64,000 bases of DNA. Origin: Macrostomum lignano. Taxonomy: Eukaryota. The stretch is from assembly GCA_002269645.1 (NCBI GenBank), contig NIVC01001834.1, positions 1 through 64,000 on the forward strand. The letters run 5' to 3'. This document shows, piece after piece, positions 1 to 64,000 of the stretch. The notes under the pieces are model-generated. The model had not been told where the DNA came from. It did not search any database and saw only the letters and a list, made by a program, of their open reading frames with translations. The position numbers and the translations under genes were made by a program. Numbering within the stretch: the first letter of the stretch is position 1; each line of letters opens with the position of its first letter.

Positions 1-830
1 GCAGTGGAAGATGCTAGAGGAGCACTTGAAGCAGAAATGCGAGTACGAGACCGTCGCGTGCCAATTTTGTCTCAGGGAAATCATTGTGTACAAGCTGCAC
101 CTTGTTCACTGCAATCTGGAGTCTGCCGACTGCTGTGTACACTTCCGCTGCCACTGCGGCTACTGCGGCTTCTTCGGCTACGGCAGTGACATGCTAAACC
201 GTGTGGACTTTATTGAGCATGCAAAGACTTGCTCTGAGATTCCTGTGAAATGTCCGTTCGCCGAGTTTGGCTGTCGAGCGAGGTCAAAGCAGAGGCAGCT
301 GACTGAGCATTACAGCCAAAACACTAATGAGCACTTGCTTATGATGAGCAACATAGTCAAAGAATTGCAGGCGTCCAAGTGCAGTGATGCTGCAAAAATA
401 ACACGCTTGGAGAAGGAAAATGGTGATCTGAAAGCTAGGATCAAGCTCATCGAAGCCAAACAGGTTCGTATAGTAAACACTGTCATTGTGATTAAGATCT
501 AAAACTGAATTAGCCACTTTGAGTTGATATGCATGTAGCAGCGCTCCTTTATTGCAGGCCAAATCCGAAGCTTCGGTCTCAGCAACCAAGCCTGAGTTGC
601 GAAGGTCTCTGGAGACAATTACCAATCGCGTCTCTGCCAACAACGTCTCGGAACTCGGACGCGAATCTTCGACTCCAGCATCGGTTGCAGCTTTACCGTC
701 GAAAGGTTGTCATCGACGGGTGCAATCGAGCCCATTTTCGACCAATTGGCTGCCCAGCCGCAAGAGAACCGCGTCGGAGAGTTTGACGGAAGAGACCAAC
801 GCGGAATTGGCTGTGCCTGGCGGAAACTGA
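1..830 (+). CDS. 3' part of a TRAF-like protein (TRAF-type Zn fingers, coiled coil, low-complexity tail, no MATH domain); exons <1..463 and 558..830
   Basis: ORF 11..502 has TRAF-finger motifs (EEHLKQKCEYETVACQFC; EHAKTCSEIPVKCPFAEFGC) and a coiled coil. A phase-0 GT..AG intron 464..557 (CAG|GTTCGT, TTATTGCAG|GCC) joins it to ORF 552..830. Confidence 0.8.
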
Positions 831-958
831 TACAAAAAAAAAACGAGATTTAAGTTTTGTACATAATAATCTGTGTGACTCGGCGCGGATGATGTGGACG
901 GGACACACCGGCGCAGGGATACAGTGACGCGTTGGTGACTCACTCGTCGCCGACGTTT

Positions 959-1235
959 ACGTTGTCGATCTGGCCAGCGTGCGACGGCCGTCAACGTCTT
1001 GTTCGAGCTAGTCTGTCAGCGCCTCAGGGTGTACAGAGGCCCTAACTGTTTATCGGTCAGGCATGTACACTCTCTGCGCCTTGGAGTTGGCCCTAATGGT
1101 TGTGAATCGCACGACAACCTCCGGTAAGTGTGGTGAATGCGCCACCTAGTTTAGGTCTCCGCCTAGCCACCCCTGCTTAATTGTACTGCAATGTCGATCC
1201 CACCCCAAACCCTAGGCTAGGTTGAGTCGCGATTG
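959..1235 (-). mobile_element. SINE-like element sharing a central body with SINE family A (cassette copy 1)
   Basis: Shares GTGTACAG.GGCCCTAAC..TTTATCG.T.AGGCATGTACACT..CTG.GCC.TGG.GTTGGCCCT with the SINE at 50020-50290; repeated at 7441 and 16246. Confidence 0.5.
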
Positions 1236-1264
1236 ACCTTTCTCATTCGTTTATCTCACTCTAA

Positions 1265-2050
1265 AGGGAGATCGCTTGCGCCGTTACTGTCGCTTGCGCG
1301 GCTCAGCGTGCTTGGCTACGCCGACGATCTCGCCCTCCTTTCCTCCACCGTCGAGGGCGCCCAGCGCCAGCTGGACCGGCTGGTAAGCGTTGCGGCGAGC
1401 GTCGGCCTGGTGGTCAACACGCAGAAGACCGTTGTGCTCTGCGTACCGGACGACATCGAGGCTGCAATTTTCTGCCGAGGCGCAGACGCGCAGGTGACGA
1501 GGCTTCCGCGATGTCAGCAGTTCGTCTATCTCGGCGGTCTGGTGCCTGACGTTCGTGAGGACCTGCGACTTTGCTATGGATTTGCCTGTGCTGCCTTCCG
1601 TTCCGTGAGGGCTGTCCAGCAGTCCGAGGCCCTGCCTGACCGCCAGAGGGCGGCGTTGTTCCAGGCGGTGATCGAAACCGTACTGTTGTACAACGCCGAG
1701 ACCTGGACCCTGACTGATTCACTCGAACAGCAGGTCGATGCGGCGCACGCTGGCCTGCTGTGCGCCGCCTTCAAGATCGGCTACGAGCGAGTCACCAATG
1801 CGGCACTCTATCGCCACACCGGCCTGTCCCGTCCCAGCGAAATGTTGCGCCATCGGCGACTCCAGCTGGCAAGGCCATATCATCTGAGACGAGTCGTACT
1901 GCCCACAGCCGGTGCAGAAAGTGCTTTTGCTCACGCTGCAGGAACCCTACCGGCGGGGGCAGGCCCGCACTCGGCGTTTCGTCGACTGCCTGCTGGCTGA
2001 TGCCGGCGGTGCGGCCTACGTTCGCGCCCAGGCCCTGAAACGCGCCCTGT
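1265..2050 (+). mobile_element. 5'-truncated RTE/RTEX-like non-LTR retrotransposon fragment (RT C-terminal half)
   Basis: ORF 1233..2000 contains GYADDLALL...VNTQKT...FVYLGG...ETVLLYNAETWTL; frameshifted near the 3' end; same family as 61490-63470. Confidence 0.9.
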
Positions 2051-2300
2051 GACATTGTCCCACGTTTGCTGGCTGACGTATTTTTTGTTGTTGTTGTCGC
2101 TCTAGTTGATTGGCTCAGCCGTTTTTTTGGGGCTACGTACGAGTGTAAGTCCCAGTTGTTGTCGTCCGTTTTTGGAAGGTTTGACTGGTTGGACGCGTCG
2201 TACGCCCGTCGCACCTCAACTGGCACGCGTGCCAGAAGCATTAGGTTAATTTTTAGTTAATTTGGTAGCATTCTGTCAGTGATATCTGCTTCAGTAATTA

Positions 2301-2826
2301 TGTGAAGGCCTGGGGTGGATTGGCTGGGCCGGGCAGCAGCTGGCTCAACTTTTCCTCACCCCCCGCCGCGGTGTGATTGGCTGGCGTGGGGTAGGGCCTG
2401 TCGGGAGGGGTTGTGGGGGTTGGTGGGCTCGAGGGTTTGCAGCTCTCCCCCCCCGCGTGCGCTAGCCATTTAGGTAGTCTGGGCGTCGTCACTCGCCTCT
2501 CTATACCTAGTTTGGCTTTTGGTGCTGTCCTGTGATTGGTTTGCTCTCGCCGTAAGGACGTTTTCCTATGGAAAAGATCCAATCCAAAGAGACGTGTTGA
2601 AAAAATCTAAGAAAGTTGGATGCGTTCCTCTGTCTTCCTTCTTTTGGTTACAAAAGGGGGCAACTAAGGCTCCGTGTGTCCTGACGCCTACTTACTGTAG
2701 TTTAGGCTACCTGGCGTCCTGATGCAGGCATGATCCACATAGGAACATCCTGACAACCGACAAGCAAGGTGCACCCGTACCCTGTACACCCTACCGTATT
2801 ATATAGGCCCGAGGTATAGGGATACA
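2301..2826. mobile_element. Solo-LTR-like non-coding repeat (TGT...ACA termini)
   Basis: Begins TGTGAAGG and ends GGGATA(A)CA, has a TATATA box, and is conserved in all three cassettes. No clear TSD. Confidence 0.35.
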
Positions 2827-3439
2827 TCATTATTTTTTACTGTTTCAGTGTATATCTTTTTTATCGTTTGCAGTACGAGCCAGTTTGTGTGGTAGTCGTT
2901 TCAATAGTATTGTAACAATTTTTTAATAATAGTAATACTCTACAATTTAGTGTTTATAATAAATTTGTTATACTGTATGATTTGTTTTAATGCGATTGAT
3001 TTTTGTTAACTATGATAGACTTTATTGGACTATAGGCGCGATCCAATAGGTAGCCAACTTAAATTAGTATTAATAAAAAGGCGCCCAAGGAGAAAATTCT
3101 TTCATTGGTTTCAACCTTTTCGGTTCAGTCGTATTAATCAGTTCTGAATCTGTAGTCTAATCCTAATCATTCTTCTAAAAGGAGTGTTTGTCGATAGAAC
3201 AGTAATTGCAAAGAAAAACTCGTTCTGTTGCAGAGAAAAAGGCGTTTTGTCTGTGAAACAATTGGTGTTTAACTGCTTTACACGTGTTGCAGAGCATGAA
3301 GTAAAGGGGCAACTTGCCCTGTGCCAAGTGAAAAGCTATGGGGGGAGTCCCCTGGAAATGAAGAAAGCCGGGAACCTCTCGATCATTGATAACGCCGTTT
3401 TGGGACTTGACGCCTACAACAGCTTGGTGTCAGCTTGTG

Positions 3440-3730
3440 TGCTGCTGCATCGCAGGGGAGCAGCACACAAGCGCGCGAATACGTACGCAGTCATGCGCAC
3501 AGGCACACTCACACAGGAGTGTACAGCGGCCCTAACTTTATTTATCGTTAGGCATGTACACTTCACTGTGCCTTTGGGGTTGGCGCTTAAGCTGGGAATT
3601 ACGAGCGTATTTGCACGAGCAGAGCCAAGCCGAGATTCCTATTTAGCCTCAAAATTAATGCGACTGCACTTGGAATCGAGCCTGGGCCGCAGGCACATCA
3701 GAGCGCCGCGCCAGACCACTAGTCTACACC
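3440..3730 (-). mobile_element. Degenerate copy of tRNA-derived SINE family A
   Basis: Colinear with 50020-50290 (GAGCAGAGCCAAGCCGAGATTCC.ATTTAGCCTCAAAATTAATG; GGAATCGAGCCTGGGCCG). Confidence 0.75.
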
Positions 3731-3920
3731 CCCCATGTTCTCTACATGTAAATCTGCAGCCTCAATCTCATTGGACGAGCTTTGCTAGATCGATTATAAC
3801 AAACTCTGGGATTGGTGAGTGCATAAAAAGCGATGATCTGCTCCCAAATATTAGAAATTCGTTATTGAGTTTTGTGCTACGATTTCAAAAGCAAGATTAG
3901 CAAAATTTTAAAGTCTCGAA

Positions 3921-4691
3921 ATGAAGATCCTCAACAAATTCCCGGCAATCCTGCTCGAGCTGCAGTGCCTACTGATCTCGGTGACGGCTGGCAGCAGCCA
4001 GTGCTCATCGCAGCAGTCATTCACAGCCGTGAACGCCAGCCTGTGCATCGGCAGCGAGTTCACGGAGACGCCCCTGGGCAGCAGCGCGGCAGCATCGGAG
4101 GTCCTGTGCTCGCTGCTCTGCGCCAGCAGGCCCCGCTGCCAGGCCTTCAGCTTGGCCCGCGGCCCCTGCCAGCTGTTCGTGTTCGACAGGTGCAGCAAAG
4201 GCGTGCGGGACTGCAGCGCCAGCTGCTCGGCCTTCGGTCGGTCTTCGTGAAGCAGCGGCCGGGCCTGCCGCCTGGAAAACTCTGCCCGCCTGAGTTCGAT
4301 TCCCAGCGGTGCGGGTTCGCTACCGGCTGGTGAACGGCACGGCCGGCTGGCAGAGGGGCCGGCAGGTCTGCGCCAACCAGACCGGCCTCGTCATCATGGC
4401 CGACGTGCTGGACGCTGAGGAGCTGCGCTTCATCAGCTCCCAGTTCAGCGGCCTGAACATCTGGCTCGGCGGCCACCAGGAAGAGGGAAGTCCCGAGCCC
4501 GAGGGTGGCGTTGGCTGGACTGTGGGCTGGAGTTCGATCCCAGCCTGTGGGTTGCAGGTGAACCAAATGACGGTGGAAATGCCGAGAAGTACATTCTCCG
4601 CTACTCGGGCACAGCTGGTCTGGTAGACGCACCAGAAACGCTGTCTTTCCCAACGAATGCCCTGTGCGAGTGCTTCTCGCCGTTTGAATGA
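3921..4691 (+). pseudogene. PAN/apple + C-type lectin gene, copy 1, frameshifted
   Basis: Colinear with intact 19295..20071 but has several small deletions (e.g. near 4240, 4315, 4500) that split the ORF. Confidence 0.8.
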
Positions 4692-5259
4692 CGTGTGCCT
4701 GTCATTAGTGATACTCGAGTTCAACTGCTATAAAAATCGCTACGTGGGAATAGTGAAGTCCTCGTGTGATGCCCCGATATCGCGGAGTTAATGGGTTTTC
4801 CTGAACAAAACTGAAAAAAATGTTTTTAGATGATTCGTGTCCCAGGAAACACCCACAAGTGCTTCACGTGGCGCATCGATGCGCAAAAAATTGAACGAAC
4901 GAGTGGCAGTCAATTGGATAATATAAAAGCCCTTTTTGCCCACTTTATATCTGTCAATTTAATGCTTCGTTGCTCATGGCTACTAAAAGTATGGCTAGTA
5001 AGATAATTGGGATACTTTTGCTATGAAACAGCAGAAAATCTCTTAGCAAATATCAATCAAATTGTTTATCATTAGGGAGTTGGATTTCTTCGGTCCTCGT
5101 TTTAAATATTTTAGTAATGGAATTAGAAGTACGAGCTATCTCACAGCACTCTACGAGTAGGTTAGAAAAATATGTTATTTTCTGCGTTAAGTTGGCACAA
5201 AACCGTACCAGTAGTACACTAACACGGTTGTATATAGATTTATGATTCGTTTTTCAAAT

Positions 5260-6349
5260 TCAAAAAACAACAGATCTCCTTCGACCCATCCTGTTCAATT
5301 CCTTGACGGCGGCATCCTGCTGGCTCTGATTGTCTTCTTCAACGGGCTGCTCTGTTAAATCGCCGTTGCTCAGTCGTCTCTGAAATTGCGGATAAACAGG
5401 GGCAGTGAATTCGGCACATCGATGGGTTTTAATGCTGAGAAACATTACAATTTAAAGCCTTATTTACCCCTTGATTGAGCAGTGTTTTTAGTAGAGGAGA
5501 CTTTTCAAAGGTGGATAAACGTTCGGTTAGCTTCAGGACTTTTTCTTTCAGTTGTCCGACTTCAATGGCCCTCTGTTTATCTCTGGTCTTGAGCTTCATC
5601 AACAAATTATTGATTTCTTTTAGTTCGGAGTCCTTTCGCTGCAGCTCCTGTTGGAAGCGCTGCACCGTGAGCTCCAGGTGGCCATCGGTACCCGAGCAGT
5701 AGTGCTCATCGAGCTGCGACATTGCCACGTTCGTCTGACACCCGATGCTCTGTCGGTACTTGCAGTCGCTCGGTCTCTCCGGACAGGTCATCAGGTGCTC
5801 CTCGAACTCCGAGCGGTACAGCCTGCTGCTCGAGTCGCTGCAGTGAGGACACGGAGCTCGGAACTCGGAGCAGCAGTGAGGAGACCGCAGATCCGTGTGG
5901 CAGCCGTTCAGCTCGAACTGACGGACTCGCTCCGAGCAGCGGTCGCACGTGACGATCTCGAACTGGCACTCGTTGGTCAGATGAGAGTCCAGCTGCCTCA
6001 AGGTGAGCTGCTTCTCACAGCCGGACTCTTCGTTCGGGCATCGGACTTCAAGTTCGAGCACGTCCTTACGTGTTGCAGTGTCGGGGAAGCAGACAGCCTG
6101 ACTCACAAAGTGCTCAACAAGTCTCGCACGGTCTCTGCAGCTGTCCAGCGAATGAATGCAGGGACAGACTCGATCGCTGGATTGCAGCAGCTCGGTGCTG
6201 AAGCACCGCTGGCACAGGCGGCATCCGTGCGGAGTCTGGTAGGAATTTATGAGCAGCTCTGAGCAGCCGCTGCACATTAAATGGTTCGGTATCGGCTTGT
6301 TTCGAATTTTGATAGAAGATAAATCGCTTCGCACTAAAGCTTGCTCCAT
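5260..6349 (-). CDS. TRAF-like protein copy 1 (atypical RING, TRAF Zn fingers, coiled coil, no MATH); exons 6349..5468 and 5379..5260, 333 aa
   Basis: ORF 5429..6349 has CSGC-x11-HGCRLCQRC, FPDTATRKDVLELEVRCPNEESGC and HLMTCPERPSDCKY. A phase-0 intron 5467..5380 (GGG|GTAAAT, CAATTTCAG|AGA) joins it in frame to ORF 5260..5445. Confidence 0.85.
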
Positions 6350-7184
6350 TTTAGCTTGCTATAGGTGTCATTCAACTTGCGACGTAAAATTTGCGGCTTC
6401 TACACAGCAAGCTCGCGAATTTCTCATCCAAAACAGTCACTGGTTATAACATAACAAAAGTAGGTACTACCGTGTTTGGAGTGTTTACAACTGGCTGCAA
6501 CAACCCCAGGTAAATGAATTCGGTTGTGTGCGTGCAAGTACATTTAAGCTATAGATAACCTAAAGAGGTTAGGGCTACTGTAGTCTGCAGTGAAGGGTTG
6601 TAGCTCGTACACTCGTTTCTCTTCTATTTCTCTTCTCAATTCTATTTATGGCAAGTACCCTGCAATGTTGTCAATTCAACAGAACTGTCCCACAGCGCGA
6701 CCTGCACACTGAAATTTATGCACGTGATGCGTCTTATCTTATTTTTAGTTGAACAACAAGTTTATGTAGTCGTTTGCACAGTTTTTAGTAAACAAGTATT
6801 GGTTAATTATGGTTTAATTTGAGTATCATTAACCCTATGTTGACTGTTGGATCCGAGGTCTCACCATCTGGACATTTGAAATGCAGCATGCATGCGTTTG
6901 GTCCGATGTGAACTCGCAAGTTAATTGAGCTACTAGAACCACAGGATACACTTGAACTAATCTTGCAAAGTTCCGGCGAATATTTCAGCTACTGAAATCA
7001 TTTTTTATATATGGCAAAACCTCATTGTATCTTACGCTCTTACGCACAGCGTTTTTCTTACAAGTTACAGGAGCGTCGCCATGGATTTTATGGTAGGGGA
7101 GACGAAGCCGAGAGTTCTACATCTACATATACATTACTAAATTCCTACATGTACATTATTTCCGAACCGGTGTTGTCAGCGATC

Positions 7185-7345
7185 ATTTTAGCGCCGCAGG
7201 CACTCATTTTGGCGCCGCAGGCACTCATTTTAGCGCCGCAGGCACTCATTTTAGCGCCGCATGCACTCAATTTAGCGCAGCAGGAACACATTTTAGTGCC
7301 ACAGGCACTCATTTTAGCGCCGCATGCACTCAATTTAATGGTGCA
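7185..7345. repeat. 21-bp minisatellite (GCACTCATTTTAGCGCCGCAG), short allele
   Basis: About 7 tandem units; the same unit is expanded at 15785-16150. Confidence 0.9.
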
Positions 7346-7440
7346 GATGCTATGTTTTGTCGCCCTGAAGTGAAATGATTGATTTCCATAACAGGTCAAC
7401 AAGGTGGGGTAGGGGGGGACAAAGCAGTGGCATGTCTCCT

Positions 7441-7720
7441 ACGTTGTCGATCTGGCCAGCGTTCGACGGCCGTCAGCGTGTTGTTCGAGCTAGTCTATCA
7501 GCGTCTCAGGGTGTACAGAGGCCCTAACTGTTTATCGGTCAGGCATATACACTCTCGAGCATTGGAGTTGGCTCTAATGGTTGTGAATCGCACGACAACC
7601 TCCGGTAATTGTGGGGTGAATGCGCCGCCTAGTTTAGTTCTCCGCCTAGCCACCCCTGCTTAATTGTACCGCAATGTCGATCCCCCCCCCCAAACCCTAG
7701 GCTAGGTTGAGTCGCGATTG
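7441..7720 (-). mobile_element. SINE-like element (cassette copy 2)
   Basis: Near-identical to 959-1235. Confidence 0.5.
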
Positions 7721-7749
7721 ACTCTTTTCTCATTCGTTTATCTCACTCT

Positions 7750-8520
7750 AAAGGGAGATCGCTTGCGCCGTTACTGTCGCTTGCGCGGCTCAGCGTGCTT
7801 GGCTACGCCGACGATCTCGCCCTCCTTTCCTCGACCGTCGAGGGCGCCCAGCGCCAGCTGGACCGGCTGGTAAGCGTTGCGGCGTCGGCCTGGTGGTCAA
7901 CACGCAGAAGACCGTTGTGCTCTGCGTGCCGGACGACATTGAGGCTGCAATTTTCTGCCGAGGCGCAGACGCGCAGGTGACGAGGCTTCCGCGATGTCAG
8001 CAGTTCGTCTATCTCGGCGGTCTGGTACCTGACGTTCGTGAGGACCTGCGACTTTGCTGTGGACTTGCCTGGGCTGCCTTCCTTTTCGAGGAAGTCCAAG
8101 GCCCTACCTGACCGCCAGAGGGCGGCGTTGTTCCAGGCGGTGATCGAAACCGTACTGTTGTACAACGCCGAGACCTGGGCCCTGTCTGATTCACTCGAAC
8201 AGCAGGTCGATGCGGCGCACGCTGGACTGCTGCGCGCCGCTTCAAGATCGGCTACGAGCGAGTCACCATTGCGGCACTCTATCGCCGCACCAGCCTGTCC
8301 CGTCCCAGCGAAATGTTGCGCCATCGACTCCAGCTGGCAAAGCCATTCTATCCGAGCCGAGTCGTACTGCCCACAGCCGGTGCAGGAAGTGCTTTTGCTC
8401 ACGCTGCAGGAACCTTACCGGCGGGGGCAGGCCCGCACTTGGCGTTTCGTCGACTGCCTGTTGGCTGATGCCGGCGGTGCGGCCTACGTTCGCGCCCAGG
8501 CCCTGAAACGCGCCCTGTGA
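7750..8520 (+). mobile_element. RTE/RTEX-like fragment (cassette copy 2)
   Basis: GYADDLALL at 7798; colinear with 1265-2050, with additional frameshifts. Confidence 0.9.
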
Positions 8521-8873
8521 CATTGTCCCACGCTTGACTATCTGACGTATTTTTTGTTTTTGTTGTCGCTCTAGTTGATTGGCTCAGCCGTTTTTTGTGG
8601 CTACGTACGAGTGTAAGTCCCAGTTGTTGTCGTCCGTTTTTGGAAGGTTTTACTGGTTGGACGCGTCGTACGCCCGTCGCACCTCAACTGGCACGCGTGC
8701 CAGAGGCATTAGAGAATCACTCGAGCTGTCTGGTCCTAGCCGACTCTGCGTCGTACGTCAGTAGGTTGGGTGACCGCGGTGCTGCTTTGGACCATAAGTT
8801 TGGTACTTGCATGTTAATTTGGTAGCATGTTAATTTGGTAGCATTCTGTCAGTGATATCTGCTTAAGTTGTTA

Positions 8874-9401
8874 TGTGAAGGCCTGGTGTGGATTGGCTGG
8901 GCCGGGCAGCTGGCTCAGTTTTTCCTCACCCCCCGCCGCGGTGTGATTGGCTGGCGTGGGGCAGGGCCTGTCGGGAGGGTTGTGGGGGTTGGTGGGCTCG
9001 GGGGTTTGCAGCCTCTCCCCCCCCCCGCGTGCGCTAGCCATTTAAGGTAGTCTGGGCGTCGTCACTCGCCTCTCTATACCTAGTTTGGCTTTCGGTGCTG
9101 TCCTGTGATTGGTTTGCTCTCGCCGTAAGGACATTTTCCTATGGAAAAGATCCAATTCAAAGAGACGTATTGAAAGGAGCTAGGAAAGTTGGATGCGTTC
9201 CTCTGTCTTCCTTCTTTTGGTTGCCAAAAGGGGGCAACTAAGGCTTCGTGTGTCCTGACGCCTACTTACTGTAGTTTAGGCTACCTGGCGTCCTGATGCA
9301 GGTATGATCCACATAGGAACATCCTGACAACCGACAAGCAAGGTGCACCCGTACCCTGTACACCCTACCGTATTATATAGGCCCGAGGTGTAGGGATAAC
9401 A
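8874..9401. mobile_element. Solo-LTR-like repeat (cassette copy 2)
   Basis: Near-identical to 2301-2826. Confidence 0.35.
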
Positions 9402-10009
9402 TCATTATTTTTTACTGTTTCAGTGTATATCTTTTTTATCGTTTGCAGTACGAGCCAGTTTGTGTGGTAGTCATTTCAATAGTATTGTAACAATTTTTTA
9501 ATAATAGTAATATTCTACAATTTAGTGTTTAAAATAAATTTGTTATACTGTATGATTTGTTTTAATGCGATTGATTTTTGTTAACTATGCTAGACTTTAT
9601 TGGACCATAGGCGCGATCCAATAGGTAGCCAACTTAAATTAGTATTTATACAGAGGAGCGCAAGGAGAAAATTCTTTCACGGGTTTTAACCTTTTCTTAA
9701 TCAGTTCTGAATCTGTAGTCTTATCTTAATCATTCTTCTAAAAGGAGTGTTTGTCGATAGAACAGTAATTGCAAAGAAAAACTCGTTTTGTTGCAGAGAA
9801 AAAGGCGTTCTGTCTGTGAAACAATTGGTGTTTAACTGCTTTACACGTGTTGCAGAGTGAAGTAAAGGGGCAACTTGCCCTGTGCCAAGTGAAAAGCTAT
9901 GGGGGGGAGTCCCCTGGAAATGAAGAAAGCCGGGAACCTCTCGATCATTGATAACGCCGTTTTGGGACTTGACGCCTACAACAGCTTGGTGTCAGCTTGT
10001 GTGCAGCAC

Positions 10010-10285
10010 ACAAGGGCGCGAATACGTACGCAGTCATACGCACAGGCACTCACTCACACAGGAGTGCACAGCGGCCCTAACTTAATTTATCGTTAGGCAT
10101 GTACACTTCACTGTGCCTTTGGGGGTTGGCCCTTAAGCTGGGAATTACGAGCGTAATTGCACGAGCAGAGCCAAGCCAAGATTCCTATTTAGCCTCAAAA
10201 TTAATGTGTCTGTACTTGGAATCGAGCCTGGACCGCTGGCACATCAGAGCGCCTCGCCAGACCACTAATCTACACCCCCATGTTC
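10010..10285 (-). mobile_element. Degenerate SINE family A (cassette copy 2)
   Basis: Colinear with 3440-3730 and 50020-50290. Confidence 0.7.
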
Positions 10286-10465
10286 TCTACATGTAAATCT
10301 GCAGCCTCAATCTCATTGGACGAGCTTTGCTAGATCGATTATAACAAACTCTGGGATTGGTGAGTGCATAAAAAGCGATGATCTGCTCCTAAATATTAGA
10401 AATTCGTTATTGAGTTTTGTGCTACGATTTCAAATGCAAGATTAGCAAAATTTTAAAGTCTCGAA

Positions 10466-11249
10466 ATGAAGATCCTCAACAAATTCCCGGCAATCCTGCT
10501 CGAGCTGCAGTGCCTACTGATCTCGGTGACGGCTGGCAGCAGCCGGTGCTCATCGCAGCAGGCATTCACAGCCGTGAACGCCAGCCTGTGCATCCGCAGC
10601 GAGTTCACGGAGACGCCCCTGGGCAGCAGCGCGGCAGCATCGGAGGTCCTGTGCTCGCTGCTCTGCGCCAGCAGGCCCCGCTGCCAGGCCTTCAGCTTGG
10701 CCCGCGGCCCCTGCCAGCTGTTCGTGTTCGACAGGTGCAGCAAAGGCGTGCGGGACTGCAGCGCCAGCTGCTCGGCCTTCGGTCTGGTCTTCGTGAAGCA
10801 GCGACCGGGCCTGCCGCCTGGAAAACTCTGCCCGCCTGAGTTCGATTCCCAGCGAGTTCGATTCCCAGGTTCGCTACCGGCTGGTGAACGGCACGGCCGG
10901 CTGGCAGAGGGGCCGGCAGGTCTGCGCCAACCAGACCGACCTCGTCATCATGGCCGACGTGCTGGACGCTGAGGAGCTGCGCTTCATCAACTCCCAGTTC
11001 AGCGGCCTGAACATCTGGCTCGGTGGCCACCAGGAAGAGGGAAGTCCCGAGCCAGGCGGAGGGTGGCGGTGGCTGGACTGTGGTCTGGAGTTCGATCCCA
11101 GCCTGTGGGCTGCAGCTGAACCAAATGACGGTGGAAATGCCGAGAAGTACATTCTCCACTACTCGGGCACAGCCGGCCTGGTAGACGCACCAGAAACGCT
11201 GTCTTTCCCAACGAATGCCCTGTGCGAGTGCGTCTCGCCGTTTGAATGA
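10466..11249 (+). pseudogene. PAN/apple + C-type lectin gene, copy 2, frameshifted
   Basis: A duplication of GAGTTCGATTCCCAG (10838-10852, 10854-10868) gives a net +7 nt relative to copy 3, so the PAN and CTLD halves lie in different frames. Confidence 0.8.
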
Positions 11250-11818
11250 CGTGTGCTTGTCATTAGTGATACTCGAGTTAAACTGCTATAAAAATCGCTA
11301 CGTGGGAATAGTGAAGTCTTCGTGTGATGCCCCGATATCGCGGAGTTAATGGATTTTCCTGAACAAAACTGAAAAAAATGTTTTCAGATTATTCGTGTCC
11401 CAGGAAACACCCACAAGTGCTTCACGTGGCGCATCGATGCGCAAAAAATTGAACGAACGAGTGGCAGTCAATTGGATAATATAAAAGCCCTTTTTGCCCA
11501 CTTTATATCTGTCAATTTAATGGCTTCGTTGCTCATGGCTACTAAAAGTATGGCTAGTAAGATAATTGGGATACTTTTGCTATGAAACAGCAGAAAATCT
11601 CTTAGCAAATATCAATCAAATTGTTTATCATTAGGGAGTTGGATTTCTTCGGTCCTCGTTTTAAATATTTTAGTAATGGAATTAGAAGTACGAGCTATCT
11701 CACAGCACTCTACGAGTAGGTTAGAAAAATATGTTATTTTCTGCGTTAAGTTGGCACAAAACCGTACCAGTAGTACACTAACACGGTTGTATATAGATTT
11801 ATGATTCGTTTTTCAAAT

Positions 11819-12908
11819 TCAAAAAACAACAGATCTCCTTCGACCCATCCTGTTCAATTCCTTGACGGCGGCATCCTGCTGGCTCTGATTGTCTTCTTCA
11901 ACGGGCTGCTCTGTTAAATCGCCGTTGCTCAGTCGTCTCTGAAATTGCGGATAAACAGGGGCAGTGAATTCGGCACATCGATGGGTTTTAATGCTGAGAA
12001 ACATTACAATTTAAAGCATTATTTACCCCTTGATTGAGCAGTGTTTTTAGTAGAGGAGACTTTTCAAAGGTGGATAAACGTTCGGTTAGCTTCAGGACTT
12101 TTTCTTTCAGTTGTCCGACTTCAATGGCCCTCTGTTTATCTCTGGTCTTGAGCTTCATCAACAAATTATTGATTTCTTTTAGTTCGGAGTCCTTTCGCTG
12201 CAGCTCCTGTTGGAAGCGCTGCACCGTGAGCTCCAGGTGGCCATCGGTACCCGAGCAGTAGTGCTCATCGAGCTGCGACATTGCCACGTTCGTCTGACAC
12301 CCGATGCTCTGTCGGTACTTGCAGTCGCTCGGTCTCTCCGGACAGGTCATCAGGTGCTCCTGGAACTCCGAGCGGTACAGCCTGCTGCTCGAGTCGCTGC
12401 AGTGAGGACACGGAGCTCGGAACTCGGAGCAGCAGTGAGGAGATCGCAGATCCGTGTGGCAGCCGTTCAGCTCGAACTGACGGACTCGTTCCGAGCAGCG
12501 GTCGCACGTGACGAACGCGAACTGGCACTCGTTGGTCAGATGAGAGTCCAGCTGCCTCAAGGTGAGCTGCTTCTCACAGCCGGACTCTTCGTTCGAGCAT
12601 CGGACTTCAAGTTCGAGCACGTCCTTTCGTGTTGCAGTGTCGGGGAAGCAGACAGCCTGACTCACGAAGTGCTCAACAAGTCTCGCACGGTCTCTGCAGC
12701 TGTCTAGCGAACGAATGCATGGGCAGACTCGATCGCTGGATTGCAGCAGCTCGGTGCTGAAGCACCGCTGGCACAGGCGGCATCCGTGCGGAGTCTGGTA
12801 GCAGTTGACTAGCAGCTCTGAGCAGCCGCTGCACTTGAAGCGGTCCGGAATTGGCTCGTTTCGAATTTTGATAGAAGATAAATCGCTTCGCACTAAAGCT
12901 TGCTCCAT
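11819..12908 (-). CDS. TRAF-like protein copy 2; exons 12908..12027 and 11938..11819
   Basis: ORFs 11988..12908 and 11819..12004 are offset by exactly 6559 nt from copy 1 and keep the same splice sites. Confidence 0.85.
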
Positions 12909-13728
12909 TTTAGCTTGCTATGGGTGTTATTCAACTTGCGACGTAAAATTTGCGGCTTCTACACAGCAAGCTCGCGAATTTCTCATCCAAAACAGTCACT
13001 GGTTATAACATAACAAAAGTAGGTATTACCGTGTTTGGAGTGTTTACAACTGGCTGCAACAACCCCAGGTAAATGAATTCGGTTGTGTGCGTGCAAGTAC
13101 ATTTAAGCTATAGATAACCTAAAGAGGTTAGGGCTACTGTAGTCTGCAGTGAAGGGTTGTAGCTCGTACACTCGTTTCCAAGAAAGCGCACTCGATTCTT
13201 TTCTATTTCTCTTCTCAATTCTATTTATGGCAAGTACCCTGCAATGTTGTCAATTCAACAGAACTGTCCCACAGCGCGACCTGCACACTGAAATTTATGC
13301 ACGTGATGCGTCTTATCTTATTTTTAGTTGAACAACAAGTTTATGTAGTCGTTTGCACAGTTTTTAGTAAAAAAGTATTGGTTAATTATGGTTTAATTTG
13401 AGTATCATTAACCCTATGTTGACTGTTGGATCCGAGGTCTCACCATCTGGACATTTGAAATGCAGCATGCATGCGTTTGGTCCGATGTGAACTCGCAAGT
13501 TAATTGAGCTACTAGAACCACAGGATACACTTGAACTAATCTTGCAAAGTTCCGGCGAATATTTCAGCTACTGAAATCATTTTTTATATATGGCAAAACC
13601 TCATTGTATCTTACGCTCTTACGCACAGCGTTTTTCTTACAAGTTACAGGAGCGTCGCCATGGATTTTATGGTGGGGGAGACGAAGCCGAGAGTTCTACA
13701 TCTACATATACATGAATAAATTCCTACA

Positions 13729-15746
13729 TGTGATGGGTTTCGACCTTTCGGCCCCCTTATGGGGAAGCCTTCGGGCCCCAGGTCTCAGAAATAAATCAAT
13801 TAGAGTCCTGGCCCCCCACTCCTGTCAGATGGTCAGCCCCATGGTAGCTTGATCGTGTGGTGAGCAGCCTAGGTCCTATAGCTAAGAGAGGGACAGCGAG
13901 AGACAGGCAGGGAGAATTTTGAAGGTAGAAATTAGTTAATCCGCAGATTAGCTAACTCGCTGCCACCAGCCCGTACGTCCTGGCTCACCACACCGGGACT
14001 CTCGAAATCGGGCTTCCGACTAGAAGGAAGGGGCTTTGCACTTACCTGCCAACTAGTGTCTTTTTGCTGTCAATCTCGAAGTCATAGCCGATGATAAGGG
14101 ACACTGCTGGGACTAGATCGCATTGGCCATGCAGGTACAGAGGGGACTTGTGCAGGGGATTCTTGCAGTGGCGAGTCTATGGGGTAGCTACATGTAGCTC
14201 GTACTATAACATTGCTAAATACGAAGATATGTACTTTTGGCCTTCAACGCGCCAACCAGCTTCTAGTAGCGCTGATGATAGGCTAACTCGAACTTCAGAG
14301 ACCGCATGATTCATTACCCGAGCCGCTTGGCTACCCTAGAGTGCACAGAGTACATCTCTGGCGCCGATTTTGCACTATTGGCAATTTCGCTAACTGATTT
14401 GATAGATTAATCAACTGAGAACTGCCTTGCCATTGGTCCATTGTGACCGGCGCCTACTAGCTTAGCTACTCATCTGAGCCATCGGCGAACAAAGAAATAA
14501 AACCGATAAAAATAACTGTCAGATTTAACCTTCTCCTTAGATCACTTCACACTTCAGATTGAATTGGAGTTTCAGACTACTAACAGTATTATTGAATGAT
14601 TTCTGCCTCGATATCAGCACTACTGAACAAAACGAGCAAAAGTGTGCGCCTAATCCAGCTACTGAAACAGGGGACAGATAGGGAATCACCCAATCAAGCA
14701 AGTCTAGGCAGCCTCTCACCCAACCAATCAGAAACTCAACAGCCGGAGACCAGGTAATCCACAGTGACCGAAACGGCTTAGTGCTTCGCAGCTGTAGACC
14801 TGGGATGGTGCTGATGTCACAACCTTCGCAGGTAGGTAGCAGGTGATGCTCTTCACTTTGATGTTCACTACTGATGACCGGGGGAATTCGTCCTTGATGA
14901 TGATGATGCGGGAAGTCGCAATCCGGGGATCAAGAAACGAAGGTCAGGCCAGGGAAAGAGCGAGTTCCTAGCCGATAGCAAGCACCCTTTTTTGGGGTCC
15001 GAGCGGGCCAAAAACACCGGTTCAAATAGCCGCCAACTGGACCACAGTTTGTTATAATGGAACACGTCGATTCTGATTGGCTGAGCCGTTTTGTTAAAAT
15101 GAGCGCCGAATTTCCTGATTAGTTGAGCTAGTTGCCACCCAAAATCACGTGACCGGGAGATCCTATCAGTTCCCACAGGGTCGTAAAAAAATGACAGGTG
15201 CAGTGGCCATAAATCAATCAAAATCGCAACAAAATGATTTATGACATTTCGCGTAGGATTGACAGAAATTAATGAAAAAATATACATCAGAAAGCTCTTA
15301 TTAAATAGAAAGTGAAGATAATGAAGAGAAACGGCTAATCGCTAATCCCAAAGTACTTTTGGGGGTAAAACGCATAGCTGTCAAAGCTGTCACACGCTTG
15401 AGTGAACCCGAACAATAGGCTCTGACCTCATAAATCTTGATGGCCTGTCAAAATGATGAGAAAAAAGCTACCGCCCGCATCCTCTCAGACCATCTGGCGC
15501 CCGCCTCAACACTGAGTGAGGCGCAGGTGGCTTTCAGACCAACTTCGAAAGCAATGATTTATGACCCAAAAAAGCTATACCTATGTTATTATGACTACTA
15601 GTATGACCAAACATAATATCTAGTATAGATTCTATGACAATTCGCAGAAAAAGGATAAAAATGCCCATTGCCCACTGTTAGTAGGCTAGTAAGGTTAGAG
15701 CCCATGTGTTAGCGCGGGGTTTGGAAAAAAGTGCGTCCTCATCACA
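13729..15746. mobile_element. ~2.0-kb non-coding insertion with short terminal inverted repeats (solo LTR or non-autonomous DNA transposon)
   Basis: Termini TGTGATGGG...CCTCATCACA. The empty site TTCCTACATGTACATTATTT is present at about 7142-7161 in cassette 1. Confidence 0.7.
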
Positions 15747-15784
15747 CGTACATTATTTCCGAATCGGTGTTGTCAGCGATCGTT

Positions 15785-16150
15785 TTGGCGCCGCAATCAC
15801 TCACTTTGGCGCCGCAGGCACTCATTTTAGCGCCGCAAGCACTCATTTAAGCGCCGCAAGCACTCATTTTAGCGCCGCAGGATCTTATTTTAGAGCCGCA
15901 GGTACTCATTTTAGCGCCGCAGGCACTCATTTTAGCGCCGCAGGTACTCATTTTAGCGCCGCAGGCACTCATTTTAGCGCCGCAGGCACTCATTTTAGCG
16001 CCGCAGGCACTCATTTTAGCGCCACAGGCACTCATTTTAGCGCCACAGGCACTCATTTTAGCGCCGCAGGCACTCATTTTAGCGTCACAGGCACTCATTT
16101 TAGCGCCGCATGCACTCAATTTAGCGCCACAGGCACTCATTTTAGTGGTG
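15785..16150. repeat. 21-bp minisatellite, long allele
   Basis: About 17 tandem GCACTCATTTTAGCGCCGCAG units. Confidence 0.9.
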
Positions 16151-16245
16151 CAGATGCTATGTTTTGTCGCCCTGAAGTGAAATGATTGATTTCCATAACA
16201 GGTCAACAAGGTGGGGTGGGGGGACAAAGCATTGGCATGTCTCCT

Positions 16246-16520
16246 ACGTTGTCGATCTGGCCAGCGTGCGACGGCCGTCAACGTGTTGTTCGAGCTAGTC
16301 TATCAGCGTCTCAGGGTGTACAGAGGCCCTAACTGTTTATTGGTCAGGCATGTGCACTCTGTGCCTTGGAGTTGGCCCTCATGGTTGTGAATTGCACGAC
16401 AACCTCTGGTAAGTGTGGTGAATGCGCCACCTAGTTTAGTTCTCCGCCGAGCCACCCCTGCTTAATTGTACTGCAATGTCAGTCCCACCCCAAACCCTAG
16501 GCAAGGTTGAGTCGCGATTG
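16246..16520 (-). mobile_element. SINE-like element (cassette copy 3)
   Basis: Near-identical to 959-1235. Confidence 0.5.
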
Positions 16521-16549
16521 ACTCTTTTCTCATTCGTTTATCTCACTCT

Positions 16550-17325
16550 AAAGGGAGATCGCTTGCGCCGTTACTGTCGCTTGCGCGGCTCAGCGTGCTT
16601 GGCTACGCCGACGATCTCGCCCTCCTTTCCTCGACTGTCCAGGGCGCCCAGCGCCAGCTGGACCGGCTAATAAGCGTTGCAGCGAGCGTCGGCCTGGTGA
16701 TCAACACGCAGAAGACCGTTGTGCTCTGCGTGCCGGACGACATCGAGGCTGCATTTTTCTACCGAGGCGCAGACGCGCAGGTGACGAGGCTTCTGCGATG
16801 TCAGCAGTTCGTCTATCTTGGCGGTCTGGTGCCTGACGTTCGTGAGGACCTGCGACGTCACCGTGGATTTGCCTGGGCTGCCTTCCGTTCCGTGAAGGCT
16901 GTCCTGCAGTCCAAGGCCCTGCCTGACCGCCAGATAGCGGCGTTGTTCCAGGTGGTAGAAACAGTCTTGTTGTACAACGCCGAGACCTGGGCCCTGTCTG
17001 ATTCGCTCGAACAGCAGGTCGATGCGGCGCACGCTGGCCTGCTGTGCGCCGCCTTCAAGATCGGCTACGAGCGAGTCACCAATGCGGCACTCTATCACCA
17101 CACCGGCCTGTCCTGTCCCAGCGAAATGTTGCGCCGGCGACTCCAGCTGGCAAGGCCATATCATCTGAGACGAGTCGTACTGCCCACAGCCGGTGCAGAA
17201 AGTGCTTTTGCTCACTCTGCAGGAGCCCTACCGGCGGGGGCAGGCCCGCACTTGGCGTTTCGTCGACTGCCTGCTGGCTGATGCCGGCGGTGTTCGCGCC
17301 CAGGCCCTGAAACGCGCCCTGTGAC
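16550..17325 (+). mobile_element. RTE/RTEX-like fragment (cassette copy 3)
   Basis: ORF 16595..17281 begins LGYADDLALL. Confidence 0.9.
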
Positions 17326-17676
17326 ATTGTCCCACGTTTGCTGGCTGACCTATTTGTTTTGTTGTTGTCGCTCTAGTTGATTGGCTCAGCCGTTTTTTGT
17401 GGCTACGTACGAGTGTAAGTCCCAGTTGTTGTCGTCCGTTTTTGGAAGGTTTTACTGGTTGGACGCGTCGTACGCCCGTCGCACCTCAACTGGCACGCGT
17501 GCCAGAGGCATTAGAGAATCACTCGAGCTGTCTGGTCCTAGCCGACTCTGCGTCGTACGTCAGTAGGTTGGGGTGACCGCGGTGCTGCTTTGGACCATAA
17601 GTTTGGTACTTGCATGTTAATTTGGTTGCATGTTAATTTGGTAGCATTCTGTCAGTGATATCTGCTTCAGTAATTA

Positions 17677-18201
17677 TGTGAAGGCCTGGGGTGGATTGGC
17701 TGGGCCGGGCAGCAGCTGGCTCAACTTTTCCTCACCCCCCGCCGCGGTGTGATTGGCTGGCGTGGGGTAGGGCCTGTCGGGAGGGTTGTGGGGGTTGGTG
17801 GGCTCGAGGGTTTGCAGCCTCCCCCCCGCGTGCGCTAGCCATTTAAGGTAGTCTGGGCGTCGTCACTCGACTCTCTATACCTAGTTTGGCTTTTGGTGCT
17901 GTCCTGTGATTGGTTTGCTCTCGCCGTAAGGACATTTTCCTATGGAAAAGATCCAATTCAAAGAGACGTATTGAAAGGAGCTAGGAAAGTTGGATGCGTT
18001 CCTCTGTCTTCCTTCTTTTGGTTGCCAAAAGGGGGCAACTAAGGCTTCGTGTGTCCTGACGCCTACTTACTGTAGTTTAGGCTACCTGGCGTCCTGATGC
18101 AGGTATGATCCACATAGGAACATCCTGACACCGACAAGCAAGGTGCACCCGTACCCTGTACACCCTACCGTATTATATAGGCCCGAGGTGTAGGGATAAC
18201 A
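17677..18201. mobile_element. Solo-LTR-like repeat (cassette copy 3)
   Basis: Near-identical to 2301-2826. Confidence 0.35.
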
Positions 18202-18799
18202 TCATTATTTTTTACTGTTTCAGTGTATATCTTTTTTATCGTTTGCAGTACGAGCCAGTTTGTGTGGTAGTCGTTTCAATAGTATTGTAACAATTTTTTA
18301 ATAATAGTAATATTCTACAATTTAGTGTTTATAATAAATTTGTTATACTGTATGATTTGTTTTAATGCGATTGATTTTTGTAAACTATGATAGACTTTAT
18401 TGGACCATAGGCGCGATCCAATAGGTAGCCAACTTAAATTAGTATTAATAAAAAGGCGCCCAAGGAGAAAATTCTTTTACGGGTTTTAACCTTTTCTTAA
18501 TCAGTTCTGAATCTGTAGTCTTATCTTAATCATTCTTCTAAAAGGAGTGTTTGTCGATAGAACAGTAATTGCAAAGAAAAACTCGTTTTGTTGCAGAGAA
18601 AAAGGCGTTCTGTCTGTGAAACAATTGGTGTTTAACTGCTTTACACGTGTCGCAGAGTGAAGTAAAGGGGCAACTTGCCCTGTGCCAAGTGAAAAGCTAT
18701 GGGGGGGAGTCCCCTGGAAATGAAGAAAGCCGGGAACCTCTCGATCATTGATAACGCCGTTTTGGGACTTGACGCCTACAACAGCTTGGTGTCAGCTTG

Positions 18800-19105
18800 T
18801 GTGCTGCTCCCCTGAGCATCGCAGGGGAGCAGCACACAAGCGCGCGAATACGTACGCAGTCATGCGCACAGGCACTCACTCACACAGGAGTGTACAGCGG
18901 CCCTAACTTTATTTATCGTTAGGCATGTACACTACTCTGTGCCTTTGGGGTTGGCCCTTAAGCTGGGAATTAATTGCACGAGCAGAGCCAAGCCAAGATT
19001 CCTATTTAGCCTCAAAATTAATGTGTCTGTTAGTCTGTACTTGGAATCGAGCCTGGACCGCTGGCACATCAGAGCGCCGCGCCAGACCACTAGTCTACAC
19101 CCCCC
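18800..19105 (-). mobile_element. Degenerate SINE family A (cassette copy 3)
   Basis: Colinear with 3440-3730. Confidence 0.7.
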
Positions 19106-19294
19106 ATGTTCTCTACATGTAAATCTGCAGCCTCAATCTCATTGGACGAGCTTTTCTAGATCAATTATAACAAACTCTGGGATAGGTGAGTGCATAAAAA
19201 GCGATGATGATCTGCTCCCAAATATTAGAAATTCGTTATTGAGTTTTGTGCTACGATTTCAAAAGCAAGATTAGCAAAATTTGAAAGTCTCGAA

Positions 19295-20071
19295 ATGAAG
19301 ATCCTCAAAAACTTCCCGGCAATCCTGCTCGAGCTGCAGTGCTTTCTAACCTCGGTGACGGCTGGCAGCAGCCAGTGCTCATCGCAGCAGGCATTCACAG
19401 CCGTGAACGCCAGCCTGTGCATCGGCAGCGAGTTCACGGAGACGCCCCTGGGCAGCAGCGCGGCAGCATCGGAGGTCCTGTGCTCGCTGCTCTGCGCCAG
19501 CAGGCCCCGCTGCCAGGCCTTCAGCTTGGCCCGCGGCTCCTGCCAGCTGTTCGTGTTCGACAGGTGCAGCAAAGGCGTGCGGGACTGCAGCGCCAGCTGC
19601 TCGGCCTCCGGTCGGGTCTTCGTGAAGCAGCGGCCGGGCCTGCCGCCTGGAAAACTTTGCCCGCCTGAGTTCGATTCCCAGCGGTGCGGGGTTCGCTACC
19701 GGCTGGTGAACGGCACGGCCGGCTGGCAGAGGGGCCGGCATGTCTGCGCCAACCAGACCGGCCTCGTCATCATGGCCGACGTGCTGAACGCTGAGGAGCT
19801 GCGCTTCATCAGCTCCCAGTTCAGCGGCCTGAACATCTGGCTCGGCGGCCACCAGGAAGAGGGAAGTCCCGAGCCAGGCGGAGGGTGGCGGTGGCTGGAC
19901 TGTGGTCTGGAGTTCGATCCCAGCCTGTGGGCTGCAGCTGAACCAAATGACGGTGGAAATGCCGAGAAGTACATTCTCCACTACTCGGGCACAGCCGGCC
20001 TGGTAGACGCACCAGAAACGCTGTCTTTCCCAACGAATGCCCTGTGCGAGTGCGTCTCGCCGTTTGAATGA
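19295..20071 (+). CDS. Secreted PAN/apple + C-type lectin domain protein, 258 aa, single exon, intact
   Basis: Hydrophobic signal peptide; PAN-like SEVLCSLLCASRPRCQAFSL..CQL; CTLD with W...R.VC, IWLGG, WRW, WAAAEPND and LCEC. Confidence 0.85.
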   Translation: MKILKNFPAILLELQCFLTSVTAGSSQCSSQQAFTAVNASLCIGSEFTETPLGSSAAASEVLCSLLCASRPRCQAFSLARGSCQLFVFDRCSKGVRDCSASCSASGRVFVKQRPGLPPGKLCPPEFDSQRCGVRYRLVNGTAGWQRGRHVCANQTGLVIMADVLNAEELRFISSQFSGLNIWLGGHQEEGSPEPGGGWRWLDCGLEFDPSLWAAAEPNDGGNAEKYILHYSGTAGLVDAPETLSFPTNALCECVSPFE

Positions 20072-20701
20072 CGTGTGCTTGTCATTAGTGATACTCGAGT
20101 TAAACTGCTATAAAAATCGCTACGTGGGAATAGTGAAGTCCTCGTGTGATTCCCCGATATCGTGGAGGTAATGGGTTTTCCTGAACAAAACTGAAAAAAA
20201 TGTTTTTAGATGATTCGTGTCCCAGGAAACACTCACAAGTGCTTCACGTGGCGCATCGATGCGCAAAAAATTGAACGAACGAGTGGCAGTCAGTTGGATA
20301 ATAAAAACCCCTTTTTGCCCACTTTATATCTGTCAATTTAATGGCTTCGTTGCTCATGGCTACTAAAAGTAAGGCTAGAAAGATAAGTGATACTTATGCC
20401 ATAAAACAATAGCAATGATCTGTTAGCAAGTATGAATTTGTTAGCGAGCTGTTTAACAGGGAGATTGACTTTTTTGGTCCTCCTTTTAAATAGCATTGGA
20501 ATTTGAAGTACACGCATCTCGCAGCACGACGTTTTATGTAGAAAAAACATTTTTTTTGCTTTTAGTTGGCACAAAACCGTACCAGTAGTACACTAACAAG
20601 AATGTATCCTGTACAATACATGTAACACGTTGTATCTGGATGTATGCAATTTTAGTATATAGATTTACATGTACGGTTCGATTTTCAACTTCAAATAGCC
20701 T

Positions 20702-21770
20702 TCAAATACGCCATTCAATAGACATCTTTCGCCTCATTCTGTTCGATGAAGTAATCGATTCTTTGACCACGGTATCCTGCTGGCTCTGATTGTCTTCTTC
20801 AGCGGGCTGCTCTGTCAAATCGCTGTTGCTCAGTCGTCTCTGAAATTGCGAATAATCAGGGGCAGTGAATTCGGCACATCGATGGGTTTTAATGCTGAGA
20901 AACATTACAATTTAAAGCATTATTTACCCCTTGGTTGAGCAGTTTTTTTAGTAGAGGAGACTTTTCAAAGGTGGATAAACGTTCGGTTAGCTTCAAGACT
21001 TTTTCCTGCAGTTGTCCGACCGAATTATTCATTTCTTTTAGTTCGGAGTCCTTTTGCTGCAGCTCCTGTTGGAAGCGCTGCACCGTGAGCTCGAGGTGCC
21101 CGTCGGTACCCGAGCAGTAGTGCTCATCCAGCTGCGACATTGCCATGTTCGTCTGACACCCGATGCTCTGTCGGTACTTGCAGTCGCTCGGTCTCTCCGG
21201 ACACGTCATCAGGTGCTCCTGGAACTCCGAGCGGTCCAGCCTGCTGCTCGAGTCGCTGCAGTGAGGACACGGAGCTCGGAACTCGGAGCAGCAGTGAGGA
21301 GACCGCAGATCCGTGTGGCAGCCGTTCATCTCGAACTGACGGACTCGCTCCGAGCAGCGGTCGCACGTGACGATCTCGAACTGGCACTCGTCGGTCAGAT
21401 GAGAGTCCAGCTGCCTCAAGGTGAGCTGCTTCTCACAGCCGGACTCTTTGTTCGGGCATCGGACTTCAAGTTCGAGCACGTCCTTTCGTGTTGCAGTGTC
21501 GGGGAAGCAGTCGGCCTGACTCACGAAGTGCTCAACAAGTCTCGCACGGTCTCTGCAGCTGTCTAGCGAATGAATGCATGGACAGACTCGATCGCTGGAT
21601 TGCAGCAGCTCGGTGCTGAAGCACCGCTGGCACAGGCGGCATCCGTGCGGAGTCTGGTAGCAGTTTATGAGCAGCTCTGAGCAGCCGCTGCACATTAAAT
21701 GGTTCGGGATCGGCTCGTTTCGAATTTTGATGGAAGAGAAATCGCTTCGCACTTTAAAAGCGGACTTCAT
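20702..21770 (-). CDS. TRAF-like protein copy 3; exons 21770..20928 and 20839..20702
   Basis: ORFs 20889..21770 and 20702..20905 with conserved splice sites; 14-aa deletion in the coiled coil; different N- and C-termini. Confidence 0.85.
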
Positions 21771-22365
21771 TGCCTTGCTGGTTTCCTTCTAATTGCAACT
21801 TACAATTTGCGGCTTCCGCAATTATTGTCTATATGAATTTATCAGCACACAGCAGCTCGCACATTCGCCAACCTAAGCCATCACTAGTGACTATATAGCA
21901 AAAGTAGGTACTACCGTATTCGGAGTGTTTACAAGTGTCTACAACAACCCCAGTGAATTGAAGTTGTTTATGCGCAAGTACCATAAAGCTATAGACTAAA
22001 GAGGTTAGGGCTACTGTAGCCCTGCAGTGAATGATTGTACACTCGTTTCTAAAAGCTTACTCGATCTCTCTTACCTTGCAAATGCTATTTACGGCAATTA
22101 CACTGCAATGTTATCAATTCAACAGAATTGTCATACACCGACAATTAATTTACGCACGTGACGCGTCTTGTCTTACGGCTTATAGCCCTCTGCACAACAA
22201 ATGGGATAGAAATCAATGGTTAATTGGCTTAATTTGAATATTAATGACTCTTAAAATGTTGACTGTTGTATCCGATGTCACCTTCTGGACATTCGAAATG
22301 CAGCATGGATGCAATCTGTCCGATATGTGCACTCGCAAGTTCATTAAGCAATTTGAACTAATCAT

Positions 22366-22674
22366 AATAATAATAATAACTGATTACACCTGCCTCAATT
22401 GGGCCAGATGTGCAACCGACAGCTCAGCCGCAGCTATTGCGCGGCGCATCTGAAGGCTGCGTACGGCTGTTCAGTCCAAGGACTGGGGGGGTCGCCACAC
22501 ACAGCCTCAATTACCCCAGCTAATGCTGACACCCATTTTACAGTTGGGTGAACTGAAGCAATGCAGAGTTAAGTGTCTTGCTCAAGGACACAAATTGTTC
22601 CGGGTGGGTCAGGAATCGAACCTCCGGACCTTCAAGTCGTGAGTCCGACGCCCCAACCATAAGCTACACCCCCC
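22366..22674 (-). mobile_element. tRNA-derived SINE family B, full length, with 10-bp TSD AACTAATCAT
   Basis: A/B-box head (TAGCTTATGG, GGTTCGATTCC on the minus strand), body GTCCTTGAGCAAGACACTT, (TTA)n tail; TSD at 22356-22365 and 22675-22684. Absent from cassettes 1 and 2. Confidence 0.9.
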
Positions 22675-23344
22675 AACTAATCATGCAAAGTTCTAGCGAG
22701 ATTTTCAGCTATTCCAATCATTGTATCCATGCCGGAACCTTATTTTAGCGCTATACAAAAGCAAACCTATGCCGAAGTCACTCTTCAAAAAAACTTTTTT
22801 TTCTAACTTTTTCTTGGCAAACCTTGCGAGTGCAGTTCCCGAATGAAACGAATACTTGGTTGGTTTACAATTCGGATGTCCAAAAGGTGCCACATGGTGA
22901 GCTTCATTGTAAAGCTGACAAAAAAAACTGAAAGTCTGCTGTTTTAATCACAATTATTTGTCCATGCTGAAAGTGTGATTAAGCAAATTAAGTAAATTTA
23001 TATCTGGAAAAAAAGAGCGTATAGGCTACTAGATAAAAGTAGTACCGTAGATGGGTCTAATGCGATATCTGTAAATAATCTTTAGTAATATTTACACTGA
23101 CCTATGGGCCAGATAAGATGAAAACTAAACACATCGTCCTAATTTGGCCATCTCGGTTTGGGGCGATTGTGAAATGCAGTTAGAATACCAAGTCTGTACT
23201 GGCGGAATAGGACCGAACTAATATAAAATATCATAATAATTCAGCTCCGCATCTCGATTGATTTTTTAATGCTAATTTTTTAAAACTATGAACTTATTTT
23301 TGCTGTTTTTATTTTAATCAGGGTAATTATAGCAAACATCAATA

Positions 23345-24846
23345 CATCAGGCTCATGCACATCAGGCTCGTACACATCAGGCTCATTCACATTAGGCTCA
23401 TACACATCAGGCTCGTACATATCAGGCTCATACACATCAGGCTCATACACATCAGGCTCATACACATCAGGCTCGTACATATCAGGCTCATACACATCAG
23501 GCTCATACACATCAGGCTCATACACATCAGGCTCGTACACATCAGGCTCATACACATCAGGCTCATACACATCAGGCTCATACACATCAGGCTCATACAC
23601 ATCAGGCTCATACACATCAGGCTCATACACATCAGGCTCATACACATCAGGCTCATACACATCAGGCTCATACACATCAGGCTCATACACATCAGGCTCA
23701 TCACATCAGGCTCATACAAATCAGGTTCATACACATCAGGCTCATGCACATTAGGCTCATACACATCAGGCTCATGCACATCAGGCTCATACACATGGGT
23801 GGTACACATCAGGCTGGTACACATTAGGCTGGTACACATTAGGTTGGTTCACATCAGGTTGGTACACATTAGCTTGATACACATCAGGCTGGTACACATC
23901 AGGCTGGTTCACATCAGGTTGGTACACATATGCTGGTACACATTAGGTTGGTACACATTAGGTTGGTACACATTAGGTTGGTACACATTAAGTTGGTACA
24001 CATTAGGGTGGTACACATTAGGTTGGTACACATTAGGTTGGTACACATCAGGGGTACACATTAGCTTGATACACATCAGGCTGGTACACATCAGGCTGGT
24101 TCACATCAGGTTGGTACACATATGCTGGTACACATTAGGTTGGTACACATTAGGTTGGTACACATTAGGTTGGTACACATTAAGTTGGTACACATTAGCG
24201 TGGTACACATTAGGTTGGTACACATTAGGTTGGTACACATCAGGGGTACACATTAGGTTGGTGCACATCAGGCTGGTACACATCAGGCTGGTACACATCA
24301 GGCTGGTACACATCGGGCTGGTACACATCAGGCTGGTACACATCAGGCTGGTACACATCAGGCTGGTACACATCAGGCTGGTACACATCGGGCTGGTACA
24401 CATCGGGCTGGTACACATTAGGTTGGTACACATTAGGTTGGTACACATCAGTTTGGTACACATCAGGTTGGTACACATTAGGCTTGTACACATCAGGCTG
24501 GTACACATCAGGCTTGTACACATCAGGCTGGTACACATTAGGCTTGTACACATCAGGCTGGTACACATCAGGCTGGTACACATTAAGGTTGATACACATC
24601 AGGCTGGTACACATCAGGCTGGTACACATTAAGGTTGATACACATTAGGCTTGTACACATCAGGCTGGTACACATCAGGCTGGTACACATCAGGCTGGTA
24701 CACATTAAGGTTGATACACATTAGGCTTGTACACATCGGGCTGGTACACATCAGGCTGGTACACATCAGGCTGGTACACATCAGGCTGGTACACATCAGG
24801 CTGGTACACATCGGGCTGGTACACATCAGGCTGGTACACATCAGGC
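23345..24846. repeat. 15-bp minisatellite (ACACATCAGGCTCAT then ACACATCAGGCTGGT)
   Basis: About 100 tandem units read directly. Confidence 0.95.
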
Positions 24847-25429
24847 AAACACGTGGGGATTTTTGACAGAAACTCTTGGACTATATGCGTCGATATCTTC
24901 ATAACTATTTTATTTAATAAACAGCATATTCTGCTGAATCCAGCGCAGTTAAGTTAAAGTGAGTTCCTGTTTTCGCCACGGCACGAGAGAATGACCGCAC
25001 TCGAAGTTCAAATCGCGAGTAGCGAGTGCTTCAACTTCCTGCATCCAAACTTTCTTCCTCTATAGAAAGGATTCGGATAGGCTTACTGGAGAGAACAGTC
25101 AGCTTATTTGTTCTGTGATCGGCTCCCTGCACGCAAGTCAAGCGAGTAGAGAACTTTTCAGTTGGATGGCTGTAGTTAGCACGGGGTAAGACAAACTTTC
25201 TTAACAGCTAGGATAGTTGCAAGACTAACAATTTTTACAAGTCTAGGGCATTATCGTCTGTCTCAAGCACTCGTGTCACACAGTTTTATTTTTTATCTTT
25301 CAAAAAAAAATCCAACAAATATTCCTGTTCAATATTTTCGCCATGGGGGTGGCTGTGCCAGGTTCTGGCTGATTGAAGGGGCGTGCAGTGCAATGTCTCT
25401 GGGCCTTGTCTTTGCAGGAGTCTGGTATC

Positions 25430-25735
25430 CCTTTCAATCAGCTTTGACGTCCCTTTCAATCAGCTTTGATGTCCCTTTCAATCAGCTTTGATGTCCATTT
25501 CAATCAGCTTTGAACGTCCCTTTCAATCAGCTTTGATGTCCATTTCAATCAGCTTTGAACGTCACTTTCAATCAGCTTTGATGTCCCTTTCAATCAGCTT
25601 TGACGTCCCTTTCAATCAGCTTTGACGTCCCTTTCAATCAGCTTTGACGTCCCTTTCAATCAGCTTTGACGTCCCTTTCGATCAGCTTTGACGTCCCTTT
25701 CGATCAGCTTTGACGTCCCTTTCGATCAGCTTTAA
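25430..25735. repeat. 22-bp minisatellite (CCCTTTCAATCAGCTTTGACGT)
   Basis: Tandem units read directly. Confidence 0.95.
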
Positions 25736-28515
25736 GGCCTCTTTAACAGTTGCTTCAAATTTTTAATAATGAGGCAACACTAAACTCGTTTAGCTGAATG
25801 CTGAATAAGAAAACTGTTTGTTACTTTACTTTACTGGCCAAAATTAGCCAAAAGCATGACACTATTCATTGCCAAAATTTGAACTGGTGATCATGATCGT
25901 GACAAACTGCTGTCTCAAGGCATCAATCAGCACAAAATGTCTGGGGCTTATTTGTGTACTTATTATATTCTAGCTACCGAAGCATTGTACGACTAATTCG
26001 GGATTATGGCCCGTTCGATTTTTCGGTTTGCCTTGCCTTGTAAAATAAGACTTTATAGTGCAGCTCTTTTGAAACCCACGGCGTAGTTAAACACAATTCT
26101 CAATCGCACAGGTGCGAAATTAGGCGAGAGGTCATGATTGAAGTGCATTAGAAAGTTAAGAGCCAGTCTTACGCTGCGATTCAAGTTACATGTTAGGCCA
26201 TGTCAAGGATAAATCTAACATGTTAACTGGGATCTGTTCCAGCTCGCTAAGTCGGCGGAGTCGGCGGAATGGGCAGTAATGCCTGTCGCCGGTTGTGTGA
26301 CAATGTCGCTTTAGAGTGCACCATGGTGCACACAGCTCCCCTTGTCTCAAATAAAATAGGCTTTAGCCACTGCCTCTATTTAGCAACCATTTCTATAAAC
26401 TCCACGATTTTCTGTTCCATCTATTCTAGAACTTCGCACACAGGACTTTCCCTTAGGGCTCCCTGTCGGCACATTCTAACCGACTATTACCTTTACATTA
26501 TACCGACGCACAGACGAGTATTCGACGTCATTATCCGTCCATGCAATATAATAATGCCTACTTGGCAGCGAAGTGTATCAACGTTGGGTACTACGGATGC
26601 GTTGGTGAGACGTCAGAATGTTGCACAGGTTTGAACTTTCAGGTTTGAACACAGTAACTGAGAGTCTTAAAGTCTTTTAGGTCGCTTAGAATCCTTTTTG
26701 CGGCTTTATGAGCGGACTGCATGAATTCCGAATTTGGAATCAAAGCAAAGAGACTCGCGTGTCGTATTCTAATTTGAAGTCTAGCTATCAATTTATTTGT
26801 CTAAACGCTATGTTAATTTCAGATCAGAGAGATTCACCAGCATTAGCTACCATTATATTTTTTGGTCTTTGAAGAGAGCTTTGTGAGTGAAATTATTTTC
26901 AAAGATGTACGTGTAAGCCATTATTTCAAAGCACCGCTTACTCCCAATTACAACGTTATACTTTGAAAAGAGGATGGACTGATGGACAAAAAGGAGAGGA
27001 GAAGGGAAGGAGAGAGAGTAGGAGAGAGCGTGGTTGCAGCCCAATGGTAAACCGCGTCTTGGTTCGATTCTGAGCACTGCCACAATCATTTGAGGCCTGT
27101 GTAAAAAAATTCATGGCCAGCGGATTGTCGTGCGGTTCATAAACGTGCGTGCGGTTCATATTGCAGGAGAAGAGATTGAAGTAGAGAGAGAAAGAGGTGA
27201 TGAGAAGGGATGACCGCTAAAGGTTGATATCAGCTTCGGATTTGAAAAAACAGGACCATAAGTATCAAGCCTGTCAGTCTTAAACGCCTTAGATAAATAA
27301 CACTTATCTAAGTAACACTTACCACTAGTCTAGTAGTCCTTGTACTAAGTATATATGCGCATACAATAGTACTCGTAGATCCGTCAGTAATCCTCGCTAA
27401 TCCCCTTGCTTTTGAGCACACATCGTCCATCAGGTTTTGGCTAGTGACTAACCGGTAGCGTACGATACCCCATACGCAATACTATTATTATTATTGGCAT
27501 TATTATGCCAGAATCACAGAAGAAGAACTCCAGCTGTCTCTGATCTTCATCAAAGAGGAATAATCTGGCAAGCGAGGCGAATCACGCGCACCCAGAGTTG
27601 GTCAGCTGAACGGGGAGGCACCGCGGAGGAGAGGGGATGTTGCAGTCCGTGCACCCCAGAGATTGGGTTTTTTGCGCGCGAACTCCCCTAGCTGCAGTTT
27701 AGATGTCTGAGACCGGTCCCATCTTTGAAGAAGCTTCATCTATGTGCGAGAGTGGAACTGAACTCTTTTTCACACTTCGCACTATCTCAATTTTGCCCAC
27801 TTTTTTTCTACAAAAATTCGGATCAAAAGCATAAATAAAGTGCAAGGATTATGGTAGTAATGTAATGGACTATATTGTTAATACTAAAATGGAAATCCTA
27901 TAGGACTAATACCTTTGCCTCTATCGCTGCTGGCTTTATCTAGAGGCTTACCCAGCCTCTCTAAGATAACAGTTTCCCTTCCTCCAGCTTTGGTGACGTC
28001 TGGCACGGCCTAAAAAATTCCCCGCTTCATCCGTCAGAATGCGGTCTAGCTAGCTGTCAGACTCAGGACAGCTTGGTGTGACGGTGGCAGCATAATTGTA
28101 TTGCCTGATTCCTGACGGCAGCAGTGCAGTGTGTGTGTGTGCTTAGAAGACTGGAGTGACCCGCACAAACAGACAGACAGCTCTTATTCACCTGACACCA
28201 GAAAAGGTTAAACGTACTTTGAAAACGACGTTAAGAAGCGCAAAACTGCTAAAGTTTACGACCTCTGGGGGTCGGTTCGCGGGTGCCGCTGTTTTGCAGT
28301 GTAGAATGAGGAATTCAAGTTCAGAGAGAGGTGAGGAGCCGGCAGTCGGAAAACGAATTGTCACATAGTTCGATACAGCTGCATTATCCTATGGTCGTAA
28401 ACAACTAGCGTTTGTTTAACGGCTATAGATAACTTTGAGCGAATGTCATTTGTGGGTGAGAGAGCCAGGAGTGAAAGAAGGAATGAAATATTGCTTTTGT
28501 CAGTTCTAAATGCGA

Positions 28516-29390
28516 CCATAGACAATCAAAGTGGGAATCTGCTACAGACCATGTGCTCGTCTCTGTGGCCTAAATGCCCTTGAAATCCGTGGGGCCATAG
28601 ACAATCAAAGTGGGAATCTGCTACAAACCATGTGCTCGTCTCTGTGGCCTAAATGCCCTTGAAATCCGTGGGGCCATAGACAATCAAAGTGGGAATCTGC
28701 TACAGACCATGTGCTCGTCTCTGTGGCCTGAATGCCCTTGAAATCCGTGGGGCCAAAGACAATCAAAGTGGGAATCTACTACATACCATGTGCTCGTCTC
28801 TGTGGCCTGAATGCCCTTGAAATCCGTGGGGCCATAGAAATCAAAGTGGGAATCTGCTACAGACCATGTGCTCGTCTCTGTGGCCTGAATGCCCTTGAAA
28901 TCCGTGGGGCCATAGACAATCAAAGTGGGAATCTGCTACAGACCATGTGCTCGTCTCTGTGGCCTAAATGCCCTTGAAATCCGTGGGGCCATAGAAATCA
29001 AAGTGGGAATCTGCTACAGACCATGTGCTCGTCTCTGTGGCCTGAATGCCCTTGAAATCCGTGGGGCCATAGACAATCAAAGTGGGAATCTGCTACAGAC
29101 CATGTGCTCGTCTCTGTGGCATGAATGCCCTTGAAATCCGTGGGGCCATAGACAATCAAAGTAGGAATCTGCTACAGACCATGTGCTCGTCTCTGTGGCC
29201 TGAATGCCCTTGAAATCCGTGGGGCCATAGACAATCAAAGTGGGAATCTGCTACAGACCATGTGCTCGTCTCTGTGGCCTGAATGCCCTTGAAATCCGTG
29301 GGGCCATAGACAATCAAAGTGGGAATCTGCTACAGACCATGTGCTCGTCTCTGTGGCCTGAATGCCCTTGAAATCCGTGGGGCCATAGAC
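28516..29390. repeat. 80-bp tandem repeat, about 11 copies (some 78 bp)
   Basis: Unit CCATAGACAATCAAAGTGGGAATCTGCTACAGACCATGTGCTCGTCTCTGTGGCCTGAATGCCCTTGAAATCCGTGGGG; no unique spacers. Confidence 0.95.
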
Positions 29391-30084
29391 CAATTTGTAG
29401 GTCTTGATACAGACAATCCAAGCGAAACTTTTTCTTGAAGAAACCCCATTGTTTTCTTTCATAACTTCTTGGTATGATCCTCACGACCTGGATATTTGGC
29501 TGTCTGTCTGGTCAGCCGTTTAAATCCGGCGGAGGCTTTGTTTACTTTCTAAAGTTGGCTACAGTGAGCAAACTGCTTAAATAAAGGTTAATTTATGCCG
29601 AGTGAAGAAGTAGCTTATAGTTAGCTTAATCGCTTAGTCTCTGATAAGCAGTCCAGCTGTCCTAATAATACCTGCAGACAGGCGGTCTAATCCTGCTGAT
29701 TGACGTGGCATGACAGTTTGAATTACAACGTACTTGCCTTAATTCATGTATCACAGCGAAGCTCTCTAAAGAAACTGTGAGCCTGCATAAATTAAAAAAC
29801 TAGTTTGCTGTGCTCAATTTTGCTGTCATTCATTCGTGTCTTCTTGTCATTTGTTTCGACCAGCCAGGTAAAGAAATACGAACTAATTGCTGACAGAAAA
29901 TTTAGACTCATCAATTTTTTTCAGCGCAACGAATTTGAAGCCGCAGTCCACTAACAAAGTACATCTAAGTAGTGAAATTTTGTGCCAATGATAACGGCAG
30001 GGTTGAGTTGTCGTTTATTGTAAATCCCCATTGCATGGGTGCAGCTGTTCATAGTCTATAGTTTTTTATTTCATTTATTTGCAA

Positions 30085-30395
30085 GATCGTTGCAGCCTAG
30101 TGGTCAGAGCGTCAGACTCACGACTTGAAGGTCGGGGTTTCGATTCACGACCCACTTTAAACAATGTGTGTCCTTGAGCAATACTCTGCTCCACTCTGCA
30201 TTGCTTCAGTTCACCCAGCTGTAAAATGGGTGCCAGCATTAGCTGGAGTAATTGAGGCTGTGTGTGGCGACCCCCCAGTCCTTGGACTGAACAGCCGTAC
30301 GCAGCCTTCAGATGCGCCGCGCAATAGCTGCGGCTGAGCTGTCGGTTGCACATCTGGCCCAATTGAGGCAGGTGTAATCAATTATTATTAATATT
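30085..30395 (+). mobile_element. tRNA-derived SINE family B
   Basis: Reverse complement of 22366-22674: head GCAGCCTAGTGG..GTTTCGATTC, shared body, ATTATTATT tail. Confidence 0.9.
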
Positions 30396-31199
30396 GCACT
30401 CGCACTGAAGTTAGAATGGCGTTCACGAGCACCTTCAGTCCTCGGGTCCTGTTTGATAGATTTTGAAACTGGCAAAGATTTCTTTAGCCCAAAGCTGTGC
30501 CTTCGCGTCCCCCAGCGAGATAATGCTCGTCGTTACATGTACATTTCGTCCTCACATCCAGAATCCAACTTAGTCCACTCGTACATGTTTTTCGCGACCA
30601 TCACTGCAGGTCCGTCGTCTGAACTTAAAGTTTGTTTCTTCGCCTCGTACCACTCATTCAACGTGGCTATCATTCACTCGCGTTTCTTCAAGGTGTTTGA
30701 CGAACGGGTTCCATGGATGAGCGCGTTACCTTTGTCCTTGCTTAGATTTTAAAAAAATATTGCGGCAGCCATTGAATTACTTTGCAGAAAATCTAGACTT
30801 GATAGCAGATTGACTTCTGAAACTTATTGATCTGCGTTAATTCCTCTAAACTGCCTCAAACGATGGCCATAGACAACGGAACATTTAAACAAAGCAAGTT
30901 GAATGTGCTAGGATTTCTGGCTCCTGATGCAATGAAGTTGGACCATAGACATCAAAACCGTTTTTTCGGTATAGTACGGCTTGTACCATTGTACCATTTA
31001 GCCTACGCATGTCCAAACGCTCAGCATCGCGCCATCAGCATCTGCGATTGTCTATAGCCAACCAATGTTATATGCAATCCAATTGCTTCCCATAGACTCA
31101 ATGGTTAGGCTGGGTGCCACTGAGCGGCCTATCGAGTGTATATAAGATCTATGGATAGAACCCTCAGTGAGATGTGCATAGTCTTAACTGTCCATGGAT

Positions 31200-31430
31200 T
31201 CTTCCAGAAACGAAATTCTCGTTGCTAACCGGTTGCCCTCCCACCTGTCTTTTCTGTCGCATAGGGGAGGAGACCGCGGAGCATTACGCCACCTTCTGGC
31301 CTCACTTCAATAAGGCGCGGCATAAACACCTCGGCCACCCCCAGTTGATGGATGAACTGACCATACCGGACAACATTCGTGATCTACGCGCCTTTGTCCG
31401 AGATACCGGCCGGATGGTTGGGGCTACGTG
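31200..31430 (+). mobile_element. 3' fragment of a non-LTR retrotransposon (C-terminal CCHC-like zinc knuckle)
   Basis: [14 protein letters not shown]...RHKHLG...[11 protein letters not shown] resembles the ORF2 C-terminus of RNase H-bearing (I/R1/LOA-type) LINEs. Confidence 0.65.
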
Positions 31431-31849
31431 CACTCCTTGGTTGAAATTTGATTTCTCTTACTTTGAAAGCGGTCTTTCGCGTCCCTGGGATTTCCCTAGG
31501 GAATCCCGGAATTACACTGCGATTTATATTGTCTATGGTCGCTTTGAAGATCAACAAGAAGCAAGACATATATTTGTTGTATGACTTTTTAAAATCCAAC
31601 GATTAAAATAAACAACGATAGAACAAGCCGATAGAAAAGAATACAATGCAGCCAATAACAATAAACTTTATAGGTCACTAATAATGCACTACTGTTGTTC
31701 AACGCAACAGATTGTCACCATGTTTCAAATTAGAACTCTCACTTGTAATAGACTTTGAACGTTCAGCCGCTGAAGGTTCCATGGAATCCGCCATTGGAAG
31801 CAGATGAAGCCGTGGTAACTGTAGCTGTACATGTGGTTTCAGCAATAGA

Positions 31850-32685
31850 CAGACTTGGCATCTTGAGGGCCATTCACTGGCGGCTCATGTCCAGCACTAC
31901 TCAACGCATTTGAAACGCGCGCCAGTTGGGACTCCTTCTTAGAGTATCGAATGTAGCGTTGCGTTGACACAACCGAGCGATGTCCTGTCAAATGCCCAAT
32001 GTCCTCCAGCGAGAAACCGGCATTGTGCAACTCGGTAACTACAGTTGCTCGAATGCAATGAGGTGTATACCTCCTTGATAGTCCAGCCTTCTCAGAAATG
32101 GTCTAATATTAATTGTGTCCAATCGGCTGCTTGGCAAAATATCACGATTCTACGGTAGGCCGAATGAAGACGACGCCGTACACGACACCTTCTCGTTGCT
32201 TAGCATTCGCGATCTTTTGCATGTAATCCTTGAAGCACGACACAGGGCAATCATGCAAGCCAGTAGCGACCATCAACACCTGTTTCGTATTCGTTTCCGC
32301 ATTCTCCAGGTGTCCACCATCTGTCTTTGTGGCCATTGGACGCAACTGTATAGCCTTTCGCCTATCAGCAGTGCTGATCTCCACGAAGAGATCAACCGTC
32401 AGGCGTCGTAGCTACTCCCTCGCACGCAGACCAAACAGGCTCATCAGATAGAAGTAGAACTCATGCTGTAGCTTTGCAGGTGTGCTCCGATCAAAATACT
32501 TTCGAAGTAACGTTAGATCTTCGTCTTCGATGGCACTGAACCTCTTCACTTTATCAACCATTCTCCAGAAACAGTCTAGCGGCAATCTTCAACATGTCGT
32601 TGGCTCTCTTGAAGAGTTGACTGGAGAGGATATCCACTCCACTTGACCGAAATAGAAGGCGATACCATCCGGCCCGGAAACAGCG
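31850..32685 (-). pseudogene. Decayed Crypton-like tyrosine recombinase
   Basis: Minus-strand reading through stops: DILSSQLFKRAND, IEDEDL..LRKYFDRSTPAKLQHEFYFYLMSLFGLRARE, CPV, PIGHN, ISEKAGLSRRYTPHCIRATVVTELHNAGF, TGHRSVVSTQRY. Confidence 0.75.
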
Positions 32686-32694
32686 CAATACTAT

Positions 32695-34700
32695 AGCAAT
32701 CCGGCCGAGTGGCAGGCGGAGTTGTGCAAGCTGGATCTCCCGCCCGGTCGGATGGCTTTTATCCTTGATGGCGTTGCTAGTGGCTTTCGCATCACCAATC
32801 GTCAGATGTGTGGCAACGCGCTGGTTGAGGTGGCAAACTACTCATCGGTTTTAAGCACCAAGACAGGGTCGCGCGTCAGATTGCTAATGAGCTTCGTCTC
32901 GGTCGTTATCGTCTCTGCGCTGTTGGTGACAAACCTCGCGTAGTCAGCGCCCTTGGTGCGCTGCCGAAATCCAACGGTGGCGTTCGCTTAATCCATGACT
33001 GCAGCCGGCCGCAAGGGAAGTCTGTCAATTCTGCTTACGAGAGCGAGCAGAGACTGCGTTTCACCTGTGTCCAGAACTTCGCTAAGAGGCTTAAGGAGAA
33101 TTACTTTATGTGCAAGGTCGATCTCAGCGAAGCCTATCGTTCATGTGGGATCCATCCTGACGACCACAAGTTTACCGGTTTGAAGTTTCGGCTAGGTAGC
33201 GATGCTTGCGACACCTACATGGTGGACACGCGCCTGCCATTTGGCGCTGCTGCTTCCGTCACGGCTTTCTATCATCTCAGCGAGGCGATCAAGTTGATGA
33301 TGGTGCACCGCGGTTTCGTCAATACTGAGGCCTATCTGGACGATTTTGCCTTTTTGCGGCTCGCAAAACGAGTGCGAGGCCTTCTTTAATGTGTTGATGT
33401 CGCTGATAGCTGCTCTGCTAGCCCAGAGGTGGAAGACTCTCTGGTTCAATAGCGATTTCGATGCCGCGATCGAGTCGGACGCCTGCCTGGTGGGCGGCGC
33501 AGCCGTGCTGCGGTTGCCGGGGGCGTGAGCGACTGGCGCTACGTTAATTGGGACCTCGACGCAGATGCTGTTTTTCGGGATCTGCTAATCAATTACAAGG
33601 AGGCTGTGATACCTCTGACGGCGTCGTTGTCGTGGCGGGACTGCCTGCACAACTGTCGGCTGTGCATCTACTGCGATAATATGGCAGCGTGCTGTATTAT
33701 CAACAATGGAGTCTCCAAGTGCCCTCTGGTGATGAGGCTGTTGCAGACGGTGGCGCTGCTTTGCATTCATTAGAACATTCGGCTGCGTGCTTATCGCGTG
33801 CCAGGGCCGTTTCAAATTTTTGCCGACGCCGCGTCTCGGCTGCATGAGGGCAGTCAGTTGTTGAATTTTTTGCTGTGCTATTATGGTTCATTGATGCGTC
33901 TCACCAATTGCTCGCTTGCCCGGCACACGCATTCTGCTGCAAAAGCTTTGGTCTCTGGTTGACAAGGGCGACAATCAGCAACTGCCCTGCTGGGCGGTCA
34001 ACATCACTGCCTGGTGGGGAATGCTGCGAAAATCGTCACTCCTTCGGTCGTCGCCTCAGTTGGGTAGTGGGATGAAGGTCCAAAATCTGGCACCTCACCG
34101 TTGCGGCCTCCTCTTAAGCGTGGACTTTGGCAAGACTATTCAGTTCCGAGATCGAGTCCATCACGTCCTGCTTCCGAAGTTCCCCGCCTGCCCCGCGCTC
34201 TGCCCGGTGGTGGCGATTTGCCGACATCTGTGTGTCAACAAGCTGGCGATGGCCAAGGCGCCACTCTGGTCCTTTATCAATCGTAATGGACAGCGGCGGC
34301 ATCTAGCTGCTCGGGACTTGGACCGGTTTCTTGACTCTAAGCTGCAGAGGGCTGGGTGTGGCGGCAAGCTCTACTCGGCTCACAGCCTGCGACGAGGTGG
34401 GGCCACCTGGGCAGCTCGCATGGGCCTGCCGGTGGCGGGGATCCAGCGGATCGGCGAGTGGAAGAGTTCGGCGGTGGAGCGCTACTTGCCCCACTCGGGT
34501 GTTGCCACTGCTGCGGCCTCTCTGCGTTTTTCTTCCGCCCTTAGTGCTCATTTTTGACGGTGGTCTTCCCGCTGGTTTGGTTTTTGCTCTGTGCCTAGCT
34601 GCTGGTCTTAGCCCCCGTTGTGTTTGGCTTTGGAGGCCTGCTTCGTTTCTGTGCCAAGTTCGCGTTTTAATGCCTTTGTTGCTGGGAGCACTAAATGGAT
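32695..34700 (+). mobile_element. Decayed, 5'-truncated DIRS-superfamily (Ngaro-like) tyrosine-recombinase retrotransposon: RT, RNase H, YR
   Basis: KVDLSEAYR, DTRLPFGA, YLDDF (33108..33389); RNase H-like IYCDNMAAC..INNG (33525..33773); YR ORF 33916..34557 with HSLRRGGAT and GEWKSSAVERY; many frameshifts. Confidence 0.85.
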
Positions 34701-35024
34701 AGTATGCTCGGTCAGAAACGAGCTGAAACGTCGATGAGACGAGTTCCAGCCCTCTACAGCCAATCAGTATTGATATATTCCACAGACTAATAAACTGAGC
34801 GAAACAGGTAATTTGCACTCCAATACAAGAGCGGGGCAAAGAAATGGCTGTTGGTCCAAGTTTCTCTGATTATTCTCCAATTCCCAATGGTGTTCCAGTG
34901 GGGCGATCCCTTACTGCAGTGCCAATTTCCGAATTTGGTTCCACGCGCCAGTCAGTGATCACACAAGAATTCCGTCCCGCTTCTGATCGCTTTCTCATAT
35001 TTGCCAGCCCTTCCTGCCTCTCCA

Positions 35025-35400
35025 TCTCTCTCTCTCTCTCTCTCTCCATGAGTCTCTCCTATCTCTCCATGAGTCTCTCCTATCTCTTCCTGAGTCCCTC
35101 CTATCTCTCCATGAGTCTCTCCTATCTCTCCATGAGTCTCTCCTATCTCTCCATGAGTCTCTCCTATCTCTCCCTGCGTCTCCTATCTCTCCATGAGTCT
35201 CTCCTATCTCTTCCTGAGTCCCTCCTATCTCTCCATGAGTCTCTCCTATCTCTCCATGAGTCTCTCCTATCTCTCCATGAGTCTCTCCTATCTCTCCATG
35301 AGTCCCTCCTATCTCTCCATGAGTCTCTCCTATCTCTCCATGAGTCTCTCCTATCTCTCCATGAGTCTCTCCTATCCCTCCCTGCGTCTCTCCTATCTCA
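35025..35400. repeat. (CT)n plus 22-bp minisatellite (CCATGAGTCTCTCCTATCTCT)
   Basis: Tandem units read directly. Confidence 0.95.
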
Positions 35401-35899
35401 GAATCTCACCTCATGTGAGATTCATTCAAGCTCTAGATATCATACATTCGACCATAAATTCTCTGAATTGAAGCGGATTTCCCTAGGGCTAAAAAAATTC
35501 TAACGCGACCAGTGAATTAATGTTTTACATGTTCGAGTACATCTGCATCAGTCTTAGAACACTAGGAGCTCCCTGTCTGCTGGTCGCCTCTAACCATGTT
35601 AATTAATCTAATTTGATTGCTCTTCAAAGGAGGAAAGAACCGGAAAGCAGCTCTTTATATAGTTTCATTTGTACCAGCTGTGCTTCCTCTTATGCTATCT
35701 TCAAAAGCCCAACCGACTAGATAGGTGAAATTTTTTAACACATTTCAATGCGTACTGACGACGAATGTTAATGTATATTTTGCTGAGTGCATAAGCCACA
35801 ACAAAAATTTACGAAAATAGCTGCTAGGCTATCGCGAACAGAAAGTGCGATCGATACTGCGATTAGATAAACATAAAAGACTAGATTTAGATTAACCCT

Positions 35900-36402
35900 A
35901 GTTATCACCGGACTGCACGCTGCCACCCCCTCCCCTCTCCAGTTATCATCGGACTGCACACCGCCACTCCCTCCCCTCCCCAGTAATCATCGGACTGCAC
36001 ACCGCCAACCCCTCCCCTCCCCAGTTATCATCGGACTGCACGCCGCCAACCACTCCCCTCCCCAGTTATCATCGAACTGCACGCCGCCACCCCCTCCCCT
36101 CTCCAGTTATCATCGGACTGCACACCGCCAACCCCTCCCCTCCCCAGTTATCATCGGACTGCACACCGCCAACCCCTCCCCTCCCCAGTTATCATCAGAC
36201 TGCACGCCGCCAACCACTCCCCTCCCCAGTTATCATCGGACTGCACGCCGCCACCCCCTCCTCTCCCCAGTTATCATCGGACTGCACATTGCCACCTCCT
36301 CCCCTCTCCAGTTATCATCGGATTGCATACCGCCACCCCCATACCTCCCTAGTTATCATCAGACTGCACACCGCCACTCCCTCCCCTCCCCGGTTATCAT
36401 CG
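35900..36402. repeat. ~40-bp minisatellite (AGTTATCATCGGACTGCACACCGCCAACCCCTCCCCTCCCC)
   Basis: About 12 tandem units. Confidence 0.9.
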
Positions 36403-36498
36403 GGCTTTAAAAAATCGCTTAGCAAGGAACAATACGAGCTGCACATAGAAAGCAAAAAAACAATTAGTTAATGTTGGACACGTAAGCCAAAGTCTTAG

Positions 36499-36872
36499 TC
36501 AAACAGACGTACAGGTGACAGTCACGAGCTGTGTAACCTGCTCCTGGTCTGCGCCGTCATTTCGATGCTGCAACCGGCCCTGCAGCTGGCGCATCTGCAA
36601 GCCGTCGTTATTTTCAACGTAGGCCAACGCCGAAGACGACGTGATGGAAGCCAGCGGAGCAGCCGCTTCCTCATCGCCAGCCGCCCCGACAGACGACCGG
36701 TGTCGCCTCCTGCGACGCCTTGACGATCGAATCGAATCTTCTTTGATCAAGTCGTCGTCTTCTTTGGCTTCGATTTCGAATTGGTTGACACTCTTGTAAC
36801 TATGGCTACCATGACGGGAATGACGACTTCTAACCCTGCTTTGATTCTGGTAGTTGTTGCAGTTGTTGCTGC
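36499..36872 (-). pseudogene. Original C-terminal tail coding sequence of the GPCR, separated from it by a LINE insertion
   Basis: After removing 36885..37156 and one TSD copy it is open and in frame with the GPCR, ending VTVTCTSV-stop. Confidence 0.85.
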
Positions 36873-36884
36873 TCTGCTTCTGCT

Positions 36885-37156
36885 TTTTTCTTTCTTTCTT
36901 TCTTCTTCAGCGCTCGTCAGCGGCGCGGCGGCGCCGAAATAGACGGGGGCCAACGCCCCATGTTCCGGAGGAGCGAGAGGGCCAAGCCCGGTTCGGTGAG
37001 GAGGCGCTCCACTTCAGTGCCGACCAGGCGAGTGCGGTGCGCGTCCCCCCTCGGGCAGCTGTAGATCGCGTGCAGGCTCGAGTCCGGTGCCCCGCAGTCC
37101 TGGCAGAGCGGGGAGTCCGTCAGGCCGAAACGGTGTCGGACCTCGGCGGCGAGCAT
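36885..37156 (-). mobile_element. 272-bp 5'-truncated LINE 3' end with (GAA/GAAA)n tail and 12-bp TSD
   Basis: Encodes HRFGLTDSPLCQDCGAPDSSLHAIYSCP...LSLLRNMG (LINE ORF2 zinc knuckle); TCTGCTTCTGCT at 36873-36884 and 37157-37168. Confidence 0.9.
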
Positions 37157-38276
37157 TCTGCTTCTGCTGCTGCTGCTGCTGTTGGAGGCTGGCTGCCGCC
37201 ATCTGCAGCTTCTGCTTGTTAAAAAGGCTGCGCAGAGCTCGACGAAACTTGACGCCGAAAAAGCAGTAGAGCAGAAAGTTAATCGACGAGTTGACGACAA
37301 CCATGAACTGCGCCACGATGTAGAAGGCCTGCTGCCCGTGGCTCGGAGGCTGCGACCTGAGGGCCACGGCCCACAGGTTGTCAACTAGAGCGAACGTCTG
37401 GCAGAAGACAAAGACGACAACCACGCTAGCCAGCATGAGGCTGATGCTGCGGTCGCGGTCCTGCCGCTTCTGCTGATGGCTGTGCCGGCCGACGATGCTG
37501 CCCTGGGCTCGCCGAGTGGACTTGCGGATCTTGTGCACCAGCAGAGCGTTGGACACGGCCAGCACAAGCAGCGGCAGCACGAACATGAACACCGAGTACA
37601 TGAAGCCGTGGTAGATTCTCTGGTATAAACCATCGCCTTCCAGGCTCCAGTTGGTAACGTTGCCGTCTGAACCGGGCAGCGCGCTGACGAACCTGATCTT
37701 CTCCAGCGCCCTGGGCACATTGTACAGCGCCGTGAAGGCCAGTATGGCGACCACCACTCGGACAGCTCGGCCGCGTTTGCACCAGGCCGCCGATCGGAGC
37801 GGGAACTTGATTGACAGGTAGCGTTCAACAGTGAAACAGGTGGTGACGTACATGCTGCACATGTGGATGAACAGTGACAGCGGGTACAGCACCTTGATTG
37901 ACGGGCTATTTGACTGCATGAGGCCGGAGAACACGGCTGACACCTGCGGCAAGCCCATGCAGATGTCGAACAGCAGCAGGATCACAATGTCCAGGCTGGC
38001 CAGGGCGATCAGGTACACGGATGTTGACGAGGCCATGCGCGGGGTGAGTAGAACCCGGATGCTGAGCAGGTTGCCAGCGATGCCCAGTCCGCTGAGCCCG
38101 GTGCCGGCGCAGCCCCACAGGTAGTACTGCAGATTGTTGAGGCCCCGCAGAGCCGCCGACTTAGCGCTGCTGTTCTGCGAACTGTTCTGGAGTTTGGAGA
38201 CTGTTGATGATGGAGTCTGCGACTGGCACAGCGGCAGCGACAGGATTAGCAGCAGCAGTGGCAGCGGGTAGCGCAT
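37014..38276 (-). CDS. Class A neuropeptide GPCR (FMRFamide-receptor-like), 420 aa as present, last ~47 aa LINE-derived
   Basis: Seven hydrophobic segments with GNLLSI, LASLD, TVERY, YNVPR, FVLP, VFCQTF and NSSINFLLYC; ATG at 38276 just after the acceptor TTTACAG. Confidence 0.9.
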   Translation of the reverse strand: MRYPLPLLLLILSLPLCQSQTPSSTVSKLQNSSQNSSAKSAALRGLNNLQYYLWGCAGTGLSGLGIAGNLLSIRVLLTPRMASSTSVYLIALASLDIVILLLFDICMGLPQVSAVFSGLMQSNSPSIKVLYPLSLFIHMCSMYVTTCFTVERYLSIKFPLRSAAWCKRGRAVRVVVAILAFTALYNVPRALEKIRFVSALPGSDGNVTNWSLEGDGLYQRIYHGFMYSVFMFVLPLLVLAVSNALLVHKIRKSTRRAQGSIVGRHSHQQKRQDRDRSISLMLASVVVVFVFCQTFALVDNLWAVALRSQPPSHGQQAFYIVAQFMVVVNSSINFLLYCFFGVKFRRALRSLFNKQKLQMAAASLQQQQQQQKQNARRRGPTPFRPDGLPALPGLRGTGLEPARDLQLPEGGRAPHSPGRH

Positions 38277-38559
38277 TTTTTCTGTAAACAGAAAGTAAAA
38301 AAGCTGACGCAGGTGCAGGAAAAGCAGCTCAAAGACTGTAGGGCGTGACTCATTGAACTGCTCAGCAGAATCACTACTCATTGACTCCATCCTGTTCTCT
38401 ATTATTTCTTACTTTTTCCAAGCCAAAAATTTCCATTTTCCGCATGCAAATAATAGGTAATAATTTGGGCAAAGGTTGGACAAAACAAGAGAGGGTTGGT
38501 CAGTTTTTATGTTGACATTTTCTCTTCTCACTCTCACTTCCCCACTGTCCTCCCCCTCT

Positions 38560-39430
38560 CTCCATTACACCCACACTCACGCTCACCCTCTCCCCTCATT
38601 ACACTCACCCCTCTCCCCTCATTACACTCACCCATCTCCTCTCATTACATTCACCCTCTCTCCTCATTACACTCACCCTCCCCCATTACACTCACCCTTC
38701 TCCCCTCATTACACCCACCCTCTCTCCTCATTACACTCACCCTCTCCCCTCATTACACTCACCCTCTCCCCATTATACTCACCCTCTCTCCCTCATTACA
38801 CTTACCCTCTCCTCATTACCCTCTCCCCATTACATTCACCCTTCTCCCCTCATTACACTCACCCTCTCTCCTCATTACACTCACCCTCTCCCCTCATTAC
38901 ACTCACCCTCTCCCCATTATACTCACCCTCTCCCCCTCATTACACTCACCCTCTCCCCATTATACTCACCCTCTCCCCCTCATTACACTTACCCTCTCCT
39001 CATTACCCTCTCCCCTCTTTACACTCACCCATCTCCCCTCATTACACTCACCCTCTCTCCTCATTACACTCACCCTCTCCCCTCATTACACTCACCCTCT
39101 CCCCATTATACTCACCCTCTCCCCCTCATTACACTTACCCTCTCCTCATTACCCTCTCCCCTCATTACACTCACCCATCTCCTCTCATTACACTCACCCA
39201 TCTCCCCTCATTACACTCACCCATCTCCCCTCATTACACTCACCCATCCCCCCTCATTACACTCACCCATCTCCCCTCATTACACTCACCCATCTCCCCT
39301 CATTACACTCACCCATCTCCCCTCATTACACTCACCCATCTCCCCTCATTACACTCACCCATCTCCCCTCATTACACTCACCCATCTCCCCTCATTACAC
39401 TCACCCATCTCCTCTCATTACACTCACCCA
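38560..39430. repeat. CT-rich ~23-bp minisatellite (CTCATTACACTCACCCATCTCCC)
   Basis: Tandem units read directly. Confidence 0.9.
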
Positions 39431-40249
39431 TCACCCTCTCCTTCCTCTCAGTCTCGCCTCCCCCACCACACCTTTCTGTTATTCATCTGTTTGTTCATTG
39501 ATATTGGCTTTCTTCTCTCATCCCCATTCTTAGGCCCTATGTCATGGCACTCCCTTCCCATTACTGCTGACTGGCCACAACTACTAATAAGATTGCAACG
39601 CGTTGCTCGTAAAACAGTCAAATATATAGTTGTTTCACTGTTCCTACAGCGGATTCTGCTTTTGTATTCAGTCTATTCTTCTCCTAGAAGCAACGAGTTT
39701 AGAATTTCAAGTCAGCCTTGAATAATGTCTTAAAGTAACTTCAAATGAGAGTAGAAATATCACCGCATAGAAAATCGTTGACAGATGCAAATTAACTCAC
39801 CTCAAATTGGAAACGATCCCAGAAGCAGGGCTTGGAAAAGCTGATATAAATTGCAGCGATGATTCTTCAAGAGTCGAAACAACCCACACTGCGCGCCTAT
39901 ATTCCAGTCCCCAGTGGCCAGCTGAATTCTTATTGGCTGGGCGATGGATGGCCAATGATCGATTAGAATCACGTGACCCGGATAAAACAGGCGTCTGGCC
40001 TCGCCTGCTTTGGCACCCGCCGCCTTTTGGGTCAGTACTTTCTGCCTCGTACGCAGCGCTGTTTTTGTTGTTTCAACTCTCTCATTCTCTTCTGCATATC
40101 CGACCGTGCAGCTGCCTCTGTCTTTGTGAGGCCGTCCTCTCTAATTACTCTTCAGTCCCTGGATGAGGCAGGCGGATAAGTCTCAGAGTCTCAGAGTCAT
40201 CCGGCTGGCGCTCTTCTGGTGATTTTCTTATTTACTCTCAGGGTGACTC

Positions 40250-42455
40250 TTACTGACTCTCACTGTCATTCTCACTGTGACTCTCACTGTCATTCTCACT
40301 GTGACTCTCAGTGTCATTCTCGCTGTGACTCTCACTGACTCTCACTGGCATTCTCACTGTGACTCTCACTGACACTCACTGTCATTCTCACTGTGACTCT
40401 CACTGTCATTCTCACTGTGACTCTCACTGACTCTCACTTACTCTCACTGTGACTCTCACTGACTCTCACTGTCATTCTCACTGTGACTCTCACTGTCATT
40501 CTCACTGTGACTCTCACTGACTCTCACTGTCGTTTTCATTGTGACTCTCACTGTCATTATCACTGACTCTCACTGACTCTCACTATCATTCTCACTGTGA
40601 CTCTCACTGACTCTCACTGACTCTCATTGTCATTTCCTTTGTGACTCTCACTGTCATTCTCCCTGACTCTCACTGGCATTACCTTTGTGACTCTCACTGT
40701 GACTCTCACTGTCTTTCACTGTGACTTTCACTGTGACTCTCACTGTGAATCTCACTGTCATTCCCTTTGTAACTCTGACCCTGACTATCACTGTAACTCT
40801 CACTGTGACTCTCACTGTCGTTCCCTTTGTAACTCTGACTCTGACTATCACTGTAAGTCTCACTGACTCCCACTGTCATTCTCACTGTGACTCTCACTGA
40901 CTCTCACTGGCATTCTCACTGTGATCCTCACTGACTCTCACTGGCATTCTCACTGTGACTCTCACTGTCATTAATACTGTGACTCTCACTATCATTCTCA
41001 CTGTGACTCTCACTGTGACTCTCACTGACTCTCACTGACATTCTCACTGTGACTCTCACTGTGACTCTCACTGACTCTCACTGGCATTCTCACTGTGACT
41101 CTCACTGACTCTCACTATCGTTCTCACTGTGACTCTCACTTACTCTCACTGTGACTCTCACTGACTCTCACTGGCATTCTCACTGTGACTCTCACTGACT
41201 CTCACTGGCATTCTCACTGTGACTCTCACTGACTCTCACTGTCATTCTCACTGTGACTCTCACTGTCATTCTCACTGTGACTCTCACTGACTCTCACTGT
41301 CATTTTCATTGTGACTCTCACTATCAATCTCACTGCGACTCTCACTGTGACTCTCACTGTGACTCTCACTGTGACTCTCACTGTGACTCTCACTGACTCT
41401 CACTATCATTCTCACTGTGACTCTCACTGATTCTCACTGTGACTCTCACTGACTCTCACTATCATTCTCACTGCGAATCTCACACTGACTCTCACTGGCA
41501 TTCTCACTGTGACTCTCACTGGCATTCTCACTGTGACTCTCACTGACTCTCACTGTCATTTTCATTGTGACTCTCACTATCAATCTCACTGCGACTCTCA
41601 CTGTGACTCTCACTGTGACTCTCACTGTGACTCTCACTGACTCTCACTGTGACTCTCACTGACTCTCACTATCATTCTCACTGTGACTCTCACGGATTCT
41701 CACTGTGACTCTCACTGACTCTCACTGGCATTCTCACTGTGACTCTCACTGTCATTATCACTGTGACTCTCACTGACTCTCACTGTCATTTTCATTGTGA
41801 CTCTCACTATCAGTCTCACTGTGACTCTCACTGTGACTCTCACTGATTCTTACTGTGACTCTCACTGACTCTCACTATCATTCTCACTGTGACTCTCACT
41901 GACTCTCACTGACTCTCATTGTCATTTCCTTTGTAACTCTCACTGTCATTCTCACTGACTCTCACTGGCATTCCCTTTGTGACTCTCACTGTGACTCTCA
42001 CTGTCTTTCACTGTGACTTTCACTGTGACTCTCACTGTGAATCTCACTGTCATTCCCTTTGTAACTCTGACTCTGACTATCACTGTAAGTCTCACTGACT
42101 CTCACTGTCATTCTCGCTGTGACTTTACTGTGGCCCTCACTTTAACCCTCACTGTGACTCTCACTGTAACTCTCACTGCGACTCTCACTGTCGTTCCCTT
42201 TGTAACTCTGACTCTGACTATCACTGTAAGTCTCACTGACTCTCACTGTCATTCTCGCTGTGACTTTACTGTGGCCCTCACTTTAACCCTCACTGTAACT
42301 CTCACTGTGACTCTCATTGTCATTCTCTCTGTGACTCCCGCTATCAATATCATTGTGACTCTCACTGTCATTCCCTTTGTGACTCTGACTGTGACACTTA
42401 CTGTGAGTCTCACTGACTCTCACTGTCATTCTCATTGTGACTCTCACTGAGACTC
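40250..42455. repeat. Satellite of 10-12-bp variants (CACTGTGACTCT, CACTGTCATTCT, CACTGACTCT)
   Basis: 2.2 kb of interspersed variants. Confidence 0.95.
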
Positions 42456-42819
42456 TTAGTCTCACTTAGACTAAGCCGGAACCGCTATGGGAAATTTCAA
42501 ACCCCATAGCATGCCCGTCCGGTTGAATGGAAGGGAAAGGAGGGAGAGAGGGAGAGAGGGAGAGAGGGAGGGAAGCGGCTGTTAGCGAGCGGCCGGCAAA
42601 GTTGCAAACAAAGGAAACCGGATATTTCGCGCCCGCACTTCCCATGCCGGCACTGGCTGCCCTTTGCTTGCGGCCGAGCGCCCAGTGCCCTGCCTTGCCG
42701 GCTAGAAAATTCCACCTTGAGGTTGAAGAGGCAGCGAATTTCTTTGACCTCATTTGGAATGAAAATGCAGCCGGTGTTCGTTTTCTGCTGCAAAGCATTG
42801 TGGAGATAGATAATAAATG

Positions 42820-42998
<179 letters not shown>

Positions 42999-43464
42999 AG
43001 GATGAGTGCACCATCTTTACTGAAAAACTCGCTGGCAGCCGCACTCCATAAATTTGGCAGCAGTTCAGTTTTGGAAATTCGAAAGCCTGGAAAAGTGCAT
43101 TTGGCATCCGAGCATTGATGATGCGATGTCGATAGATGAGGCACTTGTCATGAGACTCATAAAACTCCGAGTGCAGTAGTAGGGTCCGCACTTCTATCAG
43201 CACCCATTGCACTTTCGATAGAGGCGGGAGGCTCAACTTGAAAAAAATTATCGAGAGACAGCTGGATGCGCTCAGCCACCCGGCCCGGACAGCGGACGAA
43301 CGAAAACTTAAAAAAATCACGTAGGCATCAATTGTGATGACACTCACAGGGCTGCTGAGGATGCGGCATGGCTATGAAGCGTAACTTGAAGCAGACTGAC
43401 GCATAAAACCGCTGCTTTGGTAAGAGCGGTGACTGATGCATATCAGAGAGGGAAAGGCACTAAG

Positions 43465-43466
43465 GC

Positions 43467-43498
<32 letters not shown>

Positions 43499-43509
43499 GA
43501 CAGACAGGC

Positions 43510-43552
<43 letters not shown>

Positions 43553-43586
43553 AACAGACAGACAGACAGACAGACAACAGACAGGC

Positions 43587-43663
<77 letters not shown>

Positions 43664-43722
43664 CTACAACAGACACTGATTGACTGACTGACTGACTGAC
43701 TGACTGACTGACTGACTGACAG
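43465..43722. repeat. (GACA)n then (GACT)n microsatellites
   Basis: Direct reading. Confidence 0.97.
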
Positions 43723-44149
43723 CCAGTCAAAAACAGACTCAGGTGCAACCATCATGGGATCAGTCTACTAGTGCTTTCAGAGGCCAGAGTTTCAGGCTTC
43801 AAGCCTTGCTGGTCTCCAATGGATCAACAGTATCAGAATACGCCGCCAACTGTTATGGGCAACTTCCAACCCGGATGCAATGCTGGCACGCAACAGTGTT
43901 TATCAAAAGAGCTTGCATGCCGCTTCATCTCGTTTTGCTTGCTTACATTATATATAGCGAGCAGTGAGGCGGAACTGCTCGACCTGGAATGACTCCACCG
44001 AGATTGACTTGAAATCGAGGGATGTCTTCATCATCATTTTTCTGATCAATCTTCGAGTTTGACAGATCTAGTAAACAAAGAAACTCGAGTAAGTTTAGAA
44101 GCTGCAGACTTCATCCCTTGAAAGTCAGGTTAATAATTTGTTCGAGAAA

Positions 44150-44625
44150 AGGATGAGATCTCTCGTAAGATGAGGGTAAGATCTCTATAGAGAAACGGTG
44201 AGAACTCTCAAGAGAAAAGGAAGGGCATAAAATCTCTCGTGATTAGAAGATCAGATCTATCGTAAGAAGTGATTGAGATCTCTCGTGAGATAAGGGGAGA
44301 TCTCTCTGGAGAGAATGGGGGATCTCTGTAGAAAAAGGATGAGATCACTCAAGAGAAAAGGGTGAGATCTCTCAAGAGAAAAGGATGAGATATCTCGAGA
44401 GAAGAGGATGAGATCTCTCGAGAGGAGGATGAGATCTCTCAAGAGAAAAGGATGAGATCTCTCGAGAGAAAAGGGTGAGATCTCTCAAGAGAAGAGGATG
44501 AGATCTCTCGAGAGAAGAGGATGAGATCTCTCGAGAGAAGAGGGTGAGATCTCTCAAGAGAAAAGAATTAGATCTCTCGAGAGAAGAGGGTGAAATCTCT
44601 CAAGAGAAATGGGTGAGATGACTGA
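44150..44625. repeat. ~22-bp minisatellite (GAGATCTCTCGAGAGAAGAGGAT)
   Basis: Tandem units with internal palindromes. Confidence 0.9.
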
Positions 44626-44929
44626 GATCAATCAATTAAATATTTTTATACAAAAGCAAACATTTGACGCCAAGTTAGAAAATGGACATCCAAATTTACA
44701 AGCCTTATAGAGCTAAGACAGGTAACCATACTAATTCCTAGACCTGTCTAAATAATTAAATTTAGACAATTTTTACTAACATCATTTCTTTCATAGTGTT
44801 CTCGATCTAGTCTTTTGATTTAAAAAGACTATCAATATTTAAGCCAGGCCTACCTTAAGGCCTGATGCGCAAATCAAAAGAAATTGGACCAGCAGTTAGA
44901 GTTGGATGTTCTGCGTTCGCTTGTAAATC

Positions 44930-45725
44930 GGCCACTCTGCAGAACGATGATCCTCGCGAGGAGCGGCCGAGTTTGGCCGTCTCTGACGGAGTCGTTGCTG
45001 CTGTTCGACGCCACGTGGACGAAAATCGGCGAGTGACGATTCGCTGGTGTGAGCAGCTCGTCGGGGTGTCGGATTCCACCATCATTAAGATCCTGCACCA
45101 GCACCTCTGCATGAGGAAGCTGTCCGCTCGCTTGGTGCCCCACCCGCTCAGCCATGACCAGATGCGAGCCCGCGTTGAGTTCGCCGACCTCATGGCGACC
45201 AGATTTGACGGAGGCCGCTCAAAGTTGGTGGATAACATCCTCACTGGCGATGAAAGCTGGGTCTACTTCTATGACCCAGAGACCAAAGAGCAGAGTGGGC
45301 ACTGGGTCACCAACAAGGAAGATGCTCCTCTCAAAGTTCGTCGCGAGCGCAGCGTCAGAAAAGTGATGGCGGCCATTTTCTTCCGAAACAGCGGCATCCT
45401 GCCGCCAGTGCTGCTGCAGCAAGGCGCCACAGTGACGGCAGAATGGTACAGCACCGTCTGCTTGCCAGAGGTTCTGCAGGTGCTTGCACAGCAGCAGCCG
45501 AATACGCTTTACAAACGCATGTTCGCCCATCAGGACAACGCTCCCGCACAACCGGGCACGAGTGACCCAGGAGTTTCTTCAGGCGACCCAACTCGTCCAG
45601 CTGCCGCATCCGGCATATTCGCTTTCCCAGGATGAAGAACAATCTGAAGGGGAAGCGCTTAGACTCGAGGGAGGAGCTGGTTGTTGCGCTGCAAGCTGAG
45701 CTGGACAGCTTCACCAAGGCATTTA
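44930..45725 (+). pseudogene. Mariner (Tc1/mariner) transposase relic
   Basis: SARLVPHPL (WVPHEL-like), TGDESWVYFYDPETKEQS, HQDNAP, then a frameshift to HPAYS with the second part of the YSPDLAP motif deleted; no TIRs found. Confidence 0.9.
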
Positions 45726-45989
45726 ACCACACAATAATTATTAGCCCATTAATTTCCCTAATTTGGCTTTTAATGTTTATGGAGCATTTTGTTGAAATTC
45801 CCAATACTATTTATGTCTACTTGATGCTAAAATGATAGGGAAATTTTTGTGAAACCAGAATTTTGGAACTCATTTGCCATTTGACACTTACTGCTGCTCA
45901 GGATGGCTGGTAACTTGCGGTAAGGCAACGTGTAAGCAGGTATACCGGTGATTAGACAGGCAAGTATTCAAATAAGGAAGCTAAATATA

Positions 45990-46722
45990 GACAGACGGAT
46001 AGTCAGATAGGTAGTTACAGGTAGGCACACAGTTAGATGGTAAGTAAGTAGGTAGGTAGGTAAAAATGTAGAAAGACAGGCAGTTATACAGGTAGGCATC
46101 TAGATAAGTAAATAGGTTGTTAGGTAGATAGGTAGGTATAGAGGTAGGCAAGTAGGTAGGTAGTTAGGTGGTCGAAAGACTATTAGAAAGGTAGGTAGGT
46201 AAGTAGGTAGACAGGTAGAATGGGTAATTAAGCAGGTAGAATAGGTAGTAAGGAGGTTAGAAATCTATTACAACAGGTAGGTACATAGAGACAGACAGGC
46301 AGTTAGGTATATAGGTAAGATAGATAGGTAGGTAGACAGATAGATAAATAGATAGATAGATAGATAGGTAGGTATGTAGATGGGTAGATAGGTAAATAGA
46401 TAGGTAGGTAGATAGATAGGTAGGTAGATAGGTAGGTAGATAGGTAAATAGATAGGTAGATAGATAGATAGATAAATAGATAGATAGGTAGATAGGTAAG
46501 TAGATAGGTAGGTAGATAGGTAAATAGATTAGATAGGTAGATAGATAGGTAAATAGATAGATAGGCAGATAGATAGATAGTTAGATAGGTAAGTAGATAG
46601 GTAGGTAGATAGATAGATAGATAGGTAGGTAGGTAGATAGGTAGGTAGGTAGGTAGGTAGATAGGTAGGTAGGTAGATAGGTAGGTAGATAGGTAGGTAG
46701 GTAGGTAGATAGGTAGGTAGAT
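45990..46722. repeat. (GGTA/GATA)n degenerate microsatellite
   Basis: Direct reading. Confidence 0.9.
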
Positions 46723-47210
46723 ACATGTAGGTTCAATAGATTACCTATAAGGTTTCAGGCTGCAAGGGTCAACCCTTTGGAAGGGTTGGTAGAAGAGTGC
46801 AATGTAGCAGTGTAGCATATGAAAAGACAATATTAACGCAGATTTAACACAGTCCTAACGAGTCGCAGCCACAAGCCGGCTTGGACTGCTCTGAATAAAA
46901 AAGTCAATCGAATTAACACTGATATATTTTCGAGCGCAAATTTTAAACCAGTTCACAAAAGAAGTATCGATCGATCGCGTGCTAAGCATCGGGATAAGAT
47001 AGAAAACACACGCACAAAAAGCTACTGCCTATTTTGTAGCAAGTAAAATAATAAGGAAACAATTGGTTAAACTGATTCGCATCTGCAGCATGGCTGCTTC
47101 TTAGCTGTTAGCTATTGGCACGGCAATTCAGAGTATCATGGTTGCATCTAGCTACCGCTGGTCAACTAACCTGCTAAAAAGAGTATACTGCGTCAGAACG
47201 GCCAAGTTTT

Positions 47211-50200
47211 TCAAACGGTCAGACTTCCTCCCGGTCTCACCGTAACGAAACAGTCTCTAGGCAGCCCGGCCTCATCCAGGGCTGACTTGAGATCATCTGG
47301 CGGCTGCAGCAGTGCCTGAGCAATGTTGGAGAATAGCAGAAGCAAAAATAGTCTTGTGTAAAAAAAACTGCGCCATCATTAACGAATGACAAGACTCCGA
47401 CAACCTAACTAATGATTTATTGAGCTCAGGTGTTGCAATGAGCAGCGGCTAAATCACGGGGTACAAGTGTTAAAGATTTTTTGACAAAAGGGATTAGAAG
47501 AATTGGAGGATAGAGAGGTAGATGACCCAAGAATAGCAGTCCTGCTGAAGATACATACAAGACAGACAATGAGAAACAGGCTTGAATGAGGGAACAACTC
47601 ACTCAGCTATTTTGTTATTTTTATACATCAGAATATCGCAGTAGCCTGTTCAAGCAGAAAAGATAAAGGAGATAGGAATGCAGGGAAAGACATAGGGATA
47701 TAGAGAGCGGGATTCGGGAAAAGGGATAGGGATGCAGGGAGGGATGAGATGCAGGTAGAGAGATTGGGGTGCAGGGAGAGGAATAGAAGTGCGGGTAGAG
47801 AGATAAGGATGCAGGGAGAGGGATGCAGGGAAAGGGATAGAGATGCAGGTAGAGAGATAGGGATGCAGGGAGAGAAATAGAAGTGCGGGTAGAGAGATAA
47901 GGATGCAGGGAGAGGGATGCAGGGAAAGGGATAGAGATGCAAGGGGAGAGAAATAGGGGCGCAGGGAAAGGGATAGAGATGCAGGGGGAGAGAGATAGGG
48001 ATGCAGGGAGAGGGATGCAGGGAGAGGGATGCAGGGAAAGGGATAGAGATGCAGGAGAGAGATAGGGGTGCAGGGAGAGAGATAGGGATGCAGGGAGAGG
48101 GATGCAGGGAAAGGGATAGAGATGCAAGGGGGGAGAGATAGGGGTGCAGGGAAAGGGATAGAGATGCAGGGGGAGAGAGAAAGGCGTGCAAGTATAGGAA
48201 GAGGGATGCAGGGAGAGATGTAGGGGTGCAGGGGGGGCGGGGCGAGAGGAACAGCCAGGCATATTTGCGCGAGATAGGGGTCAGAAGCAAAGGCGGCAGG
48301 TTCGCGTTATCAGGAGAGAGGCACTTTTCTGCTGCTACTTCAAGGAAACAGAGAAAGAGGGTTAAACATGAAATTAGAAAAAATGGCAAGGCCAGCCTCC
48401 TCATTTTGGTTAACATAATTTTAATTAACGCCGGACTTCTCTCGCAAAGCTAATGATGGCAGGTGAAAAGGCTTAAGCCTAGGCTAGCAGGAGTTGATTG
48501 ATTAATTGAACATCGAACGACGGGCCAGAGACAGCCTGTCTGCTGAAGATTCGGAGAAGCGAGTGAAGCATGAAGACGGTAGCCGTCATGGCTTCTGTCT
48601 TCTCAGGAAGCGAGATTATCAAATTTGCGGCTTTTCATCCTTAGAGCTCTTAAAAAACTCTACGAACTCTATCGCAAGGCTTCGAAGCGAAGGGCTTGAC
48701 AAGCGGTTTTTTCAACTAACCAGATCAAGAAGAGGATTAAATGAAATTTTCTCATTTGCACCTGCTGTGGTGATGCCTTAGCATGGCTAAAATCAAAGAG
48801 AATATAAGAAAATAATTTAAGGTCACATCTGAGAAGCGTGAAACAATGGTCACACTAGAGGGTCACTTGAAATGACGGTCACACCTGGGACACTTGGAAT
48901 GATGGTCACACTTGAGACACGTGAAATGACGGTCACACCTGAGACACGTGAAATGACGGAATGACGGTCACATCTGAGACACGTGAAATGACGGTTACAC
49001 CTGAGACACGTGAAATGATGGTCACACCTGAGACACGTGAAATGATGGTCACACCTGAGACACGTGAAATGATGGTCACACCTGAGACACGTAAAATGAT
49101 GGTCACACCTGAGACACGTGAAATGATGGTCACACCTGAGACACTTGAAATGATGGTCACACTGAAGGGTCACTTGGAATGACGGTCACACCTGAGACAC
49201 TTGAAATGGTGGTCACACCTGAGACACGTGAAATGATGGTCACACCTGAGACACTTGAAATGATGGTCACACCTGAAACACTTGAAATGATGGTCACACT
49301 GAAGGGTCACTTGGAATGACGGTCACACCTGAGACACTTGAAATGATGGTCACACTGAAGGGTCACTTGGAATGACGGTCACACCTGAGACACTTGAAAT
49401 GGTGGTCACACCTGAGACACGTGAAATGACGGTCACACTTGAGACACTTGAAATGACGGTCACACCTGAGACACTTGAAATGGTGGTCACACTGAAGGGT
49501 CACTTGGAATGACGGTCACACCTGAGACACTTGAAATGGTGGTCACACCTGAGACACTTGAAATGACGGAATGACGGTCACACCTGAGACACGTAAAATG
49601 ACGGTCACACCTGAGACACGTAAAATGACGGTCACACCTGACCATGAGAAACCCAGCATCAAACCTGATCTCAGCACCTACCTCGGTAGTTGACAGGCAG
49701 AATGTACCCCAATGGATTCCAACAGATTTTTCGCTTTTAACGTCTTGGTGTATTTTAACCGCTTCAATGGGCGATACGTGCTGCGCTTCGAAGACGTCCC
49801 TGTTGTGTAATATTGTAAAAAAATTAAAAAGTGAATCTGCACTACTTATACTCAATGCCAGTAGTAAATGAGTAGTATATGAATAAAACTTCATTTCTAA
49901 GCAACTATCATCTAGCACCATCTCCCTGAGTCACTCAATGGATGGAGACAGCTCAGCAGATTTATTTTATTAGAGGCCGGGAGCTGTGTGCATCCAGGCG
50001 CACTTTAAGTAACATTGTCACACAACCGGCGAGAGGCATTGCTGCCCATCTCGCCGACTCCCCTGAGCAGGCACGCACTCACACAGGAGTGCACAGCGGC
50101 CCTAACTTTATCGTTAGGCATGTACACTTCACTGTGCCCTGGGGGTTGGCCCTCAAGGACGTTAACTGCACGAGCAGAGCCAAGCCGAGATTCCAATTTA

Positions 50201-51535
50201 GCCTCAAAATTAATGTGACTGCACTGGGAATCGAGCCTGGGCCGCTGGCACATCAGAGCGTCGCGCCAGACCACTGGGCTACGGCCCCACCCTCATGCAG
50301 TGACTCACCGGGGCTGGTAGGCACCAATAGGAATGGCGGCAAGTTTCATTGGCCCGTAGAGCCGGCCAATCTGTTTGAAGACATCCGCCTGATATCCGGT
50401 GTCGCCGCCAAAGAACACGGCAGAGTTGCCATGCCGCAATACGTAGCTGCCCCACAAACTGCAGTTTTTATCAAACAGATTCCTGCCGCTCCAGTGACTG
50501 CTGGGAGTGAATATAATTTCTAGATTCGATTCCGGCAGGACTACCGACTCCCACCAGGACAGTTCGTGCACCTGTCAGTCAATGTCAAACATAAAGGATA
50601 ATAAAATATATTCACGACCTCGTGAAACTGTAAGAGCTTGAAGTTACATAAAACATGACAGTAATAAAATGAGTTCCTAAAAATGAGTTCCTAGAAATCC
50701 TAAAAATGCATGGCCCAGCTCGACTCATTGGTTTATGAATGATCTATTTATCTTCTCTGTTACACATATTGTTACACAGAGTCAGATAAGAATGATAGAA
50801 TAGATTTATAAAACCAATGAGCCGAGCCGTGCCATTTTAATGGTTTTTGGGCACAGAAAATATGCAATTGTACGTAGAACATAACTGCTCAGATTAATAA
50901 GGCTCAGCAATGTAGCAAACATTTGCAGAGTCAAATACAAACTACTACTAACTAACCTGGTTGGCAGGCACTCCGCAGTACTTAGTCATCCACCAGGCGT
51001 CTCCCACCGGCACATAAAAGTGCAGCCAAGGCTGAAGCTCGCGCAGCTGATTCAATGTGGCTCGGTCCATGTGATCGAAATGATTATGGCTGATGCAGAC
51101 AGCCAGGAGGTTGGGCAGCTGCTCAGGCGAGCATGGAGCCGGTCGCTGCCGCTGCGGCCCAATCCAGGACACAGGCGACGCCCGGCTGCCAAGCAGGGGA
51201 TCGAACAGTACGCGAACTTCGTTAGAAAAAGTGAACAAGCAGCTGGCGTGTCCCAGCCAGGTCACGGACACGGATTTGTTGTCGCCAAGTGATAAGGAGA
51301 AATCCGGCCGAGTCACTGGCAGGCGAATGTCGAGCTCGCGTGGGTCCGGCACAGGTGGGCGGTTGCGATACCGGGAACTCATCAGGAACATGAGGTAGCG
51401 CAGAGGGCTGGGCAGTGGGAACTCCCACGGATTGCTGAATTGGGTCAGCAGAGTCCAGCCAAACAGTTTTGGCTCCCAGCGCTGCGGCTTGACAAGCCTG
51501 CTGTCCAAAGCCAGAGGATCAGTTGCTGCTGGCAT
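47211..51535 (-). CDS. NAPEPLD: N-acyl-phosphatidylethanolamine phospholipase D; exons 51535..50957, 50571..50309, 49799..49682, 47315..47211 (354 aa; 374 aa if ATG 51595 is used)
   Basis: Motifs FSNPW, VTWLGHAS, DPLLGSRASP, SHNHFDH (HxHxDH), HWSGR, FGGDTGY, IPIGAYQPR, QHVSP.EAV, IHWGTF, LLQPP. All introns are GT..AG with matching phases (0, 2, 0), and the total 1065 nt is divisible by 3. Confidence 0.92.
47690..48235. repeat. Purine-rich degenerate tandem repeat (GGGATGCAGGGAGA) in NAPE-PLD intron 3
   Basis: Direct reading. Confidence 0.85.
48850..49640. repeat. 27-bp minisatellite (GGTCACACCTGAGACACGTGAAATGAT) in NAPE-PLD intron 3
   Basis: Tandem units read directly. Confidence 0.95.
50020..50290 (-). 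mobile_element. tRNA-derived SINE family A in NAPE-PLD intron 2
   Basis: Minus-strand head GGGGCCGTAGCCCAGTGGTCTGGCGCG...GGCTCGATTCCCAG (A and B boxes); body shared with the cassette copies. Confidence 0.85.
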
Positions 51536-51544
51536 GGGTTCCAG

Positions 51545-51735
51545 CTGGGGGGTCGCCACACACTGGCAATTATCTCGGCTAATGCTGGCACCCATTTTAC
51601 AGCTGGGTGAACTGAAGCAATGCAGAGTTAAGTGTCTTGCTCAAGGACACAACACAAATTGTTCTGGGTAGGTCAGGAATTGAACCCCAGATGTTTCAGT
51701 TGTGAGTTTGACATTCTAACCACTAGACTACAACC
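51545..51735 (-). mobile_element. 3'-truncated SINE family B immediately upstream of NAPE-PLD
   Basis: A box TAGTCTAGTGG, B box GGTTCAATTCC, body GTCCTTGAGCAAGACACTT..CACCCAGCTGTAAAATGGGTGCC; homology stops 9 nt before ATG 51535. Confidence 0.9.
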
Positions 51736-54700
51736 CACTAGCCCTACAAGGAAATAACCAAAATTTTATTGTATTTATACCTGAGCCATATCTAATTTTT
51801 TTCCTATATCCTATCTATACCTATAGGCTCTAGAATACATTTCTTATAACTTAATGAAATTTAGTTTAATGGCACTAGCTTCTCAATAGTTTACTTTAGA
51901 AAGTAACAAAACATTATAACTTTAGCTCTCACTATCCTAATTACACAATGTGCACATGGCACTAAAAGTCTAATTTATTGAGTCCCTAAGTATACAAACT
52001 TAAGAGTTTCCCTTATAAAAGCTTTAAAGCTAGCAATATTCCTATTCCTATTGCTTTATCTCTAACTATAAAATCTACCTATACTTTACCTCATTTATCA
52101 AGTAGCTAATATAAGACTAAGACAATAATTTTATTTAGTAACCTTTAATATATAAACTATAACTTATTTAAGAATAATGTGACTATTTTTTATATAAAAA
52201 TCACACTAGGCATAGTTATAATCCATAGTGCTAAATATACACTATACACAATAATTTTTTGCCTTGCACATTAATATGGAAGATTGCCATAAAATTCTAG
52301 CAAATACAAAGATCTTTGATATATTTAGCACCTAATCATAGCATACTAAACATGGTAATCCAGTCTTTGATGCACAAAACATAACTTTCTTGACCAATTT
52401 ATCAAGAAACTAAGGCATAGAAAGTGCCTTACTTTGCCTAGTAAGTGCCTAAAAGGCATATAAAGTGCAAAACATATGCATTAAAAAATTCATTTATTAT
52501 TAAGCAAACTTTTAAATAGAGTTCCACCTTAGCTATAGATCTCCACTTCCAAATCATAGTCAATTCCCTGAAAAAATGGTCAGCATAAAGTATCTAGTAT
52601 ATGGAACAATCCACTTGAAAATTGCGCCATAGAGCTAGCTGGTGTATAGTATAGCTATTGGTATACAAAAGATCAAAATGTCATAATGCAAGAAAGGTTC
52701 TTTCTTATATTGCTGCAACACTATATATTTATATATATGTTTACTTAGGCCAGGGCTTAGGCTAGGCCTAGTACTAGTACTAGTTGACATATACAAGGCT
52801 AGATAGCTGAAGTAATATTTTACAATATTACTATATAGGCCTAGGCCTAGCCCCTAGTTATATAGAAAGCAATGACATATTTCAAACCTATTTTTTAAAA
52901 AGAAAAAATTTCAGCATAGACTTTTTGATAACCTAAACTTAGAGATAAATACCTAAATTAGTTAGGCCTGGTAAAATAGTTAACACCAGACAAGATCTTA
53001 AAGACTTAGGCCTAGGCTAGGCCTAACTGAATAATAACCTCGTAAATTTAATGACTTTTGTATTTGTTTGTTTGTAGCTTTAGTTGTAGAGGATGACTTT
53101 TAGTTCTAGTTTCGTTCACGAATCATGATTTATCCCAAGTCATAGGAACATGGAACAGTACTAGTTATTAGGCCTAGTAATTAAGTCACAAGATCAGATG
53201 GAAGTCACAATGGAGAATGGACAACAGGTATCATCGTATCCAAATGAGTATGGAAGATACTTAGAATAGGCTATGATAATTTATAATTGCACTGCCAGCA
53301 ATCTAATTTCTATCCATGTCCTATCCATCTTGCCATTTGCCATCTGACCGAGTCTCTGGACCAAATTGAAGACTGCAGGGATATGGTTCCTTGTTTGTAA
53401 AAAGAGTGTTCGTGCGTGCACGTGTGCATGGAAAAGTTTAAACAAATCTTAAGACAATACTCATGCGTAAATGTTTCTAGTAAAAAATCGTTTGAAATTA
53501 TATTTCAGTCTCATCTTGGGATGTAAAATTTTCAACGCAGCATCTACATATACTTTAAAAAATTCCAATCTGGACTTTAAAGTACATGTACTTCAGGTGG
53601 ACCTCAGTGTACTTCAATATACTTCAGTATTTTGTCGTTTACTCAAGGACCACTGGAATATTAGTAGTCTAGTAGTCCTTGTGTCAACTGTGAGTTTATA
53701 GTAAGTTGAGGAAGGGATGTGGGTCCCACATGTACCTGAATAATTGATTAAAAAATGGCAGTCAAATTCGATCCGGTCATATGCAACATAATTGTAGCTA
53801 TACCTTACACATGTACACTAATACTATGTTATTCTTGTTAAGCAAATGAGATTCAATTCAACTAGCATTTATTGCTACAATTTATATGGTAACAGTAGTA
53901 GAAAAAAGCAGCCCAGTTCGTTAACAGCCACTTGGGGATGGTAGTACTACTGCATTTAATTAACTGCATGTATACTTGTATACGTAGTAACTGCAGGTAG
54001 TAACTGCATGTATATTTAGATATGCTGCAAAAAGGGCAATGAACTGAAAAGAAAAGAAGATTTTGTTGATATATATACTCGCACAACTTGTACAGATACA
54101 ACATGTTATACTTCAGAGCCATACAGAAAATTAAATGTATAAGTACGTGTTTACATAGATCAGTTATATTTCGAAATGACCCAATTGGCGCGCAGACAAA
54201 TGACTCGACTTCCTTTGTATTTGATATTACTAAATTTAATAGGCTCTCGAAAAAAGGGAAATACACGTATCACGGAAATTGCTTTATCAATGTAGTTTTT
54301 CAACTTTTGCTGCTATTCTAGCTCCCGGTCATGTGCAACGCAATCCTAGCTACGCACCCCGGCCTCCTCAACCGCGTGCCGTGCTTACGTAAATGCCCCC
54401 TCAACGTTCACCAAACCAAACCTCCATGTTTTCTTGACAACTCCCGTCATATGGCCACGGACTACTTAAGTAGTCCTACTAGTGGTCCTTGCATATGGCG
54501 TGCCCAACTCTTATTGCACGCATGTACATGAAGCATGTAGCTCTGACAACGCTATTACATGTACCTCGAAATTCCTGTCTTTTACGTTATAAGTGGCTTT
54601 TTGATTTCTAATATTTTGTCACATGCTCTCTAAAACACGAATTTATGCATAGGCTTAAAAACGAGCGTATTAAAAGAAATGTTATTGTATATACATTGTA

Positions 54701-55142
54701 AGATATAGAGTTCGTTTGCTGCAGAAGCAGAACACATGAAGATCGAGGTGACGCTTTGATTGTCGATAATACAGAAAAGTACTGCAGGTACATAAAAAGT
54801 GTTATGCGTACGCTCCTGTAGATAGATATCTACACGCGCCGTTCATTGGTCAAATTGAATATGGGTGCAAGCAATTTTAACCGTTTCTGCGCAATATTGA
54901 CGTGAAAAAACTGTAAACTTTCAGTTCTATCTGTACATGCAAATGTATACCTCCACTGATAACGAGGTTGCATTGCTTTGAGGTACAAAAACTGGTCGGG
55001 AATGAAATTGTAAAAATCTAGTCGCTAAGACCAGCAAGAATGTCTAGTCACTGCCTGCAAAGATGCTGCAAAAAAGAAAATACTGTAGGCGTCGATTCTT
55101 CCGGCAATCACATCGAAAATAGTGAAGAAAAAGACGGCAGCG

Positions 55143-58100
55143 ATGGATCAAAGGTGCAGGTAAAATCTCTAATACTTATACTACTAAGCAAAACCTTATT
55201 ATCTAGCCAACATAAATGACTAGCCTTAAGTCCCGTCTCCACTAACACCCACTCCACCAGCAACTCCACCAGCAACACCCACTCCACCAGCAACTCCACC
55301 AGCAACACCCACTCCACCAGCAACTCCACCAGCAACACCCACTCCACCAGCGACACCCACTCCACCAGCAACACACTCCACCAGCAACACACTCCACCAG
55401 CAACATCACTCCACCAGCAACACCCACTCCACCAGCAACACTCACTCCACCAGCAACTCCACCAGCAACACCCACTCCACCAGCAACACCCACTCCACCA
55501 GCAACACACTCCACCAGCGACACCCACTCCACCAGCAACACTCACTCCACCAGCAACTCCACCAGCAACACCCACTCCACCAGCAACTCCACCAGCAACA
55601 CCCACTCCACCAGCGACACCCACTCCACCAGCAACACACTCCACCAGCAACACACTCCACCAGCAACATCACTCCACCAGCAACACCCACTCCACCAGCA
55701 ACACTCACTCCACCAGCAACTCCACCAGCAACACCCACTCCACCAGCAACACCCACTCCACCAGCAACAACCACTCCACCAGCAACATCCACTCCACCAG
55801 CAACACCCACTCCACCAGCAACACTCACTCCACCAGCAACTCCACCAGCACTCCTCCCACCGGACTCTACGTCCGGTCTACGAATTTGTCGTAGCTCCTA
55901 CTTGGCGCCGCGTTTTCGTCGCGGAGGAGAAACACGCCCAATGGGGGTGTACGAAGAGCGCCATAACTCGGACACCGCGTCCAGCGAGCGTGATTGCACT
56001 GAAAGAGGAGCGCGTATCGGTTCTAACACCGGGGGAGCCAAGTATCCGGCCCGCTACCTCCCCGCTCTTCTGTTGCTCAAGGCCGGCGATGTTGAGACCA
56101 ACCCGGGGCCTGCTAACAGCTGCGGACACGTCAGCTGCGGCCGCCCTCTGCGCGGCAAGTTCCTCACCTGCGCGAGATGTAACAGCCGCTTCCATCTGCA
56201 GAGGGAATGCTCCGCGGGTTGAGTCGCTGGGCCGCGAATAAGGCCGCGGACGCCCAGGAATGGCACTGCGCCAATTGCGAGAACGGCCCCACCACCCAGA
56301 CAGACTCGTCGTCCTCTGACCAACCGTCCACCCCTATCTTCCAGCCCACGGAGAAGCACACCGCTCGCAGGCAAGCCCTGCTCAACCGTATCCGGCAGGA
56401 GAAACCAAAATGCAACCATTGTCGGAAACCGATGCGCGTCAGCTCCACCATCGCCTGCCGCAATGCCTGTTAAGGATTCTTCCATAACGCCTGCATGCAA
56501 GCCACGTGCGACCAGATCAAAAAAGAAATCAGTCGTGGGCTTTGGAGATGCGGTCGCTGCACCGAAGCCGCCTGCCTCCAAGGCCCGCCCGCCCTCCCCT
56601 GAGGACCCTGACCCCCACTCCTGTTTGGGGGGGGGGAGCCGCCCGGAAGCTGGGTGGGACTGCAAGAAACCCGAGCTCAAAATTATTCAATGGAATGCGG
56701 ATGGGATCAGCAACAAATGGGGGAGCTTGAGGACCTCGCATCCCGGCTTCAGGCCGACGTTATTGCGGTTCAAGAGTCGAAGCTCACCTCATTCAACAAA
56801 ACCCCCCGCATCCCGGGCTTCAGCACCATCCGCAAGGACCGTAAAAGCGCCCTCTGCGACCGAAACGTTAAATGCGGCGGCCTGCTCTTCATTATCCGGC
56901 AAGGCATTTCGTTCAATAAACTTCAAGGATGGTCTGGCGGAACCACCGAAGGCTGCAGAATTTCGATCAGCAGCTCGGCCAGACAAAAACTTGTCATCTC
57001 AAACATCTACCGCCCCCCATCCGGCGCGTGGAAGGCGAAGATCACCGTGAGTACCCCAGTGTCGATTCCTGGCTCAGATGCTTCCACAGGGAAATTCTGC
57101 TTGGTGACCTCAACCTCCACCACACTGCCTAGGGCAGCGATCCCAATCAAGGACCTAAAGGTGCAGCACAAACTCAGTGCCTGGTCGACTGGTGCAACTC
57201 CGTGGACTACCGCATCCTGAACTCAGGGGAACACACTTGTGTTGACAGGCGCACCGTACGGACTAGTGATCTCGATCTCACCATCGCTAGTCAATCAGTG
57301 GCCGACCTCTGTAAATGGCAACCGCTAACCGAGCTCGGCTCCGATCACCAACCCATCCTGGTGACAGTCCGGGAATTCCGTGAAACCCTGAGCACTGCGC
57401 CTCGCTTCAGCTGGTCTTGGAAAAAAGCGGACTGGACCGCTTACCAGACCCTGCTCTCCGAGGACGCCGACTACCTCAATGGCGGCTCCATCAAGAAACA
57501 GATTGCCAGGCTCAGCTTGGGCATGCTTAAAGCAGCCAAAGCTGCTATCCCGCTCAAAAAAGTTTCTGCCAAAAACAAGCCATACTGGGATGAAGAACTC
57601 ACTGAACTTCGCGACACTCGGAACCGGCTTAGGGAATCTGGCGCTCATCCTGGCGAGTGGCTCGAAAAAAGTCACGAACTATCCAAACTCTGTGCCGAAA
57701 AGAAAGCCGAATTCTAGAAAGGAGTACATCAACAAAATGTCCGACTCTGCCGACCCAAAACAAGTCTGGAGGACTGTCAAGTGCCTCAGAAACGGCAAAC
57801 AACAAGCTCCTCTCAATGAATCTCTCGTTGTTGATGGTCGAGAACTGCGCACGGACAAGGAAAAGGCTAACGTCTTTGGCCGCTATTACGAAAAATCAGC
57901 ACTCTGAAACACTCGGCGGTGGACCGCAAGGTCAAAGTGGCCACGTCCCGTCGACTGGCCTCCACTGACGACGACCTTTACTCCCGTGATTTCACCCCTG
58001 GTGAGCTGAAACAGGCCATTGGCAAACTTGACCCCAGCAAAAATGTGGTCCCGACGAAATCGAAGCTGCCTTATTCATCCACCTGCCGGACTCTTGGATG

Positions 58101-61100
58101 ACGGCCTGGCTGGCCGTCTTCAACCGTTGCTGGCGCACCGGACACTGCCCTGGAGTCTGGAAAAAGGCCGTTATCGTCCCCCTGATAAAGGACGGAAAGG
58201 ACCCCAAAGACCGCGGTAGCTACAGGCCTGTCAGCCTCACCTCCATCTGCAGAAAGATCCTCGAACGGCTTATCCTCGATCGTCTCTAACGCTGGCTCGA
58301 GCTCCACAACATCATTCAGCCCTGGCAAGCCGGTTTTCAACGGCGATGAAGTCGCGGCTGTGAAGAGCAAATCGCCCGCCTCGTTCAGTCAATTCAAGAT
58401 GGATGGGAGAAACGCCCGCACTTGAAAACTGTGGCCGTCCTCATCGACTGCTCTCGCGCCTTTGACCGTGTTTGGCGCGCTCGCCTTATTAGTCGCATGA
58501 TGGACGAAGGCGTCCCTGCCTGTATGGTGCGCTGGTTCACCAGCTTTTTCGAAGGCAGGCAGATCGCTGTGCGGGTCGGCTCCTCACTTGGGAAATGGCG
58601 CAGACTGAGGGAAGGCGTCCCCAGGGCGCCGTCAGCTCGCCTGCCCTCTTCCTCATCTATGTTAACAAGTGGTCCGGTCACACCGTGCCTCTCGTCGACT
58701 ACAGTGGCTATGCAGACGATCTCGCCCTCTGGAGCACAGGCCGGATCGAGGAATGGGCCGCTCATCTGCGCATCGACGTCAACCCTTCTAAAACTGAGAG
58801 ATGCCTCTTCTCTCGTGACAGATCCGACCGTCAACGCAACCTCAGCCTCACCCTCCGGGGCCTACAGATTCCTTTCAAGCAGGAGATTAAGTTTCTCGGA
58901 ATCTGGATTGACCAAGGTCAGCTATTCGAAAAGCAAACTGACTCCGTCCAGGAGAAAATGCTTTGCCGAGCTGCCATCCTCCGTGCCCCAGCCCACCGTG
59001 AATGGGGCTGGGATCGCAAGCTGCTGCTGCGAGTCTACTGGGCTCTTGTGGAATCCGTCGTGTGGCACGCCGCCGCAACCTGGACGCCTTGGCTATCTGC
59101 GACCCGTCTCAACGCCATCGAACGTGCCCAGCGTGAGGCCCTCCGGGTTGTCACTGGTCTCCCCCGCTCGACACCGGTAGAGGCCATCTACTTTGAGTCG
59201 GGAATCCTTCCTATCAGCCTCGAAGCCCGCCGAAGATCGCTGCTTGCGGTTGAGAAGGCGCTCCGAAGACCTCCCGGCGAACCCTTCCGGCAGCTTTGCG
59301 AACGCCCGCCACGACACCCTGCTTTCTGCCAACCGAGGCCTCCGCGAACAAGCTAGACGCATCACCGATGAGCTCCTTGGTGGACACCGCCTAGCCAACA
59401 GCCACATCCGGCTCCCACCCTGGAATTCGTTAGCCGACGCCGGAGGGCGCATGTTCACCAAGCTGCTGTTCGAGCCCATTGAAACCGCCGTCGCCCAGGC
59501 GGTCCAAGCCACCGCGACCGCGCGCTGCCCGAACGCCGCCACTTACTTCACCGACGGATCCGTCTCGGGTGGCGTTGAAAACGGAGGTGCGGCCTGGATT
59601 CTCCTGAGCCAGGACGGCTCTATCAGCCGGCGCGGGCGCGTGGCCGCGGGCCGCTGGTGCAGCTCCTTTGAGGCCGAACTTCCAGGCTCTAAGCGACATC
59701 ATTGCCAATGCCCCGAAAGAGGCTGCCATTCTCACCGACAGCCAGAGCGCTATCGCGGTCCTCCAAGCTGATCCCCAACCATCAACCTGCTCGTCGAGAA
59801 CGTTAACGAACGCCTTATCACCGCCGCCCGTCTTTTTAAGATCATCCTGCAGTGGATGCCCGGGCACGCCGGAATCCTCGGAAATGATGAACTGGTGGAT
59901 GCCGAGGCTAAACTAGCGGCCACGCTGCCTCAGGAACATGTCGGCACCACCCTGGATTCGGCTAGGGCCCGCATCCGCCGGGTTGTTAACCATTCGCCCA
60001 ACATGACAGGCCACCTGCTCGAGGTATGGCCAAAAGATTACGACGCATGAGGGCCCTCGCAGGCAACAGGTCTTAGGTCTGCGCCGGGCACTGTCCTGCA
60101 TCGATCTACTACCGCAACCGCACCGGCATGGAGGTCGGGGGCAACTGCCGTCTCTGCGCGGAAGAGGTCGATCAATTCCACCTTCTCAACTGCCCGGCCC
60201 TGGACGTCCAACGCCGTACTCACGGCATTACCGAAATGTGTCGACTCGCTCGCGCCGACGTGGTGGCGCTTCTCCAAGCGGCCATCGGTTGGTGTCCCCT
60301 TTAAGAGAGGGGACCGCATACAACAACTCCACCACCAATACCCACTCCACCAGCAACACCCACTCCACCACCAACACCCACTCCACCAACAACACCCACT
60401 CCACCAGCAACACCCACTCCACCAGCAATTCCACCAGCAACACCCTCTCCACTATTAAAACTTCAGCCGGAGTTGCGACCCCTGCTTGCTAGGTACTGGC
60501 CGCTGCTCGTGCTCAGCTGGTGCATGGAGCTCAGTCTTGGCGCAGCCATCTCAATGCCCGGACCGACGCTGCCTTACCTGGCCTTGAAAGTCTCTGAACC
60601 AATCGAACGTCTCGGTTTTATGTTCACGGGCAGTTCACTGACCTCCTGCTTAGCTGCCTGGCTGACTGGCCTGGCCTTGGCTCGACTCACTGATAGCAGT
60701 CGGGTTAAATTAATCGGCTTGTTGCTAGGCAACGGGCTCCTAGTTGCTGCCCTAATTGCGACGCCTTCGGCTGACTCGCTTGCTGGACTAATCGCGGCCC
60801 AGTGCACAATGGGAGCTGGAGTTGCCGTAATTTCTACAGGTATGTCTTCGCTGCTGAATGCAAGGAAGTGTTCACTTTTTAGCCAAATTTACAATATCTT
60901 ACCTCACGGACCACTAGAAGTTACCGTTGTACTGTTATTTTTATCGGTACGAGTATAACGGTAACTAGTGATCCTTATGCATGTACGGTGATAAAAGCAT
61001 CTTTCCCGCCTGCAGTGGACAACATGCTGATGATTTACTTGTTCGGCCCGATCCTATCCCGCTCTCTGTCGCATTCTCTGCACTTCTGCGTCGGACTTGG

Positions 61101-61353
61101 CGGCTTCCTGGCTCCGCTGCTGGCACGGCCTTTCCTAATCAGCATGGGCGACGTTGACGGCGGCGACGTCTGCGGCGGAAGCAGCAGTGGGATCTGCTCA
61201 AGTAGGAACGGCACAAGGTGTTGAAAACACTTCGTCACGTTCTCATACGAATCTGCAACCGCTCAAGTGGTCTTTTGTAATAGTTGCCTGTCTACACGGA
61301 ACCTGCTTGTGCGGCTATGGACTGCTTCTACTGATCAACTTTCAGCTGAAGAG
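55143..61353 (+). CDS. MFSD4-like major facilitator transporter, partial; probable exons 55143..55159 (tentative), 60493..60839, 61016..~61353 with an apparent frameshift
   Basis: LGAAISMPGPTL and SLHFCVGLGGFLAPLLARPFL resemble MFSD4-family motifs. GT..AG intron 60840..61015 is phase-compatible. Exon 1 is inferred only from phase and donor. Confidence 0.6.
55242..55850. repeat. CA-rich minisatellite (ACCCACTCCACCAGCAAC), left part
   Basis: Continues at 60321-60445 beyond the LINE. Confidence 0.95.
55851..55963 (+). ncRNA. Predicted HDV-like self-cleaving ribozyme at the LINE 5' end
   Basis: P1 55851-57/55923-29, P2 55903-09/55956-63, P3 55910-12/55920-22, L3 UUUUCGU, P1.1 UU/AA, P4 55932-50, J4/2 ACGAA with candidate catalytic C55952. 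Confidence 0.8.
56070..56111 (+). other. 2A-like ribosomal skipping motif LLLKAGDVETNPG-P
   Basis: Exact match to the D(V/I)ExNPGP consensus, with an upstream leucine-rich stretch. Confidence 0.85.
60321..60445. repeat. CA-rich minisatellite, right part
   Basis: Same unit as 55242-55850. Confidence 0.9.
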
Positions 61354-61489
61354 GTACGTTGACATACTTCTGGAAACTTTCTTTACTGAAATCTGATAGT
61401 CATAGGAAAAAGTGCTAGAGCGGTACAGCACCCGAATCTCGCAGCAAAATTTCCAGGTGATCACATTATGGTAAAGTGCTCCAGGGAAA

Positions 61490-63470
61490 GGGACCCGGGG
61501 CTTGTGAGGCATATCGACTTCTGCTCTGCGACTTGCGGCTCTACGACCAGCTCTACCGACCGCCAAAGCAGCAGCCACGGCGCTACTATCGCGCTCTGTC
61601 GGACACCCGCGTGAAGCGTCAATTCGCGGACACCTTCGCTTGGAAACCAGCGCGAGGCGGAGTATTTCGACATCAGCACCGCCGTTAGAGCTGCTGCAGA
61701 GCAGACGGTCCCGCTGATGCGGCCAGCGCAGAAATCGCTGACTATCTGGCAGAGCGACCCAATCATCAGGCAGGCGCAGCTCAACATTGAGCGACTCCGC
61801 AGAAACCGACGGCCCACGGGCGACGCTGAACACGCGTTTAAGCGCCTTTGAGATGAGCGCAGGAATGAATTGCGCGACTTTTTCGCCGGCATCGTGAACG
61901 CGCCCGCGTCGCCGCTGCCTTCCAGTTTTGCGCTCCCACTGGACACGCCACTCCCAGCTGAGGAGGACTTCTGCACCAGCCCAGTCACAACGGAGGACGT
62001 TGTGCTGTTCGCTCGAAAAAAATCAGGCTGCAAGGCGCTCGGCCCCGATAAAGTCCCGGTCAAAGCGCTGCGGCTCCGCTGTGTGGCCTCTCAGGTCACA
62101 GGCGTCATGAACCGCGTGCTCGCCGGCGCCCCTGCGCCCTCCGAATGGACCGTCGCGCACATCGTGCCGATCCCGAAGAAGGCAGGGACAACGCGGAAAG
62201 AAGACCACCGCGGGATCTCGCTGATGTTCTGCACCGCGAAGCTCTTCAACCAGCTGCTGCTCGATCGCCTGCAGTCGGTTTTGGACCCGTACCTGCGGTA
62301 CGAGCAGAACGGATTCCGGCCGCAACGCGGTACATTGACACAGATTCTCGAACTCCGCCGTGTCATCGAGGAGGCGCGCATCCGCCGGGCTACGCTGATC
62401 ATTGTCTTCGTTGACTCTCGAAAGGCGTTTGATTCGGTGTTGAGAGCCGCGCTTCTCTTTGTCCTTCGAATCTATTTGGTACCCCAGCAGCTAATCGACG
62501 CTGTCATGGCGCTGTATTGCAACACTCGAGCTGATGTGGTGACGGCGGACGGCCTGTCTGACCTGTTCGACACTTCATCAGGAGTTCTGCAGGGCGACAC
62601 GCTAGCGCCGTTCCTCTTCGTGCTGCTGCTAGACTGGGTGCTTCGGACCGCACTCCCCTCGGCTAATGACGGTTTTCTGCTGCGCAGACGCATCGGTCGC
62701 CGCTACGGCAAAAAGCGCTTGAGCGTTCTTGGCTACCCTCCTGTCCTCGTCCGTTGGAGGCGCCCAGCGCCAGATCGTCAGGTTGGTCGATGTGGCATCG
62801 AGCGTCGGTCTGGTTGTCAACACGCTGAAGACCGAGGTGCTGAATGTGCCGGCCGAAATCCCAGCGGACCTTGCCGCGGCGCAGACGGGCAGACGACGAA
62901 GCTCGCACGCTGCCAGCGGTTTACCTACCTAGGCGGTCTGGTGCCCCACGTGGAGGAAAACCTCCGGCAGCGCAGAGGACTTGCCTGCGTGGCCTTCCGT
63001 TCGATCCGGGCCGCCGTCCAGTCCGAAGCGCTGCCCGACCGCCAGGGGGCTCGGCTGTGATAGGCGGTGGTCGAAACCGTCCTGCTATACAACGCCGAGA
63101 CGTGGACGCTGGCGGCTACGCTGGAGCGGCAGCTGGACTCGGCGCACTCAGGGCTGCTCTGTGCGGCCTTTCGAGCTGACGAGAGCGTCGGGACCAAGGC
63201 CCTGTACGATCGGGCCAAGCTGCAGCGCCCATCCTTCATCATGCGCCAGCGGCGACTTCATCAACTGGCGGATCACGTGATTCGGGCCGAGGGCTACTGC
63301 CCCCAACCTGTTCAGGACGTCCTGCTGCTCACCTTGCAGGGCCCGCTCAGGGGGGGGGGGGTCAGGCCCAAACCCGTCGTTACGTAGACTGCCTCCTACG
63401 CGCGCCAACGGGGCGGACTTCGTCCACTCTCAGGCTCTGCGGTGCGCCATCAGACGCACCCTGCTTTGTG
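61490..63470 (+). mobile_element. 5'-truncated, decayed RTE/RTEX-like LINE (end of APE plus RT)
   Basis: HRLLLCDL; ORF 61870..63060 with GPDKVP, RGISL, EQNGFRP, VDSRKAFDS, GVLQGDTLAPFLF; YADD motif deleted; related to the cassette RTE fragments. Confidence 0.9.
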
Positions 63471-63654
63471 ACTTTGCTTGCAGGGCTGCGTAATTTGTTA
63501 CTGTTGTTTGCTGTTGCTGAGGCATATACACCAAATATAGCCCACCAAGCCAACTACACTCGTATGAGAGAGTCAGTAGCTGATGTTTTGTACGAGCTCG
63601 TGCTCATTGTCAGGGGTACATGTTTAACAGCCAATCCTCACACCTTATAACTGG

Positions 63655-63800
63655 TTTTTGATTGGCTGGCTCCAGAAGTTACGAGCATTGGCTCTTGATT
63701 GGTTGGCTCCAGAAGTTACGAGCATTGGTCCTTGATTGGCTGTCTCCAGAACCAGAAGTTACGAGCATTGGTTCTTGATTGGTTGGCTCCAGAAGTTATA
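63655..63800. repeat. ~39-bp tandem repeat rich in ATTGG (CCAAT-box) motifs
   Basis: GATTGG(T/C)TGGCTCCAGAAGTTACGAGCATTGG.TCTT, about 3.5 copies. Confidence 0.85.
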
Positions 63801-64000
63801 AGTATGGACAAGTAAAGTAGAAGGACCCTTCAAATGCAATTGTGCTTGGTTACGTTCTGTGCATCAGTCATTTAAAAGCCGGGCAAATTAAAAAATAATC
63901 TAATTGAAAACTTGGTAACAAGCAATTTCTTCATCAACTCATAAACAGATTTCAAGTTCTTGACGAGATGGAAATCGCACCTCAGCCGACAGACACGGAT

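What the first reader, a model, noticed from the sequence alone, without database searches (positions are those of the whole stretch)
959..22700. Triplicated convergent lectin / TRAF-like cassette: a candidate innate-immunity module
Seen: a ~6.5-kb unit occurs three times (starts about 959, 7441, 16246). Each unit carries a secreted PAN+CTLD lectin (+) tail-to-tail with a RING/TRAF-finger gene (-), about 570-630 bp apart, and a fourth, more diverged TRAF-like gene ends at 830. Established: EPN-type C-type lectins act as pattern-recognition proteins, TRAF proteins as immune/stress signalling ubiquitin ligases, and TRAF-like genes are expanded in planarians. Inference: sensor and signalling genes may be amplified together as a copy-number-variable defence locus, though one could simply hitchhike with the other.
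Basis: partly seen in the sequence, partly recalled or inferred. Interest (0 to 1): 0.7.

Follow-up and report, generated by a model that had tools for sequence, protein, structure and literature searches.

The report
Tandem lectin/TRAF-like duplication in a flatworm
A stretch of the flatworm Macrostomum lignano genome carrying a lectin gene and a TRAF-like zinc-finger gene has been copied three times in a row, but two of the three lectin copies are broken, so this looks like an ordinary recent duplication and not a purpose-built immune module.

Summary
A unit starting at 958, 7440 and 16245 occurs three times head to tail at 93-96% identity. Each copy holds a PAN+C-type-lectin-like ORF (+) facing a RING-like/TRAF-zinc-finger gene (-), with stop codons 568-630 bp apart.

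The window is Macrostomum lignano, a macrostomorph and not a planarian.
- Only lectin copy C (19295-20071) has an open frame; A and B carry frameshifts.
- All three TRAF-like genes are intact, with two exons and an 88-nt intron, and have dN/dS 0.25-0.43. They lack the MATH/TRAF-C domain that defines TRAFs.
- Each unit begins with a dead LINE reverse-transcriptase fragment, and a 21-bp minisatellite sits at both junctions.
- The copies are mosaics of one another, which indicates gene conversion.
- Two contigs of the independent Mlig_3_7 assembly carry the same locus. One has exactly two units; at least two are visible in the other.
- Two older TRAF-like paralogs lie upstream without any lectin, and lectin relatives elsewhere sit in tandem without TRAF.

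Best reading: a recent copy-number-variable tandem duplication inside a TRAF-like gene cluster, with the lectin as a decaying passenger. Nothing supports a functional sensor-signalling coupling. Interest is low.

The parts
958..7152 (.). Repeat unit A: LINE fragment, lectin pseudogene, TRAF-like gene
   Evidence: Self-BLAST, 94-96% identical to unit B and 94% to unit C; sharp left edge at 958
7153..7439 (.). A/B junction: 21-bp minisatellite (7183-7337, 7.4 copies) plus about 100-bp tail that is also found before unit C
   Evidence: TRF; junction sequences
7440..13731 (.). Repeat unit B
13732..15744 (.). 2,013-bp insertion between units B and C. It is absent from both Mlig_3_7 contigs, has no terminal repeats and no recognisable ORF
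15745..16244 (.). B/C junction: 21-bp minisatellite (15783-16145, 17.3 copies) plus the same tail as at the A/B junction
16245..22176 (.). Repeat unit C. Its right-hand ~400 bp are only about 76% identical to A and B
1221..1997 (+). 5'-truncated non-LTR (LINE) reverse-transcriptase fragment with the YADD box, copy A. Copies B and C lie at about 7723-8465 and 16523-17278
   Evidence: Translation; Pfam RVT_1 E 1.1e-5, below the curated cut-off; tblastn to the other copies and to a LINE at 62738-63270
3921..4691 (+). PAN+CTLD lectin copy A, a pseudogene. Deletions of 1, 1 and 4 bp; first stop at codon 110
10466..11249 (+). PAN+CTLD lectin copy B, a pseudogene. A 7-bp net insertion; first stop at codon 169
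19295..20071 (+). PAN+CTLD lectin copy C. Intact single-exon ORF of 258 aa, with a putative signal peptide and an EPN motif
5260..6349 (-). TRAF-like gene A: exon 1 6349-5468, 88-nt intron, exon 2 5379-5260 including the stop; 333 aa. Corresponds to BOX15_Mlig001616g2 (100% identity in BLASTP; 1 residue differs, R118K)
11819..12908 (-). TRAF-like gene B, intact, 333 aa
20702..21770 (-). TRAF-like gene C, intact, 326 aa. It has a 14-aa in-frame deletion in the coiled coil relative to A and B
1..830 (+). Fourth, diverged TRAF-like gene (35% aa identity). It runs off the window start; exon 1 ends at 463, the intron is 464-557, exon 2 is 558-830
3500..3727 (.). Dispersed repeat about 200 bp upstream of each lectin ATG. 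Other copies lie at 10043-10266 and 18869-19098, and an 85-87% copy at 50068-50282

Best explanation
This is a recent tandem segmental duplication inside a cluster of TRAF-type zinc-finger RING-like genes of Macrostomum lignano.

A segment of about 6.2 kb was duplicated head to tail. It happened to contain a dead LINE fragment, a small secreted PAN+CTLD lectin gene and one TRAF-like gene. The array was then extended by unequal crossing-over, and the same junction (21-bp minisatellite plus tail) is present twice. The copies keep exchanging sequence by gene conversion, and copy number differs between versions of the locus.

The TRAF-like genes stay intact under purifying selection. The duplicated lectin copies decay, and only the copy next to the right flank stays open. 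The lectin is therefore most likely a passenger, and the convergent lectin/TRAF arrangement is an accident of which segment was copied.

Shown: the array, its junctions, the mosaicism, the frame status of each copy, the domain content, and the two-copy version in another assembly. Inferred: the mechanism (unequal crossing-over and conversion), the passenger status of the lectin, and any biochemical function.
For: - Three units at 93-96% identity with identical left edges, and the same junction sequence before B and C.
- The 21-bp minisatellite sits at both junctions.
- Of 422 phylogenetically informative sites, 255 group A+B, 91 group A+C and 76 group B+C. They are clustered in 110 runs against 235 +/- 8.5 in shuffles, 0 of 2000 shuffles as low. 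Sliding identity shows A=B at 100% over 5051-5711 and B=C at 100% over A 2591-2838 = B 9164-9413.
- Mlig_3_7 contig NIVC01002632.1 carries the same flanks with only two units, a C/B hybrid plus A, and is 8.8 kb shorter. Contig NIVC01000668.1 carries at least two.
- Lectin: frameshifts in A (-1, -1, -4) and B (+7). Only 2 of 7 copies across the three versions are open, both at the C position. The same 1-bp deletions are shared between assemblies, wA with L1a and wA with L2b, so they are real mutations. Lectin dN/dS is 0.49-0.85.
- TRAF-like: all three intact with conserved GT..AG introns; dN/dS 0.25-0.43; 6 of 7 open across versions.
- Two further TRAF-like paralogs lie upstream next to ANAPC2 with no lectin.
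- The M. lignano genome is more than half repetitive, with 180 Mb of duplicated blocks at 95% identity or more (PMC5730564), and is a neopolyploid with three subgenomes (PMC10733133).
Against: - The intact lectin copy is kept open in two independent versions of the locus, so the lectin is not simply junk. Its position facing a TRAF-like gene could still matter for regulation.
- No expression data could be consulted, so co-regulation is not excluded.
- Some 1-bp indels in the older PacBio-based contigs may be assembly errors. That could understate the number of open lectin copies there.
- It could not be decided whether the 2-versus-3 difference is allelic, homeologous or an assembly collapse.
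Confidence: 0.72

Rival explanations
1. One reading: a co-amplified sensor-plus-signaller defence cassette. The secreted lectin recognises microbes, the TRAF-like E3 ligase transduces the signal, and selection favours amplifying both together.
For: - Both domain types occur in immune pathways of other animals (established knowledge; planarian reviews PMC7958881 and PMC6109357).
- The pair is retained in convergent orientation in all units.
- Copy number varies between versions.
- One lectin copy is kept open in two versions.
Against: - Five of seven lectin copies are frameshifted, while six of seven TRAF-like copies are open.
- Older TRAF-like paralogs in the same cluster lack a lectin.
- Lectin relatives sit in tandem without TRAF.
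- There is no MATH/TRAF-C domain to dock on a receptor.
- The Asn of the WND calcium/sugar-site motif is missing.
- The lectin is not a called gene in the RNA-guided annotation.
- No known pathway links a secreted CTLD protein directly to a cytosolic RING protein.
Confidence: 0.08
2. Assembly artefact: alleles or homeologous copies of a single-copy (or two-copy) locus were strung together in tandem by the assembler in this repeat-rich neopolyploid genome.
For: - The M. lignano assemblies are known to be redundant and hard to assemble (PMC5730564, PMC10733133).
- An independent contig shows two units where this window shows three.
- Minisatellites lie at the junctions, where assemblers often err.
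Against: - Two independent Mlig_3_7 contigs each show at least two units in tandem with the same junction, so tandem duplication itself is real.
- The three copies here differ by 4-7%, with copy-specific indels and a copy-specific 2-kb insertion.
- The mosaic pattern is typical of paralogs that recombine.
Confidence: 0.12
3. The lectin is the selected gene, with a non-immune role. It could be a secreted reproductive, gut or adhesive protein of a fast-evolving Macrostomum-restricted family, and the TRAF-like genes would be the bystanders.
For: - Close full-length relatives (30-48% identity) are few, and most sit on ~1-kb contigs that look like transcripts from read archives.
- CTLD-containing proteins in Macrostomum are known from the adhesive system (PMC8621496, PMC6410801).
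- Lectin dN/dS is relatively high at 0.49-0.85.
Against: - Most lectin copies are broken while the TRAF-like copies are conserved.
- The high dN/dS is explained by pseudogenes being included in the comparison.
- No expression or localisation data are at hand.
Confidence: 0.08

Closest known systems
Tandem segmental duplications (tandemly arrayed genes) maintained by unequal crossing-over and gene conversion
   Same: Head-to-tail copies with identical junctions, a minisatellite at the junctions, mosaic similarity between copies, differing copy number between haplotypes or assemblies, and pseudogenisation of some duplicated genes.
   Different: Nothing essential. The only particular feature is that two unrelated genes and a dead LINE fragment travel together in the unit.
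TRAF6/TRAF2 N-terminal region (RING plus TRAF-type zinc fingers plus coiled coil)
   Same: Residues 18-190 align to the TRAF6 RING-zinc-finger crystal constructs (E 3.9e-9). Pfam zf-TRAF scores above its cut-off (38.2 bits against 27). A long helix at 222-282 follows, the only confident part of the model.
   Different: There is no MATH/TRAF-C domain, and only a 39-45-aa tail follows the coiled coil. The RING has 'PHGC' where TRAF6 has 'PCGH', so two zinc ligands are swapped. No Pfam RING family is matched. The fourth and fifth paralogs have 'PQGF' there and lack both ligands.
C-type lectin-like domains of the CD23 / codakine / CEL-I type (EPN or QPD carbohydrate-recognition domains)
   Same: The model (pLDDT 87, pTM 0.82) superposes on the CD23 lectin domain with TM 0.82 and E 2.5e-9. 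phmmer against the PDB gives CD23 at 7.3e-6, codakine at 1.1e-3 and CEL-I at 3.1e-3. An EPN motif is present.
   Different: The protein itself matches no Pfam Lectin_C model even at E = 1. 'WND' is replaced by 'LVD', so one calcium/sugar ligand is missing. The domain is preceded by a PAN/Apple-like domain.
Expanded MATH-domain TRAF family of the planarian Schmidtea mediterranea (PMC6109357, PMC7586133)
   Same: A flatworm lineage with many TRAF-related genes.
   Different: That expansion is defined by the MATH domain, which these genes lack. It is also in a different order of flatworms. No genomic pairing with lectins is described there.

Membership tests
TRAF family (TNF-receptor-associated factors) | C-terminal TRAF-C / MATH domain (definition as summarised in PMC7586133) | tested here: not met
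   Pfam scan at E <= 1 of copies B and C (exon 1) finds no MATH. The full 333-aa protein ends 39 residues after the coiled coil. Only 568-630 bp separate its stop from the lectin stop.
TRAF family (TNF-receptor-associated factors) | TRAF-type zinc fingers | tested here: met
   Pfam PF02176 at 34-40 bits against a cut-off of 27 in all three copies; alignment to TRAF6 zinc fingers.
TRAF family (TNF-receptor-associated factors) | N-terminal C3HC4 RING finger | tested here: inconclusive
   The region aligns to the TRAF6 RING. The third and fourth ligands are swapped (PHGC instead of PCGH) and no Pfam RING model is matched. The structure model is too poor to judge (pLDDT 51.5).
TRAF family (TNF-receptor-associated factors) | Coiled coil (TRAF-N) | tested here: met
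   Long helix at 222-282 with pLDDT about 80; weak coiled-coil family hits over 206-289.
C-type lectin-like domain (CTLD) superfamily | CTLD fold | tested here: met
   AlphaFold2 pLDDT 87.1, pTM 0.82. Foldseek to CD23 CTLD gives E 2.5e-9 and target TM 0.82, with 390 PDB hits at E <= 0.001 that are almost all CTLDs.
C-type lectin-like domain (CTLD) superfamily | Sequence match to the curated Pfam Lectin_C model | tested here: inconclusive
   The window protein has no hit at E <= 1. Eight of 17 aligned family members match Lectin_C, best 4.3e-10.
Calcium-dependent mannose-type (EPN) carbohydrate-recognition domains | EPN motif plus the WND motif, which supply the Ca2+-site-2 ligands | tested here: not met
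   EPN is present at 216-218, but WND is LVD in the window protein and LCD in its closest relative. More distant members keep ND. Sugar binding is therefore unproven.
PAN/Apple domain | Match to PAN models and the conserved cysteine pattern | tested here: inconclusive
   The protein's own Pfam hits (PAN_1, PAN_4) are at E 0.2, below threshold. phmmer to the Eimeria MIC5 apple domain gives 1.1e-3. Seven of 17 family members match PAN_1, best 2.1e-7. C63, C67, C73 and C83 are conserved across the family.
Tandem segmental duplication array | Head-to-tail copies sharing the same junction | tested here: met
Tandem segmental duplication array | Seen in an independent assembly | tested here: met
   Two Mlig_3_7 contigs carry two and at least two tandem units. 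Raw reads were not available.
   Lectin open in 1 of 3 copies here and 2 of 7 overall.
   In the limited data within reach, upstream TRAF-like paralogs have no lectin and a three-module lectin tandem has no TRAF. A genome-wide scan was not possible.
   No expression data. The only indirect hint is that the annotation calls the TRAF-like genes and not the lectin.

The most novel reading that the evidence does not exclude
The convergent lectin/TRAF-like pair could be a co-regulated unit, for example through overlapping 3' ends in the 570-630-bp tail-to-tail spacer. Its dosage would differ between the three subgenomes of the neopolyploid M. lignano. That would make it a copy-number-variable innate-immune locus in a free-living flatworm, built from a MATH-less TRAF-like ligase and a non-canonical EPN lectin.
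Probability: 0.06. Interest if true: 0.5.

Novelty: new member of a known kind. Interest (0 to 1): 0.2.

Why it matters
Mostly as annotation.
- It places an unannotated, intact PAN+CTLD gene (19295-20071) and two pseudogene copies in the M. lignano genome.
- It shows that the 'TRAF-type domain-containing' genes Mlig001616g2 and Mlig022970g1 belong to a cluster of at least five MATH-less TRAF-like genes.
- It documents a locus whose copy number differs between versions of this neopolyploid genome. Anyone doing knock-outs, RNAi or read-depth analysis of these genes needs to know this.
- It does not open a new biological question.

Tried and rejected
- Six-frame Pfam scans by DNA reference failed because of stop codons. 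I scanned stop-to-stop ORFs instead.
- Pfam on separate lectin exon-like pieces and on the full lectin found nothing significant. The fold was established by profile search, family-level Pfam hits, AlphaFold2 and Foldseek.
- The word-indexed protein search found only one lectin relative and, with a profile, four. None came from an annotated M. lignano genome, so a genome-wide test of lectin-TRAF linkage could not be done.
- Exact look-ups of the lectin and of relatives P0004 and P0005 found no contigs.
- AlphaFold2 of the TRAF-like protein with a five-sequence alignment gave pLDDT 51.5. That is too poor for a fold search or for judging the RING.
- Rfam found nothing in the window.
- The 2-kb insertion has no terminal repeats, no domain and no second copy in the data at hand. 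Its nature is unresolved.
- A literature search for the two gene identifiers found nothing.
- I considered that the frame breaks in lectin A and B are introns and rejected it. Copy C and copy L2a read straight through the same positions, and the differences are 1-, 4- and 7-bp indels.


Full report
**What is there.** The repeat finder and a self-BLAST of the window confirm a head-to-tail triplication.
- Unit A (958-7152) matches unit B (7440-13731) at 94-96% identity.
- Both match unit C (16245-~22176) at 93-94%.
- The left edge is the same base in all three copies, and the ~100 bp before units B and C are the same junction sequence.
- The right end fades. The last ~400 bp of C are only about 76% identical to A and B.
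- A 21-bp minisatellite lies at both junctions, with 7.4 copies at A/B and 17.3 at B/C.
- The B-to-C period (8,805 bp) is longer than the A-to-B period (6,482 bp). The reasons are the longer minisatellite and a 2,013-bp insertion at 13732-15744.
- That insertion is absent from both independent contigs of the locus. It has no terminal repeats or recognisable coding capacity.

**Organism.** The TRAF-like protein of unit A is 100% identical over 96% of its length to 'hypothetical protein BOX15_Mlig001616g2 [Macrostomum lignano]'. A second annotated protein, BOX15_Mlig022970g1, is 84% identical. The window therefore comes from M. lignano, a macrostomorph flatworm and not a planarian. Its genome is more than half repeats, has 180 Mb of duplicated blocks at 95% identity or more (PMC5730564), and is a neopolyploid with three subgenomes (PMC10733133).

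**Content of a unit.**
1. *LINE fragment.* At the left end is a 5'-truncated non-LTR reverse-transcriptase fragment with the YADD box (A: 1221-1997). The Pfam RVT_1 hit is weak. A 65%-identical relative lies in a LINE at 62738-63270.
2. *Dispersed repeat.* It lies about 200 bp upstream of the lectin start, and a fourth copy sits at 50068-50282.
3. *Lectin ORF on the + strand.* Details follow below.
4. *TRAF-like gene on the - strand.* It faces the lectin tail to tail, with stop codons 568 bp (A) to 630 bp (C) apart.

**The lectin.** Copy C (19295-20071) is an open 258-codon single-exon frame.
- It matches no Pfam family significantly by itself.
- phmmer against PDB sequences finds the CD23 lectin domain (7.3e-6), codakine, CEL-I and an Eimeria apple domain (1.1e-3).
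- A profile search finds 1,218 relatives.
- Of 17 aligned full-length family members, 8 match Pfam Lectin_C and 7 match PAN_1.
- An AlphaFold2 model is confident (pLDDT 87, pTM 0.82). Its C-terminal half superposes on the CD23 CTLD with TM 0.82 and E 2.5e-9.
- The PAN+CTLD call is therefore right.
- EPN is present, but the WND motif reads LVD, so one canonical calcium/sugar ligand is missing. Sugar binding is unproven.
- The N-terminus looks like a signal peptide. This is inferred and was not tested.

**Copies A and B are not intact.**
- Relative to C, copy A has 1-, 1- and 4-bp deletions, with the first stop at codon 110.
- Copy B has a 7-bp net insertion, with the first stop at codon 169.
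- These are not introns, because copy C reads straight through the same positions.

**The TRAF-like genes.** All three are intact, with two exons and a conserved 88-nt GT..AG intron. They encode 333, 333 and 326 aa.
- Each has a TRAF-type zinc finger above the Pfam cut-off.
- The N-terminal 190 residues align to the TRAF6 RING-zinc-finger constructs at E 3.9e-9.
- A long coiled-coil helix follows.
- There is no MATH/TRAF-C domain, which is the feature that defines TRAFs (PMC7586133).
- The RING is non-canonical, with PHGC in place of PCGH.
- They are best described as MATH-less TRAF-like RING/zinc-finger proteins. Ligase activity is an inference.

**Evolutionary signals.**
- dN/dS between TRAF-like copies is 0.25-0.43, with dS 0.06 (A/B) to 0.13.
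- dN/dS between lectin copies is 0.49-0.85.
- The three units are mosaics. Of 422 informative sites, 255 group A+B, 91 group A+C and 76 group B+C.
- These sites fall into 110 runs against 235 +/- 8.5 expected, and 0 of 2000 shuffles were as low.
- Some stretches have A=B at 100% and others B=C at 100%.
- This is the signature of gene conversion or unequal exchange between paralogs.

**Independent versions of the locus.** Two contigs of assembly Mlig_3_7 (GCA_002269645.1) carry it.
- NIVC01002632.1 (L001) has the same left and right flanks but only two units, a C/B hybrid followed by A. It is 8.8 kb shorter than the window.
- NIVC01000668.1 (L002) has at least two units.
- Across the seven lectin copies of the three versions, only two are open. 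Both are the copy next to the right flank.
- Two of the 1-bp deletions of copy A recur in the other assembly, so they are real mutations.
- Six of seven TRAF-like copies are open.
- The RNA-guided annotation of those contigs calls the TRAF-like genes and no lectin gene. The exact lectin protein is on record nowhere.

**Wider context.**
- Upstream of the array lie two older TRAF-like paralogs, about 35% identical and on the opposite strand.
The other is a 354-aa paralog with a C-terminal membrane anchor, next to ANAPC2.
- Neither has a lectin beside it.
- Conversely, one distant library entry (P0004) contains three PAN-CTLD modules about 390 residues apart with no TRAF similarity.
- In the data within reach, lectins and TRAF-like genes each duplicate on their own.
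- The rest of the window is rich in transposons and minisatellites.

**Interpretation.** The simplest account is a recent tandem duplication within a TRAF-like gene cluster.
- The array was enlarged and homogenised by unequal crossing-over and gene conversion, and it is variable in copy number.
- The lectin is a passenger that decays in the extra copies.
- The defence-module idea is not excluded, but every test that could be run went against it: frame status, recurrence of the linkage, the missing MATH domain and the missing annotation.
- An assembly artefact cannot be fully excluded for the third copy. Tandem duplication itself is seen on two independent contigs.
- This is an ordinary feature of a highly duplicated genome. 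Its value is in annotation and as a warning about copy number for functional work on these genes.

Noticed in passing
window 13732-15744: A 2,013-bp insertion between units B and C is absent from both Mlig_3_7 contigs. It has no terminal inverted or direct repeats, no domain hit and no second copy in the window. Its nature is unknown.
   Followed up: partly
window 22366-22651 (inverted copy 30109-30395; partial 51545-51734), with a tRNA-Val(CAC)-like structure at 22602-22674 (-): A dispersed ~290-bp repeat just right of unit C contains an ARAGORN tRNA-Val call. It may be a tRNA-derived SINE. Rfam gave no hit at gathering threshold.
   Followed up: partly
window 3500-3727, 10043-10266, 18869-19098 and 50068-50282: Another dispersed ~225-bp repeat lies about 200 bp upstream of each lectin start codon. 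By eye, its reverse strand shows tRNA-like A/B-box sequences.
   Followed up: no
window 23344-24846: A 15-bp minisatellite of about 100 copies creates long spurious ORFs, for example 23355-24632. Further large arrays lie at 25428-25733 (22 bp), 28432-29519 (79 bp), 35012-35399, 35896-36403, 38529-39450, 40219-42466, 46041-46741, 47669-48233, 48821-49641 and 55237-55854.
   Followed up: no
window 32829-34554 (+): Reverse-transcriptase and phage-integrase-like (tyrosine recombinase) ORFs lie side by side. This suggests a DIRS-like retroelement remnant. Both Pfam hits are below the curated cut-offs.
   Followed up: partly
window 37017-38408 (-): A single long ORF encodes a rhodopsin-family 7TM receptor (Pfam 7tm_1, E 1.5e-23).
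   Followed up: partly
window 44859-45632 (+): A mariner/Tc1-type transposase fragment (Pfam Transposase_1 and HTH_Tnp_Tc3_2).
   Followed up: partly
window 49490-51640 (-): Exon-like ORFs of a metallo-beta-lactamase-fold protein (Lactamase_B_2, E 1.5e-8).
   Followed up: partly
window 56200-59800 (+) and 61852-63270 (+): Two LINE-like elements with reverse-transcriptase ORFs. The second is the closest relative in the window (about 65% aa) of the RT fragment that heads each repeat unit.
   Followed up: partly
L001 18294-19358 (-): A fifth TRAF-like paralog (354 aa) next to ANAPC2 ends in a hydrophobic segment that looks like a C-terminal membrane anchor. Like the fourth paralog, it has 'PQGF' where the RING should have two zinc ligands.
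   Followed up: no
window 20928-21770 (-) and P0003: TRAF-like copy C and its counterpart Mlig022970g1 lack 14 residues (42 nt, in frame) of the coiled coil that copies A and B have.
   Followed up: no

What the first reader, a model, noticed from the sequence alone, without database searches (positions are those of the whole stretch)
36499..37168. A LINE insertion replaces the C-terminal tail of a neuropeptide GPCR
Seen: a 272-bp LINE 3' end (36885..37156) in the gene's orientation sits at the end of a polyQ run, flanked by a perfect 12-bp TSD. Excising it restores a 497-aa open frame continuing QKQSSNNCNNY...RSSRRRRRRHRSS...VTVTCTSV. As it stands, translation enters the LINE out of frame and stops at 37014 (420 aa). 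Established: Ser/Thr-rich GPCR tails are GRK/arrestin sites, and terminal T-x-V is a class I PDZ ligand. Inference: all seven TMs and helix 8 survive, so this allele may encode a receptor with altered desensitisation or localisation. The undecayed old tail implies a recent, possibly polymorphic insertion.
Basis: partly seen in the sequence, partly recalled or inferred. Interest (0 to 1): 0.75.

Follow-up and report, generated by a model that had tools for sequence, protein, structure and literature searches.

The report
LINE fragment truncates a GPCR tail
A short, recently inserted piece of a LINE retrotransposon sits in the coding exon of an invertebrate FMRFamide-receptor-like GPCR and swaps its last 124 residues for 47 unrelated ones; this is a real but ordinary kind of mutation whose effect on the receptor is untested.

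Summary
A single-exon rhodopsin-class GPCR lies on the minus strand (Met 38276, or 38390). It is interrupted after codon 373 by a 272-bp insert (36885..37156). The insert is flanked by an exact 12-mer, TCTGCTTCTGCT, that occurs nowhere else in the 64-kb window. The insert carries an open 79-codon frame with a CX2CX7HX4C-P motif, a stop, a 32-nt 3' end and a purine/A-rich tail next to the duplication. This is the anatomy of a 5'-truncated LINE. Precise excision restores a 497-aa frame ending in ...CTSV. As it stands, the frame shifts and stops at 37014 (420 aa).

The Pfam 7tm_1 match, family-invariant residues and helix 8 all lie upstream of the insertion. The nearest relatives are at most 42% identical and carry names such as "FMRFamide receptor-like". 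Their tails cannot be aligned, but 34 of 150 end in [ST]-x-[VLI] against a 3.6% background. This supports the restored C-terminus as the ancestral one.

No empty allele, close orthologue or second copy of the LINE could be found, because the species appears absent from the collections. Recency, polymorphism and functional effect therefore remain inference. Verdict: a real, ordinary exonic LINE insertion, a new member of a known kind, of low to moderate interest.

The parts
37158..38276 (-). Native coding sequence of the GPCR kept in this allele: codons 1-373, comprising a signal-peptide-like N-terminus, the 7TM core, helix 8, 21 residues of native tail and the polyQ run. An in-frame upstream ATG at 38390 would add 38 residues.
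   Evidence: ORF list and translation. Pfam 7tm_1 E=1.7e-23, residues 74-337. Alignment with 13 relatives, invariant columns through R345. Shared prefix of 373 aa.
37157..37168 (-). Upstream (in gene orientation) copy of the 12-bp target-site duplication, AGCAGAAGCAGA on the gene strand. It encodes part of QQKQ.
   Evidence: The 12-mer occurs only twice in the window.
36885..37156 (-). 272-bp 5'-truncated LINE 3' end, in the same orientation as the gene. It holds 79 codons of an ORF2 C-terminus (36920..37156), a stop (36917..36919), a 32-nt 3' end and a purine/A-rich tail (36885..36908). GC content is 71%, against 60% for the receptor core.
   Evidence: No other copy is in the window.
37055..37105 (-). 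CX2CX7HX4C-P motif (CQDCGAPDSSLHAIYSCP) in the insert's own reading frame. It has the same spacing as the ORF2 C-terminus of the in-window LINE at 60146..60193.
   Evidence: Six-frame motif scan. BLASTP E=8e-4 for the single comparison. Smith-Waterman score 45 against 23.5 +/- 4.4 for shuffles, reached by 4/5000.
37014..37016 (-). Stop codon used by the receptor frame in this allele. It ends a 47-residue Pro/Arg/Gly-rich tail read from the LINE out of the LINE's own frame.
36873..36884 (-). Downstream copy of the 12-bp target-site duplication, directly abutting the A-rich tail.
36499..36872 (-). Displaced ancestral C-terminal tail: 124 codons counting the split first codon, then the stop at 36499..36501. 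It is still open, has 23 Ser/Thr, an RSSRRRRRRHRSS stretch and ends in -T-S-V.
   Evidence: Family-wide enrichment of [ST]-x-[VLI] ends.

Best explanation
**What happened (shown).** A non-LTR retrotransposon (LINE) inserted by target-primed reverse transcription into the single coding exon of a rhodopsin-class, FMRFamide-receptor-like GPCR. The insertion lies 21 residues after helix 8, at the end of a CAG-encoded polyQ run. Only the last 272 bp of the element were copied (5' truncation), and 12 bp of target were duplicated.

**Effect on the reading frame (shown).** The receptor frame now runs 47 codons through the element in a frame that is not the element's own, then stops. The predicted product is 420 aa. 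It has an intact 7TM core and helix 8. It lacks the ancestral 124-residue tail, with its 23 Ser/Thr, its basic-Ser cluster and its terminal T-S-V.

**Timing (inferred).** The event is young. The duplication is perfect, the displaced tail is still an open frame, and the element's own 79-codon frame is unbroken.

**Consequence (inferred).** If the allele is transcribed and the protein folds, it should still bind ligand and couple. It would lose most GRK/arrestin phospho-acceptor sites and any PDZ-scaffold anchoring. That predicts slower desensitisation or internalisation, or altered localisation. Loss of surface expression, or simple neutrality in a large redundant receptor family, is about as likely.
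For: - Insert boundaries, exact 12-bp duplication and restored 497-aa frame. The duplication 12-mer is unique to the two junctions in 64 kb.
- A purine/A-rich tail abuts the downstream duplication. A stop lies 32 nt upstream of the junction, preceded by an open 79-codon frame with CX2CX7HX4C-P.
- The same motif spacing occurs at the end of another LINE in the window that has an RVT_1 domain: RVT_1 at 58595..59356, motif at 60146..60193. Pairwise E=8e-4; 4/5000 shuffles reach the score.
- The downstream frame is open in only 1.6% of shuffles.
- Receptor identity and integrity: Pfam 7tm_1 E=1.7e-23 over the full profile; 6970 homologues with a best identity of 42%; named relatives are 'FMRFamide receptor-like' from Tubulanus and Lingula. 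The query agrees with relatives at 49 of 59 near-invariant columns, including ERY and NFLLY.
- Relatives have a median of 98 residues after the TM7 motif. The reconstructed form has 160 and this allele keeps 36 native ones.
- 34/150 relatives end in [ST]-x-[VLI] against a 3.6% background.
- Tail isoforms of a lophotrochozoan neuropeptide GPCR differ in Ser/Thr-phosphorylation-dependent desensitisation (PMC11365428).
Against: - No second copy of the element is in the window. There is no Pfam, PDB or protein-collection match to its peptide. The family assignment therefore rests on architecture and one weak similarity.
- No empty allele or close orthologue was found. The ancestral state is reconstructed, not observed.
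- The receptor departs from its relatives at 10 of 59 near-invariant columns. Examples are ERYLSIKFPL instead of ERYIAVCxPL, and no Cys after helix 8. It may already have been evolving under relaxed constraint.
- There are no expression data. No AATAAA or ATTAAA was seen within 2 kb downstream.
Confidence: 0.85

Rival explanations
1. Same insertion, but the allele is simply a null or neutral allele. On this reading the receptor is one of many fast-evolving, lineage-specific FMRFamide-receptor-like paralogues. The tail swap abolishes export or stability, or the gene was already dispensable, so this is an early-stage pseudogene rather than a receptor with altered regulation.
For: - The closest relative anywhere is only 42% identical and 6970 homologues exist, which is typical of large, rapidly turning-over families.
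- 10 of 59 family near-invariant positions are changed, including the Cys after helix 8.
- The gene sits among transposons and minisatellites.
- The new 47-residue tail is Pro/Arg/Gly-rich and unrelated to any receptor tail.
Against: - The 373-codon native part and the displaced 124-codon tail are both still open.
- ERY, NFLLY and the helix-8 motif are intact.
- From general knowledge, many class A receptors tolerate tail truncation distal to helix 8.
Confidence: 0.45
2. The insert is removed from the mRNA by splicing, so the ancestral tail is still made.
For: 241 GT..AG pairs spanning the new stop would restore the frame by arithmetic alone.
Against: - None of the 17 distinct donor sites is GTAAG or GTGAG.
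- Acceptors near the insert follow purine-rich sequence. The best pyrimidine fraction is 0.69, at a site far inside the old tail.
- The only CAG|GT donor (37356) would also delete TM7.
Confidence: 0.04
3. There was no insertion event. The 12-mer repeat is a chance product of the CTG/CAG-rich sequence, and the downstream open frame is accidental; or the segment is an assembly chimera.
For: - The duplication lies in low-complexity CTG-rich sequence, with 83%-identical near-copies nearby.
- No second copy of the element is available to define its ends independently.
Against: - The exact 12-mer occurs only at the two junctions in 64 kb.
- It abuts an A-rich tail on one side and the start of a GC-rich (71%) segment on the other.
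- Excision restores a frame that is open by chance only 1.6% of the time.
- That frame ends in a motif enriched at the C-termini of this family.
- From general knowledge, misassembly does not create target-site duplications.
Confidence: 0.04

Closest known systems
5'-truncated LINE insertions into coding exons by target-primed reverse transcription (for example de novo human L1 insertions in F8 exon 14; from general knowledge)
   Same: Only the 3' end of the element is present. An A-rich tail abuts a short perfect target-site duplication. The insertion is in sense orientation inside an exon, and the host frame is shifted into a premature stop.
   Different: - The element family is unidentified, with no database relative.
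- The tail is a (GAA/GAAA)n-A5 run rather than a long pure poly(A).
- The hit is distal to all structural elements of the protein, so it swaps the tail rather than destroying the fold.
FMRFamide-receptor-like / Srw-related rhodopsin-class peptide GPCRs of protostomes
   Same: Pfam 7tm_1 and 7TM_GPCR_Srw matches are above their cut-offs. ERY and NFLLY motifs and the KFRR helix 8 are shared with relatives. Named relatives are 'FMRFamide receptor-like'. A [ST]-x-[VLI] C-terminus is frequent in the family.
   Different: - Identity to any relative is at most 42%, and the ligand is unknown.
- 10 near-invariant positions are changed, and the Cys after helix 8 is missing.
C-terminal tail variants of GPCRs that change desensitisation: Aplysia tachykinin-related peptide receptor isoforms A/B (PMC11365428), and CXCR4 tail truncations in WHIM syndrome (from general knowledge)
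   Same: The 7TM core is the same and only the intracellular tail differs. Loss of tail Ser/Thr removes phosphorylation-dependent desensitisation.
   Different: Those variants arise by alternative splicing or by nonsense and frameshift mutation, and their effects were measured. Here the cause is a retroelement and nothing has been measured.
Retroelement disruption of a neuropeptide GPCR: canine narcolepsy, a SINE insertion in HCRTR2 (from general knowledge)
   Same: A retroelement insertion alters a neuropeptide-type GPCR in a natural population.
   Different: That insertion is intronic, causes exon skipping and produces a non-functional receptor. This one is exonic and leaves the core intact.

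Membership tests
Rhodopsin-class (class A) GPCR | Match to Pfam 7tm_1 above the gathering score, covering TM1-TM7 | tested here: met
   83.9 bits against a cut-off of 30.5, residues 74-337, profile positions 7-260 of 260.
Rhodopsin-class (class A) GPCR | E/DRY at the end of TM3, an NPxxY-type motif in TM7, and an amphipathic helix 8 | tested here: met
   E151-R152-Y, N333-F-L-L-Y337 (the family's own NFxxY variant) and KFRRALRSLF at 343-352. These columns are invariant or nearly so across 14 sequences.
FMRFamide-receptor-like peptide GPCRs | Closest relatives are members of that group | tested here: met
   Best hits have E=3.7e-56 to 1e-40. The named ones are 'FMRFamide receptor-like' from Tubulanus polymorphus and Lingula anatina. 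These names are automated annotations, not tested functions.
FMRFamide-receptor-like peptide GPCRs | Activation by an FMRFamide-type or other neuropeptide | not testable with these tools
   Needs ligand screening of the expressed receptor.
Non-LTR retrotransposon (LINE), 5'-truncated copy | Target-site duplication flanking the copy | tested here: met
   Exact 12 bp at both junctions, unique in the window.
Non-LTR retrotransposon (LINE), 5'-truncated copy | A-rich or simple-repeat 3' tail at the junction, in the orientation of the element's ORF | tested here: met
   GAAGAAGAAAGAAAGAAAGAAAAA at 36885..36908 on the gene strand. The stop of the internal ORF lies 32 nt upstream of the junction.
Non-LTR retrotransposon (LINE), 5'-truncated copy | ORF2 C-terminal Cys-His motif (CX1-3CX7-8HX4C) | tested here: met
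   CQDCGAPDSSLHAIYSC at 37055..37105. The spacing is shared with the in-window RVT_1-bearing LINE. That this motif is typical of LINE ORF2 comes from general knowledge.
Non-LTR retrotransposon (LINE), 5'-truncated copy | Sequence homology to reverse-transcriptase-bearing elements, and other copies in the genome | tested here: inconclusive
   There is no other copy in the window. There are no Pfam, PDB, protein-collection or viral-contig hits. The one metagenome hit is a spurious match in a high-GC contig of metabolic-looking genes with no retroelement ORF upstream. The only support is the weak similarity to the in-window LINE (E=8e-4). The rest of the genome was not available.
Class I PDZ ligand | Free C-terminus [S/T]-x-hydrophobic | tested here: met
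   The reconstructed end is -T-S-V. The same pattern is found in 34/150 relatives against a 3.6% background, binomial P about 1e-17. The relatives are not phylogenetically independent.
Class I PDZ ligand | Binding to a PDZ-domain protein | not testable with these tools
   Needs peptide-array or pull-down experiments.

The most novel reading that the evidence does not exclude
The insertion is a segregating, functional allele. It would be a naturally occurring 'tail-less' neuropeptide receptor that signals longer or from a different membrane domain, because it has lost its phospho-acceptor cluster and a family-typical PDZ ligand. It would be maintained at appreciable frequency, a WHIM-like gain of function created by a LINE in a wild invertebrate.
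Probability: 0.1. Interest if true: 0.5.

Novelty: new member of a known kind. Interest (0 to 1): 0.25.

Why it matters
If the allele is expressed, it is a ready-made natural experiment. The same 7TM core exists with and without its Ser/Thr-rich, PDZ-ligand-bearing tail, in a receptor family whose tails are otherwise unalignable and unstudied.

The side result may be the more general point. About a quarter of the nearest relatives end in a class I PDZ-type motif. This suggests that scaffold anchoring is a recurrent feature of this protostome receptor group.

Otherwise this is a textbook example of how young LINE insertions remodel coding ends. It is useful for annotation, because gene predictors will either truncate the gene or invent an intron here.

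Tried and rejected
- **Whole-protein search.** The full 497-aa reconstruction against the 5.8-billion-protein word index returned nothing. A repeat without the Leu-rich signal peptide, polyQ and polyR runs gave only 35% and 29% relatives.\n- **Exact look-ups.** The 497, 535, 458 and 420-aa forms and four neighbouring ORFs are all absent from the collection. The source species seems not to be in the collections, so the 'empty allele' test could not be run.\n- **Tail comparison.** BLASTP of the reconstructed tail against the 150 nearest relatives found nothing below E=0.8.\n- **LINE peptide.** There were no hits in Pfam at E<=10, the PDB, the protein index or viral contigs.\n- **Metagenome hit.** The single hit, L001, lies in a high-GC contig of metabolic-looking genes with no retroelement ORF upstream. 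I rejected it as a chance match.\n- **Rfam.** A scan of 36400..37400 gave only a chance-level bacterial sRNA match.\n- **Splicing-out.** Considered and rejected on splice-site quality.\n- **Other receptor copies.** A search of the window for a second receptor or old-tail copy found none.\n- **Hydropathy.** A simple Kyte-Doolittle scan at a strict threshold picks up only five of the seven helices. I rely on the Pfam match and the alignment instead.

Full report
**1. What is in the sequence**

The feature lies on the minus strand. An ORF runs from an ATG at 38390, or from the more plausible signal-peptide-like MRYPLPLLLLILSLPLCQSQ start at 38276, to a stop at 37014..37016. It encodes 458 or 420 aa.

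The plus strand carries the exact 12-mer TCTGCTTCTGCT at 36873..36884 and again at 37157..37168, enclosing 272 bp at 36885..37156. These are the only two occurrences of that 12-mer, on either strand, in the whole 64-kb window.

Read on the gene strand, the enclosed segment has these parts:
- It starts abruptly with ATGCTCGCC....
- It carries an open 79-codon frame, MLAAEVRHRFGLTDSPLCQDCGAPDSSLHAIYSCPRGDAHRTRL...APPRR.
- The frame ends at a TGA at 36917..36919.
- A final 32 nt follow, ending in GAAGAAGAAAGAAAGAAAGAAAAA directly against the downstream 12-mer.

Deleting 36885..37168 gives a continuous 497-aa frame (535 aa from the upstream ATG). It reads ...QQQQQQQKQSSNNCNNYQNQ...RSSRRRRRRHRSS...VTVTCTSV*, with the stop at 36499..36501. 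The receptor frame inside the insert (NARRRGPTPF...) is not the insert's own frame.

**2. Is it more than chance?**

- The 128-codon stretch downstream of the insert is open in the restored frame in 82 of 5000 dinucleotide-preserving shuffles, or 1.6%.
- The duplication is unique in the window. It sits exactly at a composition step: the insert is 71% GC, the receptor core 60% and the old tail 54%.

**3. The host gene**

- The reconstructed protein matches Pfam 7tm_1 (E=1.7e-23, 83.9 bits, residues 74-337, profile positions 7-260 of 260). It also matches 7TM_GPCR_Srw above its cut-off.
- An exhaustive HMMER search of 1.84 billion representatives found 6970 homologues. The best is only 42% identical, and all alignments end near residue 353.
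- Among the ten best, the named ones are 'FMRFamide receptor-like' from the nemertean Tubulanus polymorphus and an unnamed GPCR from the annelid Dimorphilus. A second search adds 'FMRFamide receptor-like' from Lingula anatina.
- Alignment with 13 relatives shows the ERY motif, the family's NFLLY variant of NPxxY, and the helix-8 motif KFRRALRSLF at 343-352. The insertion follows residue 373, so the 7TM core and helix 8 are untouched.
- The receptor agrees with its relatives at 49 of 59 near-invariant columns. It differs at 10, for example ERYLSIKFPL where relatives have ERYIAVCxPL, and no Cys after helix 8. It is a divergent paralogue but not visibly broken.
- No second copy of the receptor or of its tail exists in the window.

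**4. The insert**

The anatomy is that of a 5'-truncated non-LTR retrotransposon inserted by target-primed reverse transcription. It has a perfect short target-site duplication, an A-rich tail at the 3' junction, and the 3' end of an ORF that stops shortly before the tail. The orientation is defined by that ORF and tail, and it matches the gene's.

The ORF contains CX2CX7HX4C followed by Pro at 37055..37105. From general knowledge, this Cys-His motif is characteristic of the C-terminus of LINE ORF2.

An internal comparator exists. A decayed LINE on the plus strand has an RVT_1 domain at 58595..59356. It ends with R-x-R-x-G-x5-C-x2-C-x7-H-x3-C-P at 60146..60193, has a stop 33 codons later, and is followed by a simple repeat. 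The two C-termini align with BLASTP E=8e-4 for the single comparison. Their Smith-Waterman score is 45, against 23.5 +/- 4.4 for shuffles, and only 4 of 5000 shuffles reach it.

The family could not be pinned down beyond that:
- No other copy is in the window, at DNA or protein level.
- There is no Pfam hit even at E<=10.
- There is no PDB hit.
- There is no word-index hit among 5.8 billion proteins.
- Nothing was found in viral contigs.
- The one metagenome hit lies in a high-GC contig of metabolic-looking genes with no retroelement ORF upstream, and I reject it as a chance match.

'LINE 3' end' is therefore well supported by architecture and only weakly by homology.

**5. The displaced tail**

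The allele loses 124 native residues, of which 23 are Ser/Thr. These include RSSRRRRRRHRSS, SITSSS and the terminal T-S-V. It gains 47 Pro/Arg/Gly-rich residues with 3 Ser/Thr. Only one Ser/Thr remains between helix 8 and the junction.

The tails of relatives cannot be aligned with it; the best E-value is 0.8. Their lengths are comparable, though. Relatives have a median of 98 residues after the TM7 motif (quartiles 61 and 135). The reconstruction has 160, and this allele keeps 36 native ones.

Of the 150 nearest relatives, 34 end in [ST]-x-[VLI]. The same tripeptide pattern occurs at 3.6% of positions elsewhere in their last 80 residues (binomial P about 1e-17; the sequences are under 50% identical to one another but are not independent). 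The reconstructed ...TSV end thus matches a recurrent feature of the family. This is independent support that the stop at 36499 is the ancestral one, and it suggests the motif matters.

**6. Could the insert be spliced out?**

Arithmetic alone gives 241 GT..AG pairs that span the new stop and restore the frame. None is credible:
- None of the 17 distinct donor sites is GTAAG or GTGAG.
- The acceptors near the insert follow purine-rich sequence.
- The only CAG|GT donor, at 37356, would also delete TM7.

I find no sequence support for splicing. Only RNA data can exclude it.

**7. What could not be tested**

The decisive test is an empty allele or an orthologue with the same tail. It failed for lack of data, not because of a negative result:
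- The exact 497, 535, 458 and 420-aa sequences and four neighbouring ORFs are all absent from the 15-billion-protein collection.
- The nearest homologue anywhere is 42% identical.

The species appears not to be represented. Recency is inferred from the perfect duplication, the open old tail and the open element frame. Polymorphism is only a possibility.

**8. Mechanism and rivals**

*Shown:* a retroelement fragment inside the exon shifts the frame and replaces the tail, leaving the 7TM core and helix 8 intact.

*Inferred:* if the allele is expressed, the receptor lacks most tail phospho-acceptor sites and its PDZ-type end. It should then desensitise or internalise less, or localise differently. 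A lophotrochozoan precedent exists: the two C-terminal isoforms of the Aplysia tachykinin-related peptide receptor differ in Ser/Thr-phosphorylation-dependent desensitisation (PMC11365428).

The main rival shares the structural event. It holds that the allele is null or neutral in a large, fast-evolving family, and I give it about even odds against the 'altered regulation' reading. Splicing-out, chance and misassembly are each unlikely.

**9. Comparison with what is known, and verdict**

Exonic, 5'-truncated LINE insertions with target-site duplications are a well-known class of mutation. So are GPCR tail variants with changed desensitisation. This is a new instance combining the two, in an orphan FMRFamide-receptor-like gene of an unidentified invertebrate, probably a spiralian judging by its nearest named relatives.

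It is real, clearly delimited and correctly read by the first stage. It is not a new kind of feature, and nothing functional is established. Interest is 0.25.

Noticed in passing
window 5429..6349, 11988..12908, 20889..21770 (all minus strand): Three tandem, nearly identical single-ORF genes of 293-306 aa. The first has a TRAF-type zinc finger (Pfam zf-TRAF, E=2.3e-9) and a C-terminal coiled-coil-like region. This looks like a recent local TRAF-like gene expansion. Reverse-transcriptase fragments at 1233..2000 and 16595..17281 look like parts of the same duplicated unit.
   Followed up: partly
window 35896..36403 and 38582..39429: Minisatellites bracket the receptor gene. A 41-bp unit x12.4 starts about 100 bp downstream of the ancestral stop, so it is probably in the 3' UTR. 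A 23-bp unit x39 lies about 200-300 bp upstream of the start codons. A further 21-bp x17.6 array is at 35031..35399.
   Followed up: no
window about 56400..60302 (plus strand): A decayed LINE with frameshifts. It has an RVT_1 domain (58595..59356), a C-terminal CX2CX7HX3C-P motif (60146..60193), a stop at about 60302, and then a CCACC-rich simple repeat. I used it as the internal comparator for the insert. Another RT-bearing element starts at 61870 and runs towards the end of the window.
   Followed up: partly
window 33916..34557 (plus strand): An ORF with a weak tyrosine-recombinase match (Pfam Phage_integrase, E=1.5e-5, just below the gathering score), about 2 kb downstream of the receptor. 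It may be a Crypton- or DIRS-type element.
   Followed up: no
window 44865..45635 (plus strand): Tc1/mariner-type transposase fragment (Pfam Transposase_1, E=3.7e-9, and HTH_Tnp_Tc3_2).
   Followed up: no
window 19295..20071 (plus strand): A 258-aa ORF with a signal-peptide-like start and, by eye, C-type-lectin-like features (WLGG..., EPND). Pfam gave no hit at E<=0.001, so this is unverified.
   Followed up: no
P0001-P0150 (relatives of the receptor): About 23% of the nearest FMRFamide-receptor-like relatives end in a class I PDZ-type [ST]-x-[VLI] motif, against a 3.6% background. This is a family-level pattern that may deserve its own study.
   Followed up: partly
window 50948..51595 (minus strand): An ORF containing an HNHFDHMD motif, reminiscent by eye of metallo-beta-lactamase-fold hydrolases such as NAPE-PLD. 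It is probably an exon of a larger gene. Not tested.
   Followed up: no

What the first reader, a model, noticed from the sequence alone, without database searches (positions are those of the whole stretch)
55851..55963. HDV-like ribozyme fold starting exactly at the first base of the LINE
Seen: P1 CUCCUCC (55851-57) pairs perfectly with GGAGGAG (55923-29); P2 UGGCGCC pairs with G(A)GCGCCA; P3 GCG/CGC encloses L3 UUUUCGU, compared with HDV UCCUCGC; the usual CC/GG P1.1 is replaced by a compensatory UU/AA; P4 is ACAC-CCC/GGG-GUGU; J4/2 is A-C-G-A-A with C55952 in the catalytic position. J1/2 holds two extra perfect hairpins (ACCGGAC/GUCCGGU, CUACGA/UCGUAG). The predicted cleavage site coincides with the minisatellite/LINE boundary. 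Established: HDV-like ribozymes process the 5' ends of L1Tc/ingi, R2 and some RTE elements. Inference: an animal ingi-like family with the same strategy. The fold looks intact although the ORF is dead, so it could cut the host pre-mRNA if it lies in a sense intron.
Basis: partly seen in the sequence, partly recalled or inferred. Interest (0 to 1): 0.8.

Follow-up and report, generated by a model that had tools for sequence, protein, structure and literature searches.

The report
HDV-like ribozyme heading a LINE
The first 113 bases of a decayed animal jumping gene (a LINE) fold like the self-cutting RNA of hepatitis delta virus. Related LINEs from other animals keep the same fold with different helix sequences, so it is a real but familiar device for trimming the element's RNA to its exact 5' end.

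Summary
It is the only site in the 64 kb window that fits a strict HDV-like descriptor (0 of 200 shuffles for the strictest form).

Target-site duplication puts the LINE's first base at 55851, which is the predicted cleavage site.

The decisive evidence comes from relatives. I fetched LINEs with the same build (leader, 2A peptide, PHD fingers, APE, RT, RNase H) from other animal contigs. At least 12 further loci carry an HDV-like fold at the same place, upstream of the 2A motif on the sense strand.
- P1, P2 and P3 differ in sequence but stay paired (154 of 160 cells, against 35-46% when slid).
- L3 (U...CG) and J4/2 (C-G/A-A-A) are conserved.
- A covariance model built without the window finds 55902-55964 as its only window hit (E about 1e-3).

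Rfam 15 finds nothing.

Departures from the canonical ribozyme are a C-G pair instead of G.U at the cleavage site, a U-A P1.1, and a 45-nt J1/2 insert unique to this copy.

The "ingi-like" label and cutting of a host pre-mRNA remain untested, and catalysis has not been shown. I rate it a new member of a known kind.

The parts
55244..55850 (+). Minisatellite (unit ACTCCACCAGCAACACCC and 12-nt variants), the insertion target. Its CTCCACC words at 55828-34 and 55840-46 are one mismatch from the P1 5' strand.
55841..55850 (+). 5' copy of the target-site duplication, TCCACCAGCA
   Evidence: the reconstructed empty site restores the repeat unit
55851..55857 (+). P1 5' strand CUCCUCC. The predicted cleavage is 5' of C55851, the first base of the LINE.
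   Evidence: duplex -11.5 kcal/mol
55858..55902 (+). J1/2 insert of 45 nt. It holds two perfect hairpins (55859-77 and 55878-94) and a proximal alternative P1 strand CUCCUAC (55895-901). Relatives have J1/2 of 0-16 nt.
55903..55909 (+). P2 5' strand UGGCGC + C
55910..55922 (+). P3 (GCG/CGC) enclosing L3 UUUUCGU. L3 U1, C5 and G6 are conserved in all relatives. L3 nt 2-3 form P1.1 with A55930-31.
55923..55931 (+). P1 3' strand GGAGGAG (55923-29) and J1/4 AA (55930-31, the P1.1 partners)
55932..55950 (+). P4 hairpin ACAC(G)CCC-AAU-GGG(G)GUGU. It contains the first in-frame ATG (55941-43).
55951..55957 (+). J4/2 A-CGAA-GA with the putative catalytic C55952. The same CGAA is in genomic HDV (from my memory), and relatives have C-G/A-A-A.
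55958..55963 (+). P2 3' strand GCGCCA (plus G55956 pairing with C55909, A55957 bulged)
56067..56111 (+). 2A 'StopGo' peptide LLLLKAGDVETNPGP, in the frame that is open from before nt 55851 through the whole ribozyme
55851..60327 (+). Whole decayed LINE (4477 bp): leader-2A-PHD-like fingers-APE-RT-RNase H-CCHC. About a dozen frameshifts and several stops. 3' tail ACAACAAC at 60320-27.
60328..60337 (+). 3' copy of the target-site duplication, TCCACCACCA; the minisatellite then resumes to about 60428

Best explanation
Positions 55851-55963 are the HDV-like self-cleaving ribozyme that forms the 5' end of a non-LTR retrotransposon family built as leader-2A-PHD-APE-RT-RNase H.

Proposed mechanism, inferred by analogy with R2, R4/Dong, Baggins, RTE and L1Tc. 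Active members are transcribed by read-through from upstream DNA. The nested double pseudoknot (P1, P1.1, P2, P3, P4) folds, and C55952 in J4/2 catalyses cleavage just 5' of C55851. This releases an uncapped 5'-OH RNA that starts at the element's first base, which is why inserted copies begin there.

Shown here: the reading frame is open through the ribozyme, often has no AUG, and runs into a 2A StopGo peptide. Inferred from that: translation probably starts non-canonically or upstream, and 2A discards the ribozyme-encoded leader so the LINE protein begins at a fixed proline.

The window copy is a dead element: its ORF is shattered by frameshifts. Its ribozyme keeps every helix and all conserved core bases, so it may still cut any sense transcript that crosses it.

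Also shown here: fold, position, conservation and covariation. Inferred: catalysis, 5'-end processing and the role in translation.
For: (1) All pairings are present and it is the only strict descriptor hit in 128 kb of strand. The strictest descriptor gave 0 hits in 200 shuffles.

(2) The cleavage site coincides with the LINE boundary defined by TSD and empty-site reconstruction.

(3) Relatives with 43-53% RT identity, or found with an N-terminal profile, carry an HDV-like fold 104-237 nt upstream of their 2A, on the sense strand only. These are L001, L004/L005, L006 (twice), L007, L008, L009, L010, L011, L012, L013, L016 and L019. The chance of any hit in such a 350-nt stretch is 0-1.4% per locus (1000 shuffles each); 9 of 12 loci hit, and none on the antisense strand.

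(4) Several lie exactly at junctions: after (CAA)n tails of upstream copies (L006, L008), after (CAG)n (L011), and where another LINE's APE ORF is interrupted (L001).

(5) Covariation. P1 63/68, P2 49/50 and P3 30/30 cells are paired, with 2-4 pair types per column. The first P1.1 pair is 10/10 with 4 types. In register 154/160 pair, against 56-73/160 when slid and 49% with swapped partners. Helix strands are about 40% identical, while L3 plus J4/2 are 72% identical. On an Infernal alignment, 89.6% are paired against 60.6% shuffled, 8 of 10 pairs have double changes, and 0 of 500 shuffles reach the score.

(6) A covariance model built only from L006, L007, L008 and L010 finds window 55902-55964 as its sole window hit (19.4 bits, E about 1e-3).

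(7) The 2A frame is open through the ribozyme to beyond +1 in 13 of 13 loci, and 7 of 13 have no in-frame ATG.

(8) Literature: HDV-like ribozymes process the 5' ends of R2, R4/Dong, Baggins, RTE and L1Tc (PMC3774820, PMC6765202, PMC3185411). The L3 G and U are conserved core bases (PMC3774820). L1TcRz is active with a 1-bp P1.1 (PMC3185411). Large J1/2 domains can activate HDV-like ribozymes (PMC4908430).
Against: No cleavage assay has been done.

Rfam 15 gives no hit, even at E<=10 on 55700-56100, and none in the first six related loci searched, L001-L006.

The cleavage-site pair is C-G, not the G.U wobble that binds the catalytic metal in HDV (reference title cited in PMC3185411). P1.1 is two weak U-A pairs.

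The 45-nt J1/2 is found in no relative. A proximal P1 strand at 55895 would give the family-typical short J1/2, so the cleavage site is not unique in principle.

No second copy from the same genome was available, so the 5' end at 55851 rests on one TSD inside a repeat.

My descriptor was loosened after seeing relatives, and helix registers were chosen for pairing.

Three relatives show no intact fold (L003) or a damaged one (L007, L009). Fifteen more distant 2A-LINE loci gave no hit.
Confidence: 0.85

Rival explanations
1. The fold descends from a ribozyme, but this copy, or its whole C(+1) subgroup, no longer cleaves or cleaves very slowly. It would then serve, or once served, only as a structured 5' leader for translation initiation or protein binding.
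For: There is a C-G pair instead of G.U at the cleavage site, a U-A/U-A P1.1, and bulges in P2 and P4. The element is otherwise dead. In R2 the ribozyme region also binds R2 protein and is proposed to act like an IRES (PMC6765202). The frame is open through the ribozyme.
Against: The C-G pair at +1 is shared by five relatives in independent contigs (L010, L004, L013, L011, L016), with covarying P1 below it. That argues it is a tolerated, selected state. All core bases (L3 U, C, G; J4/2 C, A, A) are intact, and L1TcRz works with a 1-bp P1.1 (PMC3185411).
Confidence: 0.15
2. The working P1 uses the proximal strand CUCCUAC (55895-901), so cleavage falls at 55894/55895. The first 44 nt would then be an add-on, not part of the minimal ribozyme.
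For: All relatives have J1/2 of 0-16 nt and most have 0-3 nt. The proximal strand sits 1 nt before P2. In one sequence context the MFE fold uses it.
Against: It has a mismatch and a much weaker duplex (-6.4 against -11.5 kcal/mol). The inserted copy begins at 55851 with a perfect P1 strand, which is what an RNA cleaved there would give. The 44 nt hold two perfect hairpins, unlike random filler.
Confidence: 0.12
3. It is a chance resemblance: a GC-rich LINE 5' UTR that happens to fit the HDV topology.
For: A loose descriptor gives 0.69 chance hits per 64 kb. The relaxed one also hits 8060-8126 (+) and 54272-54208 (-) in the window. Rfam finds nothing.
Against: The fold recurs at the homologous place in 12 or more related loci, with different helix sequences and a conserved core. 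The leave-one-out covariance model hits it, and it coincides exactly with the LINE boundary.
Confidence: 0.02

Closest known systems
L1TcRz, the HDV-like ribozyme in the first 77 nt of Trypanosoma cruzi L1Tc (L1Tc/ingi clade)
   Same: The ribozyme forms the first bases of a single-ORF APE-RT-RNase H LINE whose ORF carries an N-terminal 2A peptide. The cleavage site is the element's +1. P1.1 is weak (PMC3185411, PMC3708506).
   Different: The host is an animal. PHD-like fingers lie between 2A and APE. No sequence comparison with Pr77 could be made here, and no promoter function is known. The window copy has a 45-nt J1/2 insert. Clade membership was not tested.
R2, R4/Dong and Baggins/RTE 5' HDV-like ribozymes of animals
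   Same: The topology and role are the same: release of the element RNA from a co-transcript at or near the 5' junction. The L3 core bases are conserved, P1 and P2 covary, and P4 is dispensable, as in L011 here (PMC3774820, PMC6765202). Dong cleaves after its (TAA)n target, much as L006, L008 and L011 sit after CAA/CAG repeats.
   Different: The LINE clades and protein architecture differ (R2 and R4 have a restriction-like endonuclease and no 2A). R2 often cleaves upstream, inside 28S.
Genomic HDV ribozyme
   Same: The order is P1-J1/2-P2-P3-L3-P3'-P1'-P1.1-P4-J4/2-P2'. L3 is U..(N)CG. and J4/2 is C-G-A-A. This comparison is from my memory of the HDV sequence; the role of L3 G/U is supported by PMC3774820.
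   Different: C1-G replaces G1.U37. P1.1 is U-A/U-A, not C-G/C-G. The long structured J1/2 is absent from HDV. No Rfam HDV or HDV-like model matches.
Large HDV-like ribozymes with a J1/2 peripheral domain (PMC4908430)
   Same: A structured insert lies between P1 and P2. Such domains are reported to bring P1 and P2 together and to activate the ribozyme.
   Different: Whether the two hairpins here help, hinder or are neutral is unknown. No relative shares them.

Membership tests
HDV-like self-cleaving ribozymes (structural class) | Nested double-pseudoknot strand order: P1, (J1/2), P2, P3, L3, P3', P1', P1.1, P4, J4/2, P2' | tested here: met
   Sequence reading and descriptor scans. P2 and P3 are aligned the same way by an independent covariance model.
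HDV-like self-cleaving ribozymes (structural class) | Cytosine at the first position of J4/2 (the C75 equivalent), followed by N-R-A | tested here: met
   C55952-G-A-A. All 10 parsed relatives have C-G/A-A-A. A decoy-descriptor control (C changed to A, G or U) was uninformative because of the flexible spacers.
HDV-like self-cleaving ribozymes (structural class) | 3-bp P3 closing a 7-8 nt L3 with conserved U (first) and C-G (positions 5-6) | tested here: met
   GCG/CGC with UUUUCGU. The same holds in all 10 parsed elements, but this was part of my refined descriptor. The importance of the L3 G and U is stated in PMC3774820.
HDV-like self-cleaving ribozymes (structural class) | P1.1 of 1-2 bp between L3 and the bases after P1 | tested here: met
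   U55914-15 with A55930-31. The first pair forms in 10 of 10 elements with four pair types, the second in 4 of 10.
HDV-like self-cleaving ribozymes (structural class) | G.U wobble at the cleavage-site pair. This is typical of HDV and CPEB3, and I treat it as frequent rather than defining. | tested here: not met
   C55851-G55929. Among the 10 parsed elements, 5 have C-G, 4 have G.U and 1 has A-U. The further relative L016 also starts with C. The effect on rate is unknown.
HDV-like self-cleaving ribozymes (structural class) | [quoted passage not shown] | not testable with these tools
   Needs transcription and cleavage assays.
Curated Rfam HDV-type families (HDV, CPEB3, drz-*) | Match to a family covariance model | tested here: not met
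   There were no hits at gathering score in the window or in related loci L001-L006, and none at E<=10 on 55700-56100. It is therefore not a member of those sequence families, only of the structural class.
5'-terminal ribozymes of non-LTR retrotransposons | The cleavage site coincides with the element's first base, in sense orientation | tested here: met
   TSD and empty-site reconstruction. Relatives sit at (CAA)n, (CAG)n or interrupted-ORF junctions.
5'-terminal ribozymes of non-LTR retrotransposons | Conservation with compensatory change across family members | tested here: met
L1Tc/ingi clade of LINEs | Single ORF with N-terminal 2A, then APE, RT and RNase H | tested here: met
   2A at 56067-56111. 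APE, RT and RNase H are found by Pfam on ORF pieces, on a stitched sequence and in intact relatives.
L1Tc/ingi clade of LINEs | RT-domain phylogenetic placement within Ingi | not tested
   No reference LINE set was available, and the supplement of PMC3708506 is not held. PHD fingers after 2A are reported for CR1, Crack and STR elements (PMC3708506), so the clade stays open.

The most novel reading that the evidence does not exclude
The ribozyme, the AUG-less leader translated straight through it, and the 2A peptide may form one portable 5' expression cassette for promoter-less LINEs. It would be shared by trypanosome L1Tc and a broad set of animal LINEs. The ribozyme would set the RNA 5' end, translation would start without a fixed AUG, and 2A would erase whatever was translated upstream.

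The same family appears to target CAA/CAG/CCA-type repeats. The window's P1 3' strand can also pair with the target repeat (CTCCACC), which hints at R2-like use of target sequence in P1.

A C-G cleavage-site pair kept in half the members would further mean that the G.U metal site is dispensable in a natural lineage.
Probability: 0.3. Interest if true: 0.65.

Novelty: new member of a known kind. Interest (0 to 1): 0.5.

Why it matters
HDV-like ribozymes at LINE 5' ends are established for R2, R4/Dong, Baggins, RTE and L1Tc. This finding adds a widespread animal family with a 2A-PHD-APE-RT-RNase H build, and no Rfam 15 model matched the window or the first six related loci. In the papers I could read, the study of 2A-bearing animal LINEs (PMC3708506) never mentions a ribozyme.

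It offers a ready alignment for a new covariance model. It provides a natural series of C-G, G.U and A-U cleavage-site pairs for testing the role of the wobble. It also shows that the ribozyme is itself translated and followed by 2A, which bears on how uncapped LINE RNAs are expressed.

For genome annotation it gives a precise marker of full-length 5' ends. I could not read Webb 2009 or Ruminski 2011, so prior description of some members cannot be excluded.

Tried and rejected
- **Rfam:** scans at gathering score and at E<=10 gave no hits.
- **First protein search:** a stitched N-terminal query found one chimeric protein only, though that locus (L001) later proved to hold a ribozyme.
- **MAFFT on whole ribozymes:** it misaligned the helices. 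I therefore used a manual parse checked against the genomic sequence and a 4-sequence core alignment for the covariance model.
- **Catalytic-C decoy descriptors:** not discriminating, because the flexible spacers let A-C-G-A match.
- **Host organism:** exact look-up of five window proteins found none in the collection, so the organism is unknown.
- **Neighbouring gene:** a PDB search with the downstream exon-like ORF gave only weak, irrelevant hits.
- **Papers not held:** Ruminski 2011 and Webb 2009, and the supplement of PMC3708506 with reference RT sequences. No clade phylogeny was possible.
- **Other descriptor hits in the window:** 8060-8126 (+), inside another LINE's RT coding region with a 2-bp P4, and 54272-54208 (-), AT-rich with a P1 mismatch. 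I judged both to be chance. Neither is found by the covariance model.
- **L003:9847-9882:** a weak covariance-model hit (E 0.047) that is not convincing on inspection.
- **Minisatellite as a coding exon:** rejected. All three frames lack stops, but the frame of the repeat drifts.
Full report
**1. The observation**

- P1: CUCCUCC (55851-57) with GGAGGAG (55923-29).
- J1/2: 45 nt with two perfect hairpins, ACCGGAC/GUCCGGU and CUACGA/UCGUAG.
- P2: UGGCGC(C) (55903-09) with (G)A-GCGCCA (55956-63).
- P3: GCG/CGC around L3 UUUUCGU (55913-19).
- J1/4: AA (55930-31), able to pair with L3 U-U as P1.1.
- P4: ACAC(G)CCC/GGG(G)GUGU (55932-50).
- J4/2: A-CGAA with C55952.

The non-pseudoknotted part is the minimum-free-energy fold, with z = -2.5 against shuffles.

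A descriptor I wrote for the HDV topology returns this site and no other on either strand of the window. In 200 dinucleotide-preserving shuffles of the window:
- the loose form gives 0.69 hits per window;
- a stricter form gives 0.095;
- the strictest form (all-Watson-Crick P1, P2 of 7 or more, L3 ....CG) gives 0.

The motif alone is therefore suggestive rather than conclusive. Position and relatives decide the case.

**2. The LINE and its boundary**

Downstream lies a decayed LINE of 4477 bp (55851-60327). The frame that is open from its first base encodes, in order:
- a leader;
- a 2A StopGo motif, LLLLKAGDVETNPGP (56067-56111);
- Cys/His fingers;
- APE, RT, RNase H and a CCHC motif.

It carries about a dozen frameshifts and some stops.

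The element ends in ACAACAAC (60320-27), and the same minisatellite resumes after it. The flanks TCCACCAGCA (55841-50) and TCCACCACCA (60328-37) form a 10-bp target-site duplication. Deleting the LINE plus one copy restores the 18-nt repeat unit. The predicted cleavage site is thus the first base of the insertion, as claimed.

This rests on one copy inside a repeat, because no second copy from the same genome could be obtained.

**3. Relatives**

Protein searches with a stitched RT, and later with an N-terminal profile, found relatives only in unannotated animal contigs. I fetched their DNA and 30 more loci from metagenomes. The relatives share the build leader-2A-PHD-APE-RT-RNase H.

A refined descriptor was anchored on L3 = U...CG. 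It hit only the window site plus L004/L005 and L006 among the first loci, always on the sense strand upstream of 2A.

Reading the other 5' regions by eye, and relaxing the descriptor, added L001, L008, L010, L011, L012 and L013. L016 and L019 came from the metagenome set.
- L007 has the fold with two A.C mismatches in P1.
- L009 has a mutated L3.
- L003 has none recognisable.

With the relaxed descriptor, any hit in the 350 nt upstream of a 2A motif occurs in only 0-1.4% of 1000 shuffles per locus. Nine of 12 independent loci have one, and none has one on the antisense strand.

Several sites sit exactly at junctions:
- after the (CAA)n tails of upstream copies (L006 twice, L008);
- after a (CAG)n run (L011);
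- at the point where another LINE's endonuclease ORF is interrupted (L001).

**4. Covariation**

I parsed ten elements into segments that concatenate back to the genomic sequence.

| Helix | Cells paired | Pair types per column |
|---|---|---|
| P1 | 63/68 | 2-4 |
| P2 | 49/50 | 2-4 |
| P3 | 30/30 | 2-4 |
| P1.1, first pair | 10/10 | 4 |
| P1.1, second pair | 4/10 | 3 |

- L3 is always U-N-N-N-C-G-N(N).
- J4/2 is always C-G/A-A-A.

In register, 154 of 160 helix cells pair. Sliding the 3' strands by 1-3 nt leaves 56-73 of 160. Pairing one element's 5' strands with another's 3' strands gives 49%. Helix strands are about 40% identical between elements, while L3 plus J4/2 are 72% identical.

The registers were chosen for pairing, so I also made a model-based test. 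A covariance model was built from the cores of L006, L007, L008 and L010 only, with P2 and P3 as structure. It found the following:
- Window 55902-55964 is its only hit in the window (19.4 bits, E about 1e-3).
- L009 and L012 are recovered.
- A previously unseen copy appears at L006:6468-6526. It follows a (CAA)n tail and precedes a degenerate 2A.

On the resulting alignment, 89.6% of cells pair against 60.6% in shuffles. Eight of 10 pairs have changes on both sides. The covariation score is 0.707 against 0.187, with 0 of 500 shuffles as high. Slid registers give 29-45%.

**5. How it most likely works**

By analogy with R2, R4/Dong, Baggins, RTE and L1Tc (PMC3774820, PMC6765202, PMC3185411), the ribozyme cuts a read-through transcript just 5' of the element's first base.

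Observed here: the 2A frame is open through the entire ribozyme to beyond +1 in 13 of 13 loci. Seven of those have no in-frame AUG between +1 and 2A. For about 80 codons each, this is far from chance, so the ribozyme region appears to be translated.

Inferred from that: 2A would then free the LINE protein from the leader. Catalysis and this translation scheme are not shown here.

**6. Differences from the canonical ribozyme**

- The cleavage-site pair is C-G, not G.U. Among the ten parsed elements, five have C-G, four have G.U and one has A-U; L016 also begins with C.
- P1.1 is U-A/U-A.
- The 45-nt J1/2 is unique to the window copy; relatives have 0-16 nt.
- A proximal strand, CUCCUAC (55895-901), could form a weaker P1 (-6.4 against -11.5 kcal/mol). 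That gives a possible second cleavage site.
- The minisatellite's CUCCACC words could compete as well.
- No Rfam model matches.

**7. What is not supported or not testable**

- The label "ingi-like" fits the domain order, but no phylogeny was possible. PHD fingers after 2A are reported for other clades (PMC3708506).
- That the fold is intact while the ORF is dead is not surprising for 113 nt.
- Whether the LINE sits in a sense intron is unknown. A hydrophobic exon-like ORF (about 60527-60958, + strand) follows it, but no gene model exists.

**8. Verdict**

This is a genuine HDV-like ribozyme module at the 5' end of an animal LINE family. It is a new member of a known kind, with some instructive variations. 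Catalysis remains to be shown.

Noticed in passing
L006:6420-6467 and 12510-12540; L008:2900-2952; L011:1-54; L007:2913-2942; window 55244-55850: Family members sit directly after CAA, CAG or CCA-type micro- or minisatellites, or after the (CAA)n tail of an upstream copy (head-to-tail arrays in L006). The window LINE's own tail is ACAACAAC. This suggests target preference for such repeats, or tail-to-target microhomology.
   Followed up: partly
L001:10375-10395, L004:7803-7812, L006:12674-12682, L007:3078-3084, L008:3089-3096, L010:367-373, L012:386-392, L013:294-302, and most of L017-L038: A run of 5-7 T, usually flanked by G, lies 60-110 nt upstream of the 2A codons in nearly all relatives, including distant families without a recognisable ribozyme. 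The window copy lacks it. The cause is unknown: a peptide motif such as VFL/FFG, or an RNA or DNA signal.
   Followed up: no
window 55851-56111 and 12 related loci: The 2A reading frame is open through the whole ribozyme to beyond +1 in 13 of 13 loci, and 7 of them have no in-frame ATG before 2A. In the window the first in-frame ATG (55941) lies in the P4 loop.
   Followed up: yes
window 61870-63060 (+), 1233-2000 (+), about 8000-8400 (+): These are pieces of a second, different LINE family (RT domain). The relaxed descriptor hit at 8060-8126 lies inside its RT coding region and looks like chance.
   Followed up: partly
window 5429-6349 (-), 11988-12908 (-), 20889-21770 (-): Three tandem paralogous intronless ORFs with TRAF-type zinc fingers. 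There is also a rhodopsin-type GPCR ORF at 37014-38390 (-) and a mariner/Tc-like transposase remnant at 44865-45635 (+). None of five long ORFs is in the protein collection by exact look-up, so the source organism is unidentified.
   Followed up: partly
window 60473-60958 (+): A hydrophobic, transmembrane-looking ORF (possible first coding exon, ATG at about 60527) begins about 200 nt after the LINE on the same strand. It has no Pfam or PDB match. It bears on whether the ribozyme could cut a host transcript.
   Followed up: partly
L003:4300-4780; L007:2943-3007; L009:3076-3174: These are decay states of the module. L003 has 2A but no recognisable fold. L007 keeps the core but has two A.C mismatches in P1. 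L009 has L3 changed to UUCCUGG and an unclear P2.
   Followed up: partly
L015, L017, L020, L022-L029, L032, L035, L038, L041 (upstream of their 2A motifs): More distant 2A-bearing LINE families from metagenomes gave no hit with the descriptor or the covariance model. Their 5' leaders may hold a different structure, or none.
   Followed up: partly
L001:10001-10618: The database protein P0001 is a chimera. It joins the start of one LINE's endonuclease to the ribozyme-encoded leader, 2A and PHD finger of a second LINE inserted into it.
   Followed up: yes
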